Shown one piece after another: positions 1 through 64,000 of a stretch of 64,000 nucleotides of DNA; position 1 is the stretch's first letter, and each line of letters begins with the position of its first letter. The DNA is taken from contig CDLV01000006.1 of NCBI GenBank assembly GCA_001244265.2, positions 806,001-870,000 on the forward strand, in the 5' to 3' direction. Under the pieces are notes generated by a model. It made no database searches. It saw only the letters and a program-made list of their open reading frames with translations, and was not told where the DNA came from. The position numbers and the translations under genes were made by a program. The stretch is from Microbotryum violaceum. Taxonomy: Eukaryota.

Positions 1-494
1 AGCAGAGGCTGCGAGCGGCGCACCGCTCACGCGCACGCGCACGCGGTGCAATTGGCTCGGGTTCCTAATGAGCGCTTGCGTTGCTAATGCCTGCGAGCGT
101 GTGATTGCTGGCTATTACTATCGCTGACGTGCGATGATCTGATCGCCAACCCCCTGATACGATACCGCACGCGCTTTCCACCACCACCACCACTCGGCTC
201 AACTCGACTTGGGAGAGTGTGATCAAGCTCCAACCGATTGCCTCCTGCCAGTCGTTGGGCCACACGATAAGGGAGACGACGGGACCGTGTGACTCTGATC
301 GTCTTGGTCGTGACACGCTGTACCCGACACGTCGGCCGGCTTGGACTGCCCGCTGGTTTGCTCCCCCCCCCCCCTCCCCCCCACTCGGCACCGGCACGAG
401 AAGCGCGCGCAGTCTCACCAGCACATTCCGAGCTGGCAGCTGACTGATCGTGGGCTAGAGAAGGCCTTGGGGGCCGGCAGGAGGGGACGAGACC

Positions 495-3400
495 ATGTCG
501 TACCACTACAACAGCGACCACTATGACGACTACCACTATCAGTCGACCAGTGCCGCAACTTTCCCCTCGGCGTCATCGTCGTCGTCCTCATACCTCCACA
601 CGAAGCAGCCTCCGTCGGCCGACGCACCCCTCGGACAGGCACCGCCTCCTCAAGCTTTAGCTCCACCAGGTCGGTCTCAGGTGCACTGCCAACACTCCGC
701 AAGCAAGGGTTGCTTTATACCGTCTCACACGGCTGATTGACAACTCGACTGCAGACCTCGAGGTACCGTTCTATGCACGTACGTGCGCGGCTCACGGCGA
801 AGAGCTTCGACACCGTCATTCCATCACCGCCGCTCCGTCTCAGCCGTTGCGCCCGTCCCAGACCCAGTACGACCACAACCCAGCTGGATACGACCCATCC
901 CATCCCCACCCTGGGTATGCACGCTACCAAGCTCCTGTTCCACCGTCACAACCTTATGCCATAGCCGCCGCTGCCTCGGCTCCTCGCCCTCCTCCTGGCG
1001 CCTATGCCCCTCTTCCGCCGACAGCTCCTCCTCGGCCGCCTCTTCCACCCGGTGGACACACCTCCTCATCCTCCTTACCCGTCAACTCGGTCTCTGCCCC
1101 GTTCTACCCGACCGTGGATGACTACACCGCTCGGCTCGAGGCGTTGCAGATGGGCAATCTCTTCCCCGACGATTCGTCGTCGTCCCCGGCCTCGTCGCCT
1201 TCAACCGGTCTGAGACCCCCACCTCCGCGCCCGTTGACAATATCGCCCCCTTCCAACTCGAGCCTCAATCACCACCGCCGCAGCAGCCCAACGACCCCTG
1301 ATCAACTCTACCCTCGCGACCAACGCGACAGCTTCACCAGCGGATTCATCGCCATGTACGGCGGCTCGCCCTCGCCGCAGAATTCGCCCCTGCCGTTCAC
1401 CAACAACCTCTCGTCGTCTTCTGTGCAGTACCAAGCCCAGCAGCGCTACTCGAGCGATTCGTTGACTGCCGCGTCGCCGATTCATACGTCACATCTGTCC
1501 AACGCCACCGCCATGGCTATGCCGAGTCCGCTCTCGCCTCCGGTTCGATCGCAAGCCGCCGCATCGCTCGCCGCCGTCACGGGGATATCGAATGCTGCTT
1601 CCACCTCGGCTTCAGCTTCAAACAATTCTTACCCGTCCCATGCCTCGCATCCCAGCACGGACTCGTCCGCGACCCGGTCCTCGAACGGATCCCTGCCGCG
1701 ACCGCTCCCGCACGAAGATTCGTTCTATTCGGTCGCGTCCTCGACATGGTCACCGGGGCAGCCGGGACATCAACATAATTCGAATCACAGTTCGACTTAT
1801 AGCTCCCACCATACGAGGAAGTCGCCACCCCCACAGCATCAACCGTACGAAGCTGCCCCGCTCAAACCTTCGAGACCACCCCATTTCGTCCACTCCTCCG
1901 CCTCGTCATCCAGCGGGCGGTTCATCACGGACGGGCAGACGTTGGACTATTCGAACCCTCCGAGGTCGGGTAGCCTGGAGCACTTTCGAAGTACGGCCAG
2001 TCCGACCGAATGGGCGAGAGCCAAGGCCATCACCGGCGGCGAGTCCCAGTTCGAGCAGCAGCAACGCTCGCAGCGGTCTGATCAGCCGCCGAGTATTCCT
2101 GCGACCGTCGTGGCGTCTACGCCTTTTTCGAGCTCTTTCTCAGTGCCTGGCTTGACTGCGATTGATGAGTCGGAATCTCCAAATCCGGCATTCACCGTTT
2201 CGCCCGTCGAGTCGCCGAACATGACGACCCACCCGGTCTTTTCCAGAGCACCCAAGCGGTCCATGACGGGCTCGTCCTTGTCGCCGCATGTGCCCTCGTC
2301 GCTTTCGCCTTCCACCTCTTACCATAGTCTTAAACGAACGACCTCGGGTGCTTCGACCTCGACGCAGGCGACGACGATGTATGCGACCCAGATCCCGTTC
2401 TCGTTTTCCGCCGCCGATCTGCCCGAGTTCCTCAACCCCGCTCTTCTGTCCCACCTCGCCGTCTTTCTACGCGACTACATCCCCCGATCGACGCACACCA
2501 AGTCGAATTGTGAATATCCTCGCTCCTTCACCTCGCAGGACATCATCAACACTTTGCAACGCGCACTCGTCGCCGGTCCGTGCCCAGTCGACCCGCATGA
2601 CCGCAAGCTCGCGCTCTCGATCGCTCGATCGTTGCACGAGTCGCTGTGGTTCCATGAAGTCGATTGGTCAGACGCACCTATTCGGGACGCACCGGCTCCG
2701 ACTTTGAACGAGGCCAACTCGACGAATCATCGGCTCTACCAATTCGACGACGACGAGCGATCGGAAGTGCACGTGTCAAAGGATGAGACGCAGGACGAGG
2801 ACGAGACGCCCAAGGGGGTCTTGACGACTTTGACGGGGTGTTATTCGCCGTTCTGTAATCAGTTGGAGGATGAGGAGACGAGGTACAGGTGCTATGCTTA
2901 TGATTGTTCGAATCGGGCAAAGGTCAGTTTTGTGAGAGTAATCGTATGAGACGACGAGAGCTGACCAGCCTTTCATTACGATGCAACTAGCGTGGGACTG
3001 CGCTGCAGAGGCAGACGAGTTCAATCTCAACCTTAACCGTGGCCGAGACGGTCAGTTCCTACCTACAGTCTTGCGGGAACGAGTCACGTACTGACTTGGT
3101 CGGTGACATCAAGCAGATTGATAAACCGCCAGAAAACTGGGTCACCTCGGTCCCGGCCTCGGTCGTCAGCTCCATGTCAAAGCATGAGATAGAGTACCAG
3201 AACAGGGTCTACGAGTTGATCAAGGGAGAGGCCGAGTATTATCATGATCTTGAGCTCCTCGATTCGGTACGTCTTGGCATGCGGTGAGTGCAGCAATTTG
3301 CTACCGGGAAAACTCACACCATAGTATTCGCAGCTCTTTGCTCAACCTTTACGACAAGCAAACCCGTCTATCCTCCAACCCGCCTCCCGAGTCGAGCCCT

Positions 3401-5896
3401 TCATCGCTGAAGTTCTCCAAAACGTCGGTGAGGTCCGCAAACACTCCGGCGCTTTCCTCGACGCTTTGCAAGAGCGGCAGAAGCAGGCCCATGTCTTCCA
3501 TGGCGTCGGCAGGATCATGCTTTCGTTCGCTGTGGACTGGTCACCGGATTATACGAAGTTTGCGGTCAATTTCCCGTTCGCGGATGCGGCTGTCAGGGAG
3601 GAGATGGGGAGGAACCCCAAGTTCAGGGACTTTTTGGGGGTGAGTCGTCGTTTGGCATGCCACTCTGGAGAGTCTACAAAGACTAACGGTACACACCTCC
3701 ATCAGCAATTCCGCTATCGACCCGAAACGCACCGCCACGACTTTCACCACTTTCACACCCGAGCGACGATCCGCGGCGTGCGCTACCTCCTTCTCCTTAA
3801 GGACATCCTCAAACTATCCCAAGAAGACGATCCTGATCGTCCCTACGTACTCGAAACGATCAAAGTCATCGAACAGCAAGCCGCGGAAGCGAATAAACTG
3901 ATCAAAGTTACCGAAACCAAAGTCGCTTTGAGGGAATACGATCGTGACTTGGTCCCCAAGAGGGAAGGGGAGAATTTGAGTTACCTCGAGTTGAAGAATG
4001 AACAGGAACGCCAGTACTTTGGGAGTGTTAAGGTGCTCAAGCGCGTTGATGGGGCTGTTGGGACGGAGTGGAGCGAGTGTTGGTTGGTCTTGTTTGATCA
4101 TTATCGTGAGCTCTTTCCGGGTCGGGAACGTGTTGCGAGAGTCTGGGGAGCTGATTGATGGAATGAATGCTCCGCAGTGGTGACGACCAAGATGCCGCGG
4201 GAAAAGGAGGGCAGGAAGCGATACGTCATGACTCGACGGGTGAGCTCAGCTTGGACCAGTAGAATGGTTCCCGGGGTGACATAACTGATGAAACTTTCCA
4301 TCTGCACCTCATCGTAGCCCGTGCCGCTCGACCTGATCCAGCTCAAGACGACGAGCTTCAGTGATCCGCCTCAGCAACGGACATCGGGCTTCCATCTACG
4401 CAGTGCTCGAGCAGGCACTCCTGGATACGCCGATTCGCCTTCCAACTCGAGCTCGACTTCCCTCGTCTAGTAAGTCCGGGTGTGCGCGATGGTGTGCTTC
4501 GCGTGTTAATCATCGTTGCGTTTCTTTCTGCAGCCCCATCCACTTTTATCAGATGGGCCGGTACGACGGTCAAGTCTACTTTTACGTCGAATCGCAAGCG
4601 ACCCGACTGGAGTGGGAGCATAAATTCCGGGAAGCCGTCGATCTGCGAGCGCAACGACAGTCGATCTCCAAGGTCATTCGAATGGACCTTCTCGCCGAAA
4701 CGACGTTTGGAGCGGCCCATGTCGTCGGCTCCCTGGATGCGATGACGAGCCATAACGCCGTGGGCAAACCGACATGTTCCGTTCCGCTGGATCTGGCGGA
4801 TGGTCAGGCCTTGGTCATTATCGGGTGCGCGGAAGGGCTGTTCATTGGGTACCGGGGTCGACCCAAGTCGCTGCGTCAGGTTGTCGCCCTCTCTGGGATC
4901 ACGCAATGCGCCGTACTGCCCGAGTACGGCTTTGTCCTCGTCCTGGCGAACAAGGTCCTCATCGCCTATTCACTCGAAGCGCTCATCCCGTCCGGTACAA
5001 CCTCGAACAGCTCCGTCTCCCGGGCACCGCAGCGTCTGAGTGGTCAGAAGGATGTATCATTTTTCCGCGTCGGCAAGATCGGGACCGAAGCGCCCAAGAC
5101 GTTGATCATCTACGCCAAGAAGGGCGGCGTCAAGGAATCCATCTTCAAGGCTTTGGAACCGGTCAATCACTCGCATAAAGGTGGCGGTGGCGGTGCGGGT
5201 CACAAGTTGTTCAGCTTTGGTTCGAGCAAGACCGAGAGCTTCAAGTCGTACAAGGACTTCTTCATCCCTGCACTCGTGAGCGGCTTGCAGTTCCATCGGA
5301 GCAAACTGGCTTTGATTGGTTCGCGCGGCGTCGAGATCATGGACCTCGAGGACATGAAAACAATGACGGTGCCTGCCTTCCCCTCGTCTCGCCACGACCG
5401 ATCGCTCGTCTCGCTCGCCGAACGATGCGAAAAGGCCCAAGCGCTCGGCATGTTTCGCTTGCAAGGCGATCGGTTTCTCCTCGCCTACACCGATTTCGCC
5501 TTCCACGTCACTCGCCACGGTTTGCCGATCGAGGGGTTCACCATCGAGTGGGAGTCCAAACCCGAGAGTGTCGCGTTTCTTTCGCCCTACATCTTCGCCT
5601 TCTCACCCACCATCGTCGAGATTCGCCACGCCCTCACGGGCCAACTCGCTCAATTCATTACAGGGTCCCAAGTCGCTCTTATTTACGACGGCACAGCAAT
5701 TCCGTCCTCCCCTTCGAACGATTCTCTTCCTCGAGAATCGCAATCTTCCGACGAAGTTGCTCCCGCGGAGAAGAGGCTTCATTTCAGTCTCAAGTCGGGT
5801 CATTATCATCTCGTTTACGAGATTAATGTCTTGCCGGGCTTTCAGAGCATTCCCGAGGCGGAGACGCCTTCGTTCCCCAGTGGATTTGGGGCGTAG
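495..5896 (+). CDS. ROM2: Rho1 guanine-nucleotide exchange factor (Rom2/Rgf1 family), multi-exon
   Basis: Pro/Ser-rich N-terminus, DEP-like segment (RSFTSQDII..LWFHEVDW, GVLTTLTGCYSPFC), DH (YELIKGEAEYYHDL, RYLLLLKDILK), PH (WLVLFDHY, PVPLDL) and CNH domain (ITQCAVLPEYGFVLVLANKVL, IEWESKPESVAFLSPYI). Span includes introns; start ATG chosen by eye. Confidence 0.88.
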
Positions 5897-6516
5897 TCTT
5901 AGGGAAAGAGAATGGGCGATGTTGTTTTATCAAAATTACAATCCAAGAACACTTCGTGGGGGTTTTCATGATTTTCTATGTCGTGAAAGCCTGCCTTGAA
6001 CCTTGAAGCTGGGGAGATGCGGTTAGACGCGAGGGCTTCGTTAGAGCCCACGCTCACAAGACGCGGTTTAAGCTACCAGCAGAGAGCAGTTTTCCAAGTT
6101 CAACTCCAAGAGACGTCCAATACCTTGTCCTTCATATTTTGTTCCGTCTGAATTCCAGCAAAAAAGAGGGTTGGTAGTGTAGAGCGCAGAGCTGTCTCTG
6201 AAGCGCACGATAGGAGCTGGCGGGAGGCTCGAGCGTCGGCCGGGGAAAGGCGCCGAAAGTCCAGCTCACGCTCACCGTATCATGCTGTGAATCTTGCGGA
6301 CACTCTCCGCGGGAGGTGGTCGCATTTAACTGGAATGATTTTCTTCTGTTATCTGTCTGCATGATCAGCGAGCGTGGGTGGTTGTTGCTGCCCTCCCGTC
6401 CAACGTACGTGTGAGACTTCGAAGCGGCAGTGAGACTGACCCCCCATTTCGGCGCTGGGGCGCTTCGCTCGGGCGCCTTCGGGTCTACAACTTGAACTTC
6501 CGCTAGGACCAGAGGA

Positions 6517-8365
6517 TTTTTTTTTTTTGTTTAACTGGGCTCATAAATTACGATCCTTCGGGTTGGCTAGAATCGCTACAAAAAGAGCTAAAAGAGGTAA
6601 TAAAGCAACGACGACAAGCAGCTGGGTGAAAATCAAACCCCTGCGCGCAAAGAGCGCTGCGCAGATCAAAGCCCGCCGAGCACCTAACGCGGACTCCAAC
6701 GGGCGGTGAGTACTGCTGCCGCTTCACGTCCCAAGCGCGGGAGCGAAGATACTCGAAACCAGGCAAGAGCGCCTAGAGAAAGAAGGAAGAGAATATACAG
6801 AAAGTCACAAACGGGAACACCGAGAAAGTAAAATACTAAAACAAGGAGAAAGCAGGGGGAGGAGGGGGGACACACCCGAGGGACCAAGAAAGGGGTCGAA
6901 GCCAGGGATAGAGGCCCCCAAAGACTAACAGGCCGCAGCCAAGCCCCAGCTACCCGTCACCCCGACAACGCCCGATGGCCCTCCTTGGCTGAGTCTCGAG
7001 TGCTGGCTGTTGAGCCGTCGGAAGTCGGGCAAAAAAACGATTCAATAGAACGAACGAGCCTTCTTCCCGATCCACACCGTAACGACCATTCCATTCGACG
7101 AGATCCATCAAGCGGCTTGGAGGGAAAAGGGGAAGGTGGCTGAAGCATAGTCAACATCCGAGCGAGACAGATGGGAAAAGAGAATGGAAAAGGGGGAAAG
7201 AGAGGAGATATATATAAAAAACAGCGGCTCTTCACATAGCCTCCAAAAACGATTGACCCTGCTTGCCGATCCAACATCCAAAAACGAAGATTGCCACTGG
7301 GCAAAAGAAAGGAAGAGAGGTGTGCAGCCTTCCACTGCGCACCAAGTTTCGAGACAGTCAGCTTCCAAAATGAAAGTCGACCTTGGAAAAGGAAGAGAGA
7401 GAGAGAGATAAAAGAAGGAAGGAAGGAAGGAAAGACTTAACTCGATCATCACACCTCCCAATCTCGAGCCCCAGGAACAAAACCCGCCCGAGAGAGAAAA
7501 TCTCGCTTGAACGCTCTAAGTGCACTGGGGATCGAGGGAGGGGCCACGACGCGGTCCTTCTCGAACCGCTGGTGGACGTGCCAGCGCAGCAAGTGCAACC
7601 GCTGGAACCCGATCGCACAAGCCAACCGAACCCACATCCACTTCGAAGTCGTTCTCCCACGACCCCGCAAAAGGGGGAGCCCCATAGTCAGCTGCTCCTG
7701 GGTGAACGTCGACGGATCGACGTCGGTATCCTCGATGCCGAGCTTGTCGAACAGAATGCGCAGCACCCCGCTCCAGTAGCTGGCCGAGTACGCGCACCCG
7801 AAGAAGCAGTGCGACACCGTCTCGATGACCGCTGCATCGTTGCCACAGAACAGACACGACGGCGAAGAAGCATGGCCCTGGACATGTTGCTTCTTGCGCG
7901 TCGGTGTCACATTGTACATAAGCCGCCAGTGGGTGTCCTGCTCCGCAGCAGACGCGAACCGGTCATGAAGCCAACTCCAGAAGCGCTGCCTCCCGCTCTG
8001 AGAAGTCCCCTTGGGGAAACGCTTGACACGATCCTCCCTCCCTGGGAACCGAACCACGTTCACAAGCCGACGAAGCTTGCGAATAGTGAACGGTCGGGTG
8101 AGCCCAAAGAAGTTGAAGCACCGAGGACGGGGAGCCTCCTTGAGAGGTATCCGAGCAGGTCGCAACGCGGTCTTGGGCAGCAAGGCTTTCGCCTTGAGCA
8201 TTTGACCCACGCGCGACCACACGTGCTCGTGCTGTAGGGCGGGTTCCTTAGAGTGCTGCCAGAACCCGCGTCGATGACCAACCAGAGCCCAGCCCTTCCC
8301 TTCGTCCCTCCAGTACAGGTCCGCGATCTGCGCAAACTTCGCCACTGCGTCCGCATCGTCATATG
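6517..8365 (-). mobile_element. 5'-truncated L1/Tx1-type LINE, family B copy 1 (ORF2 C-terminus 7449-8365, 3'UTR, A12 tail)
   Basis: T12 at 6517-6528. Colinear with 19984-21866. C-terminal Cys/His motif CLFCGNDAAVIETVSHCFFGC (zf-RVT-like). Confidence 0.9.
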
Positions 8366-8377
8366 TAACACATGAAG

Positions 8378-8970
8378 TTTTTTTTTTTGTATGAAACTCA
8401 TCGCTAATTTGCAAGACGAGAAACCCCCCTACGGAACTAAAGGTGATGTTGCCCAGTATGCACGTTGATGACCACAACCGCCGCTCGATGCGTTGTAACT
8501 AGCAGAACAGACCAACCCGATACATCCGAGTTCAAGTCCCCCCACCCACGGTTGCTCCCTCCCAGAGACGAATGAAAGGAAGATTGAAGATAATACACGG
8601 GGAATCTGGAAACGATGGAAGAAATGTTGGTGGTGGTACATGTGTTGTACAGGTGAATCCGATCATAGTTGTACAGTTGAACCTTCTTCGATCTTTTGAC
8701 TTCAGACCCCCCTGAGACTGCCATACTCCTTGAGGCCCTTAATTCTTTGAGACGCGTCGAACAAGGCCTCCGATGGCACAAACATCCCGCTCAATCCGAA
8801 TGATTCACGTGGTCCAAAAGGGGGAATGTAACCCCCTGCGACCGCAGCAATCACATACCCCTTGTACCCGTCTGCGCTGGATCTCCACCGCGGAGTCTAA
8901 CCCCCTTTTCGGTTACCAAAGTCTGCCCCCCTCGCGACCGCACGACCCCAGATCACCCCCATTTCAATGA
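8378..8970 (-). mobile_element. 3' fragment of a poly(A)-tailed retroelement, family C copy 1
   Basis: T11 at 8378-8388. 8389-8897 is near-identical to 19468-19976. A short reading frame ending ..KGLKEYGSLRGV* precedes ~320 nt of UTR. Right boundary approximate. Confidence 0.75.
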
Positions 8971-8974
8971 CTGC

Positions 8975-9058
8975 AACTATTTAGATTCAATTAATAATAT
9001 TATGAATGAATTAAATAGACCCTTAACTTGAATTACTCCTAAAGGTATTAAAATTTAT
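8975..9058 (+). pseudogene. Fragment of plasmid-type single-subunit RNA polymerase
   Basis: NYLDSINNIMNELNRPLT(TGA=W)ITPKGIKIY resembles the conserved P.xW.TP.G motif of T7-like RNA polymerases. Confidence 0.6.
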
Positions 9059-9216
9059 GAAAATAGACATGATTCATTCTATAACTTTGTATACTCGCCT
9101 TTTTTTTGCGCGCAAAAAAAGCAGATAAATTTCCAGTTATATATTATGCTTATTATCCCTAATTTTTTTTTTATTTTTTTTTTTCTTTCCTTTTTTATAA
9201 AAACAGAAAACTGGTT

Positions 9217-9330
9217 GACCAATAGCTTCTAAAGCAGAAGCATATGTTGAAAATGGACCTCCTGAAACTAATTTACCATTATCATACACTCAAACTTTTC
9301 TATTGACTAATAAACGAGCTATTCTCTGAG
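9217..9330 (-). pseudogene. Fragment of GIY-YIG homing endonuclease C-terminal (NUMOD1-like) region
   Basis: Translates with TGA=W to RKVWVYDNGKLVSGGPFSTYASALEAIG. Confidence 0.5.
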
Positions 9331-9570
9331 ATAAAACTAAGTGTGTGTTTTTAAGAAAAACAGACAAAAAAAAGAAAATAAAAAACTGTTCGAAGTGATG
9401 GGATGTAAAGAATGGGAAATAGAGTCTCCGACGGTCTTAACCAGAAGTATAGTTGTTGACCGTTTTCATCAGTGTCGCCTAAAGATTAGACTATACGATA
9501 TTATGAAAGTATATATTATTACATTGGACTAAAGACCTAATTTGTATAACATAGATGAGACCATAAATGG

Positions 9571-9760
9571 TTTTCTTTATCATTCTCGTATAAATCTAAA
9601 CATTCTTTAATAATAGATTCACTAAATGACACTTTATTATCATGACTTAATTTATCATTACCAAAAGTATTAGCCATGTAATGGTAAACATAACATAAAC
9701 CCTCGGAATTAATTTCTTCAGACTCATTATACTGGATAGAAAAATTATAAAAATTACTTA
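9571..9760 (-). pseudogene. Fragment of plasmid-type single-subunit RNA polymerase
   Basis: YVYHYMANTFGNDKLSHDNKV matches the ANxFG.DKL motif of phage/mitochondrial RNA polymerases. Confidence 0.7.
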
Positions 9761-9819
9761 GTTTGGATAGCTTTTTTACATATATTATCATTAACTATAC
9801 ATAATATTACATTAATTCT

Positions 9820-10090
9820 GTTTTCTTGCATAATCTAGGTATGTTTGATAGATATGTTTTAATACCAGCGTTATACGATTACCTTAATAGTCTTAAAGAT
9901 ATCAAAGTGTTAATTGATGCTGATCATAAATACATTCTTGTTAAAGTAGCTGATAGTAAAGTTAAAATTGAGTTTAAAGACTCATTACGAATTTTACCTA
10001 TGTCCTTAGATCGTTTAGCTTCAACTTACAATATTAAAGGTAAAACTGAAGCTTATGATCCTAAGTGACAAAACTTAGATTTTCATTAAC
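9820..10090 (+). pseudogene. Fragment of protein-primed family B DNA polymerase (linear mitochondrial plasmid type)
   Basis: ExoII-like HNLGMFD and FKDSLRILPMSLDRLA motifs. Frame continues through TGA=W at 10066. Confidence 0.85.
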
Positions 10091-10787
10091 TCCCTGGGAC
10101 TGAAGATTGAATTAGGTTTAAGTTGTACTCTGTCCTGCTTTTTGATTATCTGTCCTGCTTTTTGATTAATCAAAAAAGACAAAAAGAGGAAAAAAAGACA
10201 AAACAGAAAAGGAGGAGGAGTAGTTCCTTCAAATTAATCTTATTTATTTATACATCCTCGCGCGCTTGATGAACGGAATAAACAAAGCTCATTATCCAAT
10301 CATATAAGCGCCTTTTTCATCTTTGATGAAAAGCAGCGGGGCTGTTTTTATAAAAAAGGGCGGGTGCATAAGGCACACTCTGAAATACTCCTGCACCTTT
10401 CTAGCCCAATTAAAATTCTACTATATGCTGGAAAGACACTCTCAAGCTACGACCTTGAGCATCAATAAATAAATATTGAGTGAACCTATTAAACCTAAAG
10501 AAATTGAAAGTTTTAAAAATATAGTAGAGAATCAATTTGCGCCTACAGATGAATGAAAAAATGCTCATCTAATGAATGTTGAGTTATCTTCTGTATGTTC
10601 TGTTGAAAACTTTTCTAAAAATCTAAGTAAAGAATTGTCTAGTTTCTTAAGTGTAGTTTCAGATAATATTCCTGTTTCCTCTTTTGGTTAGTTATAAAAT
10701 GTAGAATGTAAAACAACAATGAGGAATAATACATATTCTTCTTTTAAAATAGCTTTTAACAATAGTAGAAAGGGGGGACTTATTAAT

Positions 10788-10867
10788 TAATAAAATTTAA
10801 TTATGAGGAAACTTATCATAAGTGAGAATAGTCCTGTAGCTTCTGATAGAGCGAATCCTAGAATAGC
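10788..10867 (-). pseudogene. atp9: atp9 (ATP synthase subunit c) C-terminal fragment
   Basis: Translates to AILGFALSEATGLFSLMISFL, the conserved second helix of subunit c. Confidence 0.9.
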
Positions 10868-11459
10868 CTAAGAAAATACCTCCCGACTTGATTTTCTGTA
10901 CTGTTCCAAAATAAGAGAGAAGTAAAGACTATATCATAGACAGAAGTTTATCTATTTTTGGCAAAAGAAGAGGTTAAACTATATCCAACCAATTAATCCT
11001 ATAACATTTCAATTTTATATCTTCTTTTGTATAACCTATTCCTATTTCGAATAAATACAGAGTCGTCGCAATTTAATACTGCCTTAGCTGCAGTAATTGA
11101 GGGATATTCCACAACATTAGGTGGCGTAGCTAAGGTATCTGTCACTCTAATAGGCACTCACCGTTTTTTAGAACCGAATTTAATAGTATTATTTATAAGC
11201 TTTTTGCTAAGGCAAAAAATAAAAATAAAAAATATGCTGTTTTTGTCCAGGACAAAAAAATAAAAATAAGCGCCTTTTTCATCTTTAGTTTTTTTAGACA
11301 AAAAAGGAAAAGCAGCGGGGCTGCTTTTTGCTAAAGCAAAAAAGACGAAGCGCCCAGCTCGGCTGGGCGAGGGCGACGAAAAGAAAAAGAGTCGGGCTAA
11401 GATAAAAAAATCTAAAGTGATGGGAACAAGAGTCGGGCGAGTACAATAATTGTTTACTT

Positions 11460-11685
11460 ATCTACGTAATATGCAAGTACTTCAATTCCGCAGTTTTTGA
11501 CATTATTTTTATGGTTTAACATAATTTTTTTAACTGCTAAAATACAACTTAAGAATTGTACCGGTTCCGCAGCTTTATTCAATCATAAATTTTTGAATTT
11601 TTCTTTATCATTCTCGTATAAATCTAAACATTCTTTAATAATAGATTCACTAAATGACACTTTATTATCATGACTTAATTTATCA
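11460..11685 (-). pseudogene. Second fragment of plasmid-type RNA polymerase, overlapping the 9571-9760 fragment in source sequence
   Basis: DKLSHDNKVSFSESIIKECLDLYENDKEKFKNL(TGA=W)LNKAAEPVQFLSCILAVK, including an EPxQFLxC motif. 11599-11685 repeats 9571-9657. Confidence 0.75.
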
Positions 11686-12489
11686 CTGCGAAACAGGCCT
11701 ACTTCGCACAAAAACACACAATCCAGAGATTTCCGGGGAAAGTCATGGAGCATGTGACAGTCCATTGGACACGCCTCGGTCTGCAGCGCGGGCGGGTGGC
11801 CGTCAACACCGGCGCGCAGCTGGAGACAAGAGGCGGGGTATACCTTCCGCAGGGGCCTCGCTTCCCTGCGGCGTACTCCCAATCTCGGAACGCACACTCG
11901 AGTCCCGTTGTACGTGCAGGTGGTTCCCAATCACCGCAGATACTGGGGAAAGAAGGAGCATGAGGCCCACGACGGTGATGTCATTGGGTGGGACCTCGCT
12001 CGAGTGTGGATGTGTATGGCGGTTCGGTACCCGAGTCACCCGCCGCGCGGCCGCGACTCCGAGCGAGCAGCAAAGCAAGGAGAGGCGAGCCACGCAGGCA
12101 GTTTGTGCCGGCCTTGAACAGGAGATCACGGAGTCGCTCGACCGAAAGAGAAAACAGACCCGGCCCTTGAGAGGAGTGGAAAACTCACGGCGTAGTCCAG
12201 GAGAGGGCCGAGGGGATCCGCTTTCGCTGTGTGTCATCGTGATGTGGCAGAAGCTCGAACCAAGGGCGACGATGCTCGCCGGCGCAAAGAACTCGAGGCT
12301 CCTGGGGAGTACGGAAGCCTATGATGAGGAATGGCAAAAAGAGCGAGAGAAAACAGGTTCAGTATGCTGGCGTTTTTGGGAGACAGTGGAGAAATTGAGA
12401 AAGAGGGAAAGGGGACTTGTGATTATTTTTATTTTTATTTTTTTTATTTTTTTGGTTTTGGTTTGGGTAGGGAGGGAGCGCCGTCTACT

Positions 12490-15400
12490 TCATCGTGCCA
12501 GTCTGAGCTCCAACCTCTCCTTCAGTCCGGCCATCTCCTTGTCCATGCTCGACATCGCTCTGGCGTGGCGATGGAGATCCCAGCGTCGGTTGCTGAGAGT
12601 GTCAAGCGCCAGCGCAATGAAGGCGCGGGTTGGGCGCTTTTTCGAAGCCGGAAGGCGAGCGCGCAGTCGAGGGAGGCCGTGCTCGATCTGAAGTGCCGTG
12701 TAGTCGAGGTCGAGGATCGACACGACCCCCAGCGCGTCGCAGAGAATGGACCTAGCTGCTTGCCAAAACTGAGAAGAGTCAGGGCAATCATGCCAAAAGT
12801 GAGTAAAGTCATCCTCCACCCCTGCCAGGCTGCATGCCTGCACAAGGCAGCAGGCCGAGTCGCCATGCCGCTGCACAAACTGGCGCTTCCGCGTTGGCGT
12901 GAAGTGGTACGCCAGCTTGAAGTGCACCTCGCGCTCGCGGGCCGTGGCGGGCCCGGTGTTGAACCACCCCCAGAAGAGTCGCCTTTCTTTGGGTGTGGCG
13001 AGTGATCCAGGGCGTTGTGTGTCGTCGAAACGTCGATGGTTGATGACGCGTCGAAGTCGCGCAATGGTGTAAGGTCTGTCCAAGCTCAACATTCTCCACT
13101 GATCAGCACGCAAGGGGGCGGAGGGGAGGGAAAGTTTTTGATCAGGCATGCCGACCGGAGTCGCTCTGGGCAAGATGTGCTCGAGGGGACCGCCGGCCCG
13201 GGCTCCAGGTGCTCCAACGACACGAATGACGGGTGGTCGACGTGCGAGGACGGGAACAGGAGGCGGAAGCGGCGGGATGAAGCGATCGCCTGCGACCTGG
13301 ATCCACGCCTGGACTTGATCGCGCTTCCATTGCCACAGGTTGGACAGCTCCGAGCCGTCGCCTTGGGGATGCTTCTCAGGGGTCCAGGGCACCGTTGGAG
13401 CTGCGGGGTATTCGGCTCGCGCATAGATGTCAGCGATGGTGCGTTCGAAACTGAAAAGCTTCGCCAAACGCTTATCCTGCTCCGAGAACACCCGCGAGTC
13501 ATGCAGACCAGGTTGGAGGGGAGAAAGAGAGAGAAAATTGGAGACCGAAAGTTTGGCAGGATCGACGACGGCAGGGTAGCGTTCAGCGACCGAGAGCACC
13601 GCTCGCCAGCGGGGATGTAGCTCCCGGGGTGCGTCGGCGTTCCTCCACGTCCACAGATCCGTAGCAAAGTCAAAGGTTGGAAGCGCTCGCCGGATGGAAC
13701 TCCGAGCCAGCTCGCCCCAAATCGCAGTTGACCCGCCGGCCAGCACGTCCCAAATCCGTACCGAGACTGAATCCACCACATCTTGGATGCTCACGACGCT
13801 GAGACCACCTCGCGCCCGTGCCGTGAAGACGACCGATTGCTTGTAGTCGCTGCGCCGCGGGCCTCCCTTCACAAAGTCAGCAAGCTTGCGCTCGATCGAC
13901 TTGATCACGTCGGATGGCGGGATGTCGGCGGAGAGAGAGTGCAGCACCTTGGAGATGCCGTAGCGGTTAAGATAGAAAGCCCGGGTATGGTGCGTCATCC
14001 ATCGGTCGCGCACCGATAGAATCACTCGATCAACCCTTCGCTCAAGATCATGGAATCCCAGCCTGTTGTTGCCGTCAGGCGCAAACTGGAGACCGATCCA
14101 GGGAAGAGACTCGTCCGGTGCCACGAACGACAGTTTGGACAAGTCCGCGCGATCCCACAACGTCGCGCCCAATGGCATCACCACAGTTTTGTCGGTGTTT
14201 AGACGTCCGTTCGTCGCGAGTCGCCAATCCCGAGCTAACGCCTCGAGCGAAGCAATAGCTTCCGGCCCAGCAACAGCGACGACGGCGTCATCCGCGAACG
14301 CCAAATTGGTGATGCATCGAGTCTGCGGACGATGAGCCAGCTCCGGAAGAGTGATAGTCAGCGCAATGTTGCGTCGACTGAGAGAATCAAGGAAGGGTTG
14401 GAATACCACATCCCAGACAGAAGAAGAGAGAGGATCGCCCTGGCCAAGACCGCACAGGAGTCGCACCGTCTCGGTGAGGAAACCGTTGACAATGTACCGC
14501 GCTGTGGACGTCTCGCCGTTGTAGAGCATCCGCAAGACGCGCTGGAAAGGTTCCGGCGCGCCGAGAGCCTCAAACACCGCAAAGACCCAATCGTGCTCGA
14601 CCATGTCGTAAGCCGAGCTCTGATCCAGGGAGAGGAGCGCTGCTGTCGGGAACTCTGCCCCACGACCCCTAATCTCATCGATCAGGAGCCGCAGATGCAA
14701 AGCCGCGTCCGCTGGTCTTCGCCCCTTGACGAACCCATGCTGTCCGGCCGGAAGAACATCGGGGAGGATCCGGTTCAGACGAGCCACGTAGACCTTGGTG
14801 AAGATCTTGTAGTCGCATTCCCGCAAGGTGATCGGACGATACGATTTGAGGTCGCACCGTGCTGCACCAGGTTTGTTGTGTTTGAACAAGAGGCGCACAT
14901 TGGCCTGGCTCTGTTGTGGAGTAAGGGAGCCTCGAGTAATCAGCTCGTTGTAGGCTCGAGTCAAGAGAGGGGCCCAAAGCAGGGGGCAGGCTCGATACAT
15001 CTCATAGGGGACCCCTGAAGGACCCGGAGATCGACCTTCGTGCGTGGTTCGAATCGCTGCGAGCACCTCGGCCTCGCTGATGGGCTCGGCCAGAATGTCG
15101 ACGTGCGAATTCGAGAAGCGCCGAAGGAAGCGAGCGTCGGAAAGCGGGTCGTCACAAGGTCTTGCTGATCTGATGGGTCCCAAGAGCTCATCCCGCATCG
15201 TCACGACCTGTTCCGGATCCTTCGCTTCGACAAGGTAGTGCTGCTGGAAATGAGAATGGGTGTGTTCGAGCGCGCGCTCAATGTCAGTGGTGAGCTCGCC
15301 ATCAGCGAGCCGGATACTCTGAAACTTCACATCGCGGGACCGAGCAGCCAGTTTGGCATGTACCGGACGACTGAGACGTTCCTCGGATGCAATCTCGGGA

Positions 15401-16530
15401 ACGTGCGCCCTGATCCGGGACTGCCTTGCTCGCTCGTTCACAAGCTTGGAGAGAGCGTCGTGGGTGTTCGTCCAGTCGATAATATCGAAGGGGCTTAGCA
15501 CCCGACGAGACTCAATGTCCTGCAGTCGAGATACCAGCATCATCTCGAGGGCGTTGCGCTCCCGAAACAGACGCCGAGACAGCTCGAGAGCTTGGACCCG
15601 AGACTCCGAGAGTACGCGCTGAAGGTCCGCGACCGGATCCCCAGACGGCGCCTGCTCAAGGAGAGGAGTGACGGACTCCTTAAACTCGGCGTGTTTGAAG
15701 GTCGACGAGTTGATGCGGGTCAGAAAATGCGCCGCCTGGGGAAGGCAGAGCTCCTCTTCGACCTCGGCACCACTTGCGCGCAGCCTAAATGTGACCATAA
15801 CCGGTCGATGATCCGACATGGGTCGAGAGATATTGTACAGAGTAGAAGCAGAAACGATCCGTCGCTCGTGTCGCCGCTGCACCAGAACAAAGTCGATGCG
15901 CGCGCGCGAAATGAGCTGGCCATCCTTGCTGAGATGCGGGCGCGTGGTCGCCGGCGACAGTGGGTGCATGAGCCGAATGGCATCCGTGTACGCCCCGTCA
16001 AGCCGAGACATAAGCACAGGCCAGTGGTGGGTGTTCGGGCGGTCCACCTGTTGCGCTCGATCCACCGCGGGAATAGGGCAGTCGTTCAGATCGCCCGCGA
16101 TGAACCGAATGTGAGAGGAGACGGTCGCCCGAAAGTGAAGGGAGGTGAAGAAGAGGAGGCGCTCGGCGGGTTGAACCGGAGCGTAGATATTGTTGAGTTC
16201 GACGACGTCCGTCGAACCCCGCACATCGAAGGTGGTCACGAGTAAGCGCCCGCCAAGAGACTGACGCGTGCGACGATGACCACCGAGAAGAGGAGAAGAG
16301 CTTGGAATCAAAGTGAGGCAGTGTTGAGAAAAGTAGGCCTCGCCCTGGTGGGACTGGGCGTACTCGTGGCGTATGTGAGGTTGCCGTGCTTTAGGAACAT
16401 TATGTTCCTGGAGAAGGATAGCAGAAGGGGGAGGTGTGAGCGAAGTGATATACGAAAGAAGCCGACGACGTCGTTCAGGGGTATTGAAGCCCCTGTTGAC
16501 GTTCCAGGTCATGATGATGAAGTCAATCAT
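12490..16530 (-). CDS. LINE ORF2: APE-type endonuclease, reverse transcriptase and C-terminal Cys/His domain (1346 aa, uninterrupted)
   Basis: TWNVNRG, LLQE, GDLND, RIDF, SDH (endonuclease); SPGPSG, YRPITL, QHGF, GLGQGDPLS, FADD (RT); C..C...HFWHDC. Confidence 0.95.
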   Translation of the reverse strand: MIDFIIMTWNVNRGFNTPERRRRLLSYITSLTPPPSAILLQEHNVPKARQPHIRHEYAQSHQGEAYFSQHCLTLIPSSSPLLGGHRRTRQSLGGRLLVTTFDVRGSTDVVELNNIYAPVQPAERLLFFTSLHFRATVSSHIRFIAGDLNDCPIPAVDRAQQVDRPNTHHWPVLMSRLDGAYTDAIRLMHPLSPATTRPHLSKDGQLISRARIDFVLVQRRHERRIVSASTLYNISRPMSDHRPVMVTFRLRASGAEVEEELCLPQAAHFLTRINSSTFKHAEFKESVTPLLEQAPSGDPVADLQRVLSESRVQALELSRRLFRERNALEMMLVSRLQDIESRRVLSPFDIIDWTNTHDALSKLVNERARQSRIRAHVPEIASEERLSRPVHAKLAARSRDVKFQSIRLADGELTTDIERALEHTHSHFQQHYLVEAKDPEQVVTMRDELLGPIRSARPCDDPLSDARFLRRFSNSHVDILAEPISEAEVLAAIRTTHEGRSPGPSGVPYEMYRACPLLWAPLLTRAYNELITRGSLTPQQSQANVRLLFKHNKPGAARCDLKSYRPITLRECDYKIFTKVYVARLNRILPDVLPAGQHGFVKGRRPADAALHLRLLIDEIRGRGAEFPTAALLSLDQSSAYDMVEHDWVFAVFEALGAPEPFQRVLRMLYNGETSTARYIVNGFLTETVRLLCGLGQGDPLSSSVWDVVFQPFLDSLSRRNIALTITLPELAHRPQTRCITNLAFADDAVVAVAGPEAIASLEALARDWRLATNGRLNTDKTVVMPLGATLWDRADLSKLSFVAPDESLPWIGLQFAPDGNNRLGFHDLERRVDRVILSVRDRWMTHHTRAFYLNRYGISKVLHSLSADIPPSDVIKSIERKLADFVKGGPRRSDYKQSVVFTARARGGLSVVSIQDVVDSVSVRIWDVLAGGSTAIWGELARSSIRRALPTFDFATDLWTWRNADAPRELHPRWRAVLSVAERYPAVVDPAKLSVSNFLSLSPLQPGLHDSRVFSEQDKRLAKLFSFERTIADIYARAEYPAAPTVPWTPEKHPQGDGSELSNLWQWKRDQVQAWIQVAGDRFIPPLPPPVPVLARRPPVIRVVGAPGARAGGPLEHILPRATPVGMPDQKLSLPSAPLRADQWRMLSLDRPYTIARLRRVINHRRFDDTQRPGSLATPKERRLFWGWFNTGPATAREREVHFKLAYHFTPTRKRQFVQRHGDSACCLVQACSLAGVEDDFTHFWHDCPDSSQFWQAARSILCDALGVVSILDLDYTALQIEHGLPRLRARLPASKKRPTRAFIALALDTLSNRRWDLHRHARAMSSMDKEMAGLKERLELRLAR

Positions 16531-19343
16531 TACGATTGCGCCTTCGTTGCAGCAGCAGCTCCCTTGATGGACAACATAGGTCCGAATGTGGGTGAGGGGA
16601 GCGGGTCCGCAGCAGTCGATTCGTTCCAGTCCGATGTGCGCGCAACGCTGGTGAGACGCTGGATACGCTCGGACCGGCGAAGACCCTGGGAACTTCCTTT
16701 GTCCACCTCCTGCTTGGGCTCGGGCTCGGGATCAAACACTGGACCTGGAGACGGCGAAGGCATCCAACCGGTTACAGACGGGGTGCGGTCCAACTCGGTG
16801 ATCTCATCGTACAGACCAGCATCCTGTTTGCGCTCGCGGTCCGACACACGATTCATCCAGTCGTCGGGAAGGCCGTCCATATCAAGCTGATGGTGACTGG
16901 CCGATCGGGACCGCGTCAGCTCAGGGGTCGTCGAAACAACCACAGGCACAGTGCCCGTCTCGGCCGACTGCGATTCCCCTTCTTCCGCGTCACTCGTCTC
17001 CGTGTGTTCCTCCTGGCTCCCCTCCGCTCCGCGGTCCTACAGATCCGACAGATCCGAAGGCTCCAACGGCGGCACCTCCTGCTGTTGTTCCAGCTGTGCC
17101 TCGACTACGCTCATCGCGTCCTCGTCGTCCTCGAGAGCCTGAGCGGGCTCCTCCTGCGCCTCTTCGGCCACGTCGCCGGCCAGACTTGCGAATGGGTTCG
17201 CGGCGACGATGAAACCGCGAGGGGCGGATGCTGTGGGTGTAGAGCTTTGTGAACGAGTGGGGTAGACTCGTGGTGAGTTGTTAGTGTCCCTTGAGGGAGA
17301 TGCGTTCTTCTTTGAACGCTTGAACGCGACAGGAGACATTGGGGGAGAGGGAGAGGCTACATCACTGCGTTGTTTTTGGGGGGTCGAGGTTTGCTCGATG
17401 TTGCTTTGGGGCTCGGCCTGGGGCCTTTGGTTGTTGTTTTTCTTCTGGGCGGCCTGCTGACGCTGGACCGCCTTTTGGACGCAGCTGTCGATGTGGCCTA
17501 CGAAGCCGCATCGGCGACAAGAAGCTTCGGACTCGAAGTCGTGTCGAAGTGGCGTGACTTGGGCGAGTCGTCCCCGGAGGTCGATCCTCGTCGGGAGAAT
17601 TTGTCGAAGCTGGGCTCCCTGATTCTTGAAGAGGTCGTCGTTGTCGAACCTGACGATGGCTGAGTAGTTGCCTCGAGCGACCAAATAGGAGTCCTGTACA
17701 ACGTGGAGGGGCTGCTGGAGTTGCAGCAAAGAGCAGCTGTGGCCGCCGGCGGTGATCTGTGCGACGAGACCTTGCAGCTTCGTCCAAAGGAGGTCGGTCG
17801 TGTAATCGACGTCGGGGCTGATCACGAAACGCAACTCGACGACATTCTTGACGAAAGCCAGGCGTTTGCGGACTTGGACAGGCGAGCGTTTCCACTCGAT
17901 CTTGGTCGCCGCTTCATGCACCTTGTCAAGAGCCTCCACGCTGGCGCATCGCACGACGAACTTGAAACGGGTGTTACCGTTGATCTGGACCGCCTCCGGG
18001 GTGACCCCATGGATGACCGGTGCATACTTGGCTAGCTCGGGTGGGAGGACCACTCCGGCGGGAAGGTTGAAGCATAGGGATGTGTCCGGCGATAACGTGC
18101 GGAGCACCTTGGAGTACGCGTCCGCCTTCTCGCGCTCACTAGCGACACCTTTCGACCCCCCAAAAACAACGCAGTGATGTAGCCTCTCCCTCTCCCCAAT
18201 GTCTCCTGTCGCGTTCAAGCGTTCAAAGAAGAACGCATCTCCCTCAAGGGACACTAACAACTCACCACGAGTCTACCCCACTCGTTCACAAAGCTCTACA
18301 CCCACAGCATCCGCCCCTCGCGGTTTCATCGTCGCCGCGAACCCATTCGCAAGTCTGGCCGGCGACGTGGCCGAAGAGGCGCAGGAGGAGCCCGCTCAGG
18401 CTCTCGAGGACGACGAGGACGCGATGAGCGTAGTCGAGGCACAGCTGGAACAACAGCAGGAGGTGCCGCCGTTGGAGCCTTCGGATCTGTCGGATCTGTA
18501 GGACCGCGGAGCGGAGGGGAGCCAGGAGGAACACACGGAGACGAGTGACGCGGAAGAAGGGGAATCGCAGTCGGCCGAGACGGGCACTGTGCCTGTGGTT
18601 GTTTCGACGACCCCTGAGCTGACGCGGTCCCGATCGGCCAGTCACCATCAGCTTGATATGGACGGCCTTCCCGACGACTGGATGAATCGTGTGTCGGACC
18701 GCGAGCGCAAACAGGATGCTGGTCTGTACGATGAGATCACCGAGTTGGACCGCACCCCGTCTGTAACCGGTTGGATGCCTTCGCCGTCTCCAGGTCCAGT
18801 GTTTGATCCCGAGCCCGAGCCCAAGCAGGAGGTGGACAAAGGAAGTTCCCAGGGTCTTCGCCGGTCCGAGCGTATCCAGCGTCTCACCAGCGTTGCGCGC
18901 ACATCGGACTGGAACGAATCGACTGCTGCGGACCCGCTCCCCTCACCCACATTCGGACCTATGTTGTCCATCAAGGGAGCTGCTGCTGCAACGAAGGCGC
19001 AATCGTAATGATTGACTTCATCATCATGACCTGGAACGTCAACAGGGGCTTCAATACCCCTGAACGACGTCGTCGGCTTCTTTCGTATATCACTTCGCTC
19101 ACACCTCCCCCTTCTGCTATCCTTCTCCAGGAACATAATGTTCCTAAAGCACGGCAACCTCACATACGCCACGAGTACGCCCAGTCCCACCAGGGCGAGG
19201 CCTACTTTTCGGTACAGCGCTAGGCCGGGGTTCGCTGGTCCCTCGGCGGCATCGGCCTCCGCCCCCGCGTCACCACGTGGTTGTCCCGTCGCTGCCGGAT
19301 CCGGAGGGCCGCGGCCCGGATCAGGCGGTGCCTGGTCAGACAT
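16530..19343 (-). pseudogene. Family A ORF1 (nucleic-acid chaperone), disrupted
   Basis: N-terminus at 19343-19211, then the inverted duplication, then body from 18151 with knuckle CRRCGFVGHIDSC. In-frame TAG at 17037-17039. Terminal TAA overlaps the ORF2 ATG. Confidence 0.8.
18152..19210 (+). repeat. Inverted duplication of 16328-17387
   Basis: Reverse complement of 16328-17387, matching by eye except for one base in a C-run. The ORF track gives mirror-image peptides. Confidence 0.95.
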
Positions 19344-19416
19344 CGGGTCGATAGCTGGTGTAGCAGTTGATGTATTCGATGTATTGACGTTTGCCGAGGT
19401 AGAGTAGCGTGATTGG

Positions 19417-19456
19417 GATGAAAGATGAAAGATGAAAGATGAAAGATGAAAGATGA
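19417..19456. repeat. (GATGAAA)5 GATGA heptamer repeat at the 5' end of element A
   Basis: Read directly. Confidence 0.95.
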
Positions 19457-19978
19457 TTTTTTTTTTTGTATGAAACTCATCGCTAATTTGCAAGACGAGA
19501 AACCCCCCTACGGAACTAAAGGTGATGTTGCCCAGTATGCACGTTGATGACCACAACCGCCGCTCGATGCGTTGTAACTAGCAGAACAAACCAACCCGAT
19601 ACATCCGAGTTCAAGTCCCCCCCACCCACGGTTGCTCCCTCCCAGAGACGAATGAAAGGAAGATTGAAGATAATACACGGGGAATCTGGAAACGATGGAA
19701 GAAATGTTGGTGGTGGTACATGTGTTGTACAGGTGAATCCGATCATAGTTGTACAGTTGAACCTTCTTCGATCTTTTGACTTCAGACCCCCCTGAGACTG
19801 CCATACTCCTTGAGGCCCTTAATTCTTTGAGACGCGTCGAACAAGGCCTCCGATGGCACAAACATCCCGCTCAATCCGAATGATTCACGTGGTCCAAAAG
19901 GGGGAATGTAACCCCTGCGACCGCAGCAATCACATACCCCTTGTACCCGTCTGCGCTGGATCTCCACCGCGGAGTCCA
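19457..19978 (-). mobile_element. Family C copy 2 (3' fragment, A11 tail), flanked by AGATGA(T)n on both sides
   Basis: Near-identical to 8378-8897. AGATGA at 19451-19456 and 19978-19983, each followed by a T-run. Confidence 0.78.
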
Positions 19979-19983
19979 GATGA

Positions 19984-22900
19984 TTTTTTTTTTTTGACTG
20001 GGGCTCATAAATTGCAATCCTTCGGGTTGGATGGGACCGCTACAAAAAGAGCTAAAGGAGGTTATAAAGCAACGACAGCAAGCAGTTGGGTGAAAGTCAA
20101 ACCCCTGCGCGCAAACAGCGCTGCGCAGATCAAAGCCCGCCGAGCACCTAACGCGGACTCCAACGGGCGGTGAGTACTGCTGCCGCTTCACGCCCCAAGA
20201 GCGGGAGCAAAGATACTCGAAAACCAGGCAAGAGCGCCTAGAGAAAGAAGGGGGAGAGTATACAGAAAGTCACGACTGGGGATACGCAGAACCAGGAATA
20301 CTAAGACAGAGAGGAGGGGAACACACCCGAGGGGCCAAGTTAGGGGGTCGAAGCCGGAGGTAGAGGTCCCCAGGGACTAACAGGCCGCAGCCAAGCCCCA
20401 GCTACTCGTCACCCCGACAGCGCCTGATGTCCTCCCTTGGCTGAATCTCGAGTGCTGGCTGTTGAGCCGTCGGGGCCGAGATAAAAGCGATCCAGTACAA
20501 CGAAACGAGCCTCGCCTTGACGCGAGGATATTGACCAGAAACGAGCGACCTTCCTTCCCGAGCCATGCCGTAGATCTTGACCAACGCGAACGAACGAACC
20601 ATTCAACGGAATCCAACACACGGCTTAGGAGTAAAAGGAGAAGTGGCTGAAGCGTAGTCAACAACCGAGCAACAGGAACGAGAAGAGGAAGGGAAGGGAA
20701 AAAAGGGGGGAAAGGAGAGGGAAAAACTTCACAAAGCCTCCAACGCAAAGACAATCGACCTGGCTTGCCGATCCATCCAAGAACAAAAAACCGCTACTGC
20801 GCAAAGTAGAGAGAGAGAGGGAGAGGTGCGCAGCCTTCCACTGCGCAACAAGTTCCAAGACAGTCAGCTTCTAAAAGAGGAGTCGACCTCCGAAAAAGAA
20901 GGGAGGAAAGGAGGGGAGGAAAATGGGAAGGAAGGACTTAACTCGGTCATCACACCTCCCAATCTCGAGCCCCAGGCACAAAACCCGCTCGAGAGAGAAA
21001 ATCTCGCTCGAACGCTCTGAGTGCACTGGGGAGCGAGGGAGGGGCCACGACCTTGTCCAGTTCGAACCGCTGATGAACGCGCCAGCGGAGCAGGTGCAGC
21101 CGCTGGAAGCCGATCGCGCAGGCCAGCCGAACCCACATCCATCTCGAGGTCGTTCTCCCACGACCCCGCAAAAGGGGGAGCCCCATAGTCAGCTGCTCCG
21201 GAGTGAACGTCGACGGATCGACGTCGGTATCCTCGATGCCCAGCTTGTCGAACAGAATGCGAAGCACCCCACCCCAGAAGCTGGTCGAGTACGCGCACTC
21301 GAAGAAGTAGTGCGACACCGTCTCGATGACCGCTGCATCGTTGCCGCAGAACAGACACGTCGGCGAAGAGGCATGACCCTGAGTATGCTGCCTCTTGCGC
21401 GTCGGCGTCACGTCGTACATGAGCCGCCAGTGGGTGTCCTGCTCCACAGCAGACGCGAACCGGTCATGAAGCCATCTCCAGAAGCGCTTCCTATCGCTCT
21501 GAGAAGTCCCATCACGGAAACGCTTGACACGATCCTCCCTCCCTGGGAACCGAACCACGTTCACAAGCCGACGAAGCTTGCGAATAGTGAACGGTCGGGT
21601 GAGCCCAAAGAAGTTGAAGCACCGAGGACGGGGAGCCTCCTTGAGAGGTATCCGAGCAGGTCGCAACGCGGTCTTGGGCAGCAAGGCTTTCGCCTTGAGC
21701 ATTTGACCCACGCGCGACCACACGTGCTCGTGCTGTAGGGCGGGTTCCTTAGAGTGCTGCCAGAACCCGCGTCGATGACCAACCAGAGCCCAGCCCTTCC
21801 CTTCGTCCCTCCAGTACAGGTCCGCGATCTGCGCAAACTTCGCCACTGCGTCCGCATCGTCATATGCGTGCTTGGCACCTTCAGCATAGAGTGAAGGGAG
21901 GCGAGGCGGAAGCGAGAGCAATTCGGGGAGCGTAAGGAGTTCGGACTTGATGGTTGGAACTGTGACCCTGGCAGCTGCAACGACTGCCCCCAGCGCGTCG
22001 AGTCGCGATACAGCTTCTCGACCCGAGCCGTGCTGCTGAAGAACCCCCACGGACTGAAATCGCGGGTCGCAGCGACGAGGGACCTCCAGCTCTCGCGAGC
22101 TAGGGGCGCCCAGATCGCCTCGTTCGAGCCCGCCACAGCATCCCAAAATCGAAGCGCCACCGAATGAACGATGTCGCCGATTGAAATCAAGCCCAAGCCA
22201 CCGTCCTCCCGAGCCTGGAACACGAAATCGCGAGCGACGGTATTTCGCCCTGCTCCTCCCCAAACAAAATCCGTAAGTGCTGTCTCCGCCGCCTTAATGA
22301 ACCATTGAGGCGGTATGTCGAAGGACAGCACGTGGAGGACCGTCGAGATGATGTGAGCGTTGGCATAGAAGACCTTCCCACTCGGCGAAAGTGTCCGGTC
22401 TCCAGCGGCGCGGGTCTTGGCCTTGATCCTGTCAAGAACATGGGTCCAAAACAGTTTCGAGTCACCGTGGCGAAAGAAGGCATAGCCGCACCACTTGAAG
22501 CTCTCCCCCTCCTGCACCGTTGGCAGCGCCTGCGCAGTCTCGTCCCGAAGCCAGTTCGGTCCGAGTGGTAGCACCAGCGTCTTGTCCGTGTTGGTCTTCC
22601 CGTTGGTTGCCTCGTACCACGTCTGCGACAGCGTTTCCAGCTTCGACAATGCCGCCGGTGACTCCACTACCACCACAGCATCGTCGGCAAACGCCAGATG
22701 CGTAAGCTGCGCACGCGGCCCCCTGGCCACACCTTCTGCAGGTCGAGCGCGATCCCGCGCCGAACGAGGGCGTCGAGGAAGGGCTGGAACGTGATGTTCC
22801 AAACCGGGCACGAGAGGGGATCCCCCTGACCGAGACCACACAGCAACCGCACCAACTCCGTGGGGAACCCATTGATGAGGTAGCGCACCCCCAGAGTCTC

Positions 22901-25475
22901 GGGATCGTACAGAGCGCGCAGCAGGGAAATGAAACGCTCACCAAAGCCAAAGGCCTCGAAGACGTCGAAGATCCATGCGTGATCGACCCGATCGTACGCG
23001 CTCTGCTGATCCAAGGACAAGAGGGCGCCCTCGGGGAAAACTTCAGTGCCTAGCGACTTGAGTTTTTCGAGAAGGAGAGTGAGATGACTTCCCGCGTCTG
23101 CTGAACGTCTTGATGGCATGAACCCGTGTTGCGCCGGCGGCAAAAGCTCGCCGAGCACCCCATTGAGTCGCGCCACCAAGACCTTGCTGAGGACCTTGTA
23201 GGTCGTCTCGCGCAGTGTGATCGGTCGATATGCCCCAGTGATTTCAGATTGGCCCCCGGTTTGTTCTTGGGCAAAAGCCGCACCAGCCCCTCTGCCAAGG
23301 ACGCCGTCATTTTACCCCCTCCCAAATCGAGTTGAACAGGTCCAACAGCTTGGGAGCGAAGTAGGTTGGCAGCGCCTTGAAGAGCTCGTACGGAATGCCC
23401 GAGGGCCCCGGTGATCGCCCCGAATCCGTCTTCTTCAACGCCGCTTCAACCTCGAGGAGGGTGAAGGGCTCGTCAAGCGCCACTCTCGCTTGACGAGGCA
23501 GCCGACGACCGAACGTAGGGTCCGAGCGGTCGTCATCGTAGCATTTCGCCGCGCGAATAGGGTCGAGCAGGGACCGACGTGGGTTCGTCGGGTCGCCACG
23601 AGCTGGGTCCGGCGTGAAGAGCGACTGTGCGTGCCGTGAAGCAATACCCAGCGCCTCCTGCATGTCAACGGTCTCGGTGCCATCCACATCCTCCAGCGAG
23701 ACGATGCTCGTCTGGCGACTCCGGCGGTTGAGACGCGTGCGAATGCTTGCCGATTGACCTTCCCTCGAGTCGACTGACGGCACATGCGCACGAATGCGCA
23801 GCCACTGAGCCTCCTTTACCGCCAACTGATCCAACTGCGACTTGGCGAGAGCATACGCATCGCGCTCGGCCTCATTCATATGCTCACCGCGTGCCTCCAG
23901 CGCCTCCATGACGGATTGGTTCTCGGCCCGCAGTCGGCGCATGTCGGCACGAGTCGAGCGGTATCGTGCATGGCCAGCGACTGCAACCGCCCGCAGAGCG
24001 GCGTCATAGACGTCGCCGAGCGGAGCGGTCCCCTCGAGCCTTCGATAGACCTCGTCGACGACCCCGGGAATCGATGCGACAAAGTCTTGATCGTCAAAGA
24101 CCGTTGGGTTGAGCCTCGAAATGAAATCGCTCGTAGAGGGAAGAGAAAGGGGGGGTTCGGCATCAGCGTTCGACGTAGGCAATGCGAAAGTCGCAACTAC
24201 AGGTCTGTGGTCCGAGCAGGGCGCATCGAAAAGTGTGGAAGCGCTCAACAACCGGTTTGCCCAACTGCGCTGGACAAGGATATAATCGATCCGCGACCAC
24301 GAGCAGATTTCTCGTTTGTCCCCCTACCAAGGTAGTGAGGGCGAGTGAATGCCGGGGTGATGGGATGGAGTTGTCGGATCGTGTCGAGTGGGTTGAATGC
24401 GATCTTTGACAGCAAGGTCTGCCAGTGCGATACAGGAGTCCAAGCGCGATCGGTGATGGCCACTCGGTCGACCGATACATCCGGACAATCATTGAGATCG
24501 CCGGCCAAGATCCGAAGAGTCTTGGGCCCCGGAGCGGTGAAGTGCAGGAGCCCGTAGAAGTCGCGACGTTCTTCCCCCTTGACCGGCGCATACATGTTGA
24601 TGAGCTCGATATCGAGCTCCTCAAGACGAAACACCGAGCGCAGGATCCGACCGTCGAATTGAGGGGCTTCTGCAAACACGACCGGGGTAGAGGAGAGGAG
24701 GCGGCCCGCCAGAGGTGAGCCATCGGGTATAAGGGTAAGGACATGAGGTGCGAAACGAATACAAGCTCCTGGCCAAGCACTCTCGAAGCCTTCGCGCAAC
24801 GCGTTGTAGCTGAGGTGGTGCTCTTGCAGGAGAATGGCCGCAGGGGCCGGCCGAAGGGTTTTGAGATAGCGGATGATTTTGACTTGGTTGACTGCGTTCT
24901 TGATCGATCGGACGTTGAACGTCAACACGGTGAGGGACTCAATCATGAATAAATTGGATCAGCGCCGCCCCCCTCGAATTCGGTCATCTCGGACCTGTGA
25001 CCCCCTGAACTGTTGCCCCTGAGTCGTCACCCCCTGATGCACCGTGGATCATGGCGGATCCCGCCCGGGTGACACGTCGGTTGCCGGGTGCCGAGCTCGA
25101 ACGAAGGCGTCGAGGACTCGTCGAGGCTATCGAGTTCGTCGCGGTTGCCGATGGTTCCGACGTGCCACCGGACAAAGGCGATGCCGGAGCAGAAGTAGAA
25201 GGCGAAGGAGAGGTCGGGGTCGAAACGGGCGCCGCTGTCGTCGTCTGCGTCTCCTTTGTTGGGCCCGTGGTCGCACGGGTCAACGTCTCTTTCCCAGTGT
25301 CGCCGCCCTCCGGTTCGGTCGAAGCGACCGATTCGCCGTCGTCGTCGTCGTCGTCACCGTCGCCGTCGTTCGCATCGTCCTTGTTGCCGGTCGCTGCACC
25401 TGCGGGGTTAGCACGAGGTCCCAGCTGGATCATGTTCGTGCCAGAGGCACGAGAGTTCAATGCGGCAGGCCCAGA
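19984..25475 (-). mobile_element. L1/Tx1-type LINE, family B copy 2: ORF1 C-terminus, frameshifted ORF2, 3'UTR, A12 tail; 5'-truncated
   Basis: T12 at 19984-19995. ORF1 tail at 24984-25475. ORF2 motifs are spread over consecutive frames. Confidence 0.92.
20950..24946 (-). pseudogene. Family B ORF2 (endonuclease-RT), about five frameshifts
   Basis: TFNVRS/LLQE/GDLND, SDHRPV, SPGPSG, QHGF, GLGQGDPLS, FADD and CLFC...HYFFEC in successive overlapping ORFs. Confidence 0.9.
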
Positions 25476-25753
25476 TTTTTTTTTTTTTTGTAGAAAACGT
25501 TCATCATATTGCCCCCAGTTCCTGTTCCCCCTGTTTTGGCCTACGGAAAAACTAGATGGAAGACTACGATGATAACACAAACCGCCCGCAAAAGTGCGAG
25601 AAACGAGCCAAGTCCACCAATCCGAGATTCGGATTCAAATGCCCTAGCCAAGCGGTTGCTCCCCCCAGGAGACTAATGAGAGAGAGAAAGAGAGACGAAG
25701 AGAAAAAGAAAGAAAAGAAATGTACTAACGACAGAAGGCCCACCCCACAGCCA
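25476..25753 (-). mobile_element. Family D copy 1 (short 3' fragment, A14 tail)
   Basis: T14 at 25476-25489. Near-identical to the first ~275 bp of the adjacent copy. Shares colinear motifs with family C. Confidence 0.72.
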
Positions 25754-25754
25754 A

Positions 25755-26130
25755 TTTTTTTTTTTTGTAGAAAACGTTCATCATATTGCCCCCAGTTCCT
25801 GTTCCCCCTGTTTTGGCCTACGGAAAAACTAGATGGAAGACTACGATGATAACACAAACCGCCCGCAAAAGTGCGAGAAACGAGCCAAGTCCACCAATCC
25901 GAGATTCGGATTCAAATGCCCTAGCCAAGCGGTTGCTCCCCCCCGGAGACTAATGAGAGAGAGAAAGAGAGATGAAGAGAAAAAGAAAGAAAAGAAATGT
26001 ACTAACGACAGAAGGCCCACCCCACAGCCACTTCCCACTCGGTCGAGACGAAGACAAGAGCACGACTGCGCAACCACCACGACCCTCGACGCTCCAAGTC
26101 TCTGCTCAGTCACAACAAGACGCGGTGAAG
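25755..26130 (-). mobile_element. Family D copy 2 (3' fragment, A12 tail); right boundary approximate
   Basis: T12 at 25755-25766. Tandem with copy 1 and extends about 100 bp further. Confidence 0.68.
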
Positions 26131-26184
26131 AGAAATCGTGACAAAATTTGTGTTTTTTGCGATAGATAGCCCTTATACTGCATC

Positions 26185-26255
26185 GCGCCGGTGGGTTAGG
26201 GGTATACTTGGACATTGCCATTGTCTAGACCTGGGTTCGAGTCCCAGTCGGCGCA
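26185..26255 (+). tRNA. tRNA-Gly(GCC), intronless
   Basis: Acceptor GCGCCGG/TCGGCGC, anticodon arm GGACA-TTGCCAT-TGTCT, T arm CTGGG-TTCGAGT-CCCAG, discriminator A, T5 terminator at 26263-26267. Confidence 0.92.
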
Positions 26256-26684
26256 AGTTCTCTTTTTGCCTGATTCTCTTTCCCTCACCGTCGGACTACT
26301 CGGGGTAGCCAATGACCCAGCCCCACCAGAAGTATTCTCCTTTGAGAAAAGGACAAAAATGCCCTCGAAAGATAACGAAAGGACGAAAATGCCCTCGCTT
26401 CTTTTCATGGGACAGAAATGCCCTTCTCTAAAGGACCAAAATGCCCTCGGATTCTCGAACTTCTGTAGTACTTGATATATCAGCTCATAACCAAGAGGGT
26501 AGCTTCTTGTAGTCGTTGTGATCGGCCGTATATTCAGAATCCCCAGAGATGCCGTGAGAATTCATATATCACGGTTGCGAAGTCAGGGCCCTATCACGAC
26601 TGAAGCGAGTCCAAGTCGAAAGCGAGCGATGAGTATATACCGAGTGAATTCCATATGAAAAAGGCCAGCAGTAGTAGCATTGAC

Positions 26685-27273
26685 TAAGCTCAACTAAGCC
26701 CTCCCTCTGGGAGGGGCTTACGAGTTATCGACGCGCTTGGCCCAGATGCCCTCCGAAATTTCAGGGCCATTTTGGGGTGGTTTTCTGTAACTTGGCAAAT
26801 ACTTACATTCATGCAAAAGCGAGGGACCCTATTTTTCTTTATGCTCCAAAAATGACATACCCCTAGTGGCGAGAGCTTTCATAAGCTGTGGGTGGAGCTA
26901 CAGCGATCCGAAGTCTGCGATTTCGGTCGATCGGGCCTCATATGGTCCGAGCGCATCGTGTAATTGGCGCTCTCATCATCGGCGAGCCTCGGACTGGACT
27001 ACGACTGGTCCGTGCGCCGACCTGCGTCTCGTTCGGAATCATTTGATTCAAGCTGCTGTAGCGAGATGATCAAGCGTTCCTAGACTTCAAGCTTCGGTGA
27101 AGCCTCATCAATAGAGATAGAGTAAAGATGTATTCCTCCAGTTTTCAGATAGCACCAATATATGCCATGCTACAGCAAGGGGGCACTTTTCAGGGCCAAA
27201 ATTTCGGAGGGCAACTGGGCCAAACGCGCCGATAACTCACAAGCCCCTCCCAAAGGGAGGGGCGTCGAGCTTA
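26685..27273. mobile_element. Nested 589-bp TIR element (MITE-like) with 9-bp TSD
   Basis: Imperfect ~80 bp TIRs TAAGCTC...GAGCTTA. TSD AGCATTGAC at 26676-26684 and 27274-27282. Confidence 0.85.
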
Positions 27274-27589
27274 AGCATTGACAGTCTTGACGCCTTATGC
27301 TCAGATTCGAATGGTCTATCTATCTATCGCATGTAACTCGGTTGTGTCCGGGGCCTTTGCAGAGACCACAGATCGTGTCGCGCTTGGACCTCTCGTCCGC
27401 ACCCCGGAACCTGCGTTTGATCGGACGTCGTATATGCTTGGAGAGATGTGACGGAATGATAATGACACCCTCTTCTTCGCCATGACCTCATGGCGCTCAC
27501 GAGGAAGACGATGCAGCTTCCATTCGGCCCGAGATGGAACAGGTTAAAGCGGTGTCGCGTAAGTCTGCTCTTGCTATCGCCAGTGTGCA

Positions 27590-27830
27590 GCAGCGATCGG
27601 TGACTGTGGGCTTCATTCAAGACAATGATGGTCCAAACGCTGCATTCTCCTTTGGAGATAGCAGTGGCAGAGAAGGAGCACGGAGGATCTTGGACACTCT
27701 TGCTCACGACGCGTGTCAGACTTGCCAATGTTGAACTGAAACTGGCGATCAAGCGCATATTGATGGCCCGCATCTGTGAGCTCCTTCTTTTCGTAGAGAC
27801 TTTTCCCCTCCCTGAAAAAACGTTCCATTG
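27590..27830 (-). pseudogene. Remnant of MULE transposase N-terminal DNA-binding domain
   Basis: REGKSLYEKKELTDAGHQYALDRQFQFNIGKSDTRR then, after a frame change, CSFSATAISKGECSVWTIIVLNEAHSH. Resembles the MuDR/FAR1-type C..C...W....HxH domain. Confidence 0.55.
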
Positions 27831-28430
27831 CCGAAAGTCGGTGGTGACTTCGATGTAGAGGCCAGAATGCGGAAGGTGGCCAACCTCGATTCGCGAAGTA
27901 CTCGCGCGCCTCGACGCGTCGAAGATCGATGAGGACCCCTGACTTTGCGACCGTGATATATGAATTCTCACGGCATCTCTGGGGATTCTGAGTATACGTG
28001 ATCAAAACGACTACAATAAGCTACCCTCTTGGTTATGAGCTGATATATCAAGTACTACAGAAGTCGAGAATCCGAGGGCATTTTGGTCCTTTAGAGAAGG
28101 GCATTTCTGTCCCATGAAAAGAAGCGAGGGCATTTTCGTCCTTTCGATATCTTTCGAAGGCATTTTTGTCCTTTTCTCTTCTCCTTTTTCTCTTCATTGG
28201 TCATGCGGTAATACTCGAGCCATATGGGTGGGGAAGTTAGGTAGGAGTCTTGCGGATCAAATTTCAACCTTCAAATCATTTTTTTTTTTGTAGCAAGACA
28301 CATAGGAGAAACCCAAATGGACAACCGGGACACATGAGGCGGAACCAAAAACAGACAGAGTGTATATGAGGATATTCTAGAAGAAAGGACATTTTCCCCT
28401 CAAGGGTATGCATGCCTGACCAATCCCGGT

Positions 28431-31400
28431 TTACGAGTGTTGGATAACGGCGACCAAGTCACCCTGGGCGATACTGTCGCTCGGTTGAACGGAAACGCGT
28501 TGGACCTTGCCGCTGACGGGCGCTGAGACGATTTGCTCTATCTTCATCGCCGAAAGGACGCAGATAGGGTCACCGGCCTTGACCTCCTGGCCCTCGTGCA
28601 CTCGGACCTCGACGACGACGGCCGACATGGGCGAGCCGACTGATCCGGGCTCGTTCGTCGCCTTCTCGCGGTGCACGGTCTCGATCGCGGCACTTCTGTC
28701 CTCGACCTGGACCGCACGCAGCTCACCGTTCAACTCGAACAGGATGTCGCGGGTGCCCGACGAGGTGTCGACGGGCGAGACGGCGATCAGCTTGACGATG
28801 AGCGTCTTGCCCTTCTCCATAGCGATGTGAATTTCCTTACCGACCGGGGGCTTGCCGAGGAAGAAACGCGTCGGCAGGACCGACAAGTCACCGTACTTGG
28901 TCGTGAATTCCTTAAACTCCTCAAATACCTTGGGGTACATGCAGTACGACAGGACGTCAGTCGACGTGATCGTCGAGCCGTACTTCTCGATGAGCTTGGC
29001 GCGCGTGCCCTCAAAGTCGTAAGGTTCCATGTCCTTGCCCGGTCGCTCGTCGATGCGCTTCTTATCGCGAATGATCTTGGATCTCAGCGGTTCCGGGAAA
29101 CCGCCCGTAGGCTGACCGAGGTAGCCCTGGAAGAACTCGACAACCGAGTTGGGGAAGTCGAGCTTGTCGGCTTGGTCGATGACGTCCTGTCGCGTCAGCT
29201 TATTGGCGACGAGGAACTGGGCGAAATCACCGACGACCTTGGACGATGGGGTAACCTTGACAATGTCACCGCACAGGAGGTTGGCATCGATGTAGGACTT
29301 GACGACCTCTTTCCATCGACCGGTCAAGCCGAGTTGGGTCGATTGGAACATCAAGTTCGTGTATTGTCCTCCGGGCATTTCGTGGTCGAACACACCCGAG
29401 TCGGACGCTCGGACGTTGGCGTCGAAGCAGCTGTACAGCGTGCGAACCGAAGACCAGTAGAGGTTAAGCGCCTGAATGTTCTCGTGCGAGATACCGGTGC
29501 CGAGGTTTGTTTGCTCGAGCGCCGAGCAGACGGCACCCATCGAAGGCTGCGAGGTCGTGCCGGACATGGAATCAATGGCGACGTCAACGACATCTGCACC
29601 CGCGGCGGCGCAGGCGAGCATTGACGAAACCGAAATACCGGCCGTGTCGTGCGAGTGGACGTGGATCGGCAAGTCGGGGAATTTCTTTCGGAGCGCACCA
29701 ACAAGGATCGTTGCGGCCTCGGGCTTGAGGATACCGGCCATCTTCAAGCAAAAGCTCGGGGGTCAGTCATGTCGGTACGCGGGGAAAAAACATCGCAGAT
29801 GTCGGAACTCACATCTTTGATGGCAAGCACGTGAATGCCGCAGTCGACGAGCTCCTGGGCGAATTGAAGGTAGTACTCGAGCGTGTACTTGGAGTGCTTT
29901 TTCGGGTTCGCGACGTCACCCGTGTAGCAGATGGCGGCTTCCACAACACCACCGGCCTTCTTGGCCGCGTCGATACCGAGCCGCATATTGTCGATGTAGT
30001 TAAGCGAGTCAAAGACACGGAAAATATCGAGACCGTTCTCCACGGCCTTGCGCGAGAACTCGTAGATGGCGTTGTCGGGGTACGAGGTGTACCCGACAGC
30101 GTTGGCACCACGGACAAGGGCCTGGAAAGGAATATTGGGGACGAGCTTGCGCAACGAGCGCAGGCGCTCCCACGGGTCCTCGTACAAGAATCGCATCGCG
30201 ACGTCAAAGGTCGCGCCTCCCCAGCACTCGAGGGCGTACGCATTCGACAGGGCATGCGAGGTCTCCTTGGCGATGTTGGCCATGTCGACCGTACGCAAAC
30301 GAGTCGCGATGAGCGACTGGTGGGCATCGCGCCACGTCGTGTCCATGATGAGGACACCGGGATAGGCGCGAACGGCCTTAGCGAAGGCCTCGGGACCTTG
30401 TTCGACGATGATGTTGCGCCATCCGGTCGTGCAGGGCTCGCTCGTCTCGAGGGCTTTGGTCTCGTCCTTGGGGTCGACGATGGCCGGGATCGGGATCTCT
30501 TCGTTCAAGCCGGGCTCGCCCATTTGACCCTTGATCGTCGAGCCGTTGACGACGAGGTCGCCGAGGTAGGCCAAGAACTTTTGGGCGCGGTTCTGCGACG
30601 TCACGAGCTGGAAGAGCTGGGGCGTATCGTCGATGAAGGTCGTCCACGTGTTGTTGGTGATGAAGGACTCGTGCGACAGAACACGGAACAAGAAGGGAAT
30701 GTTGGTTTTGACACCACGAATGCGGAACTCGACGAGTGCTCGGAGCATCTTGCGGCGAGCGATCTCGAACGTCGCACCACGGACCGTGCACTTGACGAGC
30801 AGGGAGTCGTAGTGAGGGGTGATTTGCGCACCAGCAAATCCGGATGAGGCATCGAGACGGACGCCGTTCCCGCCGGCTGATCGGTACACTTCAATCTTGC
30901 CTGTGTCGGGCTGGAAGTTGGCGGCCGGGTCCTCGGTCGTGATGCGGCACTGAATGGCGTACCCACGTTTGGTGATGGTGTCTTGCGTGAGACCGAGCTC
31001 GGGGAGCGAGGCACCGGCGGCGATCTGAATTTGCGCGGCGACGATATCGATACCGGTGATTTCCTCGGTAATGGTGTGCTCGACCTGAATTCGGGCTGGG
31101 GATGACGACGCGGACAGATTGCGAGTGAGGTCAATATCCAAAGTCCGGAGTTGCAGCGTGAGATAAAGCTGAGGGCAACTCACGGTTGATCTCGATAAAG
31201 TAATGTCCCTTTGAGTCGACCAAGAATTCGCAGGTACCGGCGTTGCGATACTTGACAGCCTTGGCGATCTTGACGGCGTCGGCGAGGAGTTGAGTTCGGA
31301 GCTCCTCCGAGATGTTGCTCGCGGGGGCGAGCTCGACAACCTTTTGATGCCTACGTTGAACGGAACAATCACGTTCGAACAGGTGCACAATGTTGCCATG

Positions 31401-32874
31401 GGAGTCACCGATCAACTGGGCCTCAATGTGCTTGGGCTTATCGAGGAAGCGCTCGACAAAGACGGTACCGTCACCGAAGGCGGATTTGGCCTCGGAGGTC
31501 GCCATCGCGAAGGCGTCCTTGAAGTCCTTGGCGGTACGAACGACTCGCATACCTCGACCTCCACCACCCATCGCGGCCTTGATGATGACGGGAAAGCCAT
31601 ACTTTTCCACAAAGTCGTTCGCCTCTTCGTAAGTCGAGATGGCGCCGGGGGTACCGGGCACGACGGGGACACCAATTTGAATGGCTGCAGGGAATGCGCG
31701 CGAGAGTTTCACAGTTCATTTCCTCGAACGTGTAAGCGGAAGGCTAGTCGAGAAGTGCTGGGGACCCACCCAAGGTTCGGGCCTTGATCTTATCTCCGAG
31801 GCCGTCAATGACGCTGGGCTGCGGTCCCACGAAGAGCAAACCGGCATCCTCAACGGCCTTGGCGAAATCGGCGTTCTCTGAAAGGAAACCGTACCCGGGA
31901 TGGATCATGGTCACACTGTGCTCTACGGCAATCTGTATGTTGCGGAAAGGGCGGTGAGGCGAGCGCGCAAAGTCAGTTATGATCATACTCGTTCTCCAGG
32001 AGCAAGCGGGCCGCTCCTGACGACGAGAACGGGAGTTCCCGAGGCTCGCTGCCCGGTTGCACCATCCTGTGAGCGAACAAGCTATACTAACCTTGATGAT
32101 GTTCTTATAGTCAAGATAAGCCGCGACGGGGGTAAGGCCTTCACCGACGAGAAAAGACTCGTCGGCCTGCACGATGATTTGCGCGGGGAATGACCGGATA
32201 TCAGCTCCGGTTGCCCCAGCCATCTTGCCGAGACGACGGCGATCGTTGCCGGGGGGGAGGGAAAGGGGGGGTTCAGAAAGACATTACCTTGTTGCGATGG
32301 GCCGAGAAACGATCCTCCTTGGAGTAGATGGCGACGGTGGTCATGCCCAACTCATGGGCGGTTCGGATGATGCGGATCGCGATTTCCTGTGTACGGCATC
32401 ATCGTGGCTTTGGCGGGGTCAGCCAACTCGGCCAAGCAGGTCACCCGTGAAATCGTAATCAGCGGTCCGGGGCGCGATGGCAGCCAGCTTGTGCGCTCGC
32501 CGGCCTATAGATTGGCGCAGCGCTCGACGGAGCTTCATCAAGCCGAAGCCAGCTGAACACAGCACTCAACTCACACCACGGTTAGCGACGAGCAGTTTGC
32601 GAGGAGGTTGAGCACCTCGACCCAGTTGTCGGAGGTTGTTGATCGACGGTGAAGCCGACCCCCCGGGCGAGCCAGGGCGAGACTGCCTGCACAGGTGAGA
32701 ACGAGCCGGCAACAGCAGCAACAGCAACGTCAGTGGGGGTGGGTCTCAAGGCGATAACGACGGCTCGTGTTCGACCATCCTACGCACGCACTTGGCAGGC
32801 CGCTGGGACGGCGGCTGAAAACGTGGCTGAAGAACTCACTTCGGTGTCTTGAGCGCTAGAGCTACGTCAGCCAT
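28431..32874 (-). CDS. PYC1: Pyruvate carboxylase, multi-exon
   Basis: [60 protein letters not shown] and biotinyl motif SAMK. Confidence 0.97.
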
Positions 32875-34377
32875 GCTATGCGACGGTTGGAGCTACTGAA
32901 GTGAGCGAGAGAGGGAGGACTGCCGATCAGAAGGCGAGGGACCCGAAAGCCCAGCTTGACGCGCGTAATAGCGCGGGACTAGATGAATTCTGGGCGATTT
33001 ATAGGCGAAGAGCCGAGCGTTCAGAGTCGTCCCTCGTTATCCATCGACACGTTGAGAATTTTTGACAGCTCAATTTTCAGGTGAAGACTTGGTAGAAGTA
33101 CTTGTGCGGTTCTGCCTTCACTGGATCGTATAATCTGAGCCGGATCGACTCTATTCGAGGAAATCACGTTCGCGGGTCTTACGGCCGGCACAACGTGACG
33201 TAGAACGTATACGCCTTTGTCGATTTGGCGCGAATCGAAACGTTCGTTCGATCTATCTGACGATTCAAGCTCAGCGGCAGGGGGCCGCACCGTAACGCCG
33301 AGGAGAGGTGCTGCACACCATGCTGTTGAGAATCAAGAAGCCGGTACAGTCATCCGCGTAGCTCTACGTCAGGGGGATCTATCGCTCACTGTCTGCAAGT
33401 GATAATTCATCGCGATCCTTCACCGATCCTATCGGCCCATCGCTAGCGACTTGACACTGCTTAGTCTGGGATTGGAGGGCAAGACTCGACCATAATGAAT
33501 TGCCCCTTCGACAATCTGATATTCCGATCACAACAAGAGAATCGCGTTCGAACCCCTCCACTTACTCACGCGCGGCCCCCTGTCTTTTCGGCCGCCGCTC
33601 GCGACGTCACCGACAACGTCCACCAGCTTCTTTGAGTCAGAAGTCTATTCACTTTCGGATTCAGAGTGCAACCGATGTGAGACCAGACATTGTCTAGCTT
33701 CAATCTATGTATAGGAGTACTTGTGTTGGCTGCCGAGAGTACATCTCTAGATCGGCCAAGTGCTGTCAACGGACAAGTGCATCAAAAAAAGAGAGGGGTC
33801 TACTACCATTGTCAGGGCCTGTAATAAGGAACTCACCTACCTGGACACCGTCTTGGGTATCTAGAACTACCTAGGTGACCACCATCAGTTGCATAAATCC
33901 CTATTCGGAAGGCGGAGCTGTTGAATGGGCTCGGTGGACGTGCTTGAAAAGCGAGCAAAGTCTTCCAAAGGGCGAAACACCCGAGCTCGCGATCGCTCTT
34001 CGCTGAACATGCCAGATGCCCGCGTTCAGGCTGCATTTGCTCGTCCGCGACAAACGTTTCAGATGGTGAAGTATGTTTCTCGATACGAGTCCCACCCACC
34101 GTTTGTTGCCAGAGGTAGATACCTAGGTAGGTACAGTCCTAGTCGAAGGTCGCCGTCGTCTTTTCAGTCACTCGATCGCCGACGCCGACGTCCGTCGAAA
34201 ATCAAGTGATTAATCATCCTCCAGAGTACTAGTCGCACGTCGTCAATTGACCGAACCGAACGGCAAGTTCAGTTCGTTTCGGCTAGCTCATCAGGCCCAG
34301 TCGGCCGTCCAAGTCTGCCTCTCACCCTCAAAGCGCTTGTTCTTACTCCACTCTATAGGCAAAGTATCAATCTTGAG

Positions 34378-37016
34378 ATGATCCTACATGGCTCACGGTA
34401 CCACTTGGTCACCCTCGTCCTGTTGTCGGTTCTTGCGGGTTCGGCCCTCGCCGTCTGGCCTCAGCCTCGAGCGATCTCCCGCGGTACAGGGACTGTACGA
34501 CTGTCCAAGCATTTCTGCATCGTGATTGACAAGGAGGACGAGCGCCTTCTCAAGGCCAAGATTCTAGATGTAAATGACATGCCGAACGTCGCAGTTGGAG
34601 TTGTGCGGGAGACTACTATGCAGTGGAGGACTGACGAACCATTTCACGTGACCTCGATCTCGAATCAGCTGGCCCAAGCTATTCAGCGATCGCAGTCGAG
34701 GATTCAACGCGATACTCATGCACTTCTCAAGCTGGACCGGGGAGCTTCGTACCTGTAAGTCTGTTTTGCCGGGGAGGCGATAATGCTTCTCCTTGTACTC
34801 ACGCGACGGCCTAACAACGTCTCCACATGGGCCGCTTCGGCAACAGAAAGTCCGTCCGAGAAGCGGCGGTCTTGACGACACTGTCGCTTTCCATCAAACC
34901 CGAAGGACGACGACGTCCGATCACGTACGAGACAAACCTTCCGTATGAAAAGCAGGATGAATCTTGTACGTCGCATCAAGCACCCTCCTGTGCTGTTTGC
35001 AAATGTAGGACAGCTCATCCCAAATCTTCTCACGACGGACAAATTATTTTTTGGCATCAGATACCCTCACGGTTCCTGCAAGATGCTCGAAGGGCCTGTG
35101 CACCGGCACCCTCACCGCCGAGACCACTTTGGGCTTGCTAAGGGGCCTGACGACGTTCGAGCAACTCGTCTATTCGTTCCCCTCGAGCGTCAAATCCAAG
35201 TCCAAGTTCATCATCGACATGCCCATCAAAATCGAGGACAAGCCAGCCTTCCCCCATCGCGCATTCATGCTTGACACAAGTCGTAACTTCTACAGTATAG
35301 GAGGTAAGTCTCAATCAAGCGGAACTTATGACTTGAACTTAAAACTTAGTGCATCTTCTCGGTTCCGGACTCACCTCGTTGCTGTCTTGTTTCACTCCAG
35401 ACATTTTTCGCACGCTGGACACGATGAGCTCGGTCAAGCTCAATGTTTTCCATTGGTCAGTACACTTCGTGTTGCCGTCAGGAACCACACTGACCTGTTA
35501 TGTGTACAACGCAGGCACGCGACCGATTCGCAATCGTGGCCCCTGTCTCTCCCCGCCTTCCCCGAGCTCGCCAAAGCAGGCGCGTATTCGCACGACCAAA
35601 TCTATTCGACGAGTGACATCAAACGCGTTCAAAAGTTTGCGAATTTGAGGGGTATCTCAGTCTTGCTCGAGATCGACATGCCTGGTCACACGGCTTCGAT
35701 CGCAGAGGCTTATCCGCAGTACATAGCCTGCCCGAATCAGGATTGGACCAAATATGCCAACGAACCACCGACTGGTAACTTGCTCTTCGCACCGTGATTG
35801 CTCTGTGGATCTTGCGTGTTGATTTCTTTCCATGGATTCGCTTACTCGCACAGGCCAACTCAAGCTTGGGGACGCCGAGACGAGGAGATTCGCGAGTGCG
35901 GTCGTGAAAGATGCGAGCTCGGTGATGAAGTCACCCTACTTCTCCGTCGGAGGCGATGAGATTGTCAGTATCACACCCTGCGGCTTCGCGTAGTGAAAGG
36001 TGAAGAGCTGATGGCAATCTCGGTTCAAATGATAAATCGCGCAGAACGAAGCCTGCTACCAAATCGATCCAACGACCTCTGCCGCTCTCAAGCAGCGGTC
36101 CATAAGCTCACTTCTTAAAACCTTCTTCGACTCTGTGCATGGCGTACTCGAGGTGGCCAAAAAGACCCCCGTCGTATGGGAAGACATCGTTCTCAAACAC
36201 AACGTCTCGGCGGGCGGAAAGAAGGCGATCGTCATGACTTGGATTTCAGCGAATAGTGTACAATCACTGGTGCAAGAGGGATACCGAGTCGTGCATGCCT
36301 CTTCGGAATACCTCTACCTCGATTGCGGAGGTGGTGCTTGGGTGGGCGGTACAACGGGCAATTCTTGGTGCGAGTGAGTAATATGTGAGCTGGCGGTCCT
36401 CGCTGATTAGACTCAGGAGCTGATTTTCGCCTTTGGTGTTTTTCACAGTCCTTTCAAATCCTGGCAAAAGGTGAGTGACCTATCCTGCGACCTTTTCTGA
36501 ACCCGTCCCCTTCTAATTGCTCCCCTTCTTGCCAACACACCCTTCTTGCCAACACAGATCTACTCTTTCGACCCTTACGCCAATATCACGAGCTCTCAAC
36601 GCCGATTGATCATGGGCGGTGAAACATTGCTCTGGTCCGAGCAATCGGATGGGTCGAATCTCGATCCTACCACTTGGTGCGAACTCTTTATCTCGAGTCT
36701 ACCCTCATTGACTGCGAAGAAGGCAACTGATACTCCTCTAAACACAAACTCACTCCCATCAGGCCACGAGCAGCCGCAGCTGCCGAAGTATTCTGGACCA
36801 ACAACGCCAGCCGCAGAGCGATCGACGCGTTGCCGAGATTGCACGATTGGAGGTATCGCGCCGTCCAAAGGGGCGTCGCTGCGATTCCGATCGGTCCTGA
36901 ATAGTCAGTCCTCTCACTTCCCACCACTCTAGTTCCACATGCAAGAACTGATGCTCACCGAACCTTTGCGTCTTGTACCCAGCTGCGCATTGCGGCCAGG
37001 TGCTTGCAACTTGTAG
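34378..37016 (+). CDS. Secreted beta-N-acetylhexosaminidase (GH20), multi-exon
   Basis: Signal peptide then VWPQP; DKPAFPHRAFMLDTSRNF, DSQSWP, EIDMPGH, GGDE, YLYLDCG, GGETLLWSEQ, CALRPGACNL*. Confidence 0.92.
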
Positions 37017-37253
37017 GACTCTTCCGCCACGCGCCTCTTTAACGTTCCTCCTACGACCACGATATCCGAAACCCCTTTTCCAGACACGCTTTCACGCCAG
37101 TCAAGTAGTATGAGTGAAGTAATACGTTCTATTTTGTAGAATTGCACAAATAAACCAGGGCGCTTGCGTGCCTGCTATGCCGAATGAGTTCACCAAGATC
37201 TCACCAATCACTTTCAAGGAAAGAAGGCGATAACGAGAGCCTCGGGGTGTTTC

Positions 37254-39531
37254 TTAATCCTCGTCCCAGTTGGGGTTTTGTTTCGGTGCTGCCGGTCCAC
37301 CCGCTTGCCTCGACATGATGATAGAATCGACCCTCAAAACCGACACTGCCGCATCAGTCCCATACCTCAACGCCCACCGTGTCGCAGCCAACAGATCAAA
37401 GATCTCGTGCTTCTCCGCATCGATTAAGCCACCATTCTCGCCTTCGATATCCACACCAATGACCCCTCTCTCATCAGCTTGATGAGCGGCATACAACCGA
37501 CTCAACGTCTCCGTTGCGTCCAGCCCCGCGTTCTCCGCCAACGTTCGCGGGACGACCTCAAGCGCATCGGCGAATCGTTTGATCGCATGTTGGGCCAACC
37601 CAGGGGTCTTTTCACCAATCTCGGCAATTCGTTTGGCAAGTTCCAGTTCGGTCGCGCCCGCACCGGCGACGAGACGAGCGTCTTTGAGGATCCCTTTGAC
37701 GACGTTGACGCCGTCGTCGATCGCTCGTTCGATATCGTCCATTTGGTTCGTCGTCGCACCTCGCACCACCACGGTCGCCGTTCGGGTCGCCTCGTCGGCT
37801 TGACGGAACACGGTGACGCGATCGCCACCGATCTCGACCGTTTCGACGATGTCGCATTGGCCCATTTCGTCGATCGTCGGGGCTCCGAGACGCGCGAGCG
37901 GGGTCGCGCCGACGACGCGGCACAATCGTCGCAAGTCGAATTTGGAGAGAACCTTGATGACGAGGATGCCGTGGCGGTTGAGGTAGTGCAGCGCGAGTTC
38001 ACCGACCGACGAGCCAGCGACGACGACGTTCAATCCCGAATCAGCGAGCTCTTGGAAGATCTGTAGTGCGCGGTCGATCAGTATTATTGGATGATTCATA
38101 CACATTCGTCACCAGCGGGGCGCACCTTTTCCATATGCTTCTCCTCCCCCCTGGAAAAGTTGAGCAACTCCTCCGAGTTCTTGAGCAGAACCGTCCCTTT
38201 GGTCTCGGTCTGCGCAATGTCGATCCCGCAGGTGAAGACGCCGACCTTGGCGTTGGCGGCGTTGAGCACGGTCCCTTCTGGTTCGCGACCAAAGACCATA
38301 CCGCGCACGACTCGGCTCTGCGAAAGACCACCTCCGAGGATCTTGACGACTCGGACGTTGTCGACGTTGAACTGTGGATGTCGAACCAATGAGTGCAGTC
38401 TTAGCAACAAGGTCAATGTGTGTCTGGCAGACATAGTTGACCCACGTTCTTAGGGTTCTTGGGCATGACGGCCATGACGGCCTCGGCGACGAGTTTGGAC
38501 AGGAGGTCCTCGGATCCGTACTGCTTGGAAGCGAGCGTCGGCTTGAGCGCGAGTCGGAGACTGGCGTCGGTCAAAGGTGTTTCGAGCGTTCGGATCGACA
38601 GCTCTGTTTCAGCCAATGGGGGTTCGTCAGTGAATTGGGGCAAAGCTGACGCCAGCACAGCAGAGAGAAAAGCACTGACTCTCCAATTCCTCGATCGCCC
38701 TGTCGCGGGCCATCTCGTACCCCAACACGACCTCACTCGGATGAAGTCCCATCGTCAAGAGGTATTCGGCCTTGCGAAGCAGCTCGCCCGCAAGTATGAG
38801 CACGAGGTTGGTGCGGTCGCCCATTTCGACCTCTTGTTGCTGCGAGGCCATGACGAGCACCTTGCCGGCGGGGTGCACGACCTCGAGTTCGCGGATGATG
38901 GTCGCCGCATCCGAGGTGACGAAGAGACGCTCGAGGTGGTTGATGACCATCTTGTTGCGTCCATTGGGGCCTGCGGTGAGGAGTGAGGAGGTTAGGATAT
39001 GGATCATTATAGAGAGTGTGTGGGTGCGATGTCACATACCAAATGAACTGAGGGATGCGACGGAAGGAAAAGGGTCGTGAGATAGATCCATGAAGGGTAG
39101 ATGGGTGGTCAGTGACTGAAAGGAGGCAAGTGAAGCTGGTTTGGTTGAATTGCTCACGTCCTGACGATCTCTGCCAATTCTACGACGGCGTGGATGTTGC
39201 TGTGGGTATAAGTGATCCGGGGTCGATTAGGGGCGCGTCAGCTTGGCCGTAGTGGTGGTGGTCGTGGTGGTCGTCGTCATCGTCGAGTGTGAGCGAGTGC
39301 GCCGGTGCCACGAAAGCTTACCGAATAACAGCTTCCTCGATACCCGAGTGCATCTGTTGGAGAAAAGGGAGGGAGTCAGTCGGGATGCTGGCTCGGAATG
39401 TGACGAGGTGCGACGCGAGCACGAGCAGATGACGACTGCGACGAGGAAGAGCAGAGGGGCTGACTGACGTTGTAGCCATCCTTGAAGAGGTTGTTGCCCG
39501 GTCCGGCAGAGGGAATACGTAAGGATCCCAT
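37254..39531 (-). CDS. CCT8: Chaperonin CCT/TRiC subunit theta, multi-exon
   Basis: GPNGRNKMVINHLERLFVTSDAATI, DDIERAIDDGVN, GAGATELEL, C-terminus QAGGP..NWDED. Confidence 0.96.
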
Positions 39532-39837
39532 TGTCGAGTGTGGGTGAGCAGCAGAGGGGTAGCCGACACGCACCGTGTACTGTACTGTCTGCTGGCGCGT
39601 CCCTCCGCGTCTCTCCTCGTCTCTCCTCGTCCCTCTCGCGCGCTCGAGCCTCGCGCAGCCTCTCGCAGCCAGCCGAACAGCCGAGCAGCCGAACAGCCGG
39701 CAGTTCGCCTCGCAGCCAGCAGCCAGAACCCACGCCGGGCAGCGGGTCTCTCATTCCAACTCGACCACGCTCGCCTCGAAGCACCACTCAATCAGCCTTC
39801 GTCTCCATTTCAACTTTGCCTTCGAGCCAGCCCCAAC

Positions 39838-41572
39838 ATGGCTGCTCCGACATCACCCTCGCCCTCCCTGTTAACCGATGCACCCCCTCCGCTGGCCTCG
39901 TCCTCGTCGTCCTCGAGCCAGCGCAGTCGACCGCCACCCGCCGTTCATCTCGTTGCAGGAGGGTCAGTTCCGTTCCCCCTCTCTCAGCGCACCTCCTCAA
40001 CACTCACACGAATACTCATTCCCTCACTCCACCCCACAGCCTCGGAGGAATGTGCGGCTCCGTCGTCACAGCCCCCTTTGACCTCGTGAAAACGCGGCTC
40101 CAATCCGACATGTTCCATTCCACCTCCACCTCCACCTCCACCTCCACCTCCGCAACCTCCACCCTACCGCGCGGACCGATCCGACAGCTTCTGGGAGCAT
40201 TCGCAGATACAGGTCGAATATTGAGGTAGGTGACCCAACCTACGCCGTCGACCGCTCCTATCTACGCTCACCCAAGCCCAAGCCCGATGTGCAACTCGGC
40301 TTCGTCGCACTTCGCAAGCGGGTCCTGCGGATTGCGGCCAGTCGGGACTTGGATGTACGCGCATGAACTCACCTCCACACCCCTCTGCCCGTTCATGTGC
40401 ACCCATGCAGGGACATCTACAAGTACGAGGGACCCACCGCACTCTTCAAAGGACTCGGCCCCACACTTGTCGGCGTCGTACCGGGAAGGTCAGTGTCCCC
40501 CCCCCCCCCCCCCACCCTTGGCCACCCCGGCCTCGCCCCCTGTCTCATCCTTGTTTCTCCCCGCCATCGGTCCCCGCTTTCTTCCAGGTCCATCAATTTC
40601 TTCGTTTATGGAAACGGAAAGCAAATCTATGCCGACGCATTCAATCACGGCAAAGAGAATGCATTCGTCCATCTTTCGGCAGCTGCAACAGCAGGTCAGT
40701 CCAAAGTGGGGGTAGATGAACTGAACTGTCTCGGGGTCAGCCGCTCACCCGTCGTTCACGACCTCGCAGGTGTCATCACCGCCACGGCCACAAACCCCAT
40801 CTGGGTCGTCAAAACGGTCATGCAACTGCAGCAGCAACAACGACCAGGCAACTCGTCCTCATCCACTTCCTCTTCCTCCGCTGCTTCTCGAAAACCGCTC
40901 CCTTCCTTCCCGACGACGGTCAACCGAGCAACAGCGACCTTGTCCTCGTTTTCCCACTCATTCCGCTCCATCACCTCTCCGCCACTACCTCTCTCAACCA
41001 AGCCAACCTCCTATACGACCACCATGCGCATCTACCGCAAAGAAGGGATTCGAGGATTCTACAAGGGCCTTTCCGCAAGTCTACTCGGGGTCACAGAGGG
41101 GACGATCCAATGGGGGTTGTATGAGCAGTTCAAGCTTTTGGCGAGGAAGGGGCAGAGTTTGGAGGAGAGGGAGAAGGTGGGGAATGGAGGTTGGAGGGTT
41201 AGTGTGGCGGCGGGAAGTGCCAAATTGGTCGCGACGATGATCACTTATCCTCATGAGGTCAGTTGATGTGGTGAATCTGGCTGTTGGACACTCCGAGGGC
41301 TTGTGACTGATTGATTGCATACTGCTTTTATATAGGTCATTCGAACTCGATTACGACAACCCTCCCCACCGGGCCAATCACCGCGCTACACCTCTTTGCT
41401 CCAATCCTTCAAATTGGTCCTAGCTGAAAAAGGTTGGCGAGCCCTATACGGTGGCATGAGTCCCCATCTCTTGAGGGTCGTCCCCAACGCGGTGACGATG
41501 TTTTGGGTCTATGAGAAGGTTGTAGGGATGTTTGATCAACCTGAGCGTAGAATGGAGGCGAGGAGGGATTGA
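39838..41572 (+). CDS. RIM2: Mitochondrial carrier (Rim2/SLC25A33-36 pyrimidine nucleotide type), multi-exon
   Basis: Three signature motifs PFDLVKTRLQ, PIWVVKT and PHEVIRTRLRQ; GLGPTLVGVVPGR. Confidence 0.88.
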
Positions 41573-41863
41573 TTCCACGGTCAAGAGGATCATTCAATTC
41601 GCACGGAGATCCATCATGGACCCTTAGCAGGTGGATGTGTCTTGCAAGCTCCTTTGCAACACTGTTTTCTTTCGCATATCATCTTATTTTCTTCACATCA
41701 CTCTATCGATCACGTAGCAAATTGCAATATAATCGCATGCAAGATGGTCACGAGAAAATTCTCGAGAGCCAAAGTCGTCGCGAGCTGACGCGCGCGCGAC
41801 CATCACCCAGGTCCTCTTCTCCGGCGCCCACTCGACCTCAGCTCCACCGACTGTTCACGCACC

Positions 41864-44175
41864 ATGTCAGCTATCGTGTACGTCCTTTCAAGTTCATAAG
41901 CACTCGTTCATACCACGGTCCCAGCTAATCTTCTGGACCCTCCTCTGTGCATGTACCCAGCGCCGTCGAACCCGTGACGTCCGGAACGGCGCTGCTCAAG
42001 ACATCAGTCGGAGAGATCCTCATCGAGTTATGGCCTCGTGAAGCACCGAAGGCATGTCGGAAGTGAGTACAGCAAGTACCTAAACTCAACTACCGCTCTG
42101 ATCGCCCGATAGCTGATTCAACGCATCGTCTGGTCGTACGCCTGAACTCGATTAGTTTCGTTCAACTAGCGATGGAAGGCTATTACGACGACCTACCCTT
42201 CCACCGCATAGTACCCGGCTTCATCGCCCAAACAGGCGATGCAACAGGGACCGGAACTGGCGGGGAGAGTATCTATGATGAGGGAGAGTTCGAGGATGAG
42301 TTCTCCCAGGTTCGTTCTCTGATGCTCGTCCGGCGGATCAGTGGTGATTGCAGGCGTAGCTGATGATGTAGGTGATGCTGAACATGACAGAGGCTCAAGT
42401 TCAATCGACGGGGGTTGTTGGGTATGGCGAACCAAGGTCGGAATACCAACCTTTCGCAGTCAGTCATACCATCTCTAGCTTCGAGTAACCCCAACCCCCA
42501 CACCCGTCTGTTCCCCTCGAGCTAATCTCGGTCACGAACCCCCTCCCATCCACACCTCTCCTCCAACCCGGCCCGCCAGATTCTTCTTCACCCTCGACCG
42601 CGCCGACGAACTCTACCAACGCAACACCCTCTTCGCGCGCGTAGCAGCCGGCGATACGCTCTTCAACGTTCTCAAAATAGGTGAAGTTGAACTCGAACCC
42701 GGAACGGATCGACCCGTTTACCCACCCAAGATTCATTCGATCCGTATTTTGGATAATCCTTTCGAGGATATCGTGCCGAGGATCACCCCGGAGGAGAGGA
42801 AGGAACAAGATAGGGCTAAGAGGGAGATGAGGTTGGAGAGGGCCAAGCAGAAACAGTTTGGTAAGAGGAAGGGGACCAAGTGAGTTTCGAACGGTGAAAG
42901 ACGGGGGGCGAGAAGGATTCGAACAGGCTCGGCCGCTACCGGACACAAGGGCACCCCCTTCGATTCGGAAGAGCATGGGTACTGATAACTACTGTCGCAT
43001 CACCGCAGAAATAAAGCGCTCCTCTCTTTCGGTGCCGAACCCGAAGAAGAAGCGCCCATCGATCCCGACTTGGCCAAAGCCAAGTTCAAATCCGCTCACG
43101 ACGTACTTGACGACGGTCAATTGAGCAAAGAGGTCATTGATGATCGTGGGACATCGGCGACGTTGCCTGATTGGATGCAGGCGCCTACCCGTGCTTCGGC
43201 GGCTGTACCGACGGCTGGGAAGAGAAAGGAAGACGAGAAAAGGAGGGATGCTGCGGAGGTGAGGGAATTGGAGAGCAGTTGACACGATAGAGTAGTTGAA
43301 CTGAAGTTTCTTTACTCGTCACCGATACCGTGCAGGAGCTCAAAATGGCCGAATCGATGTCGTTGCGACACGCCAAGGAACAAAAGGCCAAAGCTGCGGC
43401 GAATCCTACTGCGGCGGATAAAGTCAGGGACGCGATCGCCAAAGTCCAAGCCGACCTCAAAAGAATGACCCGAGATGAAGAGGCCGGGTCTTCGGACGAG
43501 GATGAGAGGGAGACGAGCAAAGCCAAGAAGCCGAAACGGAGTGGTCCTTCATTGTTACAGCTCGAGAGGGAAAAGTATCAAAAAGCCGGTGCGCTCAAGA
43601 AGGGTCGTGGCAAGCCGAATGAGGATGACATGTTGACGATCCTTGATGGGTTCAAGAGCAAGTTGAAGCAGGCTAGACCTAAAGGGAAAGAAAAGGAGAA
43701 GGAGAAGGAAATCGGAAAGGATCGTAAAGAATCGGACGAACGGTATGGGATTGACGAGGATGACGATTCCGACGTCGAGGATTGGATGTCGCATAAGCTC
43801 GTGTTCCGCAAAGATGCGACATTGGACCAACATACGATTGACGAATACTCGGTCGTTGATCCTTTGGCGAAGGAGACGGCGTCGTTGGCGGAGTTGCAGG
43901 AGAAGAAGGACTCGAAAAGGAGGTACCCTGGGGACCATAAAGATGAACGAGGAGGAGGGGGCGGGCGATCGGATCAACTCTCGAGGGACTCGGGAGGTCG
44001 AAGGGATGGTCGGTCATCCAGGAGGGACGACGGTGGTCGAGGCGGTGGTCGAGGCGGTGGTCGAGGCGGTAGTGGTAGTGTTGCTGGAGGGGGAGGATTT
44101 GATCGCCGAGGTGAACGGCCCGAGGTGCGCGACGATTGGAAGCAGGATCGAATGAGGACGAATGACTTGGCCTAG
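41864..44175 (+). CDS. CWC27: Spliceosomal cyclophilin Cwc27, multi-exon
   Basis: [75 protein letters not shown]. Confidence 0.92.
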
Positions 44176-44648
44176 GCCGAGGCGAGAGTGCGCATGATAA
44201 TACGCAATCACAGCCCCCCACCCTTGAATCATACTTTAGCTACGTTGGGCACTGTCTGACCCGAGAGAGCTTTTGCAATCTTGAGTCGCAATCGGTCGGT
44301 CGCACCGGCCGCGTGAAAAGGAGCAAGAGGCCCGTTGCTCCTTTCCCCGCCGTAGTCTCCCTGAGCTCGCCGGCGCGCCGGGTTGACGCTGACGCTTGTT
44401 CCTCTGCGTTACCCCTCACCGATAAGCTGAGACCTGACTCATTCGTGCCCGAACCCGACGCGCCCGATCGCTCCTTGCTCCGATTCGATCGCCCTGACGA
44501 CTCCTCTTGCTCGTTGTGGTACCTCTCATCACATCGCTATCGCCTTTGAGACAAGTTCGCGGCTAACTAGTGCGGTGAAACGGAACGAATCACGCGCTTC
44601 GACGTGGGCTAGCCACAAAGTGACACGACCTCACTACGTGACGTCGAC

Positions 44649-47600
44649 ATGGATTCTCCCTCGCCAGCTAGCACCTACTACTCGACCGTCGATACGCCCT
44701 CCTCGAGTGGTACAGCCGATTCACCCCCTGCTGGTGATGCAGAAGCGGTCCAAGGTGGCGCTCTCGACGACTCGGCGGCGCTCGTTAATCAACTCGAGTC
44801 CATGAGCCTTCGCGCCTCCTCCCAGTCCCCACTTCCTCAACAACCGCCTGGCGCATTCCCCACCGTATTACACTTTGGTCCGACCCATGCTCCTGCCACA
44901 GCATCGTTGACCGTAGGCGAGGACGTCGCCGCCGTCAAAGTCGAGTCCGCCGGGCTGCCGCCTTCGTTGCAAGCCGCAGAGTCTCCTATCAGGGTCACAG
45001 CCGCCGTGGCGGGGCCTGAATATTCGTCGCCTTCCAAAAGTCTGGATGTGCTCTCCATCAGCTCGAACGCGAGTTCGCTAAGCTCCCCCTGGTCGAACCC
45101 CATGACGCCCTCGCCTTTCCCCAAGATCGCGACCGATCCCCACTTGACCAAACCGATCGTGTCGCCCGCACCGCCTTCTCGACGCACCGTCGTCATCTTT
45201 CAAGAGGCGTGCGCAGGTCATCGTTTCATTCGCTCTTCGGACGTGACGGGCATCGTCGAGCGCCCGGACAGGATCCGGGCTGTCAAGACGGGAGTTGCAG
45301 CAGCGTGGGCTCGACTTGAGGCGCGCAACGTCGCCCAAGGAGGTGTACGATGGATGGGCAACCCTCCTGCAACGCCGGACTCGGACGACGTCGCGCAGAA
45401 CCTGGGCGACCTGCTCAACAATATGAACATCCAGGACCTCAAGGGAAAGGGCAAGGAGATCCTCGGCGGACCATTTGACGTGCTCCAGTCGACAAGTCGG
45501 GCCGCCATCGACGACCCGGCGATTCATTTGATCCACCCACTGCCTCACACCGCTCCCGACGCACCGGATGCCGACATTGCTCCTCCCCCTCCAACCTCAC
45601 CTCCTGCTGCCTCGACTCCGACCCGCGTAAGCCGAGCCTCAGTCGCCTCAACGCCGACTCGGTCCGGGAAAGATGAGGCGTACCCGGCTTCAACCTCGAC
45701 CCCGACCGCCGCCGAACGCGGTCCTGCGACCTTGCCGCCTTGGCCTCAACAGCTCGCCAATTTATGTCGAGGAGCATCGACCGCCATCGCGACCGGTCCG
45801 CGTCATTCCGAGATTCCGGCGCATCTGCCTCAGGGCGATCTATACCTGTCGGAGCAGAGCGAGGATGCCATCTTTGGAGCCATTGGCGCCGTGTGTGAAG
45901 GCGTCGACAGGGTCGTGCAGGGTGCTAGGACAACGGGCAATGGGTATGATCGGGCCTTTGTGGCTATTCGTCCCCCAGGTCATGTGCGTCTTTCGATGCT
46001 CTGCTAGCGGTCGGAAATAGTAAGCTGACTTTTTTTGTTTATCTTGCACTCTGGACAGCACTGTTGTGAGGCCACGCCGATGGGTTTTTGCTTCTTGAAC
46101 AACGTTGCCGTTGCCGCGGCTCATGGTGGGTCGTATCAACACAATTGACTCACGCCGATTGGGCTCCCATTGACAGCCCCATATGCTCTTCTCAGCCCAC
46201 CTCAATCACGGCATTGAACGAGTCGTTATTCTGGACATTGATCTGGTATGTCATGGGAACGTGGTTCTCCCAACTATCTGATTACTGATGCGATGGTTGC
46301 ATGATTGAAATAGCACCATGGCAACGGCACCCAGGACATCGCGTGGCGCATCAACGCTGACGCCAACCGCGCCGTTCAGGAGTTGCAGGCCAAGTCCCCG
46401 CGCAAAGGCTCGCCGCGAAAAAGGGGTTTGCCTTCGTGCCGGCCCAATCTGCAGATCATGTATGCGTCGTTGCACGATATCTTCTCTTATCGTCAGTTTA
46501 CATTTCCGGAGCTGGCATGGTCGACATTCCCGTAGGCAACAGGCTGACACGGGATTTCTTCACAGCTTGCGAGGACGGTGATCCCTCCATGGTCCAAGCC
46601 GCTTCGCTCAATTTGGCCGGCGGACACTCGCAATGGATCTCCAACGTGCATCTCGAACCCTTCGGGACGGAAGCCGAGTTCCACGAAAAGCTGTACCCCA
46701 AGTACCGCCAAGGGTTACTCGGCGCCGCTACGAAATTCCTCGAGCAAACGGCTTCGCGTGACGGCGAGGATGAGAACAGAACTCTGATTATTATAAGTGC
46801 AGGTGAGTTTAGCCCCGCCCACACGAGCGAACCCAAGTTGCTCACACCCTTCTATGGTGGCACAGGTATGGATGCTTCGGAGCACGAGTCGGCCGGCATG
46901 AGCCGTCATCGACGCAACGTCCCTACGACCTTCTTTCACCGCTTCGCTCGCGAGACGGTGGGCCTCGCTACGACTCACGCTGCCGGAAAAGTGCTGGCCG
47001 TACTGGAAGGTGGTTATTCAGATCGTGAGTGCCTTATCTGCACCGAAAACGGGGTACGGTCCGCTAAAGCTGACCCTCTGATCGCAATCCTCCTCCGCTA
47101 CCAGGCGCGCTCTGTTCGGCGACGATGGCGTTGATGGTCGGCCTGACGGAGTCACCACGCCTGCTTGAGAAGACGTTCCTCGCCCAAGACGGCAACGAGA
47201 TATCGTGGTGGGAAGAGAAGAATCTCGCCAAGATCGAAAAGGCGTGCAAACCGAAGCGCGGCAAGCTGCACACCCCCTTCGCTGCGGGAACCGCCGTTCT
47301 CGCTGCAAACGCTTCCGGAGCGAGCACGAACGGCGCTACGGCAACGGCAGCCACCGTGGATCACCCCGACGCCTGGCTCAATCGAACAGTGGAGATTTTT
47401 GCGGCCATCGAAGGATCCGAGACGGTGGCCGCGCCGAACAGTGACGCCGTAGCGGCAGTCAAGGACAAAGCCGGCTTGGGCTCGCGCACTATGCAACTGC
47501 GTGAACGAAGGCCTCGCGGACTGGGCCAAGATTTGGGTTTTGGCGACGGTTCAAGGGACTCGTCGCCGCAACCGTCCGCACAATCGACCCCCGAAAAGAG

Positions 47601-47946
47601 ATCCGGCGTTGGCGCAACACAGCCATTCGTCACGGCATCGACGGCCAGGGAAAACGACTTCATCTCGGGCGAAAAGGCTTTCACGGGCCTCGTGGCGACC
47701 CAAGACATTTCATCGCTCAAAGGCCGAAGCCAAGGCAGCCTGGAAGCCAGTCACGACTCAAACACTGATTCGCAGTTCGTCATGCGACATGGCCATACCT
47801 CTGAACGGACTGCGCCCGCGAGTGATCGCTCAGCTGACGACAGCGCGATCGCTCTCTCGGCCGTCACGCCGGAGCACCATGAGAATGCCCATCCGACAGT
47901 CGCGCCTCGCATCAAATTCACCTGGAAGCAAGGTGGCGTCGAGTAG
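44649..47946 (+). CDS. HOS3: Hos3-like histone deacetylase, multi-exon
   Basis: IVERPDRI, LPQGDLYL, AIRPPGHC, MGFCFLNNV, DIDLHHGNGTQ, ISAGMDASEHE, VLEGGYSDR. Confidence 0.88.
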
Positions 47947-49019
47947 CTGTTAGATACTTTTCCTGGGTGTTTGCAGAGGTGACCATACTCAAAAACCATA
48001 GCTAGGAAGCTGGGTAGAGATCTCCCTGCACGGTGCTGTTCTGTCAGGTTCCTGTGCAATGCTCTATCAAGCGACGGAGCACACTGCCGGCTCTTGGTTT
48101 GGCCTCATAGAACCTCCGATACACGCTCTGCATGAGACACCATCGACTCTGGGTCAGTCATTTCAAATTCCAGTGACCCAGGCTGTTGCACTAGACGAAG
48201 CGAAAATCGGTGTTCTTTTTAACAGGGTCGTGCGACCTCATATCGAAGAGTTGGAACCTTCGATCCAACGTTCCTCCCGCGTGGGCTTGAATTCCGCAGC
48301 CTGTCCGATTGCGCGACGACCCGGCCGAACACGGTGGTCGCGAGCTTGTGAGCTTTTTAGCGTCAGCGAGAAAGCGCGAGATGTGTAAGCCCAGGCGCAG
48401 CGCGCGGATCAGGACGGTCAGGCCTGTCAGCGCTTCAGCACTGAAAGGAGGTCAGGCTATGAGTCATAAGCCCAGCGGTTCGAGAACATCTCCGATGCCG
48501 ATGCCACCGGTCGGTGTACTAGATCTGGTCCGGGTGGTACGACTACTTTTCATTTTCTTTTGCGAGCCCAGTTCGACGCGCGTTGACAGGCATTATTGCA
48601 ATGCATTCGCTTGGCTCTGACGCTCGCGAAAAGCGCAAGCTGACGCCTATTGCTAACGCCGTCGATCGCCGGCATCCGGCCCGGTGGACTGGGACGGAAA
48701 CACGCTCGTCTTGTCAACGTGTGAAGGCCACCAGACTGCACTGGCATACCCAAAACTAAAAGAAGCGAAAAAGACGGCTGTCGACTATGGTACTATTTAT
48801 TTACTAAAAGAGAGGATTGTCCATGGGGTGACTCGTCAAATGGTATTGTCGAATCCAAGAGAAAGGGTATGCAAGCCGGAAAGGGGCGCCGGATGGCGGG
48901 GTGCCCCAACCGCGGCCCAAGGGGTACGTCCTCGAAGCAACGCGCTCACGAGGCCACTACTTCGAGGGTGGGGCCGTGCAAGGATACATATCAAAAACTT
49001 TGGGACTGATTTGGGAGCT

Positions 49020-50505
49020 CTACCGTGCGTACGGGTGCTTCTGGTGTTGGGCTTGGTGAGAAGTCGCGTGCGATTTCGTCGGGCCAACGCCTGCCGAGTC
49101 CTGGCCAGGGTTGGGCCCTGGCGAGTTTATTTCGAGCTCATCTGTAACGACTTTCTTGGCCCGTTCTGCCTTCTTAGCCTTCCGTGCTTTACTCGGTCGA
49201 GGCTTGAGCTTGTAGAGGCCCGCCTCGTCTCCGCGAACCAAAAGCGTGTGCCGCCAGCCGCTGAGCTCGTTCGTCTCCTGCTGCCCCAACATCGAGCGCA
49301 GTTCCGATGTTGTTAATCGAACAAAGTTGTACACCTGTGCGGGTGGTGGCGAGAAAGATAGAAAAACAGTGGAAGGGGGAATGAGATCAGCTCCCCGCAA
49401 GCTGTCGATGCACTAGCGATCAGGTGCCATAGGAACTCACATTGAGTTGACCTGCAGGGGCACGACCGTTGTGCGGAGACAAGAGGAATCGCAAGATCAG
49501 TATGGCACGCCCTGAACGCTGCCCATCTTGGGAGTGAAGGGAATAGCAGAACTCACGCGTAAAGCTCGCAATATTTCCATGGCCAAATAACGCCGGCAGA
49601 ACGTCGCGCGTGAACCGCTCGTTGTGAGAGACGACGAAGGACGTGCCGGGGGGGCTGCAGCCCGCGTCAGCTCGACCGCCACACTACTACGCAGTGATGC
49701 GATGGCACTCACTCCCAGCTGACCACATCGCTGAAATCGCTCGGGTTTGCGAGCATGTGATAGAGCTTCAGAATGAACGGCTTGGGTGCGTCGTCATCGA
49801 AGGAGGGCTGCCCGGTAGCAAGCTCAAGCTGTCAGCACGACGTGCCAATCGCACTCCGTCGCCAATGTTGGTGCTCACCTGTGAATCCGCTTCAGATGAA
49901 GTGCGCCCCCCGTGGAAAGAGCTAGCACTGGTCGAGCGGAAAGTCTTGCCGTTCGGCGGCCTCGGTGCAACGGTTGGGGTATATGGGTTTGCTGAAAGCA
50001 CCGAGAGCGGCGGCAGTGAGTGGCCGGAAATGTGTTGGGGGGACAGGGGTACCGGTAGCCCATACGACGAGGACGGGTACGAGTGAGATGTGGCCGCAAA
50101 GTAGCCCGTGGGTAGCCCGGTATGCGGTTTTCGCGTGTTTGCATATGACCATTCGTTGTTCCAAGATGTTTGCAGTGTCGGGTCGCTGATGGTTTGCCGA
50201 GCTCGGGAGCTCGAGTCGTAGGACGAGCGGTGAACGAACGGGGTTGGGGCTCCGTACGCCAGTTCCTGTCCTCCCGAGTGACCGCTCAGCGAGTTTCGAG
50301 GTGTCGGCCAAGGCTCGTCGTATTGGCCGTACAACGGAAATGTCGGACTGGGCAGACAAGAGTCGTCCTCTTCGCGAGAGTGAGCGAAGGCCGGAGCGCT
50401 CGTCGCCGCGGACTCCCGAGAAATGGAATCCTGGGCTGACAAGTATCGGTACGAGCTTCCAGACGGAGAGCGGAGGCTGTCAATCTCGCCATAGCTGTAC
50501 GACAT
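49020..50505 (-). CDS. HSF-type DNA-binding domain transcription factor, multi-exon; 3' end uncertain
   Basis: Spliced reading: PKPFILKLYHMLANPSDFSDVVSW / GTSFVVSHNERFTRDVLPALFGHGNIASFT / RQLN / VYNFVRL..GWRH. Confidence 0.85.
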
Positions 50506-53500
50506 GGTGGTTATTTTTTATTCAATCAGGAAGGTGGTCTTCAAGACGGGCGGGACGAGGAGCAAGTGAGGAATAGTGCAGAACGACAAAAGGCGGGCGG
50601 GATCAGTGGTGGGAGGTCGGTCGGCGGCTGTAGGACTCCACTTGACGGGCAATCTCTGGCTTGCAACGCGGCGCCGATCAAAAGTCGACCGGGTGGCCAG
50701 GCACGGCGATCGAAGGGTCAGCTAGGACCCGTCAAAGTCAAATCAGGCCTCGTGTTTCATGAAGCCCGCATCAGCACAGGAGTCAGGACAGTACAGCCTG
50801 AGACTTTCACAGATCGTCGTTTTTCCTCTGTGAGACATTTTTCGCCGCCCAAAGCTTACCAGTTGCCACTTCCCAACTTCCCAACTTCTGAGGCAGCGGT
50901 GCTTACGTAGTGCCCGGCGCCTCCCTAACACGGGCAACCCTCAAGCGCACGGAATCCATGTGGCTATAATCCGCAACGGTGACCATCCGCAAAAGCTCAA
51001 TGTTTTCCGGCTGGATTCCCTATGCGATGCAAGCTATTACAACATCGTTTCAAAAAATTACCAGGGATGGCAATGTATCCAGAATATGACATGTGGATGA
51101 AGAGGGTACAATTATGGACTCGCGAGTGCGCTTCGAAGCTTCGACCCTTCGCGCGTGGTCAGCGGTTCTGGCCAATACATTGTCATCCCTGGCAATTTCT
51201 GACAAGTTTATGTTGAAATATCTTGCATCTCATAGGTAATACAGCGGGAAAACATTGAGCTTTGCACATAGGCAGGCGTTTTCTTTGGCTGACTAGTGAC
51301 GATCGCTCCTTGACTCGATTGCTCCGGCCTAAGGGCGTAATTAACAACCCTTCGCCGGGATTTCGAAAATGAATTGGGTACACCTACCTGGAACCGCAAG
51401 AGTGTGTTATCCTCAAAATCTGAGCCCCCCTAATTATCTGATGCCTCTTAGGGAAGCCGGCCCCTGTACTGCAGTTGCCAACGTGTAGACCTGCCCCGAC
51501 ATCAACATTCACGCAAGATAGTGTGGCGAGGTCCCATTTACTCGTGCCGAAGCGGATGGCGGCCAATTGTACCAACCTAAGTAGGTACCTAGGTGGTCGG
51601 CAGGTATGTTCTCCAATTTTTTATTCATTTTATCCCGCAGGTACCTACTCCGTCTGGATGATCAGGCCCCTCACTTCTAGGTCCACACGAACTATCTGGC
51701 AAGCGGTCGGATACTTGGGGCGCGGTCTCTAGAGGTGAGTAGAAGGCACCGTCTCTATTGAACAGCCGAAGGCACGACGCGCGTGTCAATGAGCTCGGGT
51801 TTTTGACCCGCCTATCGGCACGCTGAGCTTTTGCTGATCCTTGCACCCAGCTACCAACTATTCGACATTCATCACATCTATTCGATGAAAGTACGCTCAA
51901 GCCCCGCCGGGGGACTCAAGTACTACTAATAAGTGCAGGATGAACTAGCTAGGGACCTCGCAAGTTTGCAAAAATGAAGTTTCGGACCACCGTCGAAAGC
52001 TGAGACACAATAAGCACCGATTTTCACGCGCGAGCGAACTTGCCTGACGGTCCCACGACCTCACGAGCGAAGGTCAAGGAACCGTCGCGCGAGTTAATGC
52101 CGCGCGTGCCTGACCGCCTGACACGTCAAAAGTGAACTTAAGCGCCGAGCGGGGTCCGGGACCCTGGGTCCTGCGGCCTTGCAGCCCTGCGGCCCTGCGG
52201 CCCTGTGACCATCCGCCCGTACTGAGTCCGATGTATGTAAGCGCCGAGCTGAGCGTCGAGCGCTTATAAAAGGCGGCGCCGTGCGAATCCTGGTAGATCA
52301 ACGTTGTATCTATGCCCGGACCCCTTTTTACTATTCCTCCAGAACCAGGTGATCCTTATTCTTGTGGGTTAGATTCCTCTAATGGCTGAACCTTCTTTGT
52401 TGGAAGGTGAGTTTAATGGTAGGCCGGAAAGTCGGGGCTTTGACAGCTTTTGATTCTCTCGTTTTGAATAAATAGCTTGCTTCAAATTTCTTGCTCTGCT
52501 GCGGTACACTGAGCAGTAGTGACTATGACAGGTGAGCGGGTGAGTGACTCAAAATGCCCCTTTTTCGAGGTGTACTTTTCGTGGCAATGATCTTTGCGCC
52601 GCTGCCGTACATAGTAGGTACCTAGGTAGGAAGGTATCTAGATGAAAACAAAAATCAGAGCTCCTCGTTCCAATTCTCGTCCCAAGGCCACCACAGACGG
52701 CGCGCGATACAACGAGATCTAGAGTCCAGCCCACCAGTGTACTCCCGTGAGCATCTTGGTAATGTCGACTTGTAGTGTGTTCTAGTAGCGATTTTGGTAC
52801 ATCCAGCATTGGTTGTACCGTATCAAATGCTAGCTTTTTCGCCGTGCGAATCAGCGAAGAGCTTCACAAGGAACAGAAAAGAGAGTCAGCCCGGCGGGCC
52901 TGATCAGAGACGGCCAGGGATGTGTGACGAATTACCGCCGCGATAGGCAGATTTGCGTAGGCACTGAAGACAATGCCCAAACCTAAAAGTTTGTAAGCCG
53001 TAAATCGCTTTTGGTACCTGCGTTCCAATTACTGGTACCTGGGAGGTATCATCCTGCGAACGGTGACTTCACACTACAAGCGCGCTCGCTCAGTAGGTGC
53101 CGCTGCTCGACCAGGGCGGGCGGAGTCACGCGTGACGTGTCACGTTTCGCATTGCGAGCAACCGCCGCGATAGTAGGCGCGCATTTTATTTATTTCCACC
53201 ACACGTGATTCATTGCTCGTCAACGCGTCAACCTCAGTGCCTTGGTGTCGGCGTGGTGGAGCAAGTTGGAGTGCACTCAACAGCCTGGTTATCTCTAGTT
53301 AGGTACCTGCCACATTGAGAGCTTGTCCGTCACTGTACTTCTGTAGATCGTTTTAACCCAGCTTGGGTATTCAGGTAGGTACTTACTGATTACACTTTTT
53401 CGAGGCAGGTTAGCGCGACCTTATTACCATGCAGCGTGTTCACGCGTGCTTTTCATCAAGAGTAGTTTGACATCCAATTGATCCATATACCCAGCTTCAA

Positions 53501-55718
53501 GTAAATTGCAATTCGAACGCGCCACTGGCCGTATCCCTTCAGCCCGGGTTGCTGAGGCGAACCGAGCACCGGGGTCCGGCGGTCGATCTACTAGCTGGGC
53601 TGCTGAGAATCTATCCACCTACCTGAGCACACCTGGCCACCTACCCCAGTGCACTATAGGTTGGTGTTTTACAAGATGTAGGCTACTGGAAGAGTACTCG
53701 CCGGGGCTCCGAAGCTTCGAAGCTGACTAAACCCCTTTTCCATGGCTTTGCGCGCATCGGTCCTCCTCCGCAGATTCCGATTTGAAACATGCGTCCACGC
53801 TCAAGCGTTCACAGCTTTTGCTTGTGGTACCTCAAATAGTTAAATACTGCGATGATCTCGACTACATGAGCATGGACTGTCGAATTCCAGTTGAATCTGT
53901 CTGACACCAGTGCATACTCCGGCCGTAGACCCACGTGCCGTGGTGCCAACCGTGTCCATGTAGGTAGGCTCTAGTGCCAAACGTGTAAGCATGTGCATGC
54001 AATCTCAGGATCTGCGGGACCTTGCATTTATAACTGGACTTGTCACTGGAAGACTCGCCCGTCGTCGTTAGGAATCAGATACACCGACCGAGTCATGATC
54101 AGTTCGTCGGTCTAGAGCGCCAAGCGCCAACGGTAGGATATCTTTCGGTCTCGGCCGTCGGTGTTAGGCCTCTCCCGGCCACGAGCAGAGACTGCATCAA
54201 GGCTACCTGCAGTGGGTAGCGCGGCTAAGCGTTTCAGCTATCTTCCTCCCTGCGTAGGTACTTCTTGCAGGTATGTGCTTGGGTAGGTGCGTCAGAAAAA
54301 GCCGGGTAAAGAAGTACATTGCAAAGTATTCATGGCGCTCGCCCGAGGTTGCGAAGAACTTGGGGCGTCGACTGCCGTGGTCCAGATTCCGATTCGGCGC
54401 CAGACCGCGGGCCCTTGGATTTAAGGACCTACCGCCGGTCCCAAGGGGTCTAGGCAGGTGATGGACACTTGAGCCGCAAAAGGTCGGAAATCTAGCCCAA
54501 TCCTGCCTTACTTACCCCTTTATAGTTCGGTAGACTCCGCCCATTGGTGCCTAGCTCTGTTTGAAAGTGGGCGCCATCATCATCCGGAGTTCAAGATCGG
54601 ACTCGATCCGCCCCACCCCCCGCGTAAAGAAGGACCGCTTCGATACGGGTGTGCTCGGTGTTTGACGCCTCCCGGCGCGAGAGTGAGTTCATTTTCGAGA
54701 CAGGAATTGTCTTTGTTTTGTAAACGAGCTGGAACAAAATCCCGATCTCGCACCCGCAGCCTCGTTTTGTTCCGGGTTTCGCGTCTTATCGACCTACTAA
54801 GGTAAGCGGATCAATCGGTGGTCTCCGTTCTTCATGCGGTGCCGGCGCTTCGTAGCTGCGCACCGCCCCCTGCGACCAATAGGTACTGACTTCTTTAACG
54901 TGGCACCTAATTACTGGGTAGGTACCTATGAATGTGCGTAGATAGACTTAGCTAGCTAGCTAGCCCAACCTACCAGGCCCTCGCTCCTTACGGGAGACAG
55001 AACCAGACAGACAGCCCCCAAAGGGTTTTTTCTCAGGAAAAGAGACTTCTATACTCAAAAAAAAAAAAACATAATTATGTACCAGAGACGAACCCATAGC
55101 ATGCGCATCATGCTGCCGGGATTATGGGGAGCGCGGGGCTGTGCTCGTCATTCCCACCCGCTCGGGACTTGACAAAGAGGCACTTTTTCCTATGGGTTTC
55201 TACGTACCTAATAGGGATACACCGCGCGAATATAAGGAAGGTCGCACGAGAGGAAATTGAAGTGACACATATCTAGGATGGTGGGCTATCGCGAGTAGAC
55301 AAGGATTTGAACCCTTATGATGAGCGCACAGAATCGACCGCTTCCGGAGTTCCAGAGGCTCAGTCCCCTAATCGCTTCGCATTATTTGATTGTCCCGGCC
55401 CACCACCTCACGCCCCCCAGCTGGAGCCCTACTCCCACCACATTGAAGCTGTGTAAGAGGATGAGATGCAACATGAGCCTGATCTGGTTCGTACAAGGCA
55501 AGCCATCGGCTTCCCCCCCGCCAAAACGTATCAAAAAGCCGAAGTGCGACCACACTCCCTGTATATGCAGCTGACTCAACGTCTTCAACCACGGATCAAA
55601 ACGCGAAGTCTCAAATTTCAAGCGCCCATAAAATCGTTACAACAAGGGTGAATACTAAAACGAAAGAATTGATCGTTGGTCCAAGAGAATCTCTAGGGGT
55701 CTAACCACTCCGAGGTGC

Positions 55719-57913
55719 TCAAACGTATTGCGCCGACCCTCCGTCTTCGACCTTGAGTTTACGGTCGACGAACCTGATGACGAAAGCGAGCGCGGCGGAG
55801 CAAAGGAAGACGAGGTCGAATAAACGAGAGAAAACGGAGAATTCGGGGAGGGTATCTAGGAGGCTTGTTGTTGTATCGTTCGATCCAGGGGTGGAAGGTA
55901 AGGAGATGAGCGAGGTCAAGAGATACATCGCCTGTGGGGAGATGGAGGGAGCGGTGAGGTCAGCATTTCCTCGTGGTTTCTTTGACGGGATTCACGGTGG
56001 GACCTACCATCAACTCGGCGAGGAACAGAAGCATAAAAGAAGCCGAGACTCCGGTCGAGGTCGCGCGGAAGATCTGACGAACGGCAAAGGGCAATTCAGC
56101 ACTGAGTAGACCGAGGGGACCGGGCCAGGCATGGAAGAACGCACCCTCGAAACACTTGCTAGCACACTTCGCATGTTGGCTAGGATGATACTCGCAATCA
56201 AGACCAGACCAAGGATCCTCGACCATACGGCAATGTCGATATTGACATCGAGCAGGATCGCCAATCTCGCCAGCAACGACGTGATGAGGTCGGTGCCATC
56301 CTCATCCGGACCTACCGATTTGTTGGGATGCCGCGGATTCCTCGAGTATCCAAAGACGAGGTTGAGACACGAGACGAAGACCCTCCAGACACAGTACACG
56401 CTCAGCAACCACCCTGCGACGAGCCACACGCGCCCTCTGAACGATCGCCCCATCTCCCTCATTTGCTTGCGGCGCTTCATCGTCTCGACGCCTTTGGTCA
56501 TCGCACCTTCGATCGATTCGAGGGCGCCTACCTCGGTTTGAAGGCTCTTGAGATGAGCTGCGGCGGGGCTCTTGGATGTCCATCGGGAAAGGAGGGACTG
56601 GCCCGCGGTGGATTCGGCCTCTCGAGCAGCGGAGCCTTCGGCGAGTTGGAGTGCGCGAAGACGTTGCTGAAGGTCGAGACGAGTCCGGTACAAGGATCGC
56701 TCGGCCGACAAGACTTGAGCCTCCGTCACGGCCTCACTGATAAGTTTCGGAGAGGAGTGAATCCAGACTGTCAAAAGGACGCTCTGCTACCTCTAGACAC
56801 GAGCTAAGCGGCTACTGACGAAGACGAGATCATCCGCCATTCGTACGATTCCCACGCTGTGTTGATCGCTCCCAAGCCCGAAAGCGCGGCGATGAGGAAA
56901 ACACCAGGCACGCAAATCTTTGACAGAAGATTGTTGACCACACCTGTGAAGCAAAAATAACCTCGATTAAGTCCATGTGCAGCGTCTCCTAGCCCAGTGA
57001 TAAACTTGCCGAGGGACGTCGATCCTTCGAGGTCGATTTTGCTTGCAATGTACCATCCGATCCAGTTGAACGCAACCAAATAGAACATAAAGGGCAAGAG
57101 CACAAAGACGAGCGTGCGCGTGAAGCTGCTCTTGGACGACTTGGCCCGATTCGCGAGCAAGACACACATCGCCAGAGGGATGACGAAGACGATCAGGCCG
57201 AGCAAGGCGAGTAAGCTGATGGACCAATTCAGTGTCCGAGCCCTGCGTGATCGTGACCTAGAGTCAGCACGACAAGTTTGAGCTGCTGAACATGTCACGT
57301 CGACCCACTTATCCGATACGGCATCGCCAAAAAGTAGCAGGGTGAAGAGCATCGACGACTCGGAAAACGCGAGACAGAACAAGGCCGTCGCCGAACGCAT
57401 GTAGACCGCGCTTGAGCTGCCCTTGGATCCACTGGGCAGCCCCGCGCTCGATTCCTTTCTCGGCGGGTCCGTGCCGAGTCTCTTGGTGCGTACGGTAGGA
57501 CTCTGTGGTAAGGCCGACGAGATGCCAATTTTGGTATTCGACGCTCCGTTGTTCCCTGTTCCTCCCGTTCCCGTTCCCGTTCCCGTTCCCGTGCCGGAGC
57601 TGGCTCCCCCACCCGCCACACCTGCGTGAGTGCTCGAGCCGATCGACGGGCCCAAGCTGAGCAGTGCGCTCCCGTTACTGGTATTGGCTTCGTCATCGAT
57701 TTCTTCCAATGCGATCGCCCCCCTTGAAGGTGATTCGAGCGGTGCGGCCAAGGTCGAATCCTCGCTGACCGATCGCAGGTCGACGAACAGGGACACGTTG
57801 ACGTAGCGTGAGGCGACCACGAAGAACGTCGACCGCAGCAGCGTCAACGCCGCCGTCTCCCATAACACACTGCTCGTTGAAGTCCCTCCTGATCCTCCAG
57901 AGTCAGAGTTCAT
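55719..57913 (-). CDS. GPR89/GTG (Golgi pH regulator-like) membrane protein, multi-exon
   Basis: LFCLAFSES..LFTL, ICVPGVFLIAALSGLGAIN, YCVWRVF, WSRILGL, YLLTSLISL, FSRLFDLVFL. Confidence 0.82.
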
Positions 57914-58265
57914 CGTTTGGAAAAGAGTGTGCGAGGTCGTCTGGAGCCAAGCAGCCCGAAGAGGACTCAGGAGGCGCTTCGATCGGCGCCAACCCGTGAG
58001 CGCGGCCAGCGCGACAACACCAGACACCACCGAAACCGAGGAGCGCGAGCTAGCGCGAGTGCGAAACCAAACCAAGCCAACCCGTCGCTTGCCGGCTGGA
58101 ATGACTCTTTGGGCATGTACGAGATCTATGCGCACTGCGCACCCGCAGCACATTATGCACAAAGTCATATATAATGACGAGGTAGACTGAAAATTGCAAA
58201 AGGAAAAGAAAACGCTGCTATGGTTGAAACAAAGGTGAACGAGAAGTGGGAGAACAAGCCAGCTA

Positions 58266-61200
58266 TCAAGGTGTAGGAGCTCCTAGATCCTCCCCTTCTC
58301 GCTCTCGGTCCCTTTCACTCCGTGCGTGGGCCTCGCTCAATCCAGGTGTTGCTTCCGTTGCTGTCCTTGGTGCAGGTGTCGGTGTTGGAGTTGCTGCCGC
58401 GGGTGCTTGGGGTGGTGCAGCGGCTGCGGGCGCCGGGACGGGGCCATTCCGCACGGCAACTTGTGGCATCCCCTCCGGCGGTGGAGGCCTGATTTGCTGC
58501 CCCTGGCGCATATAAAGCAACCATCCAAGCAACACGCACAATCCCACGATCGCAATCGTGCCCGTCAAGTCGTCATCGCCATCGATGAAAAAGTCATCCT
58601 CGCCTTGGTTCTCGTTACGAACGCCACGACGCCAATCCGCCGGTTCCTCATTCGCTTCGAGGGCGCGTTGCGCGTCGGTGAGATCATTGTGAGCGGGTGT
58701 CCCGGCCGCTGGAGCGGGTGCAACTTGCTGACCGACTTGTGCAGCCCCTAGTACTTGCTGCCCACCTGCTGCAGCGGCATCACCCCCTGCCGCTGGCGCC
58801 GCTGCCCCTCCTGCTCCTTGCTGCGCGGGTTGAGGAGTCGGCTCAAATCCCCATCGTTGTTGAATGTCGCGCCATGCCTGACTGAATGACCAAGCGCGGT
58901 TCGCGGTAATCGACGATCCCACGATGCTCGTCGGCGGGTCCGTAGCGAACAACGCCTTCGCCTTTGTCTCGTCCTCGCTCGCGTCGACGAAGAAGGCGTC
59001 ATAAGCGGCACGGGCGTACAACGACAGCAACGAGAGTACCGAAGGGAAGTAGGCGTCGTACGAGTTTTCAAGCGCCATGTCATAGTACCTCTTGGCCATG
59101 ACGTAGTCCTTGTTCACGCCGTGGCCATGCTCGTGCATCCACCCGAGGTTCCACATCGCCATTGCGCTCGTACGGGTGTTGACGGCCGAAAGATAGCACG
59201 CCGCGGCCTTCTCTACATTGGAGCCAGCCTCGTTGCCGATACCTTTGTAGTAATAGTCGCCCATCTTTACGAGTGCATCGACGTTGTCCTGTGCGGCCGA
59301 TCGAGTCCAATAAGCGAGCGCGAGTCGATCACTCGCGTTGTCGGCGTGTCCAACATCGAGGAATGGCATACGCAGGTTCTGCTTGTCGCGGTCGAGGATC
59401 CACGCGACATTGTTCTGCGCCGGCTCGTACCCTCGTTCGGCCATGATCCAATACCCGAGTAGCGCCTGGTGCTCATCCCCACGTTCCCAAGCTCGCTCCG
59501 CTTCCCACCACACCTCGTGGCCCCAGTCACCTCGCTCGGCGACGAGTTTGTAGAACTGCACCGCTGTAAGGCATTGCTCGGCTCGATCGGGGGAACGAGC
59601 GCTCAGCTCGGCGAGGTAGTAGTACGACTGAAAGGTATCGGGTACACGGTTACCATCTTGGCGGATTGCGTGCTCAAAGTAGGTCGTCGCTATCACGAAT
59701 TCGCCCATCCCAAAGTGGTATTTACCGAGGTTGACTTGGGCCTCGGCCAAGTCTTGTTGAGCCGCGGCGCCAAAGTAGAGGGTCGCCTTTTTGAGGTCGC
59801 GCTTGACGCCGAGACCATCCCGGTACATGATCCCTAGGCCGTTGTTGGATTCTCGATCGCCGCGGGAGGCGCCTCGGGAGAACCATAGGAACGCCTTGGC
59901 GTAATTGGCCGTCGCGCCTTCGCCGCGGAGATACATCCTACCGAGGTATCCGGCGGCGAGACCACCGACCATGGCGGTGTGATCGTCCGCGGTCGATTTC
60001 TTGGGGTCCTTGGTCGCCTCGTAGATCAGTTGAGGCGCGTCTCGGACCTTGGTCTCTGGATTGCGCGTCGCCTCCTTACCGTCGGTCGCCCAAACGGTCG
60101 ATGTGACTCGAAGGAACCACTGACTCGCCGCACGGAAGTTTCTCCCGCCTTCCCAAAGGTTATCTTTCAAACCTGGCATTCCGACTTGCAAGCGACCGCG
60201 ACCTCCCCTCGTTCCACCGAGACCGTTACCTCCAAAGCCTTGGTAGTACAAACGCCCGAGCTTGAACTGGTACGTCACGTCCCCTCGCTCGGCGTGAAAG
60301 TGGTGGAACTCGAGCAGATCTTGCCATTCTTGCTGGGTACGGATGTTGAGCGCACCCGACGGGGACTTGACCGATGCGGAGGCACCGGGCCCGTAGGATC
60401 CGCCTTCGAGATCCGAGAGACGGATCTTTTGCGACGGCAATAAGCGGCCACCCGGCGGTCCTGCGTTGAACGTGACCATGGCTGAGAGAGTCGAAGGGGA
60501 CATGTGAGGTGGGATCAGGAATCATCACTTCAAGCAGTTCAACTCGAATGAAATCACTTGCCCGCATCAGCTGCTCGTTTGTACCAACCGAGTGCATCTT
60601 TACACGACTGCTTGGTCCCGATGCCGACCCAATGCCGATAGCCAACCGTCATCGAAGCGGGGACGTGTCCAGAGAGTCCAGCAAAGGTATAATACAGCAG
60701 GGCCTGTGTTGAGCAGGATAAAGGCTTCAGTCAGATTGCCCCAGTCAGTATCGCCAAGCAGGAAGCAGACCCACATCGCCCTGTTGTCCTTCACCGGGGG
60801 TGCCTCCCAGCGCGGCTCCGTAATTGGACCCGTAGATAAAGCCGAGTTTGTACTGCGCCTCGGCAAGACCGTGATCCTGCGAGGCCTTGGTGAATGCTTG
60901 GATAGCCAAGTGGGTGTTGGGTTTGAGCGTGAGGTGGCCCGTCTGTAAGAGTGCAAGTCAGAGGCCCAGACTCGGAACGAGTGCCAAATGGGAAAGCTCG
61001 GCGCCGAACTGACCAAATACAAATCTCCCAACAACAGCCAAGCCTGGGCGTGGCCCATTTCTGCCGCTTCTCTCGCGAGTTTGACGACCTCTTGCAGGCC
61101 TTCAGTGACCTCATCAACGGTGAGGGATTGCCTGGGTCGTCCCGAATTGGCGGCACTGCGATGCTGGAAGCTCGCCAATCGATGTTTCCATGCCGTTCCG

Positions 61201-62164
61201 ACGACGACGGTCTCCCCTTGTTCGTTGGTGAGCTTCTTGACGCCCTGGTCCGACATGGACGAAGCGCTAAGCCTGATCAAACTGGTGACGGCGGACCCGA
61301 GTCTGCCGATCGCGCCTCGGACACTCCAATCGGGACTGGTCAAGTTTGAAGCGGTAGCCTTCGTCTTGCCCGAGATGGCACCGAAGGCCTTGCGGAGGGC
61401 GCGCACCCCTCGACCGGTTGTAGTGCCAAGATGGGATTCGAGGAGGTCGAGGAAGGGGGTGTAGGACGAGGGCTGAAGCAAGGGGGCGTAGGGCGTCGAA
61501 GCGACCGCGCTCGCATGCAGCGTGATCTGGCTCAAGTACTTGTCGGCGATCGCATACTTGTCCGCAGCGGAGAGTATCAGGTTTTGGGCGATTGGCGGAT
61601 ATGTTTCATGGTCCGGCTGGGGGAGGAGAAACCGGAAAGAGGAGGAGAAAGGATGCGAGGGACGAGTCAGTGGTTGACCGTTGTCTGGCTGAGGAGGTGG
61701 TGCCCGGGGTCAGGTCACACGAGTCGCTTCGGCGAGGCCCAGGGGCGACGACATGGAATGCGTTCGTCCCCCAAAGACCAGAAAAGAGTCGGCCCTGGTT
61801 TGGGGGGTGGTCGAGGTCGAGTATGGTGCGGGGATGCTTGTAGAAGAAAGAATGCAAGGCGGCCACGTCACTGGGGACGGCGAACGGACCTCGGAGATAG
61901 GCAGTTCTGTTGCAGCGTCGGCAGCCTCAAAGGGGATCTGCTCTCTATCTTGCGCATTCACCACTGTTGTCAAGGAGTTCGAGTGGTCAGCTTGGGGGTC
62001 CCAGAAGTGGCGCCGGTGATTGGTGAAGACGATTCGGTCGCACACGCCGCCTCGGGCTCGATGACGAACGGCGAGCACGGGGAAGGGGAGGGAACAAAGG
62101 CGAACTGACCGAGTGCCACGAGAAGCAACACCGAAGCGAGCGATCGCCATAGGATGGACCTCAT
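58266..62164 (-). CDS. HRD3: Sel1-repeat ERAD component (Hrd3/SEL1L), multi-exon
   Basis: Signal peptide, many Sel1 repeats, MAERGYEPAQNNVAWILD, DALVKMGDYY, AMWNLGWMHE, AKRYYDMAL and a C-terminal TM helix. Confidence 0.9.
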
Positions 62165-62544
62165 TCTCTCGCGCACGAAACGCACCAACTCGCAGAGGGG
62201 CGATGCGCGGAAGACAAGCGGCCGTCGCAGCCGGTCGGTCGGTCGGATGGAGGCTCGGTACTCAGTAAAGGAGTGGGGGCCGGCACTTGCAGCGGCGAGC
62301 GAGCCGCCTCGACGACAATGCGCATTAGAGCGCGCTGGTCTAAATACCCGACTGCGGCTAATACCCCCCTTTTTGCGCGAGCGCATCGCATCGCACAAGC
62401 TGCGAGGCTCGGAGCTGCGCCGCGCTTGGTTGAGCTCTGCACGCTGTGCATCAATCGACCTCGTCTCTGCTCGTTGGAATCTTCCTGCGCGGTCCGTGTG
62501 AAGGACTGTTTGCGTGCATCCACCCACCTGTGCACTCCGCCCCG

Positions 62545-63697
62545 ATGGACGCGACTGAACCAGCACCGGGCGCCAACGCGGTCGAGTCCGCCAAGAAACA
62601 GTGGCAGGTCAGTACCAGAGCGATGGAGAGGACCTTCACCAGAGGATATGCTCATCAATCGTCCCTCTCCTCCTTCCCCGTGACCTTGCTCATGCTTGGC
62701 CCCGTGACCGTCACAACACGGATGCAACACGCGTTCCTTCTCGGATCGGCCTTGCTCGCGCGTCGCAATTTCTCGGCCCACACCTACGCCCACACCCACA
62801 CCCACACACACACGTGGCTTCCGGTCGAGCTCATCCAGGTGTTTCAAGCAGCATTAGGTGCGCAACCCGCACAAGCTCACCACGAAAACAACAAAACCCC
62901 AACTCTGACGCTGCTCTGTTGCTACGACACAGATCGAACGACACCCCACACACTGCGCCGATGGATGTCGACGTTCGTCCTGTTCCTCGTCTTTTTCGGC
63001 CGCATCCTCTGGGCCCAGGCGTACTATATCGTCTGCTATGCTCTTGGGTCAGTCTGGAGTGTAAAGCACCTCGCTCTACGCGAACGCTCACCTCGAGCTC
63101 GAGCGTCCGGCAAACTCTTCCTCCCACAGTATTTACCTCCTCAACCTCTTTCTCGCCTTTCTCCAACCCAAGGTAAGAGCTCAAACCGAGCCCAACCTGA
63201 TCCGAGACGTCTCTTGTGCTCAACAACATTCTGCGTTGTGCACAGTTCGACCCCTCCGTTCCCGACATCGCCGAATCCGACATCGCCGACGGCGCCCCCG
63301 GACTCCCGACCTCCATGTCGGCCGCCCAAGCGCAATCCTCCGCCCTCAACGGCACCACCGACTCGGGTGAATTCCGTCCCTTCATCCGTCGTCTGCCCGA
63401 ATTCAAGTTCTGGTATTCCGCGACCAAGGCGATCGCTTTCTCCCTGTTGGCGACCTGTTTCCCTTTGTTCGATGTGCCCGTCTTTTGGCCCATCTTGTTG
63501 GTCTACTTTTGTGTGTTGTTCTTCATTACGATGAGGAGACAGATCGGGCACATGAGGAAATACAAGTAAGCGCTCTGGGGTCCTTTCTTGCGTTTACGGA
63601 TTCGCATGGTCATACTGACATGGAGCCTAATTTTTCTTCATTGTTCATCAGATACCTTCCGTGGGACTTGGGCAAGACCTCGTACGGGAACAACTAG
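62545..63697 (+). CDS. RER1: ER retrieval receptor Rer1, multi-exon
   Basis: [69 protein letters not shown]. Confidence 0.95.
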
Positions 63698-64000
63698 AGG
63701 AAATGGGGGCGGAGAGTCTAGGTCTAGGTGGTGGGCAGTAGTTGGTATAGGTACGATCAACGAGTCTAACAAGAATCCGACCAAGGCCTTGGAACCGAGC
63801 TCTTGGAGGAATAGAATGGAGCGTGGGCCAGAGTAATCTTCAACGACGGCTTACGAGTGCGAGTGCGAGTGCAAGGGCTCGAAGCGGTAGATGGGCTACC
63901 AGGTGTAATTCGTTATTTGTTTTGTACACTTGCTATGCAGATTCGCCGAGACATGTTCAGAAGAAGAGCAGGTGCTAGTCGGGGTTGACAGTTGTCGAGA

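Follow-up and report, generated by a model that had tools for sequence, protein, structure and literature searches.

A train of seven poly(A)-ended non-LTR retrotransposon pieces, all with their sense strand on the minus strand, was found at positions 6517-26130 of the window, i.e. the whole 64-kb stretch of DNA that was analyzed. This train is likely to be the record of serial insertions, whose place was set either by a neighbouring tRNA gene or by the tails of resident copies; the tRNA gene is probably to be preferred over the resident A-tails. The more precise proposal, serial target-primed insertions at one spot fixed by the tRNA gene, is put forward tentatively. Coordinates of all features are given in Table 1.

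Table 1. Features of the retrotransposon train and of its tRNA side (window coordinates)
Feature	Start	End	Strand	Description
B1	6517	8365	-	5'-truncated LINE, family B; T12 tail (6517-6528, plus strand), 3'UTR of ~1 kb, ORF2 end with zf-RVT; homology to B2 runs to 8365
Filler	8366	8377	.	12 nt, TAACACATGAAG on the plus strand, between B1 5' end and C1 tail
C1L, 3' part	8378	8975	-	T11 tail + 587 nt; first 520 nt 99.4% identical to C2
Insert in C1L	8976	11684	.	2,709 nt, mitochondrial linear-plasmid-like DNA; GC 27-32%
C1L, 5' part	11685	12421	-	5' end abuts the tail of A
A, main part	12422	18151	-	A-rich interrupted tail at 12422-12467
A ORF2	12490	16731	-	open, 1,413 aa, APE+RT
Inverted duplicate in A	18152	19210	+	1,059 nt; copy of 16328-17387 (ORF1 end + first 67 ORF2 codons)
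A, true 5' end	19211	19456	-	5'UTR; ORF1 ATG at 19343, 44 codons
C2	19457	19976	-	5'-truncated C copy, T11 tail; AGATGA on both flanks
Filler	19977	19983	.	7 nt, CAGATGA on the plus strand
B2	19984	25472	-	5'-truncated B copy, 5.5 kb, T12 tail; whole ORF2 + ORF1 end
Filler	25473	25475	.	3 nt, AGA; = first 3 nt of tRNA-side flank
Da	25476	25753	-	5'-truncated D copy, T14 tail; then 1 filler nt (25754)
Db	25755	26130	-	longer 5'-truncated D copy, T12 tail
Spacer	26131	26184	.	54 nt, AT-rich (35% GC), train to tRNA gene
tRNA-Gly(GCC) gene	26185	26255	+	ARAGORN; Rfam 53.4 bits

The outline of the train was established from its tails, its repeat pairs and its protein domains. Plus-strand T-runs of 11-14 nt mark the low-coordinate ends at 6517, 8378, 19457, 19984, 25476 and 25755; these six pure tails, together with the interrupted A-rich tail of element A (from 12422), give seven 3' ends. 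Pieces of the same family are 85-88% (B1/B2), 99.4% (C1/C2) and 99.3% (Da/Db) identical, and six of the seven pieces are 5'-truncated. Seven poly(A)-ended pieces between genes, as an earlier note on this DNA had described from the letters, were recovered in this way from the tails, the repeat pairs and the RT domains. The close packing that it had reported (each internal tail within ~12 nt of the neighbouring 5' end) is present at all six internal junctions, with distances of 1, 3, 7, 0, 0 and 12 nt, and its end coordinate of 26130 was retained since other D copies diverge there (loose ends in two X17 contigs and one X14 contig). Its statement that all pieces lie on the minus strand is true of the seven pieces as such and fails for 18152-19210, a plus-strand copy within A. 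A single orientation for seven pieces has a chance probability of 0.5^6 = 0.016, and in a tblastn search of the window with 82 LINE proteins every match fell within the train; taken together, the shared orientation and the confinement of the matches indicate that the train exceeds chance. Protein-coding ORFs flank it, a CNH-domain ORF (4337-5896) on one side and pyruvate-carboxylase ORFs (28431-31411) on the other. Nested insertion was rejected as the origin of the truncated pieces, the missing 5' parts being absent beyond the neighbours.

The ORF2 of element A contains Exo_endo_phos (E 4e-6) and RVT_1 (E 7e-21) domains. The main part of the element is 97% identical to a Microbotryum silenes-dioicae protein and also includes ORF1 from about codon 103 onward, with a CCHC knuckle. 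The plus-strand duplicate, with one mismatch in 1,060 nt (99.9% identity) relative to 16328-17387, occupies the place of ~228 nt of missing ORF1 (residues 27-102 of the related protein P0001 have no counterpart). Beyond it, the N-terminus of ORF1 aligns with P0001 over 23 of 23 residues, 22 of them identical, and the element opens with a 7-nt repeat present five times at 19417-19456 and absent elsewhere in the window. The endonuclease and RT of the A ORF2, the A-rich 3' ends and the frequent 5' truncation are features of APE-type LINEs. A, B and D are related APE+RT LINE families, C resembles the 3' end of D, and D is the 3'-terminal part of a third LINE family: in Db, 33 of 36 amino acids are identical to P0007, right after the first ORF2 end of that protein. 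Da and Db were also considered as equal-length SINE-like units, and this was rejected since D homology extends to 26130, and further in other copies.

RVT_1 and zf-RVT (Pfam) were found in both B copies, and B2 aligns with A across the endonuclease region. B2 too is 5'-truncated, starting at about residue 384 of its relative P0054. B-family protein matches extending into Da were judged spurious, no identity being present past the B2 5' end. B1 and B2 show no difference over the first 200 nt of B1 and 12-25% differences in the 3'UTR, and this concentration points to two subfamilies rather than to age. Repeat-induced point mutation was rejected as the source of the divergence, B1 having no TCG signature (2 of the 72 sites where B1 has T); some of it is seen in B2 (8 of 40 sites).

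The earlier picture of C1 as a 0.6-kb piece adjoining A did not stand: C1 is a single 1.3-kb element, 8378-8975 and 11685-12421 (C1L), which resumes past a 2,709-nt insert. Without the extension to 12421, the gap from A to C1 would be 3.4 kb. For the 5' part, 11685-12421, neither the 82 LINE proteins nor any Pfam family gave a match, and it is non-coding as far as these tests go; another C copy, truncated at 12027, is present elsewhere in the contigs. The insert, 8976-11684, is a nuclear insert of mitochondrial DNA. It carries DNA_pol_B_2 and RNA_pol fragments (Pfam, code 4, TGA=W), its summed contig depth in run X17 is organelle-like (6,000-10,000, against 225 in the contig of the left flank), and the host element also exists uninterrupted, with 8975 joined to 11685 (X9 and X11) or 8963 to 11685 (X14). 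Loose contig ends occur at 8975, 9059, 9731/9733, 10674, 11341-11355 and 11491/11492; the insert is a mosaic of several mitochondrial pieces, with 3 nt of junction microhomology.

The tRNA-Gly gene, whose possible part in defining the site the earlier note had missed, is the only tRNA gene that ARAGORN finds in the window, and an Rfam search over 6000-27000 gave nothing besides it. Gene and train (Db, 26130) turn their 5' ends towards each other across the 54-nt spacer, whose GC content is 35% against 55.7% for the window. Such a geometry is known from Dictyostelium, where TRE5-A integrates ~50 bp upstream of tRNA genes, oriented so that the 5' ends of element and tRNA face each other (PMC3159450, in the part available). 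The distance of TRE5 to the tRNA gene is 40-54 bp according to a table of a 2018 review (PMC5911963); the 54 nt found here lie within this range. As for TRE5-A in the available part of PMC3159450, orientation is fixed: seven of seven pieces lie on the minus strand, opposite to the plus-strand tRNA, with facing 5' ends. TRE5-A (DRE) is likewise an APE-type LINE with two ORFs, an oligo(A) end and 5'-truncated copies, and its copies would come to form a head-to-tail stack if it inserted repeatedly at one tRNA gene. The host of the train is by contrast a basidiomycete, several LINE families share one site, and the association is known here from one locus, where it was noticed post hoc.

The joints were then examined for target-site duplications and fillers. 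The longest match between the two outer flanks of the train is 3 nt (random pairs reach at least 6 nt in 5.4% of cases), and this lack of a duplication weakens the idea of a single template-jumping event. A flanking repeat of 6 nt, AGATGA, exists at C2 only; the other 27 of 28 block combinations give repeats of at most 5 nt, within the random range. The last 6 nt of the filler 19977-19983 are the sequence found left of the C2 tail, and the B2 tail begins directly after this right-hand copy of AGATGA. The flank AGAAATCG begins with the letters of both short fillers, its first 3 nt matching AGA (B2/Da) and its first 1 nt matching A (Da/Db); the probability that both match by chance is ~1/256, judged post hoc. 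From these filler matches and AGATGA at the C2/B2 joint, the last four insertions would fit one nick site within 3 nt. For the left three to fit a single nick site, the 12-nt filler would have to be untemplated and the 7-nt repeat to be part of the 5' end of A. A fixed 7-nt sequence following the A-run of B (CAGAGGA at B1, CAGATGA at B2) was considered and rejected, as B joints elsewhere differ in their letters.

From this we infer, tentatively for the part played by the tRNA gene, seven separate insertions by target-primed reverse transcription, made in a Microbotryum fungus by APE-type LINE families that are related to each other. All seven would have occurred at practically one phosphodiester bond, ~54 nt upstream of tRNA-Gly, with the element 5' end towards the tRNA, and the Pol III complex rather than the local sequence may have set the site. 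Each newcomer would enter on the tRNA side of the preceding copy, directly at its 5' end, displacing older copies outward, so that tails would come to lie 0-12 nt from the neighbour's 5' end and orientation would be uniform. B1 would then be the oldest copy and Db the youngest, and the capture of a mitochondrial fragment in C1L and the inverted duplication with deletion in A would be later events. The pieces do look independent: truncation points differ, two B subfamilies are present, and each pure tail is a complete one of 11-14 nt. Among the 40 of 319 differences between contigs and window that were listed, 10 fall in B1, 3 in B2 and none in C2, Da or Db, a sign that is weak because of this partial listing and because most B1 differences fall in the subfamily-variable 3'UTR; all four runs differ from the window at 4 of the 10 B1 positions listed. 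Repeated targeted insertion of several families at one docking site, one of the two readings offered by the earlier note, is the reading also reached here, with the addition that the site is not unique.

Tail-to-truncated-5' joints of the same families do recur elsewhere. At least eight such joints among families A, B, C and D were found at other loci in the short-read contigs of two runs, X17 and X14, which carry two species labels; all eight listed land on the start of a T-run, with fillers of up to 25 nt. A further X17 joint, from 6614 to 25754, was set aside: its shorter side offers just 30 nt of support, and another locus may be its source. In public LINE gene models of other Microbotryum species, 6 of 82 read through two ORF2 ends in series, and 2 of 82 open with a peptide from the 3' end of C or B that leads into a run of lysines. 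A joint of the left flank to the tRNA flank, as expected from an empty allele, was absent among the 15 of 20 joints listed; the parts that X9, X11 and X14 leave uncovered speak neither for nor against such an allele. Among distant LINE relatives in metagenome contigs (18-42% identical), a tRNA is present at 2 of 53 loci, neither of them head-to-head at ~50 nt; this sample is uninformative for targeting.

These other joints are equally expected if resident tails are themselves the target, with newcomers entering at or next to older tails. The train would then grow away from the tRNA, with Db the oldest, or at internal tails, and the tRNA gene would be a bystander or mark an AT-rich founder site; tRNA upstream regions are AT-rich, and an AT-preferring endonuclease could have placed the founder there without any Pol III targeting. 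We regard this version as somewhat less likely than the tRNA-anchored one, with several observations on its side. In a GC-rich genome, the A/T tracts of 11-14 nt at LINE 3' ends would be the best targets for an L1-like endonuclease, and the A ORF2 is colinear end to end with human L1 ORF2p (E 7e-29). Only 10 A/T runs of at least 9 nt exist in the 64 kb, six of which are the train tails. The recurrent joints on T-run starts and the serial ORF2 ends and lysine runs of the gene models agree with it, as do the AT-rich fillers (G or C at 26 of 97 nt), which resemble the extra nucleotides at LINE 5' junctions. In Drosophila, tail-to-internal tandems arising by repeated insertion are reported for most non-LTR families (McGurk and Barbash 2018, PMC5932611, in the part available). 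On the other hand, the internal tails (11, 11, 12, 14 and 12 nt) are as long as the terminal one (12 nt), which argues against nicks inside older tails, as far as poly-T lengths can be trusted in an assembly that has homopolymer errors. The primers have GA, AG or AA rather than T at their ends, and both the AGA and A filler-flank matches and the exact TRE5-like distance and orientation would have to be coincidences.

A second possibility, template switching in one or a few events, was also raised by the earlier note, as serial RT template jumping: cDNA synthesis would have started at 6516 on a B RNA, and the plus strand would be a chimeric first-strand cDNA. Precedents exist in fungal LINE chimeras of Magnaporthe (33 bipartite and one tripartite) and in mammals (PMC2104539, in the part available), at each internal joint of the train a complete tail does follow a piece whose 5' end is truncated, separated by 0-12 nt of AT-rich filler and without an obvious duplication, and the inverted duplicate in A has the topology of a self-copying cDNA. 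The explanation is nevertheless improbable. The best flanking match of the train, 3 nt, compares poorly with the 10-20-bp repeats of the Magnaporthe chimeras described there, C2 bears its own 6-nt flanking repeat and every piece its own complete tail. Seven templates and ~17 kb, including a complete 6-kb element, would be required, the recorded chimeras being at most tripartite in the available text of PMC2104539, and the acceptor RNAs would all need tails of just 11-14 nt. The mitochondrial insert lies inside C1L rather than at a joint, is a DNA mosaic and is missing from the contiguous form.

That a long-read assembler made or distorted the repeat order of this 20-kb stretch is very improbable. 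Seven C-homopolymers are one C longer in the contigs than in the window (in all four runs at five of the seven), undercalls that point to an unpolished long-read assembly and with which the B2 frameshifts coincide; the internal junctions of this locus are unbridged among the 32 of 5,548 contig pieces listed, and an inverted duplicate with a spacer is a possible artefact shape. Against this, the left flank-B1 junction, the sole junction of this locus matched in an independent contig among the pieces listed, is present without differences in an X17 contig of 6,170 nt reaching 6528, and X17 contigs cover both ends of the stretch. Joints of the same type are present in short-read contigs as well as in gene models filed under three other species names, and C1L is exactly continuous on either side of the mitochondrial insert, unlike a chimeric read. 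Patchwork repair of a break with retrotransposon cDNAs and mitochondrial DNA (both are captured at chromosome breaks in yeast, and the mosaic fragment has 3-nt microhomology), or later recombination between dispersed copies, is hardly credible, as random orientations and ends would be expected in place of seven identical orientations and a complete 3' end and tail for each piece, and the mitochondrial DNA lies within one element, not between elements.

Compared with known systems, the train most likely reflects serial insertion at one spot, which is familiar from other organisms and new for this anther-smut fungus. HeT-A/TART, Zepp and Cnl1 form telomeric arrays in which LINE copies with poly(A) ends are stacked head to tail, all in the same orientation. 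The train resembles them in this stacking and differs in having genes on both sides rather than a chromosome end; no telomere-type hexamer array was detected in the window (three-unit pattern, up to 2 mismatches). The Drosophila tandems are read as independent insertions at one site in the available part of PMC5932611, where they are mostly one-family dimers or telomeric or rDNA arrays; the train has seven pieces and four families at an interstitial genic site. Magnaporthe MINE, WEIRD/Mg-SINE/MGL and mammalian U6-L1 share with it 5'-truncated LINE pieces fused in one orientation to retro-copies, a fungus being among the hosts (PMC2104539, in part). Such chimeras have 2-3 parts, a single 10-20-bp duplication enclosing the entire element and a non-LINE RNA as 5' partner in that text, unlike the seven parts of the train, each with its own tail and without an overall duplication (3 nt).

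The wider proposition, that several Microbotryum LINE families are position-specific integrators nicking ~54 nt upstream of tRNA genes with the 5' end gene-ward, is possible, if less probable than its converse. A basidiomycete would in that case have acquired a TRE5-like habit of its own by independent evolution. Successive insertions would be layered in the LINE trains, with the youngest copy beside the tRNA, and such trains would contain the majority of the few hundred LINE copies per genome. Non-LTR tRNA targeters come from dictyostelids only in the available text of the 2018 review (PMC5911963), and our literature searches found no comparable Pol III-gene-targeted LINE outside them; should the site be set by the tRNA gene, the train would, as far as these searches go, represent the first one, and its "safe-haven" targeting in the compact genome of a fungus would be convergent. 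With either way of setting the site of serial insertion, the order of pieces in a train would date LINE activity in relative terms, in a genus that is a common subject of work on how transposons accumulate on non-recombining mating-type chromosomes. Trains are crossed without a break by public Microbotryum gene models, so that a fragment-by-fragment repeat annotation miscounts copies and events. The place of the later damage agrees with growth on the tRNA side: the mitochondrial insert and the rearrangement sit in C1L and A, both early arrivals if B1 came first.

The window comes from the nuclear genome of an anther-smut fungus, a Microbotryum. The 1,413-aa ORF of element A shares 97% identity with a protein that bears the name of M. 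silenes-dioicae, and Microbotryum names are borne by 73 of its 82 public relatives (E <= 1e-10). Seven retroelement pieces of four families (A to D) lie between a CNH-domain ORF and a tRNA-Gly(GCC) gene (see table), in the minus-strand sense order Db, Da, B2, C2, A, C1L, B1. Six of them have their 3' ends marked by plus-strand T-runs of 12, 11, 11, 12, 14 and 12 nt; the tail of the seventh, A, is A-rich and interrupted. All seven pieces are thus in minus-strand sense, as the earlier note had claimed, with the exception of a plus-strand copy inside A. The proposed end of the train at 26130 was confirmed as the point where other D copies diverge, 54 nt from the tRNA gene. C1, which had been taken as a separate piece, is joined directly (8963/8975 to 11685) in short-read contigs of three sequencing runs (X9, X11 and X14), so that C1 and the GC-rich segment beyond form one element, C1L. 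Only once C1L is recognised is the distance between an A-tail and the neighbouring 5' end 0-12 nt at all six internal junctions, in line with the limit of about 12 nt first suggested.

Coordinates of features in and around the LINE train
Feature	Position	Strand	Remark
CNH-domain ORF	4337-5896		B1 side
B1	6517-8365	minus	aligned with 19984-21866 of B2
C1L	8378-8975 + 11685-12421	minus	C1 + GC-rich segment
Insert in C1L	8976-11684		2,709 nt
A	12422-19456	minus
1,413-aa ORF of A	12490-16731	minus
Source of inverted copy	16328-17387
Inverted copy	18152-19210	plus
7-nt repeat x5	19417-19456		extreme 5' end of A
C2	19457-19976	minus
B2	19984-25472	minus
Da	25476-25753	minus
Db	25755-26130	minus
Blocks common to C and D	8378-8600, 25476-25700
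One C fewer in window (C4-C6 runs)	21986, 22718, 23232, 23314, 24319, 25015, 25660
tRNA-Gly(GCC)	26185-26255	plus	Db side
1.8-kb element	26344-28178
Inner inverted pair	26699-26761 / 27199-27261
Short inverted repeat	50992-51078 / 51175-51263

An independent contig of 6,170 nt runs from the left flank into the B1 tail with zero differences, and both ends of the train are crossed by contigs of a further run, X17. At seven C-homopolymers the window lacks a single C compared to the run contigs, all four runs agreeing at five of the seven. These undercalls indicate that the window derives from a long-read assembly, and for that reason neither the B2 frameshifts, which are probably errors, nor the exact tail lengths can be trusted. 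In contigs of X17 and X14 we identified at least 8 other tail-to-truncated-5' joints, each composed of a 5'-truncated A, B or C, 0-25 AT-rich letters, and then a B, C or D tail from its first position. Among the 82 public LINE gene models, six contain two ORF2 ends in series, and two begin with a C or B 3'-end peptide, followed by a lysine run and a truncated LINE. Seven public Microbotryum models with two serial ORF2 ends, or with a lysine run from a poly(A) tail (P0007, P0008, P0009, P0010, P0025, P0029 and P0070), are chimeric mis-annotations that read through LINE trains; P0008 and P0009 are structured alike in both mating-type genomes of M. saponariae. Joints at other loci and read-through models together show that an architecture of this kind genuinely exists.

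With the exception of a rearrangement in its interior, A is complete as a LINE. Its ORF2 carries Exo_endo_phos and RVT_1 domains and aligns with human L1 ORF2p (E 7e-29); its ORF1 has a CCHC knuckle and its first 23 residues match those of the relative P0001. The rearrangement is an inverted copy with one mismatch in 1,060 positions, separated from its source by 764 nt. It occupies the exact place of about 76 missing ORF1 codons (about 228 nt), between the genuine 246-nt 5' end of A and the remainder of the element, with 0-1 nt of microhomology at both breakpoints. This topology would fit twin priming, or a fold-back of cDNA or during replication; the duplicate is possibly an assembly artefact. 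The 7-nt array lies exactly where the C2 tail begins, and the window holds no other of its kind (5 matches, 0.32 being expected); it may belong to A or to the original target.

B is a LINE related to A (34-57% ORF2 identity), of which B1 retains 1.85 kb and B2 5.5 kb, starting near residue 384 of the relative P0054. No difference separates B1 from B2 in the first 200 aligned nt at the B1 5' end, but in the 3'UTR they differ by 12-25%, and sense-strand differences are more often C/T (112) than G/A (42), a pattern that suggests 3'UTR subfamilies or recombination, with strand-asymmetric mutation. D represents the 3'-terminal portion of a third LINE family; in P0007, the stretch that follows the first ORF2 end agrees with it at 33 of 36 residues. 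For C, no coding content was found against the 82 LINE proteins or Pfam. C shares sequence blocks with the 3' end of D, and could be either a partner of the D-type LINE that is itself non-autonomous or a sister 3'UTR to it. These conserved blocks lie within about 220 nt of the 3' end in both and were not seen in A or B.

The sequence interrupting C1L has 27-32% GC and, read with the mitochondrial code (TGA=W), contains fragments of two polymerases, an organellar B-type DNA polymerase and a phage-type RNA polymerase. In X17 its summed contig depth exceeds that of the single flank contig roughly 30-45-fold; its mitochondrial counterpart is nearly missing in X14 (depth 0.7-26 over 9635-11635). 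Mitochondrial contigs of the runs depart from it at a minimum of six internal points. The insert is thus nuclear, a mosaic of mitochondrial, linear-plasmid-like DNA lodged inside a LINE fragment. C1L is uninterrupted in three runs.

The multi-family LINE train is real and tidy, and its probable mechanism, target-primed insertion, is ordinary. Between the two origins first proposed, repeated targeted insertion and template jumping, we favour with reasonable confidence the serial one, in which pieces would be added one after another by target-primed insertion. That the tRNA gene sets the site is a more tentative proposal. It is suggested by the 54-nt distance and the orientation, both matching Dictyostelium TRE5-A (PMC3159450, PMC5911963, consulted in part); by the whole LINE content of the 64 kb adjoining its sole tRNA gene; by the fillers AGA (B2/Da) and A (Da/Db), which equal the first letters of the constant flank on the tRNA side; by the C2 repeat, which assigns C2, B2, Da and Db to a common nick site, to within 3 nt; and by the unshortened internal tails. 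Somewhat less likely, copies already present set the site through their tails: the enzyme resembles that of L1, long runs of A/T are scarce in this GC-rich DNA (10 per 64 kb, of which six are train tails), joints at other loci are expected under this model, and the AT-rich region upstream of the tRNA gene could draw a founder copy by composition alone. A single cDNA made by serial template jumping is improbable: the fungal precedent, as partly consulted, reaches up to three parts and has a single 10-20-bp duplication at the flanks (PMC2104539), whereas the two flanks of this train match over 3 nt at best, a 6-nt repeat flanks C2 alone, every part ends in a complete tail, and seven templates would have to yield about 17 kb. 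There is a weak hint, from 40 of 319 rows and with most B1 differences in the subfamily-variable 3'UTR, that B1 is the oldest piece.

In its working the train resembles stacked TRE5 copies, or else the tail-to-internal tandems of Drosophila non-LTR elements (PMC5932611, consulted in part). A telomeric array was rejected, genes being present on both sides and a telomere array absent. Among the papers listed (15 of 21 matches), no title or abstract treats LINE trains or tRNA-linked LINEs in Microbotryum, "head-to-tail" is absent from the two papers searched on transposons of this genus, and the matches listed include no fungal LINE that targets tRNA genes. The Microbotryum genome paper, in the part consulted, counts 392 LINE copies, which make up 0.93% of the assembly, but not a single SINE (PMC4469406), and the word "tRNA" is absent from it. 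The train stands out by its length, by its interstitial location among genes and by a position like that of TRE5.

An element of 1.8 kb with 245-nt terminal inverted repeats (95.5%) and a second, inner inverted pair begins 88 nt downstream of the tRNA gene, which is therefore flanked by mobile DNA on both sides; no Pfam family was found for two of its ORFs. Elsewhere in the window a short inverted repeat was observed (83% over 90 nt).

What the first reader, a model, noticed from the sequence alone, without database searches (positions are those of the whole stretch)
8971..11685. Shattered mitochondrial patchwork embedded inside the retroelement train
Seen: 2.7 kb of short AT-rich pieces (roughly 50-300 bp) in both orientations. 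They include atp9, a group I intron core at ~9422-9500, a NUMOD1-like piece, polB and RNA polymerase. The block joins the 5' end of C1 to the tail-less 3'UTR of A. Known: mosaic NUMTs arise by end-joining capture at double-strand breaks. Inference: a break at this hotspot, perhaps from the LINE endonuclease, was patched with organellar DNA and removed A's tail. Mixed orientation argues against pure mRNA template jumping.
Basis: partly seen in the sequence, partly recalled or inferred. Interest (0 to 1): 0.72.

Follow-up and report, generated by a model that had tools for sequence, protein, structure and literature searches.

The report
Mosaic mitochondrial insert inside one retrotransposon
A 2.7-kb patchwork of at least a dozen scraps of mitochondrial and mitochondrial-plasmid DNA was stitched into a chromosome break in the middle of one jumping-gene copy of an anther-smut fungus; it is real, but it is an ordinary kind of DNA-repair scar that this genome carries at many other places.

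Summary
The block is a real complex NUMT: 2,706 bp, 30% GC, at least 12 pieces (16 in my fuller map, 36-445 bp) in both orientations. polB, RNA polymerase, atp9 and a GIY-YIG endonuclease end are confirmed; the group I intron and NUMOD1 labels are not. Low-depth contigs of public runs cross several internal joints, so it is no assembly artefact. The break is not in the T-run that this LINE family favours, and 0 of 26 other NUMT loci lie beside these LINE families. Best reading: end-joining of shredded organellar DNA into a chance double-strand break in an already inserted LINE copy (4-nt and 1-nt microhomology at the ends, a 1-nt filler inside). One lead of interest: the block mixes pieces that today are high-copy only in some of the runs laid, so it records an older or mixed mitochondrial type. 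The scan's notes that I saw held no such NUMT on other DNA.

The parts
8378..8978 (-).
   Evidence: Continuous with 11685 onward in other copies; tails shown
8975..8978 (.). Left junction: 4-nt microhomology shared by host and donor
   Evidence: Donor contigs of X1, X15, X5 align from 8975 with a loose end before it; host empty site
8975..9059 (.). Piece 1: plasmid-type DNA, same donor contig as the RNA polymerase pieces but in opposite orientation
   Evidence: Loose ends at 8975 and 9059; opposite-strand joint 8975 to 11492 in X7
9057..9199 (.). Piece 2: mitochondrial non-coding DNA with palindromic A/T repeat; up to 3-nt overlap with piece 1; right end uncertain
   Evidence: X5 record 16 covers 9057-9155; related repeat in L023
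9200..9345 (-). Piece 3: short open frame that looks like a homing-endonuclease C-terminus (NUMOD1-like by recall only); seen only on low-depth contigs
9346..9570 (-). Piece 4: mitochondrial non-coding piece with group-IB-like motifs (recalled, no Rfam match); also captured at L004
   Evidence: X7 record 23 at depth 518; L004 99.5% over 191 bp, L029; Rfam none
9571..9731 (-). Piece 5: plasmid-type single-subunit RNA polymerase
   Evidence: PF00940; 93% to M. lychnidis-dioicae RNA polymerase P0152; contigs
9732..9732 (.). One filler base that belongs to neither neighbouring donor
   Evidence: Donor 5 departs after 9731, donor 6 begins at 9733
9733..9779 (.). Piece 6: 47-bp mitochondrial piece, also captured at L026
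9780..10131 (+). Piece 7: plasmid-type DNA polymerase B, with a four-codon gap and a stop near its end; 77% amino-acid identity to YP_007475385.1
   Evidence: 9740-10042 lies on low-depth contigs in 4 of 4 runs
10129..10303 (.). Pieces 8-9: mitochondrial palindromic repeats; a perfect 20-bp tandem duplication (10129-10168) starts on the polB joint
   Evidence: Repeat D12; L028; inner boundary near 10235 uncertain
10304..10481 (+). Piece 10: mitochondrial repeat plus intron-like piece (group I P-element motif by recall; no Rfam match)
   Evidence: X1 record 4 depth 1946, X5, X7; L035, L046 end at 10481
10481..10674 (+). Piece 11: 65-codon open frame of unknown family at plasmid-type depth in X1, X15, X5 but low depth in X7
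   Evidence: L014
10675..10754 (.). Pieces 12-13: short AT-rich pieces; boundaries rest on one other NUMT (L038) only
10755..11199 (-). Piece 14: C-terminus of a GIY-YIG endonuclease (11002-11199) followed by an atp9 3' end (10790-10867); colinear with a mitochondrial-depth contig in X7
   Evidence: P0151 98%; PF00137; X7 record 27 depth 583; L002 99.0% over 311 bp
11199..11491 (.). Piece 15: mitochondrial palindromic repeats and intergenic DNA, the most often recaptured part (L044, L043, L046, L028, L037, L040)
11492..11685 (-). Piece 16: RNA polymerase again; 11599-11684 repeats 9571-9656, so one donor region was used twice; 1-nt microhomology at 11685
   Evidence: Repeat D1; PF00940; P0152; X15 record 11
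11685..12489 (-). Rest of the 3'UTR of LINE copy A
12490..16731 (-). ORF2 of LINE copy A, 1,413 codons open, endonuclease + reverse transcriptase
16732..19456 (-). ORF1 region and 5' end of copy A; about 215 bp of it are replaced by an inverted 1,060-bp copy (18152-19210) of 16328-17387

Best explanation
A complex NUMT. After this L1-like LINE copy had inserted, a chance double-strand break opened in its 3'UTR, 600 bp from the tail. A pool of shredded mitochondrial DNA and mitochondrial plasmid-type DNA (pieces of about 40-450 bp) was joined end to end in random order and orientation by non-homologous or microhomology-mediated end joining and sealed the break without loss of host sequence. Shown: organellar donors, mosaic build, clean site inside one element, short microhomologies and a filler base. 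Inferred: that the LINE came first and was already chromosomal, that all pieces arrived in one event, and which repair enzymes acted. The insert has no function; it was not copied further by the LINE.
For: Empty site: 32 of 32 other loci with the left flank carry the right flank directly after it with a 3-nt overlap (which scored 40 of 65 candidates); 9 of 9 junctions read show the same empty site. The overlap is accounted for by donor microhomology: 4 nt at the left end (chance about 1.3% for one joint) and 1 nt at the right (repeat D1). Inner joints: up to 3-nt overlap at 9057-9059, 1-nt filler at 9732, none at 9570/9571, 1 nt at 10481 and 11199, a 20-bp duplication on the polB joint. Donors: named M. 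lychnidis-dioicae polymerases and GIY-YIG protein. Contigs at depth 84-111 in X1 match 9200-9600, 9740-10042 and 10749-11373 with no differences and cross inner joints, beside donor contigs at 1,900-4,300. 26 other AT-rich organelle-like inserts were found; overlaps among 19 of these loci are short (48 overlaps, median 55.5 bp, longest 311). The same features are described for NUMTs in yeast (PMC11372161, passages) and generally (PMC2820518, passages).
Against: No read or contig that I was shown links the block to its LINE flanks (one search lists 32 pieces and hides 326); the link rests on the assembly and on the exact fit to the empty site. No mitochondrial assembly was at hand, so the piece count is a lower bound and some breakpoints at palindromic repeats may be mitochondrial polymorphism, not joints. 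X1 or X15 may be the source of the assembly. Twelve or more pieces exceeds the two to four seen in yeast amplicon assays, so several rounds of insertion cannot be excluded.
Confidence: 0.83

Rival explanations
1. One reading: the LINE endonuclease cut at a hotspot between two elements, and the patch removed A's tail.
For: The block does lie in a LINE train; L1 endonuclease nicking was proposed, as speculation, for mammalian NUMTs near retrotransposons (PMC3467031, passages). The same copy carries a second rearrangement at 18152-19210, so the locus has been broken more than once.
Against: The tail is intact and no base is missing. The site has no A/T run over 3 nt within 15 nt, whereas 4 of 6 truncated 5' ends examined, and the 5' end of copy A, abut a T-run. 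0 of 26 other NUMT loci have family A or B beside them; 1 of 26 lies next to a distant LINE reverse transcriptase.
Confidence: 0.06
2. The LINE reverse transcriptase jumped onto organellar RNA or DNA during insertion and came back to its own RNA.
For: The block is inside a LINE, 600 nt from where reverse transcription starts; this family often shows truncations and inversions.
Against: It would need 12 or more switches and a return to the very base it left. Pieces are of both senses and include non-coding repeats; one donor region appears twice. Similar mosaics sit in Helitron, Ty3/gypsy, copia and non-TE surroundings. In yeast no spliced mitochondrial inserts were seen (PMC11372161, passage).
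Confidence: 0.04
3. The mosaic grew in steps: several insertions at one fragile site, or one longer NUMT broken up later.
For: Many pieces; a tandem duplication and a twice-used donor region; the polB piece carries a gap and a stop while other pieces are 98-100% like their donors.
Against: No nuclear DNA lies between the pieces, both outer joints fit one break, and neighbours come from distant donors in mixed orientation. Concatenation before insertion is the explanation suggested in PMC2820518 (passage).
Confidence: 0.06
4. Assembly artefact: mitochondrial reads mis-joined into a repeat.
For: No long read was seen; the flanks are a multi-copy repeat.
Against: Low-depth contigs of independent short-read runs cross the joint at 9779/9780 in X1, X15, X5 and further joints in X1 and X15; the site fits the empty allele to the base.
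Confidence: 0.01

Closest known systems
Complex (multi-fragment) NUMTs captured at double-strand breaks in Saccharomyces cerevisiae by Lig4/Pol4 end joining (PMC11372161; passages read)
   Same: Piece sizes (22-492 bp there, 36-445 here), microhomology at joints, several mitochondrial pieces in one break, DNA not RNA as source.
   Different: Two to four pieces there (amplicon assay), at least 12 here; donors here include plasmid-type polymerase genes; natural, fixed in an assembly.
Complex numts and mosaic numins of plants and animals (PMC2820518, passages; PMC6215612, abstract only)
   Same: Non-contiguous pieces in mixed orientation, short microhomology, little or no host deletion, two organellar sources in one insert.
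   Different: The second source here is mitochondrial plasmid-type DNA, not plastid DNA.
609-bp NUMT in AGO1 of Cryptococcus neoformans (bioRxiv 10.64898/2026.09.15.751489; abstract and one results section read)
   Same: Basidiomycete NUMT with 4-bp and 2-bp junction microhomology.
   Different: One fragment, in a gene, with a phenotype; here a mosaic in a dead LINE copy with no sign of function.
NUMTs near retrotransposons in mammals (PMC3467031; passages read)
   Same: NUMT arriving after the retrotransposon.
   Different: There NUMTs are enriched beside, and rare inside, retrotransposons (10 of 557); here it is inside one, and no enrichment beside these LINEs was found.

Membership tests
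Complex NUMT | Pieces homologous to mitochondrial DNA | tested here: met
   Named M. lychnidis-dioicae proteins at 98%, 93% and 77% identity; donor contigs at about 20 times the depth of the block's own contigs
Complex NUMT | Lies in nuclear DNA | tested here: met
   In contig C4 inside a LINE copy; joint-crossing contigs at low depth; the outer joints were not seen in reads
Complex NUMT | Several non-colinear pieces, mixed orientation | tested here: met
   11 breakpoints with two or more lines of support; opposite-strand joints
Complex NUMT | End-joining marks: 0-4 nt microhomology, filler bases, little host loss | tested here: met
   4, 3, 1, 1, 1, 0 nt overlaps, one filler base, no host loss
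Complex NUMT | Full fragment map on the strain's own mitochondrial genome | not testable with these tools
   No mitochondrial contig matched in G000; metagenome scan found none
LINE-mediated insertion (target-primed reverse transcription) | Poly(A) tail on the insert and a target-site duplication | tested here: not met
   No tail; the 3-nt overlap is explained by donor microhomology
LINE-mediated insertion (target-primed reverse transcription) | Cut at the family's T-rich target | tested here: not met
   Longest A/T run within 15 nt is 3; compare
LINE-mediated insertion (target-primed reverse transcription) | Sense, spliced RNA-derived pieces | tested here: not met
   Both senses and non-coding pieces; splicing itself not tested
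Group I intron (piece 9346-9570) | Match to the group I core model | tested here: inconclusive
   No Rfam group I match; fold z -1.93; only a fragment is present and the motif likeness is recalled
Free mitochondrial linear plasmid as donor | Separate molecule with terminal inverted repeats, polB and RNA polymerase | tested here: inconclusive
   RNA polymerase contigs lie at about 2-3 times the depth of other mitochondrial contigs and read on past the end of P0152; ends not seen, a duplicated integrated copy is not excluded

The most novel reading that the evidence does not exclude
The block froze the mitochondrial DNA of two different parents. It holds pieces that are high-copy today only in run X7 (the intron-like piece and the GIY-YIG/atp9 piece), a piece that is high-copy only in X1, X15 and X5 (10481-10674), and a polB that is high-copy in none of the four. 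If these never coexisted in one mitochondrial type, the genome's many shattered NUMTs would be debris of mitochondria destroyed after mating (Microbotryum shows biased mitochondrial inheritance, PMC7312866 section 7.4), and would form a readable record of lost mitochondrial types, introns and plasmids.
Probability: 0.12. Interest if true: 0.6.

Novelty: new member of a known kind. Interest (0 to 1): 0.3.

Why it matters
As it stands it is a well-resolved but ordinary repair scar. It shows that Microbotryum captures finely shredded organellar DNA often (27 loci found from three seed sequences and one family search, about 20 kb in the 19 measured), which matters for mitochondrial variant calling and for gene prediction in these genomes, and which my searches did not find described for this genus (the library lacks most subscription papers). 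The pieces preserve optional mitochondrial elements that some present strains seem to lack, so such inserts can date intron and plasmid loss.

Tried and rejected
Rfam on the block and on the two intron-like pieces: no group I match. NUMOD1-like piece: nothing in Pfam or the protein collection (a 49-residue query is a weak search). A mitochondrial assembly could not be found: no such contig in G000, 0 matches in metagenome contigs, no polB relative in viral contigs. A palindromic motif as a genome-wide NUMT tag found one place only. 10043-10136 had no contig laid in any of the four runs: a hole, taken as no evidence. Idea that L002 and L004 are nuclear copies of this block: rejected, since each runs on into donor sequence beyond the block's breakpoint. 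Idea that the LINE spread its cargo: rejected, only this copy holds it. A formal test of NUMT enrichment in TEs was not possible: 6 of 18 loci scanned have a TE Pfam domain within 900 bp (100 of the 130 flank frames listed were scanned), but I have no TE map of this genome; published averages run from about 9% on autosomes to about 27% in non-recombining regions (my sums of figures in PMC10502011, passages). NUMT limits at other loci were read by eye. No supplements were opened; those of PMC10502011 or Microbotryum genome papers might list NUMTs.

Full report
Setting. The window is G000:C4:806001-870000, a 33.2-Mb, 20-contig genome. Earlier notes of this scan call it Microbotryum; the best protein matches of three pieces are named M. 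lychnidis-dioicae, which agrees.

The observation. 8979-11684 is 29.9% GC; no other stretch of that length in the window is below 49.1%. Read with NCBI table 4, it holds a DNA polymerase B piece (PF03175, E 1.5e-8), an RNA polymerase piece (PF00940, E 1.6e-5) and an atp9 3' end (PF00137, E 9e-4, under the cut-off). The polB piece spans 9820-10131, is 77% identical to YP_007475385.1 and has a four-codon gap and a stop. 11002-11199 is the C-terminus of a GIY-YIG protein at 98%. The two RNA polymerase pieces match P0152 at 93% and 92%, and the second reads on where P0152 ends. The group I intron and NUMOD1 labels got no support from Rfam, Pfam or homologue search; they rest on recalled motifs.

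How many pieces. No mitochondrial assembly was available, so I used two stand-ins: Logan contigs of four public runs laid on 8850-11810 (4 of the 21 runs listed), and other NUMTs of G000 as independent samples of the donor. Eleven inner breakpoints have two or more lines of support: 9057/9059, 9346, 9570/9571, 9731/9733, 9779/9780, about 10131, about 10304-10328, 10481, 10674, 11199 and 11491/11492. That gives at least 12 pieces; with four weaker boundaries, 16 pieces of 36-445 bp, median 154. Two joints inside single donor contigs connect distant parts of the block on opposite strands (8975 to 11492 in X7; 10481 to 10876 in X1, X5, X7), and 11599-11684 repeats 9571-9656, so order and orientation are scrambled and one donor region was used twice.

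It is not an artefact. In X1, contigs of mean depth 84, 92 and 111 match 9200-9600, 9740-10042 and 10749-11373 without a difference and cross inner joints, while donor contigs lie at about 1,900 and 4,100-4,300. X15 and X5 also cross 9779/9780 with 39-40 letters on the short side; X7's contigs reach only 30 letters over, one short of the tool's bridging rule, and carry a few differences. No listed piece spans the outer joints (32 shown, 326 hidden), and X1 or X15 may be the source of the assembly.

The 79 bases left of the block and the 76 bases right of it are adjacent, with a 3-nt overlap, at 32 of 32 other loci that hold the left flank (counted from its table; 40 of 65 candidates scored). 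Nine junctions read base by base show the empty site, and those copies share the 3' end at 8378 while their 5' ends vary, as truncated LINE copies do. So 8378-8978 is the last 600 bp of element A with its poly(A) tail, followed after the block by the rest of the 3'UTR and an open 1,413-codon endonuclease/reverse transcriptase frame. This copy's 3'UTR is 98.0-99.8% identical to eight others. The donor matches the host for 4 nt at the left joint (loose end at 8975) and 1 nt at the right, which accounts for the overlap: no host base is missing. A 4-nt overlap has a chance of about 1.3% at one joint. Inside there are overlaps of up to 3, 1, 1 and 0 nt, one filler base at 9732 and a 20-bp tandem duplication starting on the polB joint.

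No LINE hotspot. Searches seeded with this block, with PF03175 and with one other NUMT gave 26 further AT-rich organelle-like loci (lower bound). None of 18 has family A or B within 1 kb and none of 8 more within about 1.5 kb; one (L044) adjoins a distant LINE reverse transcriptase. Six of 18 have a TE domain nearby: Helitron twice, Ty3/gypsy twice, copia-type once, LINE-type once. Overlaps among 19 loci are short (48 overlaps, median 55.5 bp), and one of them (L043, about 3.15 kb) is longer than this block. Mosaic NUMTs are thus a habit of this genome, not of this LINE.

Mechanism. Shown: organellar donors, scrambling, end-joining marks, a clean site in one element. Inferred: a chance break in an already inserted copy, sealed by concatenated organellar debris in one event. 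This matches yeast experiments in which Lig4- and Pol4-dependent joining captures 22-492-bp mitochondrial pieces, nearly 4,000 of about 33,000 inserts having two to four pieces and none being spliced (PMC11372161, passages), and the general picture of 1-7-bp microhomology, little host loss and concatenation before insertion (PMC2820518, passages). The copy's ORF1 region is also broken by an inverted 1,060-bp duplication, which fits the fact that no other copy carries the block.

A lead. In one search the pieces 9349-9570 and 10789-11199 lie on contigs of depth 518 and 583 in X7 (other mitochondrial contig there: 602), but in X1, X15 and X5 their inner bins show only the low depth. The reverse holds for 10481-10674 (bin 10533-10631: depth 8.8 in X7, 5,022 in X1). 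The polB stretch 9840-10037 is low in all four. Contig depth is no copy number and the tool filters some records; my inference rests on the low mean word depth of contigs that do cover these pieces, which means their words are not shared with high-copy DNA. The simple reading is an ancestral mitochondrial type that held all these optional elements, with different losses since; both X7-type pieces were also captured independently at L002 and L004. The bolder reading is capture from two parental types after mating; biased mitochondrial inheritance is reported for this genus, mechanism unknown (PMC7312866, section 7.4 read). I could not tell these apart.

Novelty. Complex NUMTs are well known (also PMC6215612, abstract; a basidiomycete case with 4- and 2-bp microhomology in bioRxiv 10.64898/2026.09.15.751489, one section read). 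Searches for NUMT with Microbotryum (1 paper, on coffee rust by its listing), Microbotryum with mitochondrial linear plasmid (2 papers, listings only) and NUMT with linear plasmid in fungi (1 paper, listing only) showed no description for this genus; the library is incomplete. Verdict: a real, unusually fine-grained new member of a known kind; interest 0.3.

Noticed in passing
window 18152-19210: Inside LINE copy A an inverted copy (99.9%) of 16328-17387 replaces about 215 bp of the ORF1 region; other copies are continuous here. A second repair-like scar in the same element.
   Followed up: partly
L041 (C9:892368-892721), L023 about 2040-2115, L027 about 1070-1170: A second polB type, only 30% identical to YP_007475385.1 in L041, was captured at three loci: a further plasmid-type donor.
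   Followed up: partly
L043 3845-6994 (C2:2581844-2584993): A larger mosaic NUMT of about 3.15 kb inside a Ty3/gypsy element between integrase and chromodomain, with rRNA- and tRNA-like pieces by eye.
   Followed up: partly
L023 about 2596-2815: A GC-rich LTR-like repeat interrupts a mosaic NUMT, i.e. a transposon landed in the NUMT afterwards.
   Followed up: no
L044 2300-4180 (C5 about 2.140-2.142 Mb): Mosaic NUMT that also holds GC-rich nuclear-looking pieces and two long A-runs, beside a distant LINE reverse transcriptase.
   Followed up: no
L002 (C1:2699945) and L004 (C5:1402201): Contigs of X5 break where these second copies would make them break, while X1's run straight through: a hint that these two NUMTs differ between strains. 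Not tested.
   Followed up: no
window 10790-11199; L046 4297-4383: A GIY-YIG gene directly followed by an atp9 3' end, and a second atp9 3' end only 85% alike in L046: looks like a homing endonuclease that duplicates the end of atp9 (arrangement recalled from other fungi).
   Followed up: partly
L054/L055 (C10:1.220-1.226 Mb), L010, L051: Head-to-head or internally inverted copies of LINE family A recur elsewhere in the genome.
   Followed up: no
window 19417-19456: The 5' end of copy A carries a GATGAAA-type tandem repeat that is also seen at the 5' ends of other full-length copies.
   Followed up: no

Follow-up and report, generated by a model that had tools for sequence, protein, structure and literature searches.

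A head-to-tail train of L1-like LINEs ending 54 bp upstream of a tRNA-Gly gene in Microbotryum violaceum

The locus: a transposon nest between convergent genes

The analyzed stretch of Microbotryum violaceum DNA (64 kb, referred to below as the window) is gene-dense and contains a single nest of transposable elements. To the left of the nest, a RhoGEF/CNH gene on the plus strand ends near position 5896. On the right, a minus-strand gene for pyruvate carboxylase reaches its end at 28431, followed by genes for a hexosaminidase, a CCT chaperonin, a mitochondrial carrier and other proteins. Once the repeats are subtracted, approximately 1.1 kb remains between the two convergent stop codons, and this spacer includes a tRNA-Gly gene. 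Such a 3'-3' spacer is the place where insertions are least likely to harm a gene. The only nest in the window is located at its only tRNA.

The tRNA-Gly(GCC) gene occupies positions 26185–26255 on the plus strand according to both ARAGORN and Rfam (RF00005, 53.4 bits against a gathering score of 29), in agreement with the mature start at 26185 given in the first-pass annotation. A T5 terminator follows on the plus strand at 26264–26268, 8 nt past the gene end. At the Rfam gathering score, no other Pol III-type gene was found in the 64-kb window. Upstream, the spacer of 54 bp (plus strand, 26131–26184; its limits were set by the boundary of the nearest LINE copy and the sequence) contains an AT-rich block at about -43 to -28 from the tRNA start, which we infer to be the TFIIIB/TBP-type zone. 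An insertion nearer to the tRNA than about -50 would probably disrupt this block and disable the gene, so that surviving insertions are expected to stop near this distance.

On the other side of the tRNA gene, 88 bp downstream, lies an element of 1.8 kb (26344–28178) with 245-bp terminal inverted repeats, which is multi-copy as judged by depth and belongs to the same nest but not to the LINE train. Its terminal repeats contain short internal tandem motifs, and no Pfam match was obtained for its 225-aa ORF. Deletion variants of this element were seen in other genomes, with joints 26626>27301 and 26675>27274.

Composition and orientation of the LINE train

The remainder of the nest, between 6517 and 26130, is a train of seven units, all of which (7/7) end in poly(A) and lie on the minus strand. 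The claim that all element 5' ends face the tRNA therefore stood, the one exception being an inverted segment of 1,060 bp inside the full-length copy. The units are L1-like LINEs of four related Microbotryum families, designated A, B, C and E: an ORF2 with endonuclease and RT domains, a separate ORF1, poly(A) and frequent 5' truncation were all found. The name L1-like rests on this domain set and on PMC3956500, according to which L1-clade elements occur in Microbotryum violaceum. No Pfam family was matched in ORF1.

The left edge of the nest is formed by the T-run (6517–6528) of B', a 5'-truncated family-B copy on the minus strand (6517–8365; self-comparison, tblastn and T-run), which is 85–88% identical to the second family-B copy, B, i.e., differs from it by 12–15%. 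The T-run of C' (minus strand, 8378–8975), the longer of two copies of family C, comes after the truncated end of B'. C' is interrupted by an AT-rich insert (8976–11685, 27–32% GC), and a GC-rich stretch without LINE protein matches, which may be the continuation of C', fills positions 11686–12424 up to the tail of A. Read with the mitochondrial code, 8976–11685 holds ORF fragments resembling, by eye, a mitochondrial-plasmid B-type DNA polymerase, and a perfect 87-bp direct repeat is present at 9571–9657 and 11599–11685. This insert probably originated from an organelle and was captured by the nest.

Unit A (minus strand, 12425–19456) is a full-length LINE of the P0001 family, with an ORF1 start at 19343 and an intact ORF2 of 1,413 aa (12490–16731) in which Pfam recognized the AP-endonuclease (PF03372) and RT (PF00078) domains. 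This ORF2 is 97% identical to a Microbotryum silenes-dioicae protein. Seventy-five of the 87 protein matches bear Microbotryum names, and the next one is a Sporobolomyces protein with 32% identity. Within A, the region around the ORF1/ORF2 junction is present a second time in inverted form: 18152–19211 is the reverse complement of 16328–17387 (1,060 bp, 99.9% identity), and this duplicate interrupts ORF1 between residues ~44 and ~78. The inverted junction 17402>18152 was present in three of the four public runs at about 5–27 times the unique depth, which makes it a trait shared by a multi-copy subfamily and not an assembly error. Gene model P0001 appears to splice this duplicate out.

Next to A lies C (minus strand, 19457–19983, defined by self-comparison), which belongs to a third LINE-like family and, being 5'-truncated, retains its 3' part. 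It is 99.4% identical to 8378–8897 in C' (0.6% difference), and it stops at 19976–19978, beyond which C' and other family-C copies continue. Seven nucleotides separate the 5' end of C from the T-run of B. B (minus strand, 19984–25475; tblastn, Pfam and T-run) is a LINE of the P0051/P0054 family, truncated at about residue 382 of ORF1 (P0054), with a 3'UTR of ~950 nt. Its ORF2 (24946–20953) falls into five frame pieces and contains zf-RVT (PF13966) and RVT_1. Multi-copy contigs of other B copies have one extra C at each of the positions 21986, 22718, 23232, 23314 and 25015, and at least two of these sites coincide with frame breaks in ORF2 of B. Each frame break corresponds to the loss of one C from a run of C, which reflects either a genuine mutation or an assembly error in a homopolymer. 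The 5' end of B adjoins the T-run of D1.

The last two units, D1 (minus strand, 25476–25754; self-comparison and T-run) and D2 (minus strand, 25755–26130), are short. Self-comparison showed two adjacent units of 277 nt each, 25478–25754 and 25755–26031, which are 99% alike and open on the plus strand with runs of 14 T and 12 T, respectively. These T-runs at the unit starts make D1 and D2 minus-strand elements with poly(A) at their low-coordinate ends. D1 consists of 263 nt plus a 14-nt poly(A), and its 5' end meets the T-run of D2 with a gap of 0–1 nt. The homology of D2 to other D copies extends beyond the stretch that D1 matches.

To define where D2 ends, contigs of four public runs from three organisms were aligned to window positions 17400–30000, a start that kept the 1,060-bp inverted repeat pair out and left the 6517 edge and the tail of A (12425) outside. 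Contigs from other D copies, present in each of the four runs, leave the window sequence at 26130 (at least eight contigs: at least three in X1, at least two each in X6 and X14, at least one in X11) or at 26127 (at least two: at least one each in X1 and X6). Past these points, they enter one common sequence that is absent from the window. D goes on 5'-ward in other copies, and D2 is therefore truncated at 26130. Among the pieces listed from the four runs, none bridged 26131–26343.

The same boundary was given by L001, a metagenome contig of 12.4 kb with a nearly complete relative of family E. The last 387 nt of its LINE (L001 8636–9022) belong to a 3'UTR that matches window positions 26127 to 25757 at 85%, and the bases just 5' of the D2-matching part are the same shared sequence into which the loose ends of the public runs lead. 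The ORF2 stop of L001 lies ~280 nt further 5', so the shared sequence is 3'UTR as well; the idea that it was the end of the family-E ORF2 was ruled out by L001. Gene model P0007 joins the end of a family-E ORF2 to a D-like peptide and then to a second, 5'-truncated copy. On sequence grounds, D is assigned to LINE family E as the tail of its 3'UTR. D2, which comprises only the last ~376 nt of that 3'UTR with a 12-nt poly(A), is a dead-on-arrival copy, and so is D1 with its 277 nt.

The 5' end of D2 at 26130 ± 3 thus lies 54 bp before the mature tRNA start and in opposite orientation; microhomology gives the distance a range of 51–58 bp. The first-pass annotation had put the end of the train near 26130, about 45–60 bp from the tRNA, and had asked for a boundary defined from other D copies. 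The loose ends in 4/4 runs together with L001 fixed it at 54 bp, and no different boundary emerged. The D2–tRNA feature is real and well defined.

Head-to-tail junctions and relatives outside the window

All five internal junctions of the train consist of a 5' end followed by a T-run, with 0–12 nt between them in four of the five. At the A-to-C junction, where a 7-nt microsatellite adjoins the T-run, the actual 5' end of A is not defined. The microsatellite at the 5' end of A has five copies of the 7-nt unit (19411–19456), and the 5'UTR of the L001 LINE has one with a 6-nt unit (2870–2910); a microsatellite start may be a shared 5'UTR feature of these families. No target-site duplication was found for any unit, the flank of D2 giving only chance-level matches of 4–6 nt with the T-run and nest-left flanks, and no remnants of the tRNA-proximal spacer were found between the units.

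Junctions of this kind are not confined to the window. Contigs of the public runs revealed at least seven further forms in three related genomes, each with a truncated B, C or D piece and, 0–21 letters further on, the T-run of a different unit: 19948>25755, 20063>25477, 19520>19457, 20441>19457, 25574>19458, 25692>19986 and 26124>20001. Their depth was 0.6–2.2 times that of the unique flank in the same run, which fits one or two loci per form better than a multi-copy state. At another such junction, the LINE-LINE model P0007 is a read-through of stacked transposons, not a gene. Three of the 87 protein matches (P0017, P0045 and P0059) fuse LINE domains to LTR-retrotransposon domains, and these LINEs hence also adjoin other transposable elements. 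As LINE-Copia or LINE-retropepsin read-throughs, these three gene models are not genes either.

A scan of metagenomes for relatives of ORF2 yielded four loci, L001–L004, and none was encoded in viral contigs among 35 pattern matches. In L001, ORF1 starts at 2975, ORF2 extends to ~8351, and a 3'UTR of ~660 nt ends in poly(A) at 9013–9022. Its proteins are 80–89% identical to the P0015/P0042 family (family E) over most segments and ~60% identical in ORF1. This LINE splits the gag ORF of a Copia element, with the C-terminal part of gag and the integrase (Pfam) on the minus strand at 2781–259 and the N-terminal part of gag on the minus strand at 9368–9023, and the reading frame resumes across the LINE. 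The insertion has no target-site duplication, and its target has no clear A-tract. No tRNA (ARAGORN; Rfam at E ≤ 0.1) and no other Pol III gene (Rfam E-value search) was detected on the 12.4-kb contig. Of family-E copies with readable flanks beyond the window, none out of one is thus at a tRNA gene, which argues against strict tRNA targeting, although a single copy is too few to decide and its 3'UTR shares only 85% identity with that of the window. The contigs L002–L004 also showed no tRNA, but with 1.4–2.0 kb they are too short to count.

Probable nesting in a tolerated spacer, and the alternatives

In the most likely reading, which we consider moderately probable, the train arose by ordinary head-to-tail nesting of LINEs, and the tolerated spacer that they occupy contains a tRNA gene by coincidence. 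We propose that each new cDNA would have been primed on the T-run/poly(A) end of a resident copy; in an equivalent route, the RT would leave one LINE RNA and resume at the poly(A) end of the following one. Both ways of priming lead to units of the same orientation, each with its 5' end against the poly(A) of the next. The D2 junction at -54 would mark the founding insertion or the final joining, and it may have survived as one that left the AT-rich block and the tRNA gene intact. The nick preference of L1-type elements fits TPRT that starts in a T-run opposite poly(A). Three routes are expected to give such junctions, namely TPRT starting at a T-run that faces an existing poly(A), extension of a free plus-strand 3' end, and RT switching. 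If the units were independent, one orientation in 7/7 would have a chance of 1.6% (2 × 0.5^7). All three routes give one orientation, so that the seven units are not seven independent observations on the tRNA, and with respect to the tRNA they probably are not independent events. As nesting would be a simpler cause of the shared orientation, head-to-tail junctions being common elsewhere, the evidence for a role of the tRNA reduces to one junction, that of D2. Nesting is further supported by the unrelated inverted-repeat element that landed in the same spacer. Against it count the L001 target, which has no obvious poly(A) tract and leaves the T-run preference only putative, the location of the window's sole nest at its sole tRNA, and the position of D2, since -54 in opposite orientation matches the TRE5 window exactly.

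This match is the core of the main alternative, suggested by the first-pass annotation: as in TRE5, one or more of the LINE families would recognize the Pol III complex (TFIIIB/TFIIIC) and nick about 50 bp upstream of the tRNA, successive hits pushing older copies outward. The description of TRE5-A on which it drew (~50 bp upstream, this orientation, contact of ORF1 with TFIIIB) agrees with PMC5911963, which reports insertion 44–54 bp upstream of the tRNA coding start in opposite orientation and binding of ORF1 to TBP, Brf1 and Bdp1. The likeness includes the architecture, that is, two ORFs, the second of which encodes AP-endonuclease, RT and zinc finger domains; all three are present here (PF03372 and PF00078 in A, PF13966 in B), and the same holds for the relatives. 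The shared orientation of 7/7 units also agrees with targeting, and without target-site duplication, as in L001, repeated nicking would likewise produce 5' ends abutting T-runs. The Microbotryum genome is compact (PMC4469406), and it was in compact genomes that dictyostelids repeatedly acquired tRNA targeting (PMC5006619). According to PMC5006619, independent non-LTR lineages reached tRNA genes there, NLTR-B of Polysphondylium pallidum inserting ~50 bp upstream and NLTR-A of Dictyostelium purpureum 2–6 bp upstream, so such targeting can originate convergently. These elements are amoebozoan, and in place of a zinc finger they have RNase H.

How surprising the position of D2 is depends on the definition. 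For the Microbotryum genome, PMC4469406 gives 26.1 Mb, 134 tRNAs, 392 LINE copies and a mean intergenic length of 502 bp, and we applied our own uniform-insertion arithmetic to these inputs. A LINE 5' end within an 11-bp window upstream of any tRNA, in one orientation, is expected ~0.011 times per genome if the whole genome is open to insertion, and ~0.04 times if insertions are restricted to the ~7.35 Mb of intergenic and TE space. Within 150 bp on either side and in either orientation, the expectation rises to ~0.6 and ~2.1, respectively. The strict expectation of 0.01–0.04 counts against the nesting reading. A reader would be more apt to flag a hit under the looser definition, and the coincidence is therefore notable but not compelling. 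Selection against closer insertions further sharpens the coincidence.

Set against targeting, the D2 site is one tRNA junction only, whereas 61% of the tRNA genes of D. discoideum carry a TRE (PMC5006619), and the one other copy examined, L001, is away from any tRNA. The head-to-tail junctions are widespread, with nothing linking them to tRNA genes; the LINE-LTR fusions (3/87 matches) indicate that the LINEs nest in other transposable elements too; and no target remnants were found between the units. The word "tRNA" does not occur in the main text of PMC10502011 on Microbotryum transposable elements, and in that of PMC4469406 it occurs three times, never beside a statement on LINEs. In the main texts of the open-access literature searched, no tRNA-associated LINE came to light for Microbotryum or another fungus, and no fungal LINE counterpart of NLTR-A/NLTR-B. 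Altogether, targeting of the TRE5 kind is unlikely here, and we would give an equally low chance to a real but non-exclusive preference of family E, perhaps shared by its sisters, for sites ~50 bp upstream of tRNA genes in opposite orientation.

Among LTR elements of yeast and LINEs of amoebae, homing to tRNA genes is a known strategy. If targeting were true, family E would be the first LINE in a fungus to home to tRNA genes, a fungal counterpart of TRE5 of independent origin, and the train would represent repeated hits at the same tRNA; Microbotryum would then offer many sequenced sister species for comparison. As it stands, the locus is a well-resolved case of several LINE families stacking head-to-tail in a compact fungal genome, and public gene models such as P0007 and P0001 read through stacks of this kind.

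A fungal parallel to the proposed nesting is Zorro3, an L1-clade element of Candida albicans with a poly(A) tail that integrates at poly-A tracts without target-site duplications (PMC3956500). In the window, all five internal junctions are at T-runs and no target-site duplications were found; PMC3956500, as far as consulted, mentions no multi-family trains for Zorro3, and the target of L001 is not an evident poly-A tract.

Healing of a break is quite unlikely. A break or persistent nick just upstream of the tRNA would have been repaired by endonuclease-independent LINE cDNA synthesis on the free 3' end of the plus strand, with serial template switches in one or a few events, the mode of growth of telomeric LINE arrays in Drosophila. 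Throughout the train, the plus strand indeed reads 5' end, T-run and reverse complement of the next unit, as the product of free-3'-end extension would, and the variable 5' truncations, the presence of several families in one array, and the embedded AT-rich, organelle-like segment that is not a LINE would fit such a repair. In the HeT-A/TART/TAHRE arrays, too, 5' truncation is variable and each poly(A) is joined to the previous 5' end. Those arrays are likewise head-to-tail and built of several specialized LINE families, but they are found at Drosophila telomeres (PMC5537684, PMC13534243), i.e., at chromosome ends, whereas the array of the window is interstitial, with ordinary genes on both sides. 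About 7–8 units and nearly 20 kb, including a 7-kb full-length copy, are also much for a few events, the difference of 12–15% between B and B' against 0.6% between C and C' suggests different ages, and nothing shows that a break occurred.

For D1 and D2 only, a local tandem duplication (by slippage or unequal exchange) or an assembly artefact would explain two adjacent 277-nt units that are 99% alike, and single-base homopolymer differences from other copies hint at some assembly error, but this is very unlikely given that the repeat unit begins exactly at the poly(A), that the tails of 14 and 12 T differ as in two products of retrotransposition, and that similar junctions of a truncated D with a tail exist elsewhere.

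Two further stretches of the window, both outside the nest, end in homopolymer runs. One, 28279–28430, adjoins the pyruvate carboxylase stop, is single-copy, and has an 11-T run at 28279–28289, an end that resembles the tail of D; the other, 54900–55069, has a 13-A run at 55057–55069. No Pol III gene was found within 100 bp of either, the first being more than 2 kb from the tRNA. Each could represent a very short LINE tail or else an ordinary 3' region.
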